A stretch of DNA of 32,000 bases. It comes from Patescibacteria group bacterium. GTDB taxonomy: Bacteria > Patescibacteriota > UBA1384 > XYA2-FULL-43-10. A program made the position numbers and the translations under genes. The first letter of the stretch is position 1. Every line of letters begins with the position of its first letter. Of this stretch, positions 1-32,000 are shown one piece after another. The notes under the pieces are model-generated. The model had not been told where the DNA came from and made no database searches. It worked only from the letters and a program-made list of their open reading frames with translations. Where the stretch lies: assembly GCA_041674405.1 (NCBI GenBank), contig JBAYVT010000002.1, positions 123,941 through 155,940 of the forward strand. Reading direction: 5' to 3'.

Positions 1-443
1 AATTCTGTGGTGAACTTTTCAATTATTCGAGAGAGAAAAATAACGGATATTATCTGAATATTCTAGACCAAGTCGGGCTGTACGATGCAAGAAGCATGAT
101 GGTGAGAAATTATTCCAAGGGCATGAAGCAGCGTCTCGGCCTCGCGCAAGCCCTCGTAAATGATCCAGATTATATTTTTCTCGATGAACCGCTCGACGGG
201 CTTGACCCAATCGGCCGCGCCGATATCAAAAATATCATCAAAGGTTTGAAAAAACGAAAAAAAACAGTCTTTTTTTCCTCACACATCCTCTCGGATATCG
301 AAGAGTTATGCGATGAAATCGGCATAATTAATAAAGGAAAATTATTATATTCCGGCTCGGTGAAAAAATTCTGCCGTGGTAGCGCATTTGAAGAAAAATT
401 TGTCGAGGTTATAAAAAATGAAAAACGTACTGGCAATCGCTAA
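1..443 (+). CDS. ABC transporter ATP-binding protein, C-terminal part (5' end outside window)
   Basis: Frame 3 is open from base 3, with no stop before the listed Met at 96. The translation has the ABC signature-like YSKGMKQRLGLAQAL, Walker B IFLDEP, D-loop LDGLD and H-loop SSHIL. Confidence 0.85.
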   Translation, partial: FCGELFNYSREKNNGYYLNILDQVGLYDARSMMVRNYSKGMKQRLGLAQALVNDPDYIFLDEPLDGLDPIGRADIKNIIKGLKKRKKTVFFSSHILSDIEELCDEIGIINKGKLLYSGSVKKFCRGSAFEEKFVEVIKNEKRTGNR

Positions 444-1179
444 AAATACATTCCGCGAGACCATCCGTGATCGGATTCTTTATTCGATTTTGATATTCGG
501 CATGCTTTTCATCATCTCAACTATTTTTTTAGGTTCAATTTCACTCGGCGAAGATCTAAAAATAATTCGCGATCTGGGACTTGCCGGAATTTATATCTTC
601 GGTTTGATTATCACGATTTTTCTCGGAACATCACTCATCTATAAGGAGATTGAAGGAAGAACGCTTTATATCGTTTTTTCGAAGCCGGTTGGAGCAGCCC
701 AATATATCTTGGGCAAATTTCTCGGACTTTTCACATCCGTGGTTCTAACTATTTTGATCATGTCGGTGCTTTATCTTGCAATTGTCGCGGCAAAAGGCGG
801 AGGATTTGATTATTTCGGTCTCGCCGCGATTGGCATGCAGATTTTAGAACTTGCAGTTTTTATTGCGCTTTCGATCCTATTTTCAACCTTTTCGACTCCA
901 CTAGCCTCAACTCTCTACGCGATTTTGCTTCTTTTCATTGGCCATTCACTACCGATGATATTAAAATATGCTTTAAAATCGAGCGTGCTTTTCAAATATT
1001 TCGCATATGCGATTTACTACATTCTGCCCAACCTCGAGAAGTTCAATCTTAGAAACATTGCCGTGCACGGAATTTTGCCGAACGGTTTGGCTGTCTTTTC
1101 TGCTGTAGCTTATGGTGTAGTTTATACGATAATAATTCTCGCAATCGCAAATTATTCCCTGTCCAAACAGGAGGTTTAA
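418..1179 (+). CDS. ABC-2 type transporter permease (multi-pass membrane protein)
   Basis: 253-aa ORF overlapping the ATPase gene by 26 nt, with GAGG about 9 nt upstream of the ATG. It has about 6 hydrophobic helices, typical of ABC-2/NosY-like permeases paired with the upstream ATPase. Confidence 0.75.
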   Translation: MKNVLAIAKNTFRETIRDRILYSILIFGMLFIISTIFLGSISLGEDLKIIRDLGLAGIYIFGLIITIFLGTSLIYKEIEGRTLYIVFSKPVGAAQYILGKFLGLFTSVVLTILIMSVLYLAIVAAKGGGFDYFGLAAIGMQILELAVFIALSILFSTFSTPLASTLYAILLLFIGHSLPMILKYALKSSVLFKYFAYAIYYILPNLEKFNLRNIAVHGILPNGLAVFSAVAYGVVYTIIILAIANYSLSKQEV

Positions 1180-1233
1180 CCAGAATCAAGAATCAGGTAT
1201 TAAGAATTAAGCTCACTGCTTGATACTTGATAC

Positions 1234-2052
1234 ATGATACTTAATACAATAAAAAATAAATCCTTTTTAAAGATGATTATTTTCATCCTTTTATCCGTCT
1301 TGGTTATTGCGACCCAGATTTTTTCCGATGGAGCAAAGGCGGAAACGAAAAAGCCCTCCCCTCTTGTCATGCCGGCAAAAGTTATCGAATTTGTTGATTT
1401 AGGATTAAAAAATGCCGCCGCAGATTTAAATTGGCTAGCTTCCATACAATATTTTGGCGATTGGCAAGATGATGATTATGCGAAACTCACCGCTTATATA
1501 AAAGCGACAAACGAACTAGATCCGAAATTCTCCTACCCCTATGCTTTTGGCGCCATAATTTTACCCGGACTGGGCAAAACTAACGATGCTATCGCGATCG
1601 CCAAAGACGGGATAGCTAACTCCGACCCGGACTACCGCATCCCCTATTATCTTGCCGTTACTTATTTCTTGAACAAGCAAGACTATGCAAACGCAGCATA
1701 TTATTTCGATGTTGCCGCAAGGACAGCCGGCGCACCGGATAACGTAAAAGCAATATCTGCAAGTTTCAATTCCCGGCCGGATCTTAGAGCACAATCAATC
1801 GCTATTTGGACTTCGATTTTTGAAAATTCGAACGATGAAGTTATTCAAGAACGCGCGAAAGCTTACATCATACATTATGAAATTCTAAACATTCTCGAAG
1901 TTGCTGCGGAAGAGTACAAAAATAAGACCGGAAATTATCCGGCAAATATCGAAGACTTAGTGACTGCAAAAATTCTTACAGCAGTGCCAAAAGATCCTTT
2001 TGGGTTTACATACCTTATAGACAACGACGGCAGAGCTAGAATAAATCAATAA
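1234..2052 (+). CDS. hypothetical membrane-anchored/secreted protein, TPR-like helical repeats
   Basis: 272-aa ORF with an N-terminal hydrophobic anchor (MIIFILLSVLVIATQIF). The body is helical-repeat-like (YYLAVTYFLNKQDYANAAYYFDVAA). No family was recognised with certainty. Confidence 0.6.
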   Translation: MILNTIKNKSFLKMIIFILLSVLVIATQIFSDGAKAETKKPSPLVMPAKVIEFVDLGLKNAAADLNWLASIQYFGDWQDDDYAKLTAYIKATNELDPKFSYPYAFGAIILPGLGKTNDAIAIAKDGIANSDPDYRIPYYLAVTYFLNKQDYANAAYYFDVAARTAGAPDNVKAISASFNSRPDLRAQSIAIWTSIFENSNDEVIQERAKAYIIHYEILNILEVAAEEYKNKTGNYPANIEDLVTAKILTAVPKDPFGFTYLIDNDGRARINQ

Positions 2053-2235
2053 TTACTCTTCTTTCTTGTCGTCCTTGTGCTCCTCTTCCCGCTTTCTCTG
2101 CACTCTTTGGATTTCGAAAACCGATTTTCCCGAAACTGGCATATCTTCCTCGCGCTCTTTCTCCGCTTCTTCGAAGAGCTCATCCTCTAAATTTTCGAGA
2201 TCCTCATCGGTGTAATTTGTAAGATTTCCGCTCAT
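2053..2235 (-). CDS. hypothetical small highly acidic protein (60 aa)
   Basis: ORF abutting the convergent gene end at 2052. It is rich in E/D/K and has no recognisable domain. Confidence 0.4.
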   Translation of the reverse strand: MSGNLTNYTDEDLENLEDELFEEAEKEREEDMPVSGKSVFEIQRVQRKREEEHKDDKKEE

Positions 2236-2274
2236 GGTTCAATTATATCGAATGTTTCGTAAAATTTTAATGTG

Positions 2275-2304
2275 GCCGCCTGCTCGCCATCGGGCAGGCG
2301 CGGC
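2275..2304. repeat. GC-rich imperfect palindrome, sibling of the recG in-frame element
   Basis: GCCGCCTGC (2275-2283) pairs with GCAGGCGCGGC (2294-2304) as a 7+2 bp stem with a bulge. It sits directly after the TGA stop (2305-2307, minus strand) of the 75-aa ORF. It shares CGCCTGCCC...CGAG..GGCGG with 5491-5518. Confidence 0.5.
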
Positions 2305-2532
2305 TCACTGGTTTCCGGCTAGCACTTTCGCACCCAAATCTCGAAGCTCAATAAACAACTCCTCAGCTTCGCTCGAGAGCATAGCAGTAAGATCCGCAAG
2401 ATCAATCTTGTCGAGAAGTTCAGAGGCCTTGAGGGAAAACTGCCTTTTTTGACCCTCGTGTACCCCTGCGTCTTCCGCATTTAGATTGAAATTGCTCACG
2501 TACCGCATTACGTCATCAGTCGTCGACGGCAT
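2305..2532 (-). CDS. hypothetical protein (75 aa), GC-elevated relative to neighbours
   Basis: ORF preceded on the minus strand by AGGAAGGGGG about 9 nt from the ATG. Composition is about 50% GC by eye. No domain was recognised. Confidence 0.45.
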   Translation of the reverse strand: MPSTTDDVMRYVSNFNLNAEDAGVHEGQKRQFSLKASELLDKIDLADLTAMLSSEAEELFIELRDLGAKVLAGNQ

Positions 2533-2607
2533 GGCCTTGCCCCCTTCCTAGAAGTCAGTACTCAATTCGTAGCACAAGAATTATGAAAATTCTATGAATT
2601 TCTACAC

Positions 2608-2641
2608 AAAAAAAATCAGGCAATGCCTGACTTGTTTTTTG
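2608..2641 (-). terminator. intrinsic terminator downstream of the HD-hydrolase gene
   Basis: On the minus strand, TCAGGC-ATT-GCCTGA (6-bp stem) is followed immediately by T8 (A-run 2608-2615 on plus). On the plus strand the same hairpin is followed by CTTG then T6. Confidence 0.6.
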
Positions 2642-2650
2642 AATCAATAA

Positions 2651-3244
2651 TTAGAGCTCTATGTTGCTTGCGATTTGTTTCATTGAATCGAGGCAAATCT
2701 CGATGAATTTATCTACGGGAATGTTGAGACCATCCGCTTTCTCGCACATTGAGACTTCATCTCGTCTCGTACCAGCTGCAAATCTTGGTTCTTTGTGAAA
2801 CCTTTTTGTGACAGATTTTAGCTTCACTTCATCCAACTTTTTTGATGGATAAACGAGAGCGACCGCGGTAATCAAGCCCGTTAGGCTGTCGGCACAGAAA
2901 ATCGCCCACTCTGCTTTACTCTCCGGATAGATTTTAGTTAACTCCGGACCGTGCGCTTTCACAATCCGGTCGACTTTATCCGAAATCTCAAGCTTATATT
3001 TTGCAAGGACCTCGCGCGTTTTATGCGGATGATCAGCTTTATTTTCTTCAGAGTAATCAATGTCGTGGATTAGCCCAGCAAGAGCCCACTCATCGCGATC
3101 ATCATCCGCTCCTAGTTTGTTTTGCTCTTTTAAATAATCAAAAATCCCGCCCATGCAGGCTTCAAGCGCCAGAGAATGATAAAAAATATTGGTTTCAAGC
3201 TCCGCCCTTATCGCCTCCAAATATTTTTGCCTATCATAGGTCAT
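2651..3244 (-). CDS. HD-domain metal-dependent phosphohydrolase
   Basis: 197 aa with the H...HD...D pattern (HSLALEAC ... AGLIHDIDY ... HPHKT). Size and layout fit stand-alone HD superfamily hydrolases. Confidence 0.7.
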   Translation of the reverse strand: MTYDRQKYLEAIRAELETNIFYHSLALEACMGGIFDYLKEQNKLGADDDRDEWALAGLIHDIDYSEENKADHPHKTREVLAKYKLEISDKVDRIVKAHGPELTKIYPESKAEWAIFCADSLTGLITAVALVYPSKKLDEVKLKSVTKRFHKEPRFAAGTRRDEVSMCEKADGLNIPVDKFIEICLDSMKQIASNIEL

Positions 3245-3249
3245 TTCTT

Positions 3250-4161
3250 TTACTTTCCCAAAACTTGAAAATAATAGGAAAAAATTTTGTTTTTTATCGC
3301 AGCCGAAAGAAACATTCCAGCAGCAAAACTCATTAAAATATCTTGTGAAAAAATTGGACCAAATAATTTACCCTTCCACGTAGTTCTCCCCAATATATGC
3401 AATGATCTTTCTCGCAGCATATCTGCAGTCGGAATTACCAGGTTAGAGATAACATCATTTTTTTCAATAATCATTTTTGCTTTTTCAACATCTTTTTTGA
3501 ATTTTTCAATTGATTCGAATTCATCTACCGCCATTCCTTTCGCCACCAACGATTTTATCAATAGCTCATTTTCCGAGAGACCAGATTCATCTCTCACAGA
3601 ATACATGTCGAAACAGATGAAGACCCCTCCCGGTTTTAGAACTCTCTTAATCTCTTCGAGAACTTTGGTTTTATTGCTAGTATGACAAATCGTCTCAATT
3701 GCAAAAACAATCTCAAAAGAATCTTCCTCATACAAACTTAGATCGTGATAATCGCCAACAACCTGAGAAAAATTCTTATTTTTTCGATATCTCGCAAGTG
3801 GTTTAAGAGAATAGTCTAGCGCAAAAAAACTGATTGATGGATATTTTGAGGCAAGTAACCCGCTATTAGCGCCATTTCCAGCTCCTAGCTCTAAAATTTT
3901 TTTTGCTTTTAGGCTCTCAATATATTTCTCAATAATTTTGATTGGCCCCAGATAGTCTAACTTTTTGAATTTTCCGTCATACGACAAACCGGAGTGCATC
4001 ATGCCACTACGATCGTAAAAAATGATATACGGCAGTCTATTGATCCTGTAGTACTTTTTAACCCCCTTGCCCTGATATTCATTTTTGAGCACAGCATCAA
4101 TGTCTATCCGTTTCCGCACAATGTTTAAATCTTGATTGATTTTTTGGTCAATGATATTCAT
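3250..4161 (-). CDS. class I SAM-dependent methyltransferase
   Basis: 303 aa with motif I ILELGAGNGANSG, acidic post-I FALDYS and the LKPGGVFICFD motif. It lies 5 nt upstream of the HD gene, so they are a likely operon. Confidence 0.75.
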   Translation of the reverse strand: MNIIDQKINQDLNIVRKRIDIDAVLKNEYQGKGVKKYYRINRLPYIIFYDRSGMMHSGLSYDGKFKKLDYLGPIKIIEKYIESLKAKKILELGAGNGANSGLLASKYPSISFFALDYSLKPLARYRKNKNFSQVVGDYHDLSLYEEDSFEIVFAIETICHTSNKTKVLEEIKRVLKPGGVFICFDMYSVRDESGLSENELLIKSLVAKGMAVDEFESIEKFKKDVEKAKMIIEKNDVISNLVIPTADMLRERSLHILGRTTWKGKLFGPIFSQDILMSFAAGMFLSAAIKNKIFSYYFQVLGK

Positions 4162-4172
4162 GTTTACCTTAT

Positions 4173-4258
4173 TGGTGCTCGGGAGAGGACTTGAACCTCC
4201 ATGGATGTTACTCCGCTAGCTCCTAAGGCTAGTGCGTCTACCATTTCGCCACCCGAGC
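4173..4258 (-). tRNA. tRNA-Leu (anticodon UAG), type II with long variable arm, CCA encoded
   Basis: The reverse complement folds by hand into a cloverleaf. Acceptor is GCTCGGG/CCCGAGC and the D arm is GCG-AAATGGTAGA-CGC. The anticodon arm is CTAGC-CTTAGGA-GCTAG. A 15-nt variable arm, T arm GGAGG-TTCAAGT-CCTCT, discriminator A and CCA complete it. Confidence 0.9.
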
Positions 4259-4291
4259 ATTATTGAACATACGAATTATAGCAAAAAAAGA

Positions 4292-4948
4292 TTATATTGT
4301 CACGAGGTCGGCAAGCTTTTCGAAGGTCTTGTCGCCAATTCCTTTTACATTTTTGAGCTCTTCTATCGATTTAAATCCGCCATGTTGAGTTCGATAGTCA
4401 ATGATTCGAGTCGCATATGCCGTGCCGATGCCTGGTAACGTGTCTAGCTGTGCCGCCGTAGCGGTATTAAGATTAATCTTTCCAACAGGTTTGTTTGCCG
4501 ATGACGCCGACACCGAAGTCGAAGCGCCGGCTATCTGTCCAGTTTCAGCAGGCGCAGTTGCCGTAACAGCCGCAGAGCTTGACACAGGCGCATTTTGTTT
4601 CGACAAATCGCCTATCTCTGCTTCCAATTTTTCTATTCTTGCATCCTGATCAGTGATTCTCTTCTCAAGCACCGGCTTGAAATAATTTTCGCGATAGAGC
4701 AAAAAACCGCCCGAAAGGAGTATTAGAACAAGCAAGATTCCCCCAATAGCAACCCGATGTCGCTCGACAAATTCCGCGGAAAATATGCTTTCCTCCGGCA
4801 AATCGGGTAAAACATTTTTTATTTTCGGGTCTTCGGGTTTTTTCCTAATATGAATTGAAATCAAAAATCTTCCCCACCCCTCCTTAACAGAGTCCAACTT
4901 TCGCCGCCGCCACTCTTTAAATTTGATCTTTGGCTTTTGCTTCCACAT
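4292..4948 (-). CDS. comEA: ComEA-like competence protein (TM anchor plus C-terminal helix-hairpin-helix DNA-binding domain)
   Basis: The C-terminus INLNTATAAQLDTLPGIGTAYATRIIDYRTQHGGFKSIEELKNVKGIGDKTFEKL is the classic ComEA HhH pair. There is one TM helix (VAIGGILLVLILLSGGFLLY) and an Ala/Ser-rich linker. Confidence 0.8.
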   Translation of the reverse strand: MWKQKPKIKFKEWRRRKLDSVKEGWGRFLISIHIRKKPEDPKIKNVLPDLPEESIFSAEFVERHRVAIGGILLVLILLSGGFLLYRENYFKPVLEKRITDQDARIEKLEAEIGDLSKQNAPVSSSAAVTATAPAETGQIAGASTSVSASSANKPVGKINLNTATAAQLDTLPGIGTAYATRIIDYRTQHGGFKSIEELKNVKGIGDKTFEKLADLVTI

Positions 4949-4987
4949 TTTGGTTACTAGTTTTAAGTTTTAAATTGAAATTTTGAG

Positions 4988-7114
4988 TTATTCTAAGTGT
5001 TTATGCGTTAAAAATTCATCAATTTTCTCCATAACTGCCGGATATTTTTCAATATTATTCGTAACGATCTTTGCCCCTTCCGCCGCTTCATCGATGAGCT
5101 CGATGTCGGAATACGATGCCATCCTGAGCTCATTATACCCCGACTGTATGGTTCCAAACATATCACCAGCCCCGCGGTTCTTAAGATCTTGCTCTGCCAG
5201 CTTGAACCCATCAAGAATGTTTTCAAAAGATTTCAGTCGCTCTATCGCCCGCGGGTTCTGGGTACTTGAAAATACAAAGCAGAAGGACTGATGCTCGCCA
5301 CGGCCAACTCTGCCACGGAATTGATGCAATTGTGCCAGCCCAAACCGCTCAGCATCTTCGATCATCATGATCGTTGCATTCGGAATATCCACCCCTACCT
5401 CGACCACCGATGTAGATACCAATATATCAAGTTTACAAGCTTTAAATTCAGCCATTATTTCGTCTTTTGATTTTCCGCCTTTGGCGAGACCTCGCCTGCC
5501 CCGTCGGGGCGAGGCGGGCATTCGACCGTGGAGCATTCCAATCTTTAGATCAGGAAAGATCTGTTTGCTCAATCGATTGTATTCCGCCATTACCGATTTT
5601 CTATCTTCGTCGAATAGTGTTTCTCTCGTTTGCGCTTCCGATTCTTCAATCAGCGGGCAAATCACAAAGGCTTGGCGGCCAGATTGAATCTGCCGGCGAA
5701 TGAAGTCATATGCTTTTAGCCTATTTGTCTCCTCAACAAATCTGGTTTTGATCGGTTTTCGGCCTTTCGGCATGGATTTGATAATCGACAAGTCAAGATC
5801 GCCGAAGAGCGCGAGATGCAATGATCTTGGAATTGGCGTCGCTGTCATCGATAGAAAGTGCGGCCTTAACCCTTCTCTGCTCTTCGTGAGTTCCGCCCGT
5901 TGATTTACACCGAATCTATGTTGTTCGTCCACGATCACGAGCCCCAAGTTCTTGATTTCAACTTTGCCCTGAACCAAAGAATGCGTCCCCACTATCACCT
6001 GCCTCTCGAGCTCGCCCGCAACATTTGCCTTTCTCGTAGAGGAAGTCAAAAGCCCGACTGAAACATCTGATTTTTCTAAAAGCTTATTAAGTGTTTCAAA
6101 ATGCTGTTTGGCAAGGATCTCTGTCGGCGCCATAAGTGCCGTTCGGAAGCCGGCTTTCGCAGCAATGTAGGCAGCGAATGCAGCAACCGCAGTTTTTCCG
6201 CTCCCGACATCCCCGTTAAGTAGCCTATTCATTGGTTTTTTTAATGCTAGATCTTTAGCGATTTGCCAAACAGCCTTTTTCTGATCGGTGGTAAGCTCGA
6301 ATGGCAGAGCATCTGCAAATTTCTTAAGTTCGGGATCTGCGGTCTCAATTTTTGGGGCTGATTCTGTTGCGATCTCTTCCTTGATTAATTGCGAACGGAT
6401 GGCAATCAGAAATAATTCGTCGAATGCTATTCTCCGCCTCGCTTTCGATAAGGCTTGCGAATCCTCCGGCTCGTGGATATTTTTCAGAGCCGACCGGATT
6501 CCTAAGAGATCATATTTATCTAAAATGGGTTGTGGTAAATATTCCTCAAGTTTTGAGATTTGTCCGCCAGCCGGCGGATTAATATTTGAGATCAATCGAG
6601 CTATGAAGTAGCTCGACACACCCGCCGTCTCAGGATAAACTGGAACAATTTTTGGCCGGTTCGCTCGGTTTGGCGACTCCATCACAAGCGAATGAGAAAA
6701 AGAATCGTAGGAAACTTTGCCGTTTAATATAACTTCGGATCCAGCTTTCAGCATTTTTGCCAAGTATGGTTGATTAAACCAAACAACTTTGAGCGATCCG
6801 GAGTTGTCTTCAACTACTGCTTCTGTCACGGTAAACCCCCTGCGTCTCGTTCTTTTATTGGCAATGCCCACTACTCGAGCTCGGATCGTGAAGTTATTAG
6901 TTTTTAGTTCTAAGTTATTAGTTAAGTTACTAATTTTAGTGACTTGGGTATAGTCTTTATATCTTCGTGGATAATGATAAATCAAATCTTGGGCTGTATA
7001 AATTCCCAGCTTATTGAGCTTCGGTGCAACCTTTGGCCCGACACCCTTCAAATATTTAATTTCGGTATTTAAATTTATTTCCATTTCACCAACATTATAC
7101 TTTATACTTTTCAC
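4988..7114 (-). CDS. recG: ATP-dependent DNA helicase RecG
   Basis: 708 aa with Walker A GDVGSGKT, DEQHRFG, SMTATPIPRS, VSTSVVEVGVDIPNAT and QLHQFRGRVGRG. The listed start is GTG at 7114; an ATG at 7084 (MEINLN...) is an alternative start. Confidence 0.92.
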   Translation of the reverse strand: MKSIKYNVGEMEINLNTEIKYLKGVGPKVAPKLNKLGIYTAQDLIYHYPRRYKDYTQVTKISNLTNNLELKTNNFTIRARVVGIANKRTRRRGFTVTEAVVEDNSGSLKVVWFNQPYLAKMLKAGSEVILNGKVSYDSFSHSLVMESPNRANRPKIVPVYPETAGVSSYFIARLISNINPPAGGQISKLEEYLPQPILDKYDLLGIRSALKNIHEPEDSQALSKARRRIAFDELFLIAIRSQLIKEEIATESAPKIETADPELKKFADALPFELTTDQKKAVWQIAKDLALKKPMNRLLNGDVGSGKTAVAAFAAYIAAKAGFRTALMAPTEILAKQHFETLNKLLEKSDVSVGLLTSSTRKANVAGELERQVIVGTHSLVQGKVEIKNLGLVIVDEQHRFGVNQRAELTKSREGLRPHFLSMTATPIPRSLHLALFGDLDLSIIKSMPKGRKPIKTRFVEETNRLKAYDFIRRQIQSGRQAFVICPLIEESEAQTRETLFDEDRKSVMAEYNRLSKQIFPDLKIGMLHGRMPASPRRGRRGLAKGGKSKDEIMAEFKACKLDILVSTSVVEVGVDIPNATIMMIEDAERFGLAQLHQFRGRVGRGEHQSFCFVFSSTQNPRAIERLKSFENILDGFKLAEQDLKNRGAGDMFGTIQSGYNELRMASYSDIELIDEAAEGAKIVTNNIEKYPAVMEKIDEFLTHKHLE
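5474..5518. repeat. 45-nt GC-rich palindromic segment inserted in frame in recG (encodes PASPRRGRRGLAKGG)
   Basis: CGCCTGCCCCG-T-CGGGGCGAGGCG forms an 11-bp stem with one bulge across 5493-5516. A second inverted repeat is GGCGAG-AC-CTCGCC (5483-5496). The block is very GC-rich inside an AT-rich gene and sits between conserved HGRM and KSKDEIMAEF. Confidence 0.6.
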
Positions 7115-7132
7115 TTTGCACTATCACAGGTA

Positions 7133-7161
7133 TTGACATTTATTGACCAGCGTGATATAAG
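7133..7161 (+). promoter_or_regulatory. sigma70-type promoter of GC-island unit A
   Basis: TTGACA (7133-7138), a 17-nt spacer containing TG at 7153-7154 (extended -10), then TATAAG (7156-7161). Confidence 0.6.
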
Positions 7162-7219
7162 TGATCTTGTCGTACCGCGAAGCTTAGGCTCGCGGATCTT
7201 CGTCAGGGAGGTAGTGCCA

Positions 7220-7345
7220 ATGCTCGATCGTCTCGGTCACCGTCTCGCGAAGTCGCCGATATCGTACCCGGTTCTCGGGAAGACCATCGCCGCGATGTCG
7301 CGAGTGACCCGCTGGGTCCAGCGGGTGCACGAGATGCCTGGCTAG
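7220..7345 (+). CDS. candidate small basic protein (41 aa, MLDRLGHRLAKSPISYPVLGKTIAAMSRVTRWVQRVHEMPG)
   Basis: AGGGAGG (7205-7211) lies 8 nt before the ATG at 7220. My hand count of GC at codon positions 1/2/3 is about 64/48/81%, the pattern expected of real coding sequence in GC-rich DNA. No homolog was recognised. Confidence 0.3.
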   Translation: MLDRLGHRLAKSPISYPVLGKTIAAMSRVTRWVQRVHEMPG

Positions 7346-7663
7346 CGGTTCCACCCTGCGGACGTCCGGATAGGTGGCTGTTGAACTGGCCGTAAGATCC
7401 GGACAGCGGAAGGTGGGAGCCGGCGGTTGCGTCGTAGGTCGCAAGGACCAACGCGCCGCCGGCTCCCGCCGGCAAGCCTCATCCATCCTTTCTTCTCGGA
7501 GGTGCTATCATTATCCTCCCCACTTCCGAGATTGGTGGAGAAGGAGTTCCCTGGCGGACGCTCCCTCTCCACCACCGCCCCCCAAGACAGGGCACATCGT
7601 CGGTTCCCAAACCGGTGCTCTGTCTGAGTGTAATGCGCCGACCTCCTCGAGGCCGGCGCTTTT
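7346..7663 (+). ncRNA. candidate structured RNA / structured 3' region of unit A (unknown family)
   Basis: A series of long GC helices. 7412-7426 pairs with 7456-7470, a 12-bp perfect core GGGAGCCGGCGG/CCGCCGGCTCCC extendable to 15 bp. 7494-7500 pairs with 7525-7531. 7534-7546 pairs with 7561-7573 (12 of 13 bp). 7585-7595 pairs with 7615-7625 (11 bp with one G-U). The terminator hairpin follows. Confidence 0.35.
7635..7663 (+). terminator. intrinsic terminator of unit A
   Basis: GCGCCGACCTC-CTC-GAGGCCGGCGC (10 of 11 bp) followed by TTTT (7660-7663). Confidence 0.6.
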
Positions 7664-7725
7664 GCGTCTAATGAGGGTATTCTAACTTCTGTGATCTTCA
7701 GTGAAACAATTCTGTGATCGTATAT

Positions 7726-7754
7726 TTGACTTAATGCAGAGCTTCGTATATATT
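7726..7754 (+). promoter_or_regulatory. sigma70-type promoter of GC-island unit B, with upstream direct repeats
   Basis: TTGACT (7726-7731), a 17-nt spacer, then TATATT (7749-7754). The 10-mer TTCTGTGATC occurs twice just upstream (7687-7696 and 7710-7719). Confidence 0.55.
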
Positions 7755-7760
7755 ATTTCC

Positions 7761-8118
7761 GTCGCACTCATCAACTGCCCACGGGAGGGACAACCACTTG
7801 CTCACCATGCTGTTTCTGATGTTGACGTTGATGGCGATCTTGCCACGGCCAGCCCTCCTGTTGGGGCTGATCAGCTTTTTCGGTCGGCGGAGCTCGCCCC
7901 CCTGCGATCCCGCTCCGGTCCTGGAGAGACCGGTCTCTGGCGCCGAGCCATCGGGCCAGGGAAAGTATCAGATGAATGTGTGGGGGTCTGAAGGACCCAC
8001 CGTTGCCCCGGCCTTGCAAGCCCAAGTTTTTTCACGAGTGTCTTCAGGACACTCCTATCGCCTTACAAGCGACTTACTGACAGAGCGGCCCCTGGTATGG
8101 GTCGCTCTCGCTCTTTTT
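7761..8118 (+). other. GC-rich transcription unit B: structured ncRNA or a 108-aa ORF (TTG 7798 to TAA 8124)
   Basis: Bounded by the promoter above and a terminator. GGGAGGG (7783-7789) lies 8 nt before TTG 7798. The ORF starts with the hydrophobic MLTMLFLMLTLMAILPRPALLLGLISFF. My hand count of GC3 is about 78% over the first 60 codons and about 50% afterwards. Internal helices include the perfect palindrome AGAGACCGGTCTCT. Confidence 0.35.
8082..8118 (+). terminator. intrinsic terminator of unit B
   Basis: GAGCGGCCC (8083-8091) pairs with GGGTCGCTC (8099-8107), 9 bp including one G-U. Alternatively AGAGCG (8082-8087) pairs with CGCTCT (8109-8114). T5 follows at 8114-8118. Confidence 0.55.
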
Positions 8119-8138
8119 ATTTAAGCTTATCAATATTA

Positions 8139-8147
8139 TGATATAAT
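8139..8147 (+). promoter_or_regulatory. extended -10 promoter of GC-island unit C
   Basis: TGaTATAAT (8139-8147) is a perfect extended -10. The -35 region (ATTTAA/TTTAAG) is weak. Confidence 0.5.
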
Positions 8148-8203
8148 GCTCTTGCAGAACGCCAACAGATTTTCCACGTCGGATAACGAAGGAGGGTTGT
8201 GCT

Positions 8204-8266
8204 ATGAGGGTTCTGTTCTCTGCCTTGGCATTGCTGGTGCTGGTGGCGCTGGTGGTCGTGGCCTAG
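8204..8266 (+). CDS. candidate 20-aa hydrophobic peptide MRVLFSALALLVLVALVVVA (type I toxin-like or small membrane protein)
   Basis: Canonical AAGGAGG (8189-8195) lies 8 nt before ATG 8204, and the stop is TAG 8264-8266. It is below the 60-aa cutoff of the ORF track. The 3' UTR has hairpins at 8266-8283 and 8315-8333, followed by a terminator. Confidence 0.4.
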   Translation: MRVLFSALALLVLVALVVVA

Positions 8267-8341
8267 GTCCTAGCAAGAGGACCGCGGTGGCTGGATCAAC
8301 AGCAAGAATCGGATCATCCGCCCTGGGCGGATGGCGAGATT

Positions 8342-8371
8342 AAAACGACGGCTGTCCCTAGCCGTCGTTTC
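8342..8371. terminator. bidirectional hairpin terminator (unit C on plus, mnmA on minus)
   Basis: ACGACGGC (8345-8352) pairs with GCCGTCGT (8361-8368), extendable by A-T pairs. It is flanked by AAAA on the left and TTTCT on the right. Confidence 0.55.
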
Positions 8372-8426
8372 TCGTCGTATGAGATAGTTGCCCAATAGTT
8401 TTTAGTTTTAACATTTGAGTTTTGAG

Positions 8427-9536
8427 TTATTTAATGTATCCCCCTCCCAAAACTTCATCACCCAAGTAGAACACTGCGGATTGACCGGGAGTAATCGCTC
8501 TTTGCGGCTCATCAAATTCAACTACAATGTTTTTGATCTTTGATATTTGACCTTTGATCTCGCATGGCACCGCTGCATGCCGATATCTTATTTTGACCTT
8601 AAGGCTCATAAGTTCTTCAGCCCTTAAGTTTTGAGGTTCGATCAACCAATTCAAATCTGTCACCGTCATCTCTTTGCTATATATATCCTCATCGTCACCC
8701 ACGATCAGTTGGTTTTTCGAAACATTAAATCCAACCACATAAAGTGGTTTTTTTTGAGTTTTTAGCTGACAGCTTGCAGATTGCAGTTGATCTATTCCTT
8801 TGCGTTGTCCGATTGTATAATTGACCAATCCTTCGTGAGTCCCGAGTACATTCCCCTCTTTATCGGCAATTTCGCCGGGTTTAAAATATTTCTGATCCAA
8901 ATATCTTTTCAAAAAAAAGCGATAATCACGATCACCAAAAAAGCAAATTTCCTGGCTTTCCGGCTTTTCCTTGACCGGCAGATCCCACTTTTTTGCCAGT
9001 TCCCGCACATCTTTCTTCTTCATTTCTCCGAGCGGAAACAGAGTTTTTGATAGCTGATTCTGATTCAATCGATAGAGCATGTAGCTTTGATCCTTGGTGC
9101 CGTCGATACCAGCTAAAAGCTGATAACTGGCTACTGGCAGCTTCTGGATTCGCGCATAATGTCCTGTCGCAAGATAATCACAGCCGATAGAAAGCGCTTT
9201 TTTAAGTAGAAGATCAAATTTGATTTTTTCATTACAGACAATGCACGGGTTTGGGGTTTTTAATTTTTTGTATTCATCGATGAAATAGTCAACAACATCT
9301 TTTTTGAATTCATCCACAGCGTTTATAACATAGAACGGGATACCAAGGCCGTGCGCCACCTTTCGCGCGTCTTCGAGCGCCTCATAGTTGCAACATCGAT
9401 TTTCCTTTACCACATTACACATAGGGTCAGACCATAATTTCAAAAAAAGCCCGACTAATTCGTGGCCCTCATCTTTTAACATTTTTGCCACGACGGAAGA
9501 ATCAACTCCACCGGACATTGCGACCGCAATTTTCAT
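8427..9536 (-). CDS. mnmA: tRNA-specific 2-thiouridylase MnmA
   Basis: 369 aa with the PP-loop MKIAVAMSGGVDSSVVA, catalytic-Cys context NPCIVCNEKIKF and ATGHYAR. Its ATG overlaps the folD stop (TAATG). Confidence 0.9.
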   Translation of the reverse strand: MKIAVAMSGGVDSSVVAKMLKDEGHELVGLFLKLWSDPMCNVVKENRCCNYEALEDARKVAHGLGIPFYVINAVDEFKKDVVDYFIDEYKKLKTPNPCIVCNEKIKFDLLLKKALSIGCDYLATGHYARIQKLPVASYQLLAGIDGTKDQSYMLYRLNQNQLSKTLFPLGEMKKKDVRELAKKWDLPVKEKPESQEICFFGDRDYRFFLKRYLDQKYFKPGEIADKEGNVLGTHEGLVNYTIGQRKGIDQLQSASCQLKTQKKPLYVVGFNVSKNQLIVGDDEDIYSKEMTVTDLNWLIEPQNLRAEELMSLKVKIRYRHAAVPCEIKGQISKIKNIVVEFDEPQRAITPGQSAVFYLGDEVLGGGYIK

Positions 9537-10354
9537 TATGCTTGTCTCGTTTCCGCTGATTTAACTAAGTTCGCAAATAGCATCGCTACTGTCATTGGCC
9601 CGATTCCACCCGGCACAGGAGTATAAAAGGACGCCTTGCGATAGCAATTTATATCTATATCACCGCGCAATTCCCCGCCAACCTCGGTGGTCCCCGCATC
9701 GATCAAAACCACCCCGTTTTTGACCATATCCGGCTTGATCAGATTTGCCGTTCCGGTTGCCGAAATGACAATATCGGCATCGGAAGTTATCGTTGCTAGG
9801 TATGGCGTCTCTTCATCAGCAATTCGAATATCGGCATTCTCCGATTCCAGCATACGAGCAAGAGGTGAACCTACTAAAAAGCCTTTGCCAATTATCGCAA
9901 TTTTTGATTCCTTATAATTAATACCGGATCGCTTGATCGCTTCCATTATCGAGATCGTGACTGGCGGCCGGAAATTACAGATTCCACCCCTGCAAAAGTT
10001 TAAGCCATCGACATCTTTTGCCGGATCAATTTGTTTGATTAGGTCATTTAGATTCAAATATTCTGGAATCGGAATCTGGATCATAATTCCATCAACCGAT
10101 TGATTTTGATTGAGTTCTAGAATTTTTTTCTCAACTTCTTCTTGAGTTACCTCTGTCGGATATTTGAACAAGTCAAAATGCACACCGATTTTCTCCGCTG
10201 CTCGTTCTTTTGACTCAATATAACGCGCCGTCGCAAAATCTTCACCGATCCAAATCACCGCAAGAACAGGCTTTTGTTGAAAGCTTGCAACTCGAATTTT
10301 CAAATCATCGAGTATTTCGTTTCTGATTTTTCTGCCATCAAACATGTTCATCAT
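9536..10354 (-). CDS. folD: bifunctional methylenetetrahydrofolate dehydrogenase/cyclohydrolase FolD
   Basis: 272 aa with YIESKERAAEKIG, VDGIMIQIPIP, DPAKDVDG, the Rossmann motif IIGKGFLVGSPLA and PVPGGIGPMTVAML. Confidence 0.9.
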   Translation of the reverse strand: MMNMFDGRKIRNEILDDLKIRVASFQQKPVLAVIWIGEDFATARYIESKERAAEKIGVHFDLFKYPTEVTQEEVEKKILELNQNQSVDGIMIQIPIPEYLNLNDLIKQIDPAKDVDGLNFCRGGICNFRPPVTISIMEAIKRSGINYKESKIAIIGKGFLVGSPLARMLESENADIRIADEETPYLATITSDADIVISATGTANLIKPDMVKNGVVLIDAGTTEVGGELRGDIDINCYRKASFYTPVPGGIGPMTVAMLFANLVKSAETRQA

Positions 10355-10415
10355 ATTAACTAATATCTAATAACTAATAACTTAAAACCATTTGAATCAA
10401 AACATCTAAAGCTTT

Positions 10416-10814
10416 TCAATTTTTGAGTTGTATTTTTGATTTGTTTTTGTAATCCTCTATCGCCTTATGAATTCCTTCTGCTGATAGGATCGAACAATGA
10501 TACTTCTGAGCCGGTAATTTGCCCAAGGAGTCATTGATATCATCGCGAGTAATTTCAAGCGCTTCATCCAAAGTTTTGCCCTTAGAAAGATCCGTCATCA
10601 TCGAGCTTGCGGCGATTGCTGCGGCACAACCAAGTGTTAAAAATTTAACATCCTCGATATATTCTTTGCCGTCCTTTTTTCCAACTTTGATAGTAATTTT
10701 CATCATATCGCCGCATTTCGGATTGCCGACCTCGCCAATTCCATCGGCATTTTCAATTTCCCCCACATTGTGAGGGCTTGAAAAATGTTTCATTACTTCA
10801 TCACTATATTGCAT
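10416..10814 (-). CDS. iscU: Fe-S cluster assembly scaffold, IscU/NifU N-terminal type
   Basis: 132 aa with three conserved Cys contexts: GNPKCGDMM, LTLGCAAAIA and KYHCSILSAEG. Confidence 0.85.
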   Translation of the reverse strand: MQYSDEVMKHFSSPHNVGEIENADGIGEVGNPKCGDMMKITIKVGKKDGKEYIEDVKFLTLGCAAAIAASSMMTDLSKGKTLDEALEITRDDINDSLGKLPAQKYHCSILSAEGIHKAIEDYKNKSKIQLKN

Positions 10815-10938
10815 ATGCTCCTTATGTAAAAACTTAAATGTAATAACTAATTGAATTACTCCATTGGTTCTTAGATTTAAGTTATTAGTTTTTAGTTAAT
10901 TGTCCTATGGTTTTTCGTTTTTCGATATTAGTTTTTAG

Positions 10939-12201
10939 CTATCCAATTGGGCTTATCTTTCTTAATTTCTCAATTATTCCCGGCAATACTTCCATAAGGC
11001 GATCTATTTCTTCTTCGGTGGTGTATCTCCCAATTGTGAATCGAATTGAGCTATGTGCTCTTTCTTCGGGGTATCCAAGCGCCATTATCACATGTGAGGG
11101 TTCAAGGGAACCCGATGTACAAGCCGAACCTGTAGAGGCCGCGATCCCTAGCATATCCAAATTGAGCAGAATCGACTCGCCTTCGATGCCGGCAAATGAA
11201 ATATTTACATTATTCGGGCTTCTGCAAATATCCGTGCCATTCAATTTGGCATTTGCAATATTATCGACAATACCCCTGATTAATTTTTCTCTCAATTTCA
11301 ATGATTTTTCCGTTGCATTAGTCATTTTAAGAGATGGAAAATCCTCTGACACAATCGCCCCATCGGTGTCAGCGGCATCGCGGATTACTAGTTCGGCCGC
11401 CTTGGCAAAACCGACTATGCCCGCGACATTCTCCGTGCCCGCTCGCTTCTTGTATTCTTGTCCACCACCGGTGATTTCCGGCTTAAGCGGGGTGCCTTTT
11501 TTGGCGAATAAAAGGCCGACTCCCTTCGGCCCATAAATTTTATGAGCCGTCATTGTAAGAAGATCGACATGCAAATATTTAGTTCCCATTTCGAAATACT
11601 CTGCTGCTTGCACTGCATCGGTATGGAAATAAATTTTTTGGGCATTGGGGTTTTTTTCAAGCCGACCCAGGTTTTCCTTCTCAATCATCTTGCCAATTTC
11701 GCGGATCGGCTGTGCTGTGCCAATTTCATTATTTACATACATTACAGAAACCAGGGCAGTGTTTTTACGGATTGCTTTTACTACTTGCTGGCTATTGATT
11801 ACGCCATCTTGCTCCGGGCTTATGTAGGTAGCTTCGATTTTCCCCTGTTTCTCTAGATCTTTTACGGTATCCAAAACTGCATGATGTTCAAATGTTGAAG
11901 TTACAACATGAGGTTTTTTATTCATGCCTTTATAGTCTGGCAACATCGATTCGATCACGCCGCGGATAGCCAGATTATCCGATTCCGACCCGCCAGATGT
12001 AAATAGAATTTCGCTTGGAGCGCAATCAAGAAAAAATGCCAAAAATTCTCTGGCTTTGTCGACTGCCGCTCTCGCCTCCTGCCCAAACCCGTGAACCGAC
12101 GAAGGATTGCCGAAACTCACGCCAAAATATGGCGTCATTGCTTCAATAACTTCCGGCGCAACTGGCGTGGTCGCAGCATTATCTAGATATATTCTCTTCA
12201 C
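10939..12201 (-). CDS. iscS: cysteine desulfurase (NifS/IscS family, PLP-dependent)
   Basis: 420 aa with YLDNAATTP, the PLP-lysine context TMTAHKIYGPKGVG and the active-site loop STGSACTSG. The GTG start at 12201 overlaps the upstream stop (GTGA). Confidence 0.9.
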   Translation of the reverse strand: MKRIYLDNAATTPVAPEVIEAMTPYFGVSFGNPSSVHGFGQEARAAVDKAREFLAFFLDCAPSEILFTSGGSESDNLAIRGVIESMLPDYKGMNKKPHVVTSTFEHHAVLDTVKDLEKQGKIEATYISPEQDGVINSQQVVKAIRKNTALVSVMYVNNEIGTAQPIREIGKMIEKENLGRLEKNPNAQKIYFHTDAVQAAEYFEMGTKYLHVDLLTMTAHKIYGPKGVGLLFAKKGTPLKPEITGGGQEYKKRAGTENVAGIVGFAKAAELVIRDAADTDGAIVSEDFPSLKMTNATEKSLKLREKLIRGIVDNIANAKLNGTDICRSPNNVNISFAGIEGESILLNLDMLGIAASTGSACTSGSLEPSHVIMALGYPEERAHSSIRFTIGRYTTEEEIDRLMEVLPGIIEKLRKISPIG

Positions 12202-12422
12202 TTATCTTCCTTTGATTTCTCAACGATCGATACTACTTTTCTTAAATCAGAAACGCACTTCTTGCAATTTTCCTGTTTGGACAAATTATCAAAATCAGAT
12301 TTAGATATTAAATAAGCCACCGGCTTGGAATACCTGACAACCTCAAACACATCTCCGTCCTCAACTTCTTTAAGAACCTTAGAAATGTTATTTTGCAATT
12401 CGTTTACGTTGATATTTTTCAT
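12198..12422 (-). CDS. Phd/YefM-family antitoxin-like protein (no cognate toxin gene adjacent)
   Basis: The N-terminus of this 74-aa ORF, INVNELQNNISKVLKEVEDGDVFEVVRYSKPVAYLISKSDFDNL, matches the YefM/Phd pattern (compare E. coli YefM [45 protein letters not shown]). Confidence 0.6.
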   Translation of the reverse strand: MKNINVNELQNNISKVLKEVEDGDVFEVVRYSKPVAYLISKSDFDNLSKQENCKKCVSDLRKVVSIVEKSKEDK

Positions 12423-12511
12423 TGGCTTTCGGCACTAAAATTATACTCATCTAAGGTAACATCTTAGGTAGATTTAGTCAATAGATACAAATATAAATAA
12501 TATTTAGAATC

Positions 12512-15500
12512 TTAAGATTTAGAATTTCTCTTTTCCATCTCAATCTTTTTATTTACGGCAGAAATTTCTTCATCCGTATCAAACCTTACCGGTTTTGGCA
12601 GAGTGTAACCTTCCTTGGTAGCTAAAATTGTGTACCTACCCCGTTTCAAAATCGCCGAAAACTTACCTTTGTCATCAGTTACCGCAGTCTTTACAAGCCT
12701 TGTGTTATCTCCGGTCATTATCCTAACCAACGTTAGGCCGATAGGCTCGCCCTTATGTCGGTCTACCACCATGCTCCATGGCGACTTTCTTATGACCAGT
12801 GAGAAATTGATAACCCAAAGCAGAATATAGCCGGCAAGGATCAGATAATTTAACAAATTTGGGTCATGAATTAAATTGTTCAAGACCAATATGGTACCGG
12901 CCGTAAGTACAACAATCGAAGCATAATTGAAGAATCTTTCCATTTTTCTAAGCCAACCCAAGATTGCATGAATACCAGAAAGGCTTTTGCCATTTATACT
13001 CATTATGATCGTCGGCACCAAAAATCCTTTGGTATAGCTATCAATCTCATATATTTTCCCTGTGTCAAAATCATAATATTGATCCGGTTTTGGTGCGAGC
13101 TGGTACTTGTCTTTCTTCGCGATGATTTTGTATTTGCCCGGAGGTTCGGCGAATCCGTACACGCCTGATTTATCGGTGGTTGTTGTCTCAATAACCCTTT
13201 CTGTGCCATCTTCGCCTACTTTAATCAAGCTAACCATCGCTCCAGAAAGCGGCAAACCGGTTCCATCCTCGAGCACTTGGCCCCATTTTTTGCGTTTCTT
13301 TTTAACCGTACCGAAAGATAGAATGGAATAAACAATTATATGAATGACTTCCTTGAGTGAGAATAAAGTTATTAAGTTTGTTGCGGGTGCCAATCCGGCG
13401 ACAACTACTGCCATGCCCAGAGCTGCTGCGGCAGTCACTGGCGGAGCAGCCTCTTTTGAGATACCAACAGCTGCATAAACTTTTTCTATTCCCCCTGCAA
13501 CAATATCGATTGAAACCGCCACATCTTCGACGCCGCCGACAATGCCACCAATAATAACTTCACCGATTGTTTCTTTTCGTACATTTACTGACGCAGCAGC
13601 CTTCACATCACCGAATGAAGCTTGAACGGTGTTTTCAAATGAGCCAACTTCCTTACCTGCGGTGAATAATCCGGTTTGGTCAATCTCCCCGCCACCATTC
13701 ATAACCGACCACACGATAATTGCTGTTGGAATTTCTGAATCATCTGAGGCAAAAGCTTTTGCACTAAACTGCACGGAGTCTTCAACTTTTATTTTCGCAC
13801 TTGTCGGTGAAATGATAATGTATGATGCAGTTTTTTCCGGATTTCCCAGAGTTGTCACCTCAGACGCAGTAGAAAAATCAGTTTCAACGTTGCTATTATT
13901 TCTTGCCTTAAGCCTATAAGCATAATTCGTAGAAGCTGCAAGGCCTGTGTTTATAAATCCGTCGCTTCCACCCCAGTCGGCATACAATTGCCAATCGGGA
14001 CTATCGGAAAATGCCCCATCGGAATGCCTGACATACTTACCTGCGGTGTCATTGTAAATCGCATATCGTGTGTTAGCTGGGTTGCCGTTTTGGTTAATCG
14101 CAATTTTTACTGATGACTCGGAAACTACTGAAAGAATTGGGGCATCTGGTGTGTTCGCAAGAGTATAAGATGTAGCAAAATTTGACTTTTCCGTTCCTTT
14201 CCTATTGGTCACGGTAACTTGGCGAGTATATGCCGTATTCGGAGCAAGAGATTGTTCTAGCCAGGACGAGGCAGAAGCTGCAAGTGTTCCCGAGAGCGGA
14301 TTGCCAGCGGCATCTAACACTGCCCAACTGGTGTGATCATCGTCGGTATTTGACCAAACCCAATTAATCTGGCTGGTAACAATGTCTGTTCCCCTGAAAT
14401 CTGTAGAGGGTGTAGGCCCAAGGCAATTCGCCGTTGTGAAATTTATGATTGCAGAATAATTCCCCGCGCCATTCTGGTTTGACGTTGCGGACACCTTGGC
14501 GTAATACTTTGTTTTTCTTGCAAGGCCCGATAAAGAAGTGGCTGTTGTGCTGATATCCGAAATTGTGCCTTTATTTGAAGCTCCGGAATCCGTTCCGTAC
14601 GAAAGAGTATATTTATCCGCGCCCTCTGGCGCAATCCATGTCAGGTTCGCCGAAGTTCTGCAAACGGCATTTGCTTCTAGGCTCGCTGGAGCAGCTGGCG
14701 GAGTGACTTTTGCCGAAGATGGAGAATAAGTTGTGTCGGTATTGTCCCCATTTCTTGCTTTGGCCTTGATCCAATACTGGGTATTTGGATCAAGATTAGC
14801 CAATGTATATGATGTACTTGTCTGCCAGGACATGCCGGCGGGATCGGTAAAATCCGTGCCATTTATTGAATATTGGATCCAATAGTTTGTTCCTGATGGA
14901 TTCAAACTTGGGCTAATTGTTCCTGTTACGAAATATGCCCCCGCCACCGTTGAAACCGTCGGCATATTGGCAAGCGTGTACTTTGGAGATGAATAGGCGC
15001 TTGTTGAGTTGCCGGCGTCATTAAACGCAACAACTTTAGCACAATATTGTGTATTTATATCCTTACCATCAACGTCTTGCGAGGTTTCCCCGGCACCAGT
15101 CGTATAGTCGGGAGAATCTGGATAAGAAGCCTGTGAACAATCAGAATTCGGAGTGGTAGAAATATAAACCTTGAATCCGGTTTCATCAGATGAGTTGTCG
15201 TCCCAAGTCACTTGGAAAGAATCGTTTTGGATGGTGCCTATTGCTGCATTAGTTGGCGCACTCGGCGCTGTAACACAAGAGCCGGTGGGAGAAATATTCC
15301 AATCGGTATTACTTCCCCCATCCGTAGAATAAGTAGCACAGAAAGAGGCACCCGAATTGGTAGAATTTGAGATGGTGGCGTACGAAATAGTTGCGGTGGC
15401 CGGGTTAATATTCCAGCCACCAGAACCACCAGACCTCTTAAGAACTACATGGCTTCCCGAAGTTCCGGTTACCGTCCATGTGCCAGATATCGTTTGGGTC

Positions 15501-18500
15501 GAGCCCGCAGAAAAGGATAAGGTTTTGCCTGCAGTAGCGGCAGTGAGGTTATTAAAAGTCGTATCTCCCTCTATCAAGGAGTCACCAGTTAGCGTAACTG
15601 TACCGCTCCCAGGAGTGAAGATACCGCCTGCATGGTTCCAACCGCCAGATACACTCATGGTGGATGGAGCACTGAAGCTAGCATTACCGTTTAAGATGAA
15701 ATTACCAATGTTCATCGAAGGGTTATTTGTGATTCCATCAACATCGGTCTGGTTGGTTCCATCACCAATTGTAAGATTGTTAGTAACACCAAAGCTACCG
15801 GAAGATAGAGTCAAAGTTTTGTTTCCAACAAAGCTCTGCCAGATAAAACCGGTCATATCGCCAAAAGAGTGATAAGGACCTGAACCAACATTATAGGTAC
15901 CAATGACGGCACCAGTCGAGCCGTTAAGCTTTGTTATGGTGTTGCCGCCAATGCTCGTTACCCATACATTGCCGTCGCCATCAATTCCCGGATGGTCGCC
16001 ATTGCCGATCGAATAAGTTCCGATTACTGCACCAGTCGAGCCGTTAACTTTGTAGACCGTTCCGCTATTAACAACCCAGACATTGCCGCTGCCATCAACT
16101 GCCAGATTAGCACCAGGAACCGAGTAGATATCAATGACAGCGCCGGTCGAACCGTTAAGCTTGGTAATGCCAATATCGCCGTCGCTAGCCGTCCAGACAT
16201 TCCCATCACCGTCGACTGCTATGCTAAAAGGAGCGCCGTTAACCGAATAAGTGCCGATCAGTGCACCAGTTGAGCTGTCAAGTTTAGTAACGTTACCACT
16301 TCCGTGATTGCAAATCCAAACATTGCCACTACGATCAGCCGCCACTCCCGAAGGACTAGTACCCGTTGAATATGTGCCCATGACTGCACCAGTCGAGCCA
16401 TTAACCTTATTAATATGGCTGCTATCGTAGGGGACCCAGACATTGCCAGCATTATCAACGCCCGGGTTACCACCACCGACCGCATAAGTGCCGATCAGTG
16501 CGCCGGTCGAACCATTGAGTTTAGTAACGTTGCCGCTGTAAGGATTGCCGACCCAGACATTGCCACTGCCATCAACTGCCACACCATAAGGACCAGTACC
16601 CACCGCGTAAGTTCCAATGACGGCACCAGTTGAACTGTTAAGTTTGGTTATATTGTTGCTACCGCTATTAGTCACCCAAACATACGGTGTTACCGCTGGA
16701 TCCAGCAATTCTAGGTTATAATAATTTGCCGCCGTAATGTTTGTGTTAGAAGAAGCACGATATATAAAGGTAGAAGTCGAAGCAGTAAATGTACCCGTTT
16801 TAACAAACGGCGTGCCCGAACCGGTCAAAGTTATTGTCCGATTTGAAGCATCGAAGGTACCAGCATTGATCGTCAGTATGTTTGTAGTTGTGATATCCCC
16901 GGCTGCAGTGAAAGTCGTTCCCGCATGATCAAGGTAAAGATTGTAGTAAGTGGTCGCCGTAATATTAGTTGCCAATGCTCCGGTATACTTGAGGGTTGAT
17001 GTGCCCTCTTGGAAAGTTCCGGTTACTACCAATGGCGTTCCTGGCGCGGCCAAAGTAATCGTTCTGGAGGATGCAGCAAATGTGCCGGCATTGATGGTAA
17101 GGACTCCATTGATTGTGATATTTCCGGCAGCAGTAAAGGTTGTGCCGGTATGGTCTGCAGCGTAGAGGTTGCAATAGGTAATAGCATTAATGTTTGTTGC
17201 GCTTGTTCCTTGGAATTTGACTGTCGATGTACTTTCGGTAAATGTGCCGCTGATGGATAGTGGATCACCTGATTCTGTCAAAACTAAGGTAGTATTATCC
17301 AGATTGACAACAGCAGTTGCCGGGATTTTAAGATTTGGGATAGTGGAGGTGGGAGCAGATGATGAATTAGGTCTCCAGGTATCAGTGCCTATGACATAGA
17401 GTATCTGGGAGGTTAGAGTTGCTTGATTGTAGGGCATAGCTAGGTCATTGGTTGCATTACCAATATCAAAGAGGATATCAGCATCAGACGAAACTGAACC
17501 ATCGTATTGTGATAAATCGGTATTGGATAGTGTTTGGGCAGTACCATTACCGACGACCAAATGCTGCTCAAAGAGAGTAACTCCAGTAATATCTCCCGAT
17601 GTGTACTTGGTAACAGCATTGGCTCGATGGGATTCAGTCGCGCCATCGATGAATACCGTAATTACATCACCGGCAGAGGGTTCGGTAACGCCAGAAATCG
17701 TCCAGGAACCAGAAGCAGTGGTGCCTGTAGCTGCATCCAAGGTGCCATTGATCGCTACCTTGACCGTCTCACCATCAGCACAAGCGGTTGATTCATCATA
17801 CTGCTTACAAGTGCCGGAGATAGAGAAGGATGAACAGCCACTTGTTACAGTTGGAGCAGGAAGGGTACCATTGAACGAGGTCCAAGTCCCAGTCGTTGGC
17901 AAGACAGTGGGAGCACCGGCACTACCCCAGTCCACATAAGCCGACTGATCAGCAGGCGCAAGAAGTTTGCTGGTGTCCGACAACAGGTACCAACTACTGT
18001 CCCATGGATCTACTGCCAAAACCCTATTACTTGTATTGGTGTAATAAGGATTACTCCTAGCATCTACACTCGCATAAGTATACGACCCATTATAGCTTGA
18101 ATCGCCCGCTCCAGAAAAAGTATACGACGAACATGCGGAGCATGATCCGGTTAAACTAATATTCCAGCCGGTATTTCCCCCGCCGTCAACTGAGTAAGTC
18201 GCACAGAAACTACCTGTATTACTAGACTTAGAAACATTGGCGTAGGATATTGCAACATTATTACTTGCAGATAAATTCCAGTTGGCACCGCCCGATGGAG
18301 CTAAAGTAATTAAGTTACCGGAAGTCCCAGCAATATTAATTGCATAATTGAAATTATAGTTTGAACCCGAGTTGAAAGTTAGGGTTGAGGGCGCAGTTGT
18401 GTTGGTAAATGTACGCGTGACCGACGTTGCCCCAGTGAAGGTGAAATTTGTATTAGCATGCTCAGCCGTAAGGTTGTAATAAGTTACTGGTGTAATATTT

Positions 18501-21500
18501 GTTGCGGAAGAACCTGTATATTTTATCGTTGAAGTCGAGTAAGTAAATGTACCTGTGGCTACGAAAGGTGTACCTGATCCAGACAAAGTGATGGTTTTAT
18601 TTGATGCATTAAATGTGCCGGCATTTATTGTCAAAACATTGTTTGCGGTGATGTCGCCCGCCGCAGTGTAGGTTTGGCCAGCTTTATCGATGTAAAGATT
18701 GTAATAGGTCGCAGAAGTTACATTAACCGGACCTGTACCTGTGTATTTTACAGTTGAAGTAGAAGCGGTGAATGTTCCGGTTTTAACAAACGGCATGCTA
18801 GTTCCAGATAAAGTAATTGTCTTATTTGATGCATCAAAGGTTCCGGCATTGATGGTAAAAACACCAGTTCCGTTTGAACCAGTTGAGATATCACCGGCTG
18901 CTGTAAAAGTTGTTCCTGCGTGATCTAAATAAAGATTATTATAGGTAGTTGATGCAATATTAGTCGCAGAAGCGCCTGTGTATTTGACTGTGCCAGTCAT
19001 ACACTGAAATGTACCGTTGATCACAAACGGCGTACCAGAACCGGAAAGGGTGATGGTACCTGTCGGCGAATCATTAAATGTACCAGCATTAACGGTGAAA
19101 ACATTTGTTGATGTAATATCCCCTGCTGCGCTAAAGATGGTCCCTGCACGATCTAAATAAAGATTGTAATAGGTAGTCGCTGTAATATTCGTTGCCAACG
19201 AGCCAGTATATTTAACTGTGGATGTAGAAGGTGTAAAAACGACATTATTTACAAAAGGAGTACCTGATCCAGACAAGGTAATAGTTTTATTGGACGCATC
19301 GAAAATCGAGTCATTGGTCAAAACATTAGTGACATTTATATCGCCCATGGCTGTAGATACTGCTGTGGTTACTAAGTGGAGGTTGTAATAGGTGGTAGAG
19401 GCAATGTTTGTTGCCGCTGCGCCGTAATATTCTACGGTTGAAGTTGATGCCGTAAAAGTACCAGTAACAACAAATGGCGTTCCCGTTGACATGAATGTAA
19501 TAGTCTTATTAGAGGCATCAAAGGTGCCAGCATTGATGGTAAAAATATTTTCCACCTTGATATTTCCAGCCGCAGTAAATGTAGTACCTGCATGGTCCAG
19601 ATACAGATTATAATAACCAGGAACCATTCCCGAACCCATTGCAGTTACGTTTGTCGCCGAAGCACCGGTATATTTGATCGTTGAAGTTGAAGATTGAAAC
19701 GTTCCGTTATTAACAAATGGCGTGCCCGAACCAGATAATGTGATTGTTTTATTGGATGCATTAAATTCACCAGTGGTAATGCTTAAGACACCAGATACAT
19801 CAATATCGTTATTTGCTGTCCAAATCCCCGAGCCATCATTGAAGGTCAAATTATTAAAGGCCGATCCTCCCGTCATATTTCCGGAAAGAGTTTTATCAGC
19901 TCCACCCGTCTGAAAAGTAACGGTTCCGGAATTGTTGTCAAATGTTCCGCTTGAATGATTCCAATTTCCATTAACAATAAAATTATTAGATGATGCGGGC
20001 GCACTTAATGACCCGCCCGAAATTGTGACATTACCAGCACTAATATCATGTGCCCCAGCGGTTAAGGTACCGGATGAAACAAGGAGATTGTTTGTAACAT
20101 CAATATTGCTGGAAAGAGACCAGGCTGAAGATGGGATCGAATAATAAATCGTGCCTCTTACATAATTTATAATTGCATTTGAAACAGATGGAGTTATTTT
20201 CTTAATTGTCATCGCAACGCCAAAGCTTGAATCGTTAACATCATTTGGCGTCCAAGTTAATCCCCACAGATTTCCATCCCCACCAAACGGAACATAATCC
20301 TCTGTCCCCGACCATAATGCATCCGCAGATTGATTGGTGCCCCCAATGGTACCAGACTTAATGATTTCAATAATATCATCGGAAACAGGAGGCGAACTAC
20401 CCATCCTTTTTGCTTCCATTTTAATACCTGTAACCGTTGCATTGGTTGGAATATTAAAACCAAAATTTGTCGCTTTTAGATAATTAGAGCGTTTTCCTTG
20501 GGGAATACCAACAATTCTCGCATAATTTCCATCATCAGCAGTGATATCTTCGGGAGTTGACCAAGGACCATCTCCATAGCTTGCATCATTGGTTCCTGTT
20601 CCACATCCCAATGTGGAACTAGTACTTCCCCCGCCGTTCTCACCTGCGATTGTAAGATTATAAAATTTCTGCCCAGAACCCAATATGATTGAGAAGTCTC
20701 CGCTTGTCCCATTAAAATTTATTGTAGAATTTCCTTCATTGAAAGTAACATTTGAAGAATCCCAATCACCTGCAATATTAATTATGTGGCTTCCAGGGCT
20801 AAAGCTACCTGACGTCATAGTAAAACCATCCGCAATCGTAATATCTCCAGCTGCAATAAAGTCTGTATTCGCATGGTTGATGACTAAATTATTATACGTC
20901 ACGGAAGCCAAATTTGTATCTGATGATCCTTCGTAGGAAATTGTTGAAGTTGACGGAGTAAAGGTACCGGTCACAACAAACGGGGTTCCACTCCCTGATA
21001 AAGTAATGGTTTTATTGGAAGCATCAAATGTGCCTGCATTGATAGTAAGGACTCCAGAAACGGTAATGTTCCCTGCTGCAGCAAAGGTAGTACCAGTCTT
21101 GTCTGCCGCGTAGAGATTGTAATAAGAAAGAGCATTAACATTCGTAGCGCCTGATCCCTGGAATTTAATGGTGGAAGTGCCAATTGTGAAGGTGCCGGTG
21201 ATAGAAAGTGGTGTGCCGGAGGCGGTTAATGCTAGTGTTGTGCCGGTAAGGTTGACGATGGCTGATGTCGGAATTACAAGGTTAGAAATGGTGGATGTTG
21301 GAGCATCAGTAGCAGCCGGTTGCCAAGTGTTGGAAGCCAAAACATAAAGCTTCTGGTCGGTATCTGTTTGGGTGCCTGACTCGGGCAGTGTTAAGTCTTT
21401 GGTTGTGGCATTAACTTCAAAGAAGATATCTTCATCAGACGAGACAGAGTTATCGTATTTCTCCATATCAGCATTTGAAAGAGTTTGGTTATCAGCTGAA

Positions 21501-24500
21501 CCGATGGATAAATGTTTTTCATAAAGTGCTATGCCGGATACATTACCGGAGACATACTTTGTCACTGCATTTGCTTCATTGGCATCAGCAACACCATCGA
21601 CAAAGATGGTGATAGTGTCGCCAGCCGATGGGGCTGTTACTCCGGTGATAGACCAGGACCCGCTTGAAGTTGTACCGGTAGCCGCATCGAGGCTCCCATT
21701 GATTGCTACTTTGATCGTTTCGCTGTCAGCACAATTCGAGGATTCGTCATATTGTTTGCAGGTACCGGAGATGGAGATGCTGGCCGGCGGAAATGCCCAA
21801 TGATGGTTATTTCCACCGTCATATCCGCCAGTCGTGGCATTTACCAAGCTTCCTCCAGTTGCATCGGAATCGGTGACATTAACATAAGAAGCAGGTGGGC
21901 TATCCTGGACAACATTAAAATTCCAATGGTTGGTAGGTGTAGATGAAACCATAAATATTCTAGTACCTACTGCTCCGCCATTGATATCAAGGCCCATGAT
22001 TGAATAAGTTGATCCAGCATGGAATGTAAGTTTAGAGGAAGGGGTAGTATCAGTAAAGACCCCATTGATAGTTGCCGAATCTGCAAAATAAACACCATTT
22101 GCCGACGCATTAGTAATAGTAATGCTGTTAAAATCATGATTTCCATTTGTTCCACCAGCAGTGATGGTCTGTAAATCACTACCATCCAAGGTTAGTGTTC
22201 CGGTACCAGAAGTAAAGATGCCAGTGGCCGAATTCGTATAATCGCCTGCAAGATAAAATGCAGCCGTACTTGAAGCCGTGAGAGTATTACCAGCGTCAAT
22301 AATAACATCTCCATCAACGTTAACTATGGGATCGTTTGTTTCGAATGACAATACGGCAGTTAATGCGCCTCCTCCAACATGCAAATTATTTGAAACATTT
22401 AAAGTGCCTGCCTGAACATTATGGGTACCTGAAAAATTTTCACGCGCTATCTGAAGGTTATAATATGTAGTCGCGGTTACATTTACAGCGGCGCCGACTG
22501 GGTCCGGGCAATCATAAAATAATGTTGAATTGTTGGCAGTGAAAGTGCCGTTGATCACAAAAGGAGTGTTAGTTCCTAATAGTGTAATTGTTTTATTTGA
22601 AGCGTCGAATTCACCTGCATTAATTGTTAAAAGATTTGAAACAGTCATATCCCCAGCCGCGGTAAAAGTCGACCCAGTTCGATCAAGATAAAGATTGTAG
22701 AATGTCGTCGCCGTCACATTTGTCGCAGATGAACCCTTATACTGAACGGTAGATGTGCCCTCCTGAAAAGTAGCGTTTATATTCACAAAAGGCGTGCCTG
22801 AGCCATTCAAAACAATTGTTTTATCGGAGGCATTAAAGGTTCCTACATCTAGCGTCAAAACGCTGCCAACGGTAATATTTCCAGCTGCGGTAAAGGTGGT
22901 ACCAGTATGAACCAAATATAGATTATAATACGTCGCACTAGTTACATTGGTAGCGCTCGATCCGGCATACTTTATGGTTGAAGTAGCTTCTTGAAAAGTA
23001 CCATTTACAACAAAAGGTGTACCAGAACCATATAGATAAACTGTCTTATCCGATCCGTTATATATCGTCCCGGTCTGAATAGTGAAAACTCCGTAGACCG
23101 AGAACGAGCCGGAAGAAAGCGGAGTAAATGTCGTGCCCGAATGGTCGAGGATTAGATTGTGGAACCCGAGTAACGCAACGTCAGTTGCTGACGCACTCTG
23201 ATATGTGACGGTTGAAGTGTCGTAATTGAAGGTACTGCCCGTCTCCATTCTAAGAGGCCTCGACGAACTTTGTCCTGAGCCAGTAATTACTAAAGAATTA
23301 TTATCCAATGTCATCGTAGACGATGCTTCGGCATATGATTTCGGCACAGTTGATGTGGTTCCACCACCGGATGCAGGCCGCCATGTATTATTTGCCTTAA
23401 TTATAATCTTTTGGTCTGCATCAGTTTGGGTTCCGACTGCCGGCAGGGTTAGATTGTTTGATCCGTCAATTTCGAAAAAGATATCTTCATCGGAGGAGAC
23501 GGAATTATCGTATTTAGAGATATCGTTGTTCGATAATGTTTGATTATCGTCAGAACCTAGATACAAATGCTTTTCGTAAAGGCTAATTCCTGTAATATTG
23601 CCCGAACCATCGTATTTGGTAACAGCATTCGCTTCGTTACCGTCAGCCACTCCATCGATAAATACGGTAATTGTGTCCCCAGAAGCAGGTGCTGTAACAC
23701 CGCTTATGCTCCACGAACCTCCGGATGTGGTTCCGGTTTGGGCTTGAATAGTACCATTTACCGCAACTTTTACAGTCTCTGAATCAGCGGCATTTGTCGA
23801 TTCGTCATATTGCTTAGCAGTCCCTGAGATTAAAATTGTGGCAGGCCCACCTCCGCCTTCAGAAATAATAACCCCCGGCTCGACTTCTCCTGAAGCATCC
23901 CAGTCGTAAGGAGTCGGGTCACTAACTGGATCAGCATTAAACCAAGTATACCCAGGGTAAAAACTACCCAAAGTTGATGAAACAGCCCAAGATCCTCCCA
24001 TATTTCCACTAAACCAAAGATAAGAGTTATTTTCATTTTTATAGACAGGGTACGGCGACGAACCGATATCTCCAAAGTATTGATCGTTATATGCAAACGT
24101 ACCATTTGCATTCGTATTACCAGCATTTGTGCCTGTATATGTATGGCCCGGATCTCCTCCCGGCGTTACGCCGCTTGGCGCCGGAGCGGTTCCCAGATTG
24201 GCCGTCCAGCTATTGCTTCCGGGAAGCGCGCCCTCCATAAGATAATAGTGTACATCCATCATCGCATCATTAAGAACGTCGCTAAGCATATATGCTCCGC
24301 CCCCGTCCCAGTACAAGTACATATTATTAGCGTTTTTCCAATAGTCACTTCCATAGGCATCCGTTCCGCCGTAAGAGTATTCGCCGTTATAATTGGCATC
24401 TCCTGCTCCCGCAACAGTCCATGTGGTTGTATTAGCAGCTAGAGCTTTAGGAGGCTTTTCAAAATTGATTGATGGGTTGACCATAACAAACCCAAGAACC

Positions 24501-24688
24501 GAAATCGCCACAATATATAAGGTCAAGAACATCCAATGAAAGGGTGACGAAGATCCCGAAAGATGCCACTTGTAATACCAACCGAATTTCATGCGAAGAG
24601 CATTGTGCCATGGAGAAAATCGGGAGAATGTGGTTCTCGTGCTTTTTTGTACTTTCATTATTTCCCTGTCAAGCTCCACAGTTGTCAT
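12512..24688 (-). CDS. giant repeat-rich cell-surface protein (4058 aa), anchored at both ends
   Basis: Uninterrupted 12.2-kb ORF with an N-terminal signal-anchor (FHWMFLTLYIVAISVLGFVMV). It holds four blocks of a 75-aa repeat and three copies of a roughly 165-aa CKQYDE module. It also has a unique roughly 160-aa insert, about 8 propeller blades, 5 FN3-like domains and a Big_2-like domain. It ends in a multi-TM C-terminus with two CarboxypepD_reg-like domains. Confidence 0.9.
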   Translation of the reverse strand: MTTVELDREIMKVQKSTRTTFSRFSPWHNALRMKFGWYYKWHLSGSSSPFHWMFLTLYIVAISVLGFVMVNPSINFEKPPKALAANTTTWTVAGAGDANYNGEYSYGGTDAYGSDYWKNANNMYLYWDGGGAYMLSDVLNDAMMDVHYYLMEGALPGSNSWTANLGTAPAPSGVTPGGDPGHTYTGTNAGNTNANGTFAYNDQYFGDIGSSPYPVYKNENNSYLWFSGNMGGSWAVSSTLGSFYPGYTWFNADPVSDPTPYDWDASGEVEPGVIISEGGGGPATILISGTAKQYDESTNAADSETVKVAVNGTIQAQTGTTSGGSWSISGVTAPASGDTITVFIDGVADGNEANAVTKYDGSGNITGISLYEKHLYLGSDDNQTLSNNDISKYDNSVSSDEDIFFEIDGSNNLTLPAVGTQTDADQKIIIKANNTWRPASGGGTTSTVPKSYAEASSTMTLDNNSLVITGSGQSSSRPLRMETGSTFNYDTSTVTYQSASATDVALLGFHNLILDHSGTTFTPLSSGSFSVYGVFTIQTGTIYNGSDKTVYLYGSGTPFVVNGTFQEATSTIKYAGSSATNVTSATYYNLYLVHTGTTFTAAGNITVGSVLTLDVGTFNASDKTIVLNGSGTPFVNINATFQEGTSTVQYKGSSATNVTATTFYNLYLDRTGSTFTAAGDMTVSNLLTINAGEFDASNKTITLLGTNTPFVINGTFTANNSTLFYDCPDPVGAAVNVTATTYYNLQIARENFSGTHNVQAGTLNVSNNLHVGGGALTAVLSFETNDPIVNVDGDVIIDAGNTLTASSTAAFYLAGDYTNSATGIFTSGTGTLTLDGSDLQTITAGGTNGNHDFNSITITNASANGVYFADSATINGVFTDTTPSSKLTFHAGSTYSIMGLDINGGAVGTRIFMVSSTPTNHWNFNVVQDSPPASYVNVTDSDATGGSLVNATTGGYDGGNNHHWAFPPASISISGTCKQYDESSNCADSETIKVAINGSLDAATGTTSSGSWSITGVTAPSAGDTITIFVDGVADANEANAVTKYVSGNVSGIALYEKHLSIGSADNQTLSNADMEKYDNSVSSDEDIFFEVNATTKDLTLPESGTQTDTDQKLYVLASNTWQPAATDAPTSTISNLVIPTSAIVNLTGTTLALTASGTPLSITGTFTIGTSTIKFQGSGATNVNALSYYNLYAADKTGTTFAAAGNITVSGVLTINAGTFDASNKTITLSGSGTPFVVTGTFTPSTSTISYEGSSDTNLASVTYNNLVINHANTDFIAAGDITIADGFTMTSGSFSPGSHIINIAGDWDSSNVTFNEGNSTINFNGTSGDFSIILGSGQKFYNLTIAGENGGGSTSSTLGCGTGTNDASYGDGPWSTPEDITADDGNYARIVGIPQGKRSNYLKATNFGFNIPTNATVTGIKMEAKRMGSSPPVSDDIIEIIKSGTIGGTNQSADALWSGTEDYVPFGGDGNLWGLTWTPNDVNDSSFGVAMTIKKITPSVSNAIINYVRGTIYYSIPSSAWSLSSNIDVTNNLLVSSGTLTAGAHDISAGNVTISGGSLSAPASSNNFIVNGNWNHSSGTFDNNSGTVTFQTGGADKTLSGNMTGGSAFNNLTFNDGSGIWTANNDIDVSGVLSITTGEFNASNKTITLSGSGTPFVNNGTFQSSTSTIKYTGASATNVTAMGSGMVPGYYNLYLDHAGTTFTAAGNIKVENIFTINAGTFDASNKTITFMSTGTPFVVTGTFTASTSTVEYYGAAATNIASTTYYNLHLVTTAVSTAMGDINVTNVLTNDSIFDASNKTITLSGSGTPFVNNVVFTPSTSTVKYTGSLATNITATTYYNLYLDRAGTIFSAAGDITSTNVFTVNAGTFNDSPTGTITLSGSGTPFVINGTFQCMTGTVKYTGASATNIASTTYNNLYLDHAGTTFTAAGDISTGSNGTGVFTINAGTFDASNKTITLSGTSMPFVKTGTFTASTSTVKYTGTGPVNVTSATYYNLYIDKAGQTYTAAGDITANNVLTINAGTFNASNKTITLSGSGTPFVATGTFTYSTSTIKYTGSSATNITPVTYYNLTAEHANTNFTFTGATSVTRTFTNTTAPSTLTFNSGSNYNFNYAINIAGTSGNLITLAPSGGANWNLSASNNVAISYANVSKSSNTGSFCATYSVDGGGNTGWNISLTGSCSACSSYTFSGAGDSSYNGSYTYASVDARSNPYYTNTSNRVLAVDPWDSSWYLLSDTSKLLAPADQSAYVDWGSAGAPTVLPTTGTWTSFNGTLPAPTVTSGCSSFSISGTCKQYDESTACADGETVKVAINGTLDAATGTTASGSWTISGVTEPSAGDVITVFIDGATESHRANAVTKYTSGDITGVTLFEQHLVVGNGTAQTLSNTDLSQYDGSVSSDADILFDIGNATNDLAMPYNQATLTSQILYVIGTDTWRPNSSSAPTSTIPNLKIPATAVVNLDNTTLVLTESGDPLSISGTFTESTSTVKFQGTSATNINAITYCNLYAADHTGTTFTAAGNITINGVLTINAGTFAASSRTITLAAPGTPLVVTGTFQEGTSTLKYTGALATNITATTYYNLYLDHAGTTFTAAGDITTTNILTINAGTFDASNRTITLTGSGTPFVKTGTFTASTSTFIYRASSNTNITAANYYNLELLDPAVTPYVWVTNSGSNNITKLNSSTGAVIGTYAVGTGPYGVAVDGSGNVWVGNPYSGNVTKLNGSTGALIGTYAVGGGNPGVDNAGNVWVPYDSSHINKVNGSTGAVMGTYSTGTSPSGVAADRSGNVWICNHGSGNVTKLDSSTGALIGTYSVNGAPFSIAVDGDGNVWTASDGDIGITKLNGSTGAVIDIYSVPGANLAVDGSGNVWVVNSGTVYKVNGSTGAVIGTYSIGNGDHPGIDGDGNVWVTSIGGNTITKLNGSTGAVIGTYNVGSGPYHSFGDMTGFIWQSFVGNKTLTLSSGSFGVTNNLTIGDGTNQTDVDGITNNPSMNIGNFILNGNASFSAPSTMSVSGGWNHAGGIFTPGSGTVTLTGDSLIEGDTTFNNLTAATAGKTLSFSAGSTQTISGTWTVTGTSGSHVVLKRSGGSGGWNINPATATISYATISNSTNSGASFCATYSTDGGSNTDWNISPTGSCVTAPSAPTNAAIGTIQNDSFQVTWDDNSSDETGFKVYISTTPNSDCSQASYPDSPDYTTGAGETSQDVDGKDINTQYCAKVVAFNDAGNSTSAYSSPKYTLANMPTVSTVAGAYFVTGTISPSLNPSGTNYWIQYSINGTDFTDPAGMSWQTSTSYTLANLDPNTQYWIKAKARNGDNTDTTYSPSSAKVTPPAAPASLEANAVCRTSANLTWIAPEGADKYTLSYGTDSGASNKGTISDISTTATSLSGLARKTKYYAKVSATSNQNGAGNYSAIINFTTANCLGPTPSTDFRGTDIVTSQINWVWSNTDDDHTSWAVLDAAGNPLSGTLAASASSWLEQSLAPNTAYTRQVTVTNRKGTEKSNFATSYTLANTPDAPILSVVSESSVKIAINQNGNPANTRYAIYNDTAGKYVRHSDGAFSDSPDWQLYADWGGSDGFINTGLAASTNYAYRLKARNNSNVETDFSTASEVTTLGNPEKTASYIIISPTSAKIKVEDSVQFSAKAFASDDSEIPTAIIVWSVMNGGGEIDQTGLFTAGKEVGSFENTVQASFGDVKAAASVNVRKETIGEVIIGGIVGGVEDVAVSIDIVAGGIEKVYAAVGISKEAAPPVTAAAALGMAVVVAGLAPATNLITLFSLKEVIHIIVYSILSFGTVKKKRKKWGQVLEDGTGLPLSGAMVSLIKVGEDGTERVIETTTTDKSGVYGFAEPPGKYKIIAKKDKYQLAPKPDQYYDFDTGKIYEIDSYTKGFLVPTIIMSINGKSLSGIHAILGWLRKMERFFNYASIVVLTAGTILVLNNLIHDPNLLNYLILAGYILLWVINFSLVIRKSPWSMVVDRHKGEPIGLTLVRIMTGDNTRLVKTAVTDDKGKFSAILKRGRYTILATKEGYTLPKPVRFDTDEEISAVNKKIEMEKRNSKS
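12515..13560 (-). other. conserved C-terminal membrane module: TM, KKKRKKWG, CarboxypepD_reg-like domain, 2 TM, CarboxypepD_reg-like domain
   Basis: Hydrophobic helices are VIHIIVYSILSFGTV, FFNYASIVVLTAGTILVLNNLI and LLNYLILAGYILLWVINFSLVI. The beta-sandwich motifs are GLPLSGAMVSLIKV...TDKSGVYGF...GKYKIIAKKDKY and GEPIGLTLVRIM...TDDKGKFSA...GRYTILATKEGY. Confidence 0.6.
13600..13850 (-). other. bacterial Ig-like (Big_2-like) domain
   Basis: IIISPTSAKIKVEDSVQFSAKAFASDDSEIPTAIIVWSVMNGGGEIDQTGLFTAGKEVGSFENTVQASFGDVKAAASVNV fits the Big_2 pattern. The paralogous copy is at about 25790-26040. Confidence 0.6.
13860..15275 (-). other. five tandem fibronectin type III-like domains
   Basis: About 90-aa units with the W...Y...Y/F FN3 pattern, for example SFQVTWDDNSSDETGFKVYIS...TQYCAKVVAFN and ANLTWIAPEGADKYTLSYG...TKYYAKVSATS. 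The paralog has only two such units (about 26080-26665). Confidence 0.6.
15850..16690 (-). other. beta-propeller region (NHL / YncE-like blades, about 8 x about 40 aa) within the 4058-aa protein
   Basis: The repeated blade motif is G(S/D)GNVWVxNxxxxxxTKLNGSTGAxIGTYxVGxxPxGxAVD, running from PYVWVTNSGSNN to GPYHSFGDMTGF. Confidence 0.65.
18470..19800 (-). repeat. coding tandem array of the 75-aa (225-bp) repeat, about 6 units
   Basis: The YYNL-encoding word (ttgtaata/ttattata on plus) recurs at 18474, 18699, 18936, 19164, 19383 and 19618, spaced 219-237 nt with a mode of 225. Consensus is GTFDASNKTITLSGSGTPFVxTGTFTxSTSTxKYTGxSATNxxxTTYYNLYLDHxGTTFTAAGDITxxNVLTINA. Shorter blocks lie at about 16690-17200, 20870-21190 and 22440-23230. 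Confidence 0.8.
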
Positions 24689-24703
24689 TCCGTTTTATAT
24701 TTA

Positions 24704-27700
24704 TTAGGTAATTGATTTTTTCTTTAGTTCCAACTTTTTACGAAGTGCAGCCATATTATCTTGATTGGCAAATTCCACCGGATGATCAAGCTCATATCCC
24801 TCCTTCGCTGCAAAAATGTTATATTTGCCTTTCCTTAACATAGCAGAGAATTTTCCCTTTTGGTCCGAAACAGTAGTTCTGACTAGTTTGTGGCTGTCTG
24901 AATTCATCACCCGAATCAAGGTTAGAGGGACCGGCTCTCCGGTATTCGATTCAGCCACAATACTCCATGGCGAATTTCTAATGATGAAAGATGCGTTGAT
25001 AATCCAAAGCAAAAAGTATCCAACAACAATAACGTAATTTAAAAGAGTGTGCTCGTGTATGACGTTATTGGCCGCTAATATTGACCCGAGTGCAAGTAAT
25101 ACGAATGAAAAATATACAAAATATCTTTCTAATTTCCTAAACGATGCGACTAATTTTGCGATATTACCGAGCTTCTTTCCGTTGACGTTCATAATAATTG
25201 TGGGAACAATCAAACCTTCTTCGTAGCTCAAAACATTAAATATCTTTTTGGGGTCAAAGTTATAAAATTGGTCTTCAATAGATGCAACCGTGTGTTTTTC
25301 TTTGCTCGCAATGACACGATATTTGCCAGGTCCAGCAGCAAAACCATATACCCCGTCTTTATCAGTAAATGACGATTCTATGACTTTCTCAGTATCAGCA
25401 TCGTCCACCTTAACCAGGCTTACCTGAGCCAGATATAAGGGCATTCCTGTTCCATTTTCAATTACTCTTCCCCATTTTTTCTTCTTTCGTTTTAAAGTTC
25501 CAGCCGAAAGAATCGAGTAAGACAAAACATGATATATTTCATTCAGAGAAAACAGCGATGATGCTGTGGCCATCGGAGTCATTGCAGCTGCCATTCCAGC
25601 AGCACCCAGCGCTGCAGCTGAGGTTATTGGGGTCGCTGCTTGTTTAGATATCCCGACCGCTTGGTATATTTTTTCAATTTGTCCTGCAGTGGTATTAATG
25701 ACACCAGAAATTAACGTCGCACTCTTAACAATTCCATCGACTAAATTATTAATGATTGTATCGTTTTTTATAATAACGGTGGCGAAAGATTGGCTCTCAC
25801 CCACAGAGGCTTCAATTGTATTATTATATGTTCCAGTATCTGGTCCCGCAGTGAAAAATCCATTTTTATCGATTGCTCCGCCTCCATTTACCACTGACCA
25901 AACAATATTGACGTTGGATATTTCTTTGTTATCTAAAGTGAATGCTCGGGCTTTGAACTGAAGGGTTTCATTTGGCCCGATTGTGGCGGTTACCGGATCA
26001 ATGGCGATTGAAGCAATATTTGAAACAGGGCTATCTCCACCTTTTGGACTATCTGGAAGTGTTAAATTCTCTCCGGGCGATGAGAAAGAAGTTTCTATGC
26101 TATCTCCATTTTTTGCCTTAACCAGATAATCATATTGCGTGCCGACCAAAAGATTGTAATTAATAATGCCCGAACTTCCCCCCCACACGTTTCGCGTTTG
26201 CCAAACGGCGCTATTGCCCAGGGATCCATCAGCTTGCACATACTTTCCGGAAGTTTGATTATAGATAGCGTATTGGGTCGAAGGCGGATTGTTATTTGAG
26301 TTGATGATGATCTTTAAAGAATTACTAGATAATGCATTGACCATCGGTGCATTTGGTTGATTAGCCAGCGTGTAGAAAGGAGCAGTATATGATCCAGGCG
26401 AGTCATTACCAGAATTGGTTGCCGTAATTCTGGCGCAATATTGAGTATTAACACTTTTTCCTGAGATAAATTGCGAGGTCGTATTTGCACCCAAAGCATA
26501 ATCCGGGTAATCCGGATATGAGGCAAACTCGCAATTATCACTTGTGGCAGTTGAAATAAAGATATTAAAGCCAGTTTCGCTTGAAGAGTTATCGATCCAA
26601 TTCAGAGTGAAGAAAGTTGTGTCCACCCCTACAACCGAAGCCCCTGTGGGGGCAGCAGGGGTCGCTTCGCAGATCGTAGATGAACCAATCTGCCAGCCAA
26701 TATTACCCCCCACATCAATAGAATAGTTTGCACAGAATTGGATTCCTGAATTAGTTGATTGAGAAATTGAAGCGTGAGAAACTACGGCTTTCGCCGGATT
26801 TATTATCCAATTTCCTGAACTGCCAGACCCTCGTAGATTAATATTGTGGCCACTAGACCCAGAAATACTCCATGTGCCGGTAATTGTTTGGGTTGAGCCG
26901 GCTGAAAAAGATATGGTCTTTCCACCCGTAACGGCCGTGAGATTGTTGAAAGTGGTATTTCCCTGAATCAGAGAATCGCCATTCAAAGTTACTGTCCCGT
27001 TGCCGGGAGTGAACGTGCCACCATTATTGTTCCAGCCGCCCGAAAGATTAATGTTTGAGGGAGCGTTAAAGTTCGCATTACTCTTTAATGTAAAATTTCC
27101 GCCTATGTTAATTGTTGGATTATTTGCCAATCCGTCAACAGTGGTTTGATTAGCGCCATCACCAATCTGAAAATCGTTAGCGATATTAAACGTACCATTT
27201 GATAAAGTTAAAACTTTTGGATCGGCAAAAACTTGTCGAGCAAATCCTGTGGAATCTCCCATTGAAATATAGGGGTTGCTAACCGGGTAGGTACCGAGAA
27301 TTGCCCCTGTTGTTCCACTTAACTCCTTAATATTATTTGTATTGACCACCCAAGCATTGCCATTTTGGTCGATTGAGATACCATTTGGCCAACCATCTCC
27401 GTTAGCAAAGGTGCCAACAATATATGTACCCAGGACAGCACCGGTTGAGCCATTTAGCTTGCTCACGCTGTTGTCATAATGATTAGTGACCCAAACATTC
27501 CCAGATTGGTCAATGGCTATTCCATAGGGGTTTCCATGAACGGAATATGTACCTATAGTGGCGTTCGTCGAACCGTTAATTTTAGTAACGCTGTAATTGT
27601 CCCAGTTTCCTACCCAAGCATTACCGCTGCTATCGACTGCAATGCCCATTGGCCTGCTGCCAACCGCATGGGTAAAGATGGTTGCACCGGTCGTGCCATT

Positions 27701-30700
27701 CAGCTTCATAACATTATTACTTCCAGTATTTGCAACCCAGACGTTCCCGTCTCGATCAATTGCAATACCTTCAGGATTAATACCCACACCATATGTGCCG
27801 ATGGTTGCACCGGTCGCGCCACTTAGCTTGGTAACACTGCTGCCACCAGTATTAGTAACCCAAATATTCCCACTGCCATCGACTGCCACCCCCCAAGGAG
27901 CATTGCCAGTCGGGTATGTACCAATAGCAGTGCCTGTAGCTCCGTTAATCTTTGAAACGCTATTTGCCCAGTAATTCGCCACCCATAAATTATTATGACC
28001 ATCCACTGCGAGACCATAGCATGGGCTTTCTGACACCGGATACGAACCGACGGTTGATCCATTTGTGGTGTCAATTTTGGTAATTTTTGAATCGCTATTT
28101 ACAACCCAGACATATGGCGTAACAGCGGGATCGACCAATTGCAAGTTGTAATAGTCAGCTGCAGTAATATTAGTTTTATCGAAAACGTGATAAATAAACG
28201 TCGATGTGGAGGCAAGAAAAGTTCCATTGATAATAAATGGAGTTCCCGAACCCATCAGCGTGATGGTTTTATTTGATGCGTCAAAGGTGCCGGAATTTAT
28301 GGTTAGAGTTCCAATTGCAGTAATATCGCCCACAGCAGTGTATGTCGTTCCTGAATGATCGAGATAAAGGTTAAAGTATGTTGTGGCTGCTATGTTGGTT
28401 GCATTACTGCCGGAATATTTGAAAGTTGAGGTGCCGGGATCAAAAGTATCGTTTATAATAAATGGAAGGTTGGATCCTGAAAGCGTGATAGTTTTATCCA
28501 GCGCTGAAAAATTGCCTGTATTAATCGTTAGCACATTGCCAACATTAATATCGCCCAAGGCCGAGAAAATTGTGGCTGTATGATCAAGATAAAGATTAAA
28601 ATAGTTCGTCGGGGTGACATTGGTTGCCGATGATCCAGTATATTTAATCGTTGAGGTCGAAGGGGTAAAAGTTCCGGTTTTAACAAATGGCGTTGCCGAA
28701 CCTGTTAAATTGATTGTTCTATTAGATGCGTCAAAGGTGCCGGAATTGATTGTCAAAATATTGGATATTGTGATATCTCCAGCGGCAACAAAGGTTTCTG
28801 AGGCATTATCCAAATACAAGTTAAAGTAAGTCGTCGGAGCTACATCAATGTTGTGGTCGGGATAATTCCCCGTGTATTTGAAAGTAGAGGTAGAAGGATT
28901 TAATATTCCAGAGACTACAAGCGGGCCAGAAACACCCCCCGAAAGGGTAATCGTTCTCGAGAGAGCATTGAACGTTCCTGTGTTTATGGTGAAGATATTT
29001 GAGACAGCCATATCTCCTGCCGCCGAGAAAATGCTGCCCACATGGTCTATGTATAGATTATAGTAGGATGCCGCAACAACATTAACGGATAAATCGCCGG
29101 TGTATTTGAAAGTAGAGGTAGAAGATGTAAAAGTACCGGTAATTACCATCGGCGTATTCGGGCCAGACAATGTGATGGTCTTATTCGATGCGTCAAAAGT
29201 GCCAGAATTGATTGTCAAAACATTTGATGCGGAAATGTCACCGGCGGCAGCAAAGGTCGTTCCTGTGTGATCCAGATAAAGATTATAGAAATTTGTCCCA
29301 GTAATATTCGTGGCACTGGTTCCGGTATATTTGAAAGTAGAAGTAGATGGAGTAAGAATCCCGCTAACAATTAGCGGAGTGCCACTTCCCGACAGTGTGA
29401 TCGTTCTGTTTGAAGCATCAAATGTGCCTGCATTTATAGTAAATATATTTGATGCGGAAATGTCGCCTGCCGCTGTAAAGGTCGTTCCTGTATGGTCAAA
29501 ATAAAGATTATTGTAAGTCGATGCTGTGACATTTGTAGCCAAATTACCACTATATTTGATGGTGGAAGTTGAAGGAGTAAAAGTGCCAGTTTTAACAAAT
29601 GGCGTACCGCTCCCTGCAAGCGTAATGGTCTTGTTGGAGGCATCGAAGATACCGGAGTTTATTGTAAAAATTCCAGTACAGGTAAAATCACCTGCCGCAG
29701 TAAAGGTATTGCCAAAACGATCAAGATAAAGATTATGGTAGGTAGTAGCCGCAATATTCGTTGCGCTAGTTCCCGTATATTTAAAAGTCGATGTTCCCTG
29801 AGAAAAGGTGCCATTGACAATAAAAGGTGCAGTTGAGCCAGCTAAAATAATTGTCTTGTCAGAAGCATCAAACGTACCAGCATTGATCGTGAAAACTCCA
29901 TTTACGTTGATGTTTCCCGCGGCAGTAAAGGTAGTGCCAGTATGATCGGTATAAAGATTGTAATAAGTTGCAGCCGCAATATTGGTAGCGCTGGTTCCTT
30001 GAAACTTAACTGTGGAGGTGCCATATGTGAACGTACCAGTTTTTAGGAGTGGATCTCCAGAACCGGTTAACACTAGTGTTGTATTATCTAGATTAACAAT
30101 CGCAGAGGCTAGAATCACTAGGTTCGGCATGGTTGAAGTTTTTGCAAAAACTGAATTCGGCCTCCAGGTATTTGATGGAAGAACGATAAGTTTTTGATCG
30201 GAGTCAAATTGCGTTCCTTGGGCTGGCAAGGTAAGATTAACGGTCGAATCGTCGACGTCGAAAAAGATGTTTTCGTTGCCAGAAACAGAATTGTCATAAG
30301 CCGCAATATCCGCATTCGACAAAATCTGATGGTCGTCAGAACCGATTGTTAAATGTTTTTCGAAAAGATCGCACCCAGTCATATCCCCTGTGCCATCGTA
30401 CTTGGTGACCAAATTCGCTTCATGGGCGTCAGCTACACTATCAATAAAAATAGTTACGGCATCACCAGGATTGGGTTGGGTGACCCCAGTGATTAACCAG
30501 GATCCACCCGATGTGATTCCGGTTTGGCCGACCAGAGCATTGTTCACGGCCATTTTTACAATTTCACCATCAGGGACATTCGTCACCTCATCATACTCTT
30601 TAGCATCGCCGGAAACATTTACTATTCCGGCAACACATGTGTCACCCGCACCAATATTCCATCCGACATTACCCCCTCCATCATTTGAATATGTAGCGCA

Positions 30701-32000
30701 GAAAGCTGTTCCAGCATTGGTTGACCCGGAAACATCAACGTAAGTTACAGCTGTAATTACCGTCGGAGTAATGATCCAGTTAGCATCGGAGGTCGGCGCA
30801 AGAGTAATAAGACCACCACTAGTCCCAGCAATATTTATGGTATTGAATGTATATGTAGAGCCAGAACTAAAGGTAATCGTGGAGGGAGAAGTAGTATTCG
30901 TAAAAATACCGCTTGCCGCTGCATTACCGGTAAAAATAAAATTAGTAGCAGCATGATCTAAAGTTAAATTTTTGTAAGATTGGCTGGAGATATTTACACT
31001 ATCAGCGCCAGTGTATTTTACGGTCGAGGTTGAGGCGGTGAACGACCCAGCAACAGCAAACGGCGTACCCGATCCGGATAAGGTGATGGTCCTGGTTGAA
31101 CCATGAAAGGTTGTTCCTGCTGTAACCGTTAGTACCCCCGAAACTGTCATGTCACCCGCTGCGATAAAATATGTGCCTGAATGATCCAATAGCAGATTAA
31201 AGTAATTGGTCCCTGTGACATTAGTTGTTGAGGCCTGTGTGTATCTAAAGGTGGAAGCCGAAGGAATAACACTACCGTTAACCACGAACGGTGAGGTTGA
31301 AGTAGTAAAACTCCAAATGGTGTTGCCAGCATCTAACGTTTGGCTTGCCGCGACAGTCATGACGCCACTTATACTAATATTATTCGATCCAATTTTGGTT
31401 GTGGTAGTTGTTCCGGAACCATCACCAAAAACCAAATTCACAAAGGTCCAGTCGGTACTGCCACCAAAATTTCCAGTGCCATCTACGCGAAAAGTACCAG
31501 TAAAAGTAATGGTGCCATCCCCTGATATGTCACCACCATTGATATAGAAAGTACCTCCACCGATTAATGTACCTGCAGTTGCCGTAAAATCACCATTGAG
31601 AGTGATTGAGCCGCTTATAGAGTAAGTTTCAGCAGCATTATTGATCTGAAGATTATTGTACGTAGTAGCAGCAATAGTTATATTGCCTGACGCGTAATTT
31701 CCCGAATAGATGAATGTTGATGTACTCGGGGTGAAGGTGCCTGTTTTAACAAATGGCGTACCGGTAGTGCCGGATAAATTAATCGTATAATTCGAAGCAT
31801 CAAGTGCAGCTCCAGAACTAATAGTCAAGACGCCAGAAATTGTAGTATCAGAAGCCATTGTGGCTACCGCTGAACTAGTTGTCGAAATCTTCAAATTGTA
31901 ATAAGACACAGCTGAAACGGTTTGGCCTGAAGTACCGGTGTATTCGATAGTTAGGTTCGTATACGTCTTATTGGCAATTGAGTATTGGGTTAGGAAATCA
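24704..32000 (-). CDS. giant repeat-rich cell-surface protein, paralog of the downstream gene (more than 2431 aa; N-terminus outside window)
   Basis: The listed GTG at 31909 is not the true start. The frame stays open to base 32000, reading ...IEYTGTSGQTVSAVSYYNLKI, which continues the repeat. The domain order matches the 4058-aa protein, and its stop lies 15 nt before that gene's ATG. Confidence 0.9.
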   Translation of the reverse strand, partial: DFLTQYSIANKTYTNLTIEYTGTSGQTVSAVSYYNLKISTTSSAVATMASDTTISGVLTISSGAALDASNYTINLSGTTGTPFVKTGTFTPSTSTFIYSGNYASGNITIAATTYNNLQINNAAETYSISGSITLNGDFTATAGTLIGGGTFYINGGDISGDGTITFTGTFRVDGTGNFGGSTDWTFVNLVFGDGSGTTTTTKIGSNNISISGVMTVAASQTLDAGNTIWSFTTSTSPFVVNGSVIPSASTFRYTQASTTNVTGTNYFNLLLDHSGTYFIAAGDMTVSGVLTVTAGTTFHGSTRTITLSGSGTPFAVAGSFTASTSTVKYTGADSVNISSQSYKNLTLDHAATNFIFTGNAAASGIFTNTTSPSTITFSSGSTYTFNTINIAGTSGGLITLAPTSDANWIITPTVITAVTYVDVSGSTNAGTAFCATYSNDGGGNVGWNIGAGDTCVAGIVNVSGDAKEYDEVTNVPDGEIVKMAVNNALVGQTGITSGGSWLITGVTQPNPGDAVTIFIDSVADAHEANLVTKYDGTGDMTGCDLFEKHLTIGSDDHQILSNADIAAYDNSVSGNENIFFDVDDSTVNLTLPAQGTQFDSDQKLIVLPSNTWRPNSVFAKTSTMPNLVILASAIVNLDNTTLVLTGSGDPLLKTGTFTYGTSTVKFQGTSATNIAAATYYNLYTDHTGTTFTAAGNINVNGVFTINAGTFDASDKTIILAGSTAPFIVNGTFSQGTSTFKYTGTSATNIAATTYHNLYLDRFGNTFTAAGDFTCTGIFTINSGIFDASNKTITLAGSGTPFVKTGTFTPSTSTIKYSGNLATNVTASTYNNLYFDHTGTTFTAAGDISASNIFTINAGTFDASNRTITLSGSGTPLIVSGILTPSTSTFKYTGTSATNITGTNFYNLYLDHTGTTFAAAGDISASNVLTINSGTFDASNKTITLSGPNTPMVITGTFTSSTSTFKYTGDLSVNVVAASYYNLYIDHVGSIFSAAGDMAVSNIFTINTGTFNALSRTITLSGGVSGPLVVSGILNPSTSTFKYTGNYPDHNIDVAPTTYFNLYLDNASETFVAAGDITISNILTINSGTFDASNRTINLTGSATPFVKTGTFTPSTSTIKYTGSSATNVTPTNYFNLYLDHTATIFSALGDINVGNVLTINTGNFSALDKTITLSGSNLPFIINDTFDPGTSTFKYSGSNATNIAATTYFNLYLDHSGTTYTAVGDITAIGTLTINSGTFDASNKTITLMGSGTPFIINGTFLASTSTFIYHVFDKTNITAADYYNLQLVDPAVTPYVWVVNSDSKITKIDTTNGSTVGSYPVSESPCYGLAVDGHNNLWVANYWANSVSKINGATGTAIGTYPTGNAPWGVAVDGSGNIWVTNTGGSSVTKLSGATGATIGTYGVGINPEGIAIDRDGNVWVANTGSNNVMKLNGTTGATIFTHAVGSRPMGIAVDSSGNAWVGNWDNYSVTKINGSTNATIGTYSVHGNPYGIAIDQSGNVWVTNHYDNSVSKLNGSTGAVLGTYIVGTFANGDGWPNGISIDQNGNAWVVNTNNIKELSGTTGAILGTYPVSNPYISMGDSTGFARQVFADPKVLTLSNGTFNIANDFQIGDGANQTTVDGLANNPTINIGGNFTLKSNANFNAPSNINLSGGWNNNGGTFTPGNGTVTLNGDSLIQGNTTFNNLTAVTGGKTISFSAGSTQTITGTWSISGSSGHNINLRGSGSSGNWIINPAKAVVSHASISQSTNSGIQFCANYSIDVGGNIGWQIGSSTICEATPAAPTGASVVGVDTTFFTLNWIDNSSSETGFNIFISTATSDNCEFASYPDYPDYALGANTTSQFISGKSVNTQYCARITATNSGNDSPGSYTAPFYTLANQPNAPMVNALSSNSLKIIINSNNNPPSTQYAIYNQTSGKYVQADGSLGNSAVWQTRNVWGGSSGIINYNLLVGTQYDYLVKAKNGDSIETSFSSPGENLTLPDSPKGGDSPVSNIASIAIDPVTATIGPNETLQFKARAFTLDNKEISNVNIVWSVVNGGGAIDKNGFFTAGPDTGTYNNTIEASVGESQSFATVIIKNDTIINNLVDGIVKSATLISGVINTTAGQIEKIYQAVGISKQAATPITSAAALGAAGMAAAMTPMATASSLFSLNEIYHVLSYSILSAGTLKRKKKKWGRVIENGTGMPLYLAQVSLVKVDDADTEKVIESSFTDKDGVYGFAAGPGKYRVIASKEKHTVASIEDQFYNFDPKKIFNVLSYEEGLIVPTIIMNVNGKKLGNIAKLVASFRKLERYFVYFSFVLLALGSILAANNVIHEHTLLNYVIVVGYFLLWIINASFIIRNSPWSIVAESNTGEPVPLTLIRVMNSDSHKLVRTTVSDQKGKFSAMLRKGKYNIFAAKEGYELDHPVEFANQDNMAALRKKLELKKKSIT
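24707..25700 (-). other. paralogous C-terminal membrane module of the second giant protein
   Basis: Same order and motifs: KRKKKKWG, GMPLYLAQVSLVKV...TDKDGVYGF...GKYRVIASKEKH, two TM helices, then GEPVPLTLIRVM...SDQKGKFSA...GKYNIFAAKEGY. It appears more than half identical to 12515-13560 by eye. Confidence 0.6.
27245..28125 (-). other. beta-propeller region (same blade family) within the second giant protein
   Basis: Blades follow GNxWVxNxxxNSVxKxNGxTGAxIGTYPxGxxPxGIAxDxxGN, running from PYVWVVNSDSK to NPYISMGDSTGF. Confidence 0.65.
28145..30060 (-). repeat. coding tandem array of the same 75-aa repeat in the second giant gene, about 8-9 units
   Basis: Nine Y(Y/F/H/N)NL(Y/Q) motifs lie between the CKQYDE-like module and the propeller. 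The Asn codons at 28145 and 28370 are exactly 225 nt apart. Further degenerate units lie at about 30960-32000. Confidence 0.8.

Follow-up and report, generated by a model that had tools for sequence, protein, structure and literature searches.

The spacer between recG and mnmA in this candidate-phyla-radiation (CPR) bacterium raises the question of what is encoded by a GC-rich island (positions 7133-8375) whose composition departs sharply from that of its surroundings. Across the window (the whole 32,000-nt stretch of DNA that we analyzed), the island has a GC content of 57.0% versus 42.9% for the remaining sequence, and a GC plot in 150-nt windows confirmed it as the sole such spike in 32 kb, with a peak of 0.69 versus a maximum of 0.58 elsewhere. 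AT-rich stretches with a GC content of 32-44% divide it into three GC-rich blocks (7150-7665, 62.6%; 7790-8110, 59.8%; 8175-8370, 58.7%), and both flanking genes, recG (4988-7114, with a gene call in L001 that starts at 7084) and mnmA (8427-9536), lie on the minus strand. The preliminary description of this DNA had viewed the island as compositionally alien and ORF-poor and had divided it into three plus-strand units of no known family, each with a near-consensus promoter and ending in a GC hairpin plus T-run, which could be structured RNA genes, small-protein or toxin genes, or both. Its four hand counts of GC held upon recomputation (63.3% for 7381-7440, 68.3% for 7861-7920, 23.3% for 6901-6960, and 43.3% for 9001-9060).

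The island is real and not an assembly artifact. ENA ERZ27247358 and Logan SRR6484325 each carry the locus at 100% identity, JGI 3300037067 has a near-identical copy, and ENA ERZ27247363 matches it at 99.3%. This identity or near-identity in four independent assemblies argues against a chimera. DGR-like hypervariation was considered and rejected, since the apparent excess of differences in one contig (L003) consisted of N-gaps and two differences near the contig end. Among 12 contigs that we inspected, four contained a related island and one a strain variant (L106), and the surrounding housekeeping synteny is conserved in relatives. A related Berkelbacteria-like species, L097, retains the three-unit layout with its order kept, L096 has units 1 and 2, L100 has unit 1 alone, and L102 has unit 1 with a different unit of ~130 nt. 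Between these species, identity at fourfold degenerate sites of mnmA is down to 28-34%, a level that represents saturation. Thus, the similarity kept in unit 3, the unit 2 promoter, and the unit 1 domain described below indicates constraint by selection. Searches for closer relatives for covariation analysis detected none in the collections covered, with the next mnmA being 71% identical.

Each of the three units presents the same order of elements: a promoter, a 5' hairpin, a strong Shine-Dalgarno (SD) sequence, a short ORF, a GC-rich noncoding tail, and a terminator. From these sequence signals alone, we placed the predicted transcript ends at ~7167/7663, ~7761/8117, and ~8154/8372, and we infer that the three units are expressed independently. 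The TTGACT-17-TATATT promoter of unit 2 was detected by a scan, whereas TTGACA-17-TGaTATAAG of unit 1 and TGaTATAAT of unit 3 were read directly from the sequence, as the scan skips unit 1 through its rule for the final -10 base and unit 3 through its weak -35 element. Since a promoter scan across the whole window revealed no enrichment over shuffles, support for these near-consensus promoters comes mainly from their conservation in relatives. All three units possess a strong GC hairpin at the end, but only the unit 2 terminator passed a simple scan; units 1 and 3 end in GC hairpins (7635-7659 and 8345-8368) with short T-runs (TTTT and TTTCT, respectively).

The view of the island as ORF-poor was accurate for long ORFs, which behaved as the chance frames they had been taken for, with no Pfam match, no homologs, and flat codon-position GC, but it overlooked an SD-led short ORF in each unit. 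We observed three-base GC periodicity over these three ORFs only, with third-position GC (GC3) of 0.81, 0.86, and 0.86 versus 0.35-0.45 in other genes of the window, and each ORF is preceded by a strong, conserved SD sequence at the correct spacing from its start codon. By these codon-level signals, the short ORFs of units 1 to 3 look translated. The proposal of structured RNA genes agrees with compensatory changes in units 1 and 2 but was too narrow in that it missed these ORFs.

The extended -10 promoter of unit 3 (TGaTATAAT, 8139-8147, plus strand) would direct transcription from ~8154, and its L097 equivalent is TTGACA-18-AATAAT. An SD sequence, AAGGAGGG (8189-8196), lies 7 nt before a 20-codon ORF (8204-8266) that ends in TAG and has the product MRVLFSALALLVLVALVVVA, with a 22-amino-acid ortholog in L097, MLRVLVCALVLLALLAAVAVVA. 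Among 21 aligned codons, 6 were identical, 9 were synonymous, and 6 were conservative replacements, whereas control frames yielded 1 synonymous and 12 nonsynonymous changes. The differences were distributed 6/4/12 over the three codon positions, an excess at the third. Both peptides are extremely hydrophobic (GRAVY of 2.7-2.8 in the window and L097), and no other small hydrophobic ORF preceded by an SD sequence was seen between genes anywhere in the window. This substitution pattern clearly points to unit 3 encoding a 20- to 22-residue, single-helix, extremely hydrophobic peptide under purifying selection, which bears out the suggestion of small-protein or toxin genes. At the nucleotide level, unit 3 is 66% identical to its L097 counterpart over 119 nt (blastn, E = 5e-8), with a match by nhmmer as well. 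The noncoding tail (8267-8372) contains hairpins including that of the terminator, and the unit folds with a z-score of -3.56. On the minus strand the terminator hairpin is followed by TTTTAAT, suggesting that it is probably bidirectional and common to the convergent mnmA. In both the window and L097, a pyrimidine stretch upstream of the unit 3 SD sequence is able to base-pair with it. Read-through of the TAG codons ending the ORFs of units 1 and 3 was rejected, as unit 1 meets a TGA after 13 codons and the extended unit 3 product is not conserved relative to L097.

Unit 1 begins with a promoter (7133-7161, plus strand) divergent from recG, consisting of TTGACA (7133-7138), a 17-nt spacer, and an extended -10 element (TGaTATAAG, 7153-7161), with a predicted start at ~7167. 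Unit 1 homologs in L097, L096, L100, and L102 are headed by the same promoter, GTATTGACA-17-TGnTATAAA. For a predicted 5' stem-loop (CCGCGA...UCGCGG, 7175-7195), L097, L100, and L102 have counterparts that match in position but differ in sequence. An SD sequence (GGGAGG, 7206-7211) then precedes by 8 nt a 41-codon ORF (7220-7345; MLDRLGHRLAKSPISYPVLGKTIAAMSRVTRWVQRVHEMPG, stop TAG) to which codon periodicity in this unit is confined (GC1/2/3 of 0.64/0.48/0.81). An SD sequence and a short ORF with GC3 of 0.74-0.88 occupy this place in four species (the window, L097, L100, and L102), with flat composition just downstream. We detected no clear protein-level constraint on the peptide between species. 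Judged by codon-position GC, the unit 1 ORF looks translated, with a peptide that appears free to vary.

Downstream of this ORF, unit 1 continues into a GC-rich structured tail (7346-7634, plus strand) with inverted repeats I1 to I3, a near-perfect hairpin (7412-7426/7456-7470), no codon periodicity, and no protein-family match in any frame. The whole unit folds with a z-score of -6.95, compared to -8.09 and -3.64 for its homologs in L097 and L100. Folding indicated a 3' domain (7534-7625) composed of helix H1 (7534-7574), a single-stranded C-rich linker (CCGCCCCCCAA, 7576-7586), and helix H2 (7586-7625), the inner hairpin of which presents a CCCA loop, and L097 folded independently to the same architecture. 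Our main structural alignment of unit 1, made by hand, compared 20 pairs with L097, of which 12 were identical, 1 was changed on one side, 7 were compensatory, and none were broken. In agreement with this count, all 8 outer H2 pairs remained paired (100%) in an unbiased MAFFT alignment and 4 of them were compensatory, compared to 31-50% pairing in slid controls; MAFFT also placed the helices one register off. With two to five homologs per unit, the sequences are too few for statistically significant covariation, and when the two sequences were shuffled as a control, 28 of 500 shuffles did equally well. The terminator-like hairpin at the end of the unit (GCGCCG...CGGCGC plus TTTT, 7635-7663) was not reported by the simple scan because its T-run has only 4 T residues, and clear terminators occur at the equivalent place in L097, L096, L100, and L102. 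These comparisons indicate that unit 1 is for the most part a ~500-nt structured RNA with a 3' domain kept by compensatory substitutions. Both a periodic ORF (GC3 of 0.81) and a conserved structured domain would thus reside on one predicted transcript, whose limits and translation we infer.

In unit 2, the promoter (7726-7754, plus strand; predicted start at ~7761) lies in a region that is 83% identical to L097 over 41 nt and is also conserved in L096. An SD sequence (GGGAGGG, 7783-7789) is followed by a frame of 108 codons from TTG at 7798 (or ATG at 7807) to 8124. Coding appears supported only for the hydrophobic first ~35 codons (MLTMLFLMLTLMAILPRPALLLGLISFFGRRSSPP), in which GC3 is 0.86 versus 0.65 over the entire frame, and the 108-codon frame is probably not conserved. 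In the strain variant, a TTG-to-TTA change is synonymous, an ATC-to-CTA change replaces Ile with Leu, and the loss of 1 nt from the C-run at 7892-7897 shifts the frame to give a product of ~59 amino acids. The ORFs of L097 and L096 encode 55 and 58 amino acids that are 35% identical to each other and without similarity to that of the window. A phmmer search with the 108-amino-acid frame against 1.84 billion protein representatives returned only its own strain variant and low-complexity hits. The unit folds with a z-score of only -1.05. Alignment revealed a conserved 3' region (8021-8117) containing CCCAAGTTT, a hairpin (8036-8054; GAGUGUC/GACACUC), the element TCGCCTTACAAGCGA (8058-8072), and the scan-detected terminator (8082-8108 plus a T5 run). 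This region falls downstream of the stop codon in L097, and the L097 hairpin (GAUGCCC/GGGCAUC) differs by compensatory changes in 4 of 7 pairs with none broken. Unit 2 combines a hydrophobic N-terminal ORF segment with a covarying 3' hairpin.

We did not detect a known family in the island. Rfam searches of the window and 12 related loci at both gathering and E-value thresholds returned only tRNAs and chance-level matches, and in the window only tRNA-Leu was found. The best island match, ar14, scored 24.8 bits versus a gathering score of 58.8 and reflects only C-rich motifs and the terminator. No covariance model of Rfam 15, including those for tmRNA, RNase P RNA, SRP RNA, 6S RNA, OLE, GOLLD, ROOL, and HEARO, matched the island near its gathering score, and ARAGORN found no tmRNA. 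A search by eye for RNase P and tmRNA hallmark motifs in unit 1 homologs turned up coincidental hairpins only. Together with the layout kept in L097, these results support three separate plus-strand units without a known family. On the protein side, the ten longest island frames had no Pfam match, the small peptides had no relevant match in Pfam or NCBIfam at E values up to 10 and matched no known type I toxin family, and a look-up of the exact island products returned none. We also found no island match by blastn in phage and plasmid collections; of two viral-contig motif scans, one was empty and the other gave one chance hit. No target-site duplication flanks the island, and the only direct repeat sits inside recG. 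Our literature search on GC-rich islands, small RNAs, or small proteins of CPR bacteria found nothing relevant.

On balance, these analyses favor the island being three autonomous, same-strand, monocistronic small-ORF structured RNA genes specific to a Berkelbacteria-like CPR lineage, for which type-I-toxin-like or dual-function-RNA behavior is possible. The peptides of units 3 and 2 may insert into the cell membrane, as do type I toxins or small membrane-protein modulators, and the GC-rich folded bodies may both lend stability to the transcripts and control access to their ribosome-binding sites in translation. If the C-rich segments exposed in unit 1 pair with G-rich ribosome-binding sites, for instance GGGAGG(G) in units 2 and 3, unit 1 would be a dual-function RNA resembling RNAIII. 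Staphylococcus aureus RNAIII is a 514-nt RNA that encodes the 26-amino-acid delta-hemolysin and pairs through C-rich loops with Shine-Dalgarno regions. Further dual-function RNAs include SgrS/SgrT and SR1/SR1P (cf. PMC5521070, PMC8152036). Similar to RNAIII, unit 1 has a length of ~500 nt, many predicted hairpins, a 5'-proximal short ORF, a long structured noncoding part, and C-rich single-stranded or loop segments (GCCCCCCAA and a CCCA/UCCCC loop) conserved in position. Unlike RNAIII, to which it has no homology, unit 1 encodes a peptide that is not conserved.

The strongest rival, which we nevertheless consider unlikely, is a canonical type I toxin-antitoxin system with unit 3, and perhaps unit 2, as a membrane-damaging toxin whose translation is blocked by base pairing with unit 1 or 2 RNA as the antitoxin. 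Type I toxin genes are typically missed by gene callers. In enterobacteria, type I toxins (Ibs/Sib, ShoB/OhsC, TisB/IstR-1, and Zor/Orz) are very short hydrophobic products (cf. PMC3919570, PMC4147584). Like these genes for single hydrophobic helices of 18-35 amino acids, unit 3 is intergenic with its own promoter and terminator, a strong SD sequence, a structured mRNA, and a ribosome-binding site that could be sequestered by the upstream pyrimidine stretch, and its conserved peptide is of a matching size and hydrophobicity. Unpaired C-rich segments of unit 1 are in principle complementary to GGGAGG ribosome-binding sites, and we observed a 15-nt stretch of 80% complementarity between unit 1 (7377-7391) and unit 3 (8289-8303). 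However, this stretch is not conserved, and in L097 it is units 1 and 2 that are complementary, over 12 nt. Repeat searches and duplex energies revealed no significant or conserved complementarity between units, which leaves the proposed regulatory pairing unsupported, and full-length duplexfold comparisons were uninformative and no better than shuffles (z-scores of -2.0 to +1.7). Furthermore, a search for antisense promoters found none convincing, L096, L100, and L102 have unit 1 but lack unit 3, and neither a known toxin family (Pfam and NCBIfam) nor an antitoxin RNA (Rfam) was matched. The units differ from type I toxin genes in having no identified complementary RNA partner and no toxin-family similarity, in their CPR host, and in their strikingly GC-rich transcripts.

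Less probable still is that the units are three purely noncoding structured RNAs whose short ORFs are untranslated chance occurrences. The strong folding z-scores, the compensatory changes, the poor conservation of the unit 1 and unit 2 peptides, and the omission of these ORFs by gene callers would all fit such RNAs. The third-position excess (12 versus 6 and 4) and the nine synonymous changes (versus one in control frames) of unit 3 speak against it, as do GC3 periodicity restricted to the SD-led ORFs of all three units, in four species for unit 1, and conserved SD sequences correctly spaced from each start codon. Long GC-rich intergenic regions in AT-rich genomes are a search criterion for noncoding RNAs in the pipelines of the Breaker laboratory (PMC6429828, PMC8632094, PMC11109978, PMC8723152). 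The island resembles such targets in being long, GC-rich, and intergenic within a genome of lower GC, in folding strongly, and in showing compensatory changes, and it departs from them in carrying translated-looking short ORFs without a match to an Rfam family.

We regard as quite improbable that the units are decaying GC-rich protein genes from a high-GC donor, with unit 3, for example, as what is left of a secreted protein's signal peptide. Across the clade, this spacer is a hotspot for GC-rich cassettes: in relatives, it holds species-specific cassettes with their own promoters and terminators, among them intact genes for an Lnt-like CN-hydrolase, an amidase-like protein, and two families, one of ~150 amino acids and one of secreted proteins. 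A secreted-protein gene sits at the unit 3 position in L104 and L039, and its signal peptide resembles the unit 3 peptide, which along with the broken long frame of unit 2 in the strain variant would suit decay. However, tblastn of the relatives' cargo proteins revealed no similarity in any island frame, no frame resembles a Pfam family, and the unit 2 frame matches only its own strain variant among the 1.84 billion proteins. The short form of unit 3, including the stop codon and tail, has been kept between species under purifying selection at saturated synonymous divergence, and helices of the units are maintained through compensatory changes. Since GC3 in the cargo genes stays at 0.71-0.77 although their proteins diverge by 30-61%, high GC at this site is maintained rather than a fading relic. 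These findings do not support the reading of the island as alien in the sense of foreign DNA, as its units are vertically inherited across synonymously saturated species and GC-rich cassettes in the spacer are clade-wide. An assembly chimera or contaminating high-GC DNA, to which the abrupt composition shift at both borders and the several related contigs that stop or have N-gaps inside the island might point, has a negligible chance of being correct given identical junctions in independent ENA, Logan, JGI, and second ENA sample assemblies, homologous islands at the equivalent site in other species, and AT-rich promoters of host type within the island.

The three small-ORF structured RNA genes that we favor also invite comparison with phage morons. 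Morons are independent promoter-gene-terminator cassettes of deviant composition between conserved genes. The units likewise appear autonomous, with a sigma-70 promoter and an intrinsic terminator, a composition unlike that of their neighbors, and content that varies at a fixed site. In contrast to morons, they occupy a chromosomal site between housekeeping genes with no prophage, integrase, or attachment repeats, and they are vertically inherited with their GC bias kept over long divergence. More tentatively, the locus may represent an undescribed gene class beside mnmA in Berkelbacteria-like CPR bacteria, in which GC-richness ends at the borders of each transcription unit and is maintained by selection, with the folded GC-rich RNA body as the selected feature. 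Such a class would comprise a new dual-function structured RNA of ~500 nt (unit 1) and two structured mRNAs for membrane micropeptides (units 2 and 3) forming a regulatory or toxin-like module, possibly at the envelope of an episymbiotic cell.

Small proteins and regulatory RNAs escape both gene callers and RNA family libraries, so that almost nothing is known of them in CPR bacteria. Three conserved candidates come from this locus: a membrane peptide predicted to have 20 residues, a large folded RNA that includes a short ORF, and another small-ORF RNA. Even if these prove ordinary, GC-rich intergenic spikes alone are no proof of noncoding RNA, as the GC-rich protein genes in the spacers of relatives mean that GC-richness here is not diagnostic of noncoding RNA alone. 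High GC in this spacer tracks transcription-unit borders and outlasts speciation, in RNA tails and protein genes alike. RNA stability, codon preferences in very highly expressed genes, and a biased process acting locally are candidate causes, and explaining this pattern could inform how these reduced genomes tune expression.

The spacer between recG and mnmA (7133-8375) contained three GC-rich blocks in a sliding GC profile (7150-7665, 7790-8110, and 8175-8370). These blocks peaked at 0.69 to 0.70 GC in 100-nt windows, with AT-rich DNA (32 to 44% GC) between them and flanks of approximately 40% GC. Four GC values counted by hand in the preliminary description (63.3, 68.3, 23.3, and 43.3%) were reproduced to the digit. 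The island as a whole was 57.0% GC versus 42.9% for the remaining window, and no second GC spike of this kind occurred in the 32 kb. Because recG (4988-7114, gene call from 7084) and mnmA (8427-9536) are both on the minus strand, the island corresponds to the spacer between them, read from the opposite strand. The host is a candidate-phyla-radiation (CPR) bacterium whose nearest mnmA genes are in Berkelbacteria and Patescibacteria MAGs. Elsewhere in the window, the minus strand carries two giant ORFs side by side (4058 aa, 12512-24688; 2401 aa, 24704-31909), both with weak fibronectin-type-III matches; giant ORFs of this type are characteristic of CPR surface proteins. Within the N-terminal part of recG, we observed a low-complexity stretch of 23% GC (6895-6945), and a 24-nt recG segment (6900-6923) was 79% identical to the AT-rich spacer adjoining mnmA (8398-8421), which is probably a chance similarity of AT-rich DNA. 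A target-site duplication was ruled out, as the left copy lies approximately 200 nt within recG.

The preliminary description had divided the island into three plus-strand units, each bounded by a promoter and a terminator. Consensus scans recovered both elements of unit 2, whereas the promoters of unit 1 (TTGACA-17-TGaTATAAG) and unit 3 (TGaTATAAT) were read directly in the plus-strand sequence and the terminators of these two units are strong hairpins with short T-runs. Near its predicted 5' end, each unit also carries a strong Shine-Dalgarno (SD) site 7 to 8 nt upstream of a start codon, read in the plus-strand sequence as GGGAGG before ATG 7220 in unit 1, GGGAGGG before TTG 7798 in unit 2, and AAGGAGGG before ATG 8204 in unit 3. 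In a codon-phase GC scan, strong three-base periodicity was limited to the three short ORFs and was absent over the tails. GC at the third codon position (GC3) was 0.81 in unit 1, 0.86 in the first 35 codons of unit 2, and 0.86 in unit 3, versus 0.35 to 0.45 in the other genes of the window. We interpret the island units as putative small-ORF structured RNA genes. Ahead of the unit-2 promoter, TTCTGTG occurs twice (7687-7693 and 7710-7716). The same motif is found at least six times ahead of a GC-rich cassette in contig L007 (7330-7440, minus strand), and CACAGTG/TACAGTGTG repeats lie just upstream of a cassette promoter in contig L005 (6730-6850, minus strand). Repeats in such positions could form an operator array for a common regulator.

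Unit 3 contains the sole intergenic SD-led hydrophobic small ORF of the window. Its predicted peptide is MRVLFSALALLVLVALVVVA, and its counterpart in L097, a locus of a related Berkelbacteria-like species, is MLRVLVCALVLLALLAAVAVVA. Of the 21 codons aligned, 6 were identical, 9 were synonymous (e.g., AGG/CGA and TTG/CTA), and 6 encoded conservative hydrophobic swaps, with differences at codon positions 1, 2, and 3 numbering 6, 4, and 12, respectively. The other two frames of the same DNA, which served as a control, gave 1 synonymous and 12 nonsynonymous differences. At the level of sequence comparison, this substitution pattern is the one that selection on a translated peptide leaves. The stop codon and its surrounding sequence (GTCGTGGCCTAGG) are also conserved, and the transcript is predicted to fold better than its shuffles (z = -3.56). 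Since a T-run follows the terminator hairpin (8345-8372) on the plus strand and TTTTAAT follows it on the minus strand, the hairpin is probably a bidirectional terminator that also ends the convergent mnmA. In the position of unit 3 beside the mnmA 3' end, contigs L104 (5309-5839) and L039 (5223-5834) carry a secreted-protein gene on the minus strand, with a signal peptide (e.g., MKKLLLAAVLAGVWLLAVAAFA) that resembles the unit-3 peptide (8204-8266). We detected no sequence similarity between unit 3 and this gene; unit 3 may derive from a truncated signal peptide.

Unit 1 spans 506 nt and has a fold z score of -6.95, and its homologues in L097 and L100, a second related locus, scored -8.09 and -3.64. 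Because the minus strand folds almost equally well (z = -5.94), its strand was assigned from the promoter, SD site, and terminator. The 41-codon ORF of unit 1 and its counterparts in L097, L100, and L102 have a coding-type composition (GC3 of 0.74 to 0.88) that is flat just downstream. The peptides are dissimilar between species, and the L097/L100 pair has no synonymous excess, so that the act of translation may matter more than the peptide made. The 3' domain (7534-7625) folds on its own into a helix, H1 (7534-7574), a single-stranded C-rich linker (GCCCCCCAA), and a second helix, H2 (7586-7625), whose inner hairpin exposes a C-rich loop; in L097, the corresponding domain adopts the same predicted fold. 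Of 20 pairs aligned by hand, 12 were identical, 1 was changed on one side, 7 were compensatory, and none was broken. On an unbiased MAFFT alignment, all 8 outer H2 pairs were retained, four of them by compensatory changes, versus 31 to 50% paired with 0 to 1 compensatory changes in slid controls, a comparison of two sequences that is statistically not decisive.

Conservation between unit 2 and its L097 counterpart covers the promoter, the 5' region, and a 3' block. This block consists of CCCAAGTTT, a hairpin in which 4 of 7 pairs are doubly changed with pairing kept, the element TCGCCTnnCAAGCGA, and the terminator. As the block lies past the stop codon in L097, its conservation is at the RNA level, and the fold score of unit 2 as a whole is weak (z = -1.05). 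The unit-2 ORFs of L097 and L096 (55 and 58 aa) are 35% identical to each other, and that of the window has no similarity to either. In L106, a strain variant of the window locus that comes from another sample, the hydrophobic N-terminal part differs by a synonymous change (TTG to TTA) and an Ile-to-Leu change (ATC to CTA), and a 1-nt deletion in a run of six C residues (7892-7897) shifts the frame to give approximately 59 aa. This frameshift and the dissimilar ORFs of relatives limit credible coding to the first approximately 35 codons of unit 2. The difference in C-run length could mean that the tract is phase variable or that this contig, which is short and of low coverage, was misassembled.

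These comparisons establish how the genes are built, that the unit-3 peptide is under selection, and that helices in units 1 and 2 are conserved. As for mechanism, we infer that the unit-3 peptide and the unit-2 N terminus would insert into the membrane and that the GC-rich folded bodies would gate translation of the transcripts or make them more stable. G-rich ribosome-binding sites might be pairing partners for the C-rich segments that unit 1 exposes. The closest analogues, namely type I toxin genes whose hydrophobic products are very short, RNAIII-type dual-function RNAs, and moron-like autonomous cassettes, resemble the units in general architecture, and membership tests for these systems found no agreement past that level. 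A type I toxin-antitoxin arrangement of the units stays only a rival to the small-ORF RNA gene reading because the conserved complementarity that it predicts between units was looked for and not found and because three species have unit 1 but lack unit 3. At approximately 12198-12422 on the minus strand (3115-3339 in contig L001), a PhdYeFM-type antitoxin-like gene (74 aa) and the start of the cysteine desulfurase gene overlap; the antitoxin-like gene keeps this position clade-wide, and no toxin gene is visible adjoining it.

Database searches upheld the earlier proposal that the units belong to no known RNA family. Rfam 15 at gathering scores found tRNA-Leu alone in the window, and a permissive scan of the island gave no credible match, the top one (ar14; 24.8 bits versus a gathering score of 58.8) being driven by C-rich motifs and a terminator. 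ARAGORN found no tmRNA, Pfam had no match for the ten longest island frames, and phage and plasmid collections had no match to the island. Among 1.84 billion proteins, the 108-aa frame of unit 2 matched only its own strain variant. We found no description in the literature of islands of this kind in CPR genomes.

Gene order at the locus (PhdYeFM-like gene, cysteine desulfurase, NifU, FolD, mnmA, spacer, recG, and ComEA-like gene) is conserved clade-wide, and most relatives have a GC-rich spacer. Its cassettes lie opposite the mnmA strand, each with a near-consensus promoter and a terminator, and their content varies by species. The cargo includes a cytoplasmic protein family of approximately 150 aa (L004, L098, L108, and L043), a secreted family of approximately 170 to 200 aa (L104 and L039), an Lnt-like CN-hydrolase, and an amidase-like protein. 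L097 has units 1, 2, and 3 in the order of the window, L096 has units 1 and 2, L100 has unit 1 alone in a rearranged context, and L102 has unit 1 with a short sRNA-like unit. The latter (5240-5400, minus strand) is a promoter-to-terminator unit of approximately 130 nt with no obvious ORF, located between unit 1 and mnmA and unrelated to units 2 and 3. Similarity to relatives is patchy but significant, at 66% over 119 nt for unit 3 (E = 5e-8), 83% over 41 nt for the unit-2 promoter, and an nhmmer E value of 5e-10 between the L097 and L100 copies of unit 1. Since fourfold degenerate sites of mnmA are saturated between the window and these species (28 to 34% identical), whatever still aligns is constrained, and the island came by inheritance and not by recent import. 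The claim that the spacer is compositionally alien holds as a GC contrast and is not supported in the sense of foreign DNA.

Nor can a single old transfer account for the composition. GC-richness tracks transcription-unit borders and survives speciation: GC3 stays at 0.71 to 0.77 over 30 to 61% amino acid identity in the approximately 150-aa family and at 0.73 to 0.77 at 41% identity in the secreted family, beside GC3 values of 0.32 to 0.44 in mnmA and 0.26 to 0.38 in other small genes of the same spacer. An assembly artefact was rejected, as 13 kb including the island recurs at 100% identity in an ENA assembly (138-kb contig) and a Logan assembly of another run, a JGI scaffold is nearly identical (differing by N-gaps and two bases near the contig end), and a further ENA sample contributes a 744-nt contig with 99.3% identity. 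Several assemblies break or have gaps in or beside the island (contig ends in L096, L097, and L102; N-gaps at 7835-7860 and approximately 8212 in L003), which suggests coverage or assembly trouble at the composition jump. Either selection, acting on RNA or on codon use, or a unit-specific biased process must uphold the GC-richness, and these maintained GC-rich cassettes possibly pose a more novel question than the small-ORF RNA genes themselves.

Follow-up and report, generated by a model that had tools for sequence, protein, structure and literature searches.

The gene pair and its modules

The window, that is, the whole 32,000-nt stretch of DNA that was analyzed, carries two very large genes, both on the minus strand. 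Gene A (12512-24688) is a complete open reading frame with an ATG start, encoding 4058 amino acids. Gene B runs from 24704 to the window edge, where only its 3′ part, of at least 2431 amino acids, is present; its frame (24704-31999) comprises 2431 codons with no stop before the edge. Gene A starts 15 nt downstream of the end of gene B, and together the two genes account for 19,489 of the 32,000 nt (61%). An earlier sequence-only reading had described them as tandem paralogous giant genes of 12,177 and at least 7,297 nt, and its coordinates, lengths and spacing are right. A GTG at codon 4 is an alternative start of gene A, giving 4055 amino acids as in the ENA record; no record was found for the exact 4058-aa product.

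ENA contig ERZ27247358:k141_1736407 matches the window at 100% identity, its position 19 corresponding to window position 32000. The end of the contig therefore cuts gene B off 18 nt past the window, where the extension proposed for recovering its 5′ end stops. The neighboring genes are also listed on a contig of 155,940 bp. An independent Logan assembly (SRR6484325) is 100% identical to window 4223-21524. Because the intragenic repeats are 62-71% identical at the DNA level (longest exact repeat, 25 nt), and because this independent assembly agrees at 100%, assembly collapse of the repeats is unlikely. The genes might nevertheless be an artefact, made of misassembled repeats or decaying into pseudogenes, as both public assemblies break within them (the ENA contig in gene B, the Logan contig in gene A). 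Such an explanation is scarcely credible, since besides the diverged repeats and the agreement of the assemblies, the frames of 12.2 kb and 7.3 kb are uninterrupted and the conserved end modules are intact.

The modules of both proteins, listed from the N-terminus to the C-terminus, are as follows (aa, residues).

Gene A
24437-24688, minus strand: extended signal peptide (aa 1-84), motif ELDREIMKVQKSTRT...WHNALRMKFGWYYKWH, hydrophobic core 52-70, N-P, predicted signal peptidase I site KALA↓A (putative cleavage)
23834-24436, minus strand: two small 'GAGD..YNG' domains (aa 85-285), mature N-terminus and predicted distal tip, no Pfam match
23309-23833, minus strand: CKQYDE-type module 1 (aa 286-460)
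22355-23242, minus strand: 75-aa beta-helix repeats, block 1 (aa 483-778, 4 units)
21269-21790, minus strand: CKQYDE-type module 2 (aa 967-1140)
20798-21238, minus strand: 75-aa repeats, block 2 (aa 1151-1297, 2 units)
20159-20671, minus strand: insert domain (aa ~1340-1510), not in the visible part of gene B
18398-19951, minus strand: 75-aa repeats, block 3 (aa 1580-2097, 7 units)
18131-18391, minus strand: cap 1 (FCATYSVDGGGNTGWNI; Cys2162/Cys2183 pair)
17840-18130, minus strand: third 'GAGD..YNG' copy (aa 2187-2283)
17309-17839, minus strand: CKQYDE-type module 3 (aa 2284-2460), modelled N-half a CnaB-like beta-sandwich (pLDDT 83-93), C-half running into the next beta-helix
16712-17290, minus strand: 75-aa repeats, block 4 (aa 2467-2659), modelled as a beta-helix with three strands per coil (pLDDT 90-97)
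15809-16711, minus strand: 7-bladed NHL/YVTN beta-propeller (aa 2660-2960)
15269-15808, minus strand: divergent beta-helix and cap 2 (aa 2961-3140; FCATYSTDGGSNTDWNI)
13799-15268, minus strand: five FN3 units (aa 3141-3630), counted by sequence reading
13556-13798, minus strand: Big_2-like domain (aa 3631-3711)
12515-13555, minus strand: C-terminal anchor module (aa 3712-4058), with uncharged helix 3752-3778, amphipathic extension, KKKRKK, beta-sandwich 1, TM hairpin 3919-3966 and beta-sandwich 2

Gene B
30896-31957, minus strand: 75-aa repeats, block 1 (aa 15-368, 4 divergent units)
30635-30895, minus strand: cap 1 (FCATYSNDGGGNVGWNI)
30104-30634, minus strand: CKQYDE-type module (AKEYDE, aa 456-632)
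28136-30079, minus strand: 75-aa repeats, block 2 (aa 641-1288, 9 units)
27224-28135, minus strand: 7-bladed PknD-type NHL propeller (aa 1289-1592)
26660-27223, minus strand: divergent beta-helix and cap 2 (FCANYSIDVGGNIGWQI)
26015-26659, minus strand: two FN3 units, by sequence reading
25745-26002, minus strand: Big_2-like domain
24707-25744, minus strand: C-terminal anchor module (aa 2086-2431), sharing 51% identity with its counterpart in gene A

This independent mapping reproduces the shared module order that the earlier reading had noticed. It also agrees that the downstream gene, gene A, is the expanded one, with three CKQYDE-type modules and with five FN3 units against two. Identity between matching modules of the two proteins is 43-62%, which makes the genes old paralogs, with internal expansion in gene A. 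The insert domain, previously called unique, is so within the pair but not beyond it, as a 36% identical copy recurs in a giant Saccharibacteria protein (L025). No second tandem pair of family members was seen in the 14 loci examined. Moreover, no conserved partner gene emerged, the ~600-aa downstream ORFs of family members being mutually unrelated (a beta-helix/DUF11 protein, an esterase, LepA).

Ectodomain repeats, propeller and stalk

Gene A contains 16 of the 75-aa repeats, which fall into four blocks; gene B contains 13 or more. The FCAT/NYS..GW caps are located at residues 2161 and 3116 of A and 433 and 1755 of B, each with a second cysteine 21 residues on, and the CKQYDE-type modules are placed at residues 291, 977 and 2294 of A and 466 of B. 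Neither Pfam nor NCBIfam nor PHROGs gave a match for the 75-aa repeat, the cap, the CKQYDE module, the small N-terminal domains, the insert or the N-terminal motif, which bears out the view that the core repeat units fall in no family that can be named. The folds of the propeller, of the FN3 and Big_2 domains and of the sandwiches, by contrast, are common and already known.

In the structure model of the CKQYDE module, a CnaB-like sandwich (pLDDT 83-93) is followed by a beta-helix (pLDDT 90-97). The N-half shows a fold match to CnaB2 (8bdw) with a probability of 1.0 and a target-normalised TM-score of 0.59, at a weak E of 0.04, and Pfam Cna_B gave no match on the module. As modelled, the module is a CnaB-like sandwich leading into a beta-helix. 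Many CnaB domains carry an intramolecular isopeptide bond between Lys and Asp/Asn. One to three CKQ modules per protein occur in giants of 1000-6500+ aa from 29 species genomes. The best CKQ match (65%) hinted at close kinship with Berkelbacteria, but the RecG proteins, only 41% identical, speak against it. The folds of the cap and of the third small domain (model residues 1-210) were left uninterpreted because their pLDDT is below 50, and a search for viral folds in BFVD returned nothing significant.

The propeller is composed of blades of ~42 residues, seven each in A and B by our own count. In B, it reaches 61 bits with Pfam NHL (cut-off 20) and 29.9 with TIGR02276 (cut-off 27.85). Its closest solved relatives, which share NHL/YVTN blades of this length, are the PknD sensor 1rwi (E 1e-41) and the S-layer propeller 1l0q of Methanosarcina mazei (E 1e-16 for A, 3e-29 for B). 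Unlike the propeller of PknD, which has six blades, the present one has seven and lies within a giant rod instead of being fused to a kinase.

Catalysis by the ectodomain was considered as well: the propeller could be a lyase of the Vgb type, or the beta-helix could cleave polysaccharides by lyase or hydrolase activity, in an attack on the host cell wall. The B propeller passes the threshold of Pfam Vgb_lyase (PF24684; 57.8 bits, cut-off 50), and right-handed beta-helices are common in polysaccharide lyases. Nevertheless, A stays below this threshold, the beta-helix has no Pfam match to a lyase or hydrolase family, and the solved Vgb structure 2z2n matches at E 9e-9, with no single stretch passing alone, against E 1e-41 for PknD. 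The PknD/NHL type, which fits far better, was therefore preferred to a Vgb-lyase identity of the propeller, and an enzymatic role is very unlikely.

Closer to the C-terminus, Pfam fn3 (PF00041) was found in A with 60.4 bits (cut-off 25) over three stretches, sequence reading giving the counts of five and two units stated above. The Big_2-like domain has no Pfam call in A; its segment matches locus L002 in tblastn, and positions 2-70 of the anchor profile match multi-copy Ig-like repeats in many proteins.

The two conserved ends

An exhaustive HMMER search with the C-terminal anchor module gave 120 matches at E ≤ 1e-30. Among the best 150 cluster representatives, 68 (237-5960 aa long) contain the full module ending 0-45 residues from the C-terminus, which sets the family at no fewer than 68 protein clusters; in A and B, 0 residues follow the module. 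Five of ten members checked have an organism name, four being Patescibacteria and one an unclassified MAG, 'bacterium ADurb.Bin400'. The proteins encoded next to A and B are deposited as 'Patescibacteria group bacterium'. The ectodomains of the family vary, including Calx-beta, FG-GAP, InlB B-repeats, NHL and FN3. Judged by these profile matches, the anchor module of A and B is a conserved module common to many Patescibacteria proteins. In other words, the multi-TM C-terminus highlighted by the earlier reading is indeed present in both proteins, but it is not special to the pair. A word-indexed protein search with the module gave one weak match, with all matches below 1000 aa, and a pattern scan of genome contigs with the A and B C-terminal alignment found no relatives, the patterns being too specific. 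No earlier description of the anchor module or of the signal motif was found in the literature searched, and comparison of the C-terminal modules assigns them to an unnamed family.

The AlphaFold2 model of the anchor module (pLDDT 65) consists of a long helix (pLDDT ~40) and then two sandwiches with a helical hairpin between them. CarboxypepD_reg passes the Pfam thresholds in homologs (52-65 bits), NOMO1-like_9th reaches 29.4 bits in A (cut-off 27), and Foldseek points to transthyretin, carboxypeptidase D and CnaB/SdrD folds, with E down to 3e-6. The motif in A reads TAAAALGMAVVVAGLAPATNLITLFSL ... KKKRKKWG, an uncharged Ala-rich helix and a Lys/Arg cluster followed by W/F-G. When the C-terminal 450 residues were searched with a regular expression for LPXTG, the sole match was LPLSG, which lies within sandwich 1 of A; B gave none. 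The C-terminus is a folded module of 347 aa, and PEP-CTERM-like and RTX endings are absent from both C-termini.

Over 20 members of the family, Lys and Arg residues number 5.6 per 10 aa after helix 1 and 3.8 per 15 aa before TM2, compared with 0.65 in the TM2-3 loop and 0 in the 27-aa helix 1a. By the positive-inside rule, these counts suggest that both sandwiches are cytoplasmic, a placement based on this charge bias and on the low-confidence first helix. Domains of the CarboxypepD_reg/transthyretin-like type are usually extracytoplasmic, and a cytoplasmic position in the anchor module would therefore be unusual. Additionally, almost the whole of each short family member (~400 aa) is anchor module, suggesting that the module may have a function of its own beyond tethering.

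At the opposite end of A, the hydrophobic segment at aa 52-70 is preceded by a basic, putatively cytoplasmic part of ~50 aa that contains the conserved motif (L/I)(D/E)xxIxxIQKST(K/R)T...HxxLRxKFxWYYxWH. An HMM of this motif found 25 proteins, 22 of which also have the C-terminal module, and two of the remaining three run off the end of their locus. Forty-six family members have a recognizable N-terminus: the 17 with the extended motif have a median length of ~2400 aa, the 29 with an ordinary signal peptide one of ~800 aa. In 21 relatives, the Ala at -1 of the AxA-type site is invariant and the residue at -3 is small or aliphatic. The predicted cleavage site lies 14 residues past the hydrophobic core, farther than in typical signal peptides. 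The 'GAGD..YNG' domain found behind this site in A also opens the mature part of the relatives P0105 and P0140.

The sequence-only reading had interpreted the N-terminal segment as a second membrane anchor besides the C-terminal one. This interpretation is disfavored by the invariant Ala at -1 and by the ordinary cleavable signal peptides of many members, and the segment is probably part of an extended signal peptide. A protein tethered at both ends would form a giant loop, with an uncleaved N-terminal segment and with the N-terminal motif and the C-terminal sandwiches acting together. The co-occurrence of the two ends in 22 of 25 proteins, the unusual distance of the putative site from the core and the long conserved cytoplasmic motif, which suggests partner binding, all speak for such a loop. 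It is nonetheless rather improbable, as the residues at -1 and -3 remain compatible with cleavage across 21 diverged sequences and 29 family members use ordinary cleavable signal peptides (e.g., AYA↓Q or ARA↓E). Moreover, extended conserved n-regions are known in the cleaved signal peptides of giant surface proteins, such as ESPR, YSIRK and KxYKxGKxW.

Proposed role and comparison with known systems

With a probability of roughly 0.6, A and B are giant rod-like surface proteins from an uncultured member of the Patescibacteria (CPR) and belong to an unnamed family, in which two conserved ends enclose a freely shuffled ectodomain, and they serve in attachment. The extended N-terminal signal peptide, whose motif is conserved, would drive export, presumably by the Sec route. 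Signal peptidase I may then cut after Ala84, leaving the 'GAGD..YNG' domains as a free distal tip. The C-terminal module would hold the protein in the cytoplasmic membrane, its uncharged helix crossing from outside to inside and being followed by the Lys/Arg cluster, a sandwich of the transthyretin/CarboxypepD_reg-like fold, the TM hairpin and the second sandwich. Outward from the membrane, the ectodomain would consist of a Big_2 and FN3 stalk, a capped beta-helix, the 7-bladed PknD-type propeller and beta-helix rods, built of 75-aa units with three coils each and linked by the CnaB-like CKQYDE modules, with a length roughly estimated at 50-100 nm.

Cultivated Patescibacteria have an epibiotic lifestyle, and this, together with the architecture, suggests that the proteins attach the cell to its host, to a partner or to some surface. 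The earlier reading had put forward such a role, and to place the proteins at the surface or in attachment is the most reasonable view; a ligand-binding domain of known specificity was not found in A or B.

Another reading is that of a structural envelope or S-layer-like coat, in which many anchored copies form a protective or spacing layer. A surface-layer protein of Methanosarcina (1l0q) ranks second among the solved relatives of the propeller, both genes are of great size, and the anchor family is large with varied ectodomains; archaeal S-layer proteins typically have a C-terminal membrane anchor. However, elongated beta-helix rods with FN3, Big_2 and CnaB-like stalks look more like fibrillar adhesins than lattice formers, no lattice-forming domain was recognized, and strong lineage-specific paralog expansion with divergence (43-62% identity) fits host-interaction proteins. 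A coat is thus an unlikely reading.

A broader proposal, advanced tentatively, is that the paired ends constitute an undescribed, Patescibacteria-specific system for surface sorting and anchoring. The motif would recruit a dedicated targeting factor for cargo of very large size, and the two cytoplasmic transthyretin-like domains would link the ectodomain to a partner inside the cell that, when the host is contacted, serves in signalling, positioning or the transmission of force. As an alternative, a sorting enzyme could act on the first helix, with the conserved 'APxANAxTLFSLPE' stretch as its processing site.

Among known systems, the MSCRAMM-type adhesins of Firmicutes with YSIRK-G/S and LPXTG are similar in pairing a signal-peptide motif with a C-terminal retention signal around a modular ectodomain with stalk domains, which are of the CnaB type there and CnaB-like by model here, and in ending the ectodomain on its C-terminal side with a hydrophobic segment and then a basic cluster. 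In contrast, A and B have no LPXTG or YSIRK match, their signal motif is unrelated in sequence, and they appear to be retained by a module that spans the membrane three times and includes two folded domains, and not by sortase linkage to the wall. The beta-helical adhesins of ESPR autotransporter and two-partner-secretion systems likewise have an extended conserved n-region on very large proteins (here ~2400 versus ~800 aa). They differ in the motif itself, in the anchoring, which is predicted here to be in the cytoplasmic membrane, and in the organism, which here belongs to a group described as monoderm. Neither Pfam nor NCBIfam found a beta-barrel translocator or TPS domain in A or B. As regards RTX/LapA-type proteins, HemolysinCabind or related Pfam domains gave no match, and the C-terminus is membrane-embedded.

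The giant membrane-anchored proteins of Omnitrophota (bioRxiv 10.1101/2023.11.21.568195) also come from uncultured bacteria and have TM regions near the C-terminus as well as beta-helical segments. They are, however, far larger, their beta-helix is antiparallel, and they include enzymatic and SecA-like domains, of which Pfam detects none in A or B.

Contact molecules of host-attached cultivated Patescibacteria are largely unknown besides type IV pili and a few adhesins from Tn-seq (PMC10633639). HMMs of the two end modules give a sequence handle on displayed proteins in thousands of uncultured CPR genomes, which are now annotated as 'hypothetical' or 'FN3 domain-containing'. If the paired ends do form a sorting system, a search with these modules would reveal which proteins any CPR genome displays, its 'surfaceome'; if the proteins are further modular adhesins, the result is a useful annotation but not a surprising one. 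The anchor with its putative cytoplasmic transthyretin-like domains is a new, testable topology prediction, and the N-terminal region may be an extended signal peptide that serves very large proteins of a monoderm lineage, comparable in this to ESPR and YSIRK. A family member occurs in an uncultured Saccharibacteria MAG (L025), and the genetic tools available for cultivated Saccharibacteria could make these predictions testable if a cultivated strain has a homolog.

Large genes of this kind are also present in Apilactobacillus kunkeei, where Giant1-5 are consecutive genes that encode extracellular proteins of thousands of residues and fill a considerable part of the small genome (PMC12863079). 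Going by the abstract of that report, their domain repertoire and anchoring differ from those of A and B. With a GC content of 0.40-0.50, the DNA is not strikingly AT-rich, which gives no support to the small AT-rich genome assumed in the earlier reading.

Two tandem giant genes and the modules of their ectodomains

The sequence-only reading had proposed that two tandem giant genes fill 61% of the window, and this is borne out by the list of open reading frames (gene A) and by translation (gene B):

12512–24688, minus strand: gene A, an open reading frame of 4058 aa
24704–31999, minus strand: 3′ part of gene B, 2431 stop-free codons up to the window edge

The genes are separated by 15 nt (TAAATATAAAACGGA) that hold no terminator-like site, and this short gap suggests that A and B are co-transcribed. 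Corresponding modules of A and B are 43–62% identical, so the duplication is old. Repeats within the genes share only 62–71% identity at the DNA level, with a longest exact repeat of 25 nt, which is too little to mislead an assembler. Additionally, the ENA contig ERZ27247358:k141_1736407 (137,857 bp) agrees with the window at 100% identity, as does an independent Logan assembly of run SRR6484325 over positions 4223–21524. With diverged repeats and two concordant assemblies, the repeat misassembly earlier raised as a concern is unlikely, and an artefactual origin of the genes is scarcely credible. Gene B is cut by the contig end, since position 32000 of the window is position 19 of the ENA contig, whose record has B as a partial product of 2437 aa that begins at position 2. 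Gene A has two candidate starts (24677–24688, minus strand): an ATG at 24688, for a product of 4058 aa, and a GTG three codons downstream, used in the ENA record, for one of 4055 aa. A 'GGA', the sole Shine–Dalgarno-like sequence, precedes the ATG by 1 nt and the GTG by 10 nt.

The module order described from the sequence was reproduced in both genes by our own mapping, as listed in the table.

Table. Modules of genes A and B (own mapping)
75-aa repeat blocks: 16 units in A, at least 13 in B
Cys-containing cap (FCAT/NYS..GGN.GW): two per gene, second Cys 21 residues on in each
CKQYDE-type modules: three in A, one in B
Propeller: one region in both genes
FN3 units: five in A, two in B
Big_2-like domain followed by a hydrophobic C-terminus: both genes

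Structure prediction, which had been recommended for the individual modules, succeeded for the repeat and the CKQYDE sandwich, but not for the cap and the small 'GAGD..YNG' domain, whose models are unreliable (pLDDT below 50). In the model of the 75-aa repeat (pLDDT 90–97), each unit makes three coils of a beta-helix, and each coil has three short strands. The CKQYDE module is predicted to begin with a sandwich (pLDDT 83–93) and to continue in its C-terminal half into the next beta-helix. The best fold matches of this sandwich are CnaB-type stalk domains of Gram-positive pilins, and the match is weak (8bdw, TM-score 0.59 normalised to the target, E 0.04). The 'GAGD..YNG' domain also opens the mature protein in P0105 and P0140, two further proteins with the same C-terminal membrane module; this is consistent with a distal-tip role, which the domain would fit. 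In keeping with the earlier statement that the core units match no nameable family, the repeat, the cap, the CKQYDE module, the small domains and the insert have no model in Pfam, NCBIfam or PHROGs.

The propeller is of the NHL/YVTN type, with seven blades counted in each gene. Its match to 1rwi, the sensor domain of PknD, has E 4e-18 in A and 1e-41 in B, and its other closest solved relatives are designer 'Pizza' proteins and the Methanosarcina S-layer protein 1l0q. The Pfam model Vgb_lyase formally passes in the propeller of B (57.8 bits against a threshold of 50), but solved Vgb reaches only E 9e-9, far weaker than PknD, and the propeller is preferably read as PknD/NHL-type rather than as a lyase; an enzymatic ectodomain is considered very improbable.

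The cassette of CKQYDE module and beta-helix occurs in 29 GTDB species genomes; the proteins that contain it are giants, 1000 to over 6500 aa long, with one to three copies each. These genomes are mostly Patescibacteria (Berkelbacteria, Dojkabacteria, Saccharibacteria, Nomurabacteria and Moranbacteria), together with some Gammaproteobacteria and Nitrospirota MAGs. Only one of these giants, from Saccharibacteria, also carries the C-terminal module, which indicates that ectodomain cassette and anchor combine independently. This protein additionally has A's N-terminal region, insert domain, capped helix and FN3 stalk, and its N-terminal signal motif was confirmed. A Berkelbacteria MAG contains the closest relative of the CKQYDE module (65%); the RecG of that MAG is only 41% identical to that of the window genome, so that placement within Patescibacteria is not narrowed to Berkelbacteria.

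The two end modules

The C-terminal module was searched exhaustively with HMMER against 1.84 billion cluster representatives. At E ≤ 1e-3 there were 4316 matches, and 120 of them reached E ≤ 1e-30; many cover the Big_2 part only. Among the 150 best representatives, 68 have the full membrane module ending 0–45 residues from the C-terminus, in proteins of 237 to 5960 aa. Ten representatives were looked up, and the five with an organism name comprise four Patescibacteria and one unclassified MAG, 'bacterium ADurb.Bin400'; their annotations go no further than Calx-beta, FN3-domain or hypothetical protein. The ectodomains of the family are highly varied (Calx-beta, FG-GAP, InlB B-repeats, NHL, FN3), and the C-terminal module is thus a portable unit, not peculiar to the A/B pair. 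A word-indexed protein search with the same module returned almost no matches, and every match from this type of search was below 1000 aa, against many homologs of 2000–6000 aa in the exhaustive search; its negatives for giant proteins are therefore untrustworthy.

The module starts with a 27-residue Ala-rich helix that lacks charged residues in 20/20 members. A short amphipathic extension and a Lys/Arg cluster (KKKRKKWG in A) follow, and then a beta-sandwich, a hairpin of two TM helices, 'SPW(G/S)' and a second beta-sandwich; one half looks like a duplicate of the other. In an AF2 model based on ten aligned sequences, pLDDT averages 65, with 70–84 for sandwiches and hairpin and only about 40 for the first helix. 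In Foldseek, the sandwiches match transthyretin, the carboxypeptidase D regulatory domain and CnaB/SdrD B domains (E down to 3e-6), and Pfam CarboxypepD_reg scores above threshold in homologs. Inside or just after the first helix (A residues ~3765–3785), before the basic cluster, lies a well-conserved 'AP(I/L)ANAxTLFSLPE(Y/L)xRS'; the layout recalls sortase/exosortase sorting signals (signature motif, TM, basic tail).

Across 20 members, Lys and Arg average 5.6 in the 10 residues after helix 1 and 3.8 in the 15 before TM2, as against 0.65 in the TM2–TM3 loop and 1.6 after TM3. By the positive-inside rule of von Heijne, this distribution points to three passes through the membrane, which would place both sandwiches in the cytoplasm. 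A less likely alternative is four crossings with both sandwiches outside, for transthyretin/CarboxypepD_reg-type domains are extracytoplasmic as a rule.

Comparison with complete family members brings out a conserved N-terminal module with ~50 basic residues at the start. It contains the motif (L/I)(D/E)xxIxxIQKST(K/R)T...HxxLRxKFxWYYxWH, then a hydrophobic core and then N-P, and it has no model in Pfam or NCBIfam. Eight to fourteen residues further on, Ala stands in 21/21 aligned sequences, and the residue at −3 is small or aliphatic; such a −3,−1 pattern is that of signal peptidase I. In A, the putative site is KALA|ANTTTW, after residue 84. The N-terminus is recognisable in 46 family members. 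This extended form is present in 17, whose median length is about 2400 aa; the other 29, with a median of about 800 aa, carry ordinary signal peptides in which the cleavage site is clear. This split can be read as a preference of the extended form for very large cargo. The N-motif HMM matched 25 proteins in the collected set; 22 also carry the C-terminal module, and two of the other three run off the end of their locus.

The conserved Ala and the split among N-termini argue against the earlier view of the N-terminal TM as a second anchor: residues 52–70 of A are probably the core of an extended, cleaved signal peptide. An uncleaved TM would leave the protein as a double-anchored loop, for which the site's unusual distance from the hydrophobic core speaks, and this arrangement is judged quite improbable. 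The N-terminal module is reminiscent of the ESPR of large autotransporters and of the YSIRK and KxYKxGKxW signal peptides of Gram-positive surface proteins.

Proposed organisation and role

In the proposed arrangement, the extended signal peptide would direct Sec export, signal peptidase I would cut after Ala84, and the C-terminal module would retain the protein in the membrane through three helices, with its two sandwiches presumably in the cytoplasm. From the membrane outward, the ectodomain would consist of a Big_2 and FN3 stalk, the capped helix, the propeller, and then beta-helix rods joined by CnaB-like modules, with the small domains at the free tip; a rough estimate of its length is 50–100 nm. 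That the two end modules form a system dedicated to sorting and anchoring and coupled to the cytoplasm is a tentative and rather unlikely proposal.

The logic resembles that of YSIRK/LPXTG adhesins and of ESPR-bearing beta-helical adhesins, but A and B lack LPXTG, and no barrel or TPS domain was found in them, so that the hallmarks of both families are absent. Attachment to a host or partner cell is the likely role, given the adhesin-like architecture and the fact that cultivated Patescibacteria live as epibionts and need adhesins for growth (PMC10633639). An S-layer-like envelope protein is a rival reading and is considered unlikely. Apilactobacillus kunkeei already offers an example of giant surface-protein genes in succession within a small genome (PMC12863079), and giant membrane-anchored proteins are known from Omnitrophota (bioRxiv 10.1101/2023.11.21.568195). 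For the pair of end modules, no description was found in Pfam, NCBIfam, PHROGs or the literature searched, and this pairing appears to be undescribed so far and is the apparently new element.

Genomic surroundings

A and B are flanked by genes for an ABC transporter, an HD protein, a methyltransferase, tRNA-Leu, ComEA, RecG, MnmA, FolD, IscU and IscS; the flanking proteins MFA7244058-066 are assigned at NCBI to 'Patescibacteria group bacterium', and GC in the window is 0.40–0.50. The proposed survey for the gene pair recovered no other tandem pair: none of 14 loci with family members has a second member in tandem. No neighbour gene is conserved across these loci, and the ~600-aa ORFs downstream of family members are mutually unrelated. 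The tandem pair in the window is a lineage-specific duplication.

Further features nearby are:

4988–7114, minus strand: recG
7115–8426: gap of ~1.3 kb
8427–9536, minus strand: mnmA
12198–12422, minus strand: 74-aa PhdYeFM-type antitoxin gene (public record)

The antitoxin gene lies between A and iscS, overlaps the iscS start by 4 nt and has no apparent partner toxin gene beside it. A Berkelbacteria MAG (JAPLVK010000021.1, 125–13351) encodes a 3163-aa giant with three CKQYDE modules and has RecG and ComEA directly upstream, the same housekeeping genes that lie a few kb from A and B. Similarly, recG adjoins CKQYDE-containing genes at two loci in MAGs of other phyla; this could be a loose conserved linkage or a coincidence.

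The gap has a GC of around 0.50–0.57 (the upper figure estimated by reading) against about 0.41 in its flanks, contains only Pro/Arg-rich, junk-like ORFs, and is identical between two independent assemblies. Nothing in Rfam reaches gathering thresholds there; a permissive scan gave a sub-threshold ar14 (24.8 against 58.8 bits). On either strand, the predicted fold of positions 7180–8130 is much more stable than that of shuffled sequences (z −6.6 minus, −5.1 plus), and the gap may represent a large structured non-coding RNA absent from Rfam or a foreign GC-rich insertion.
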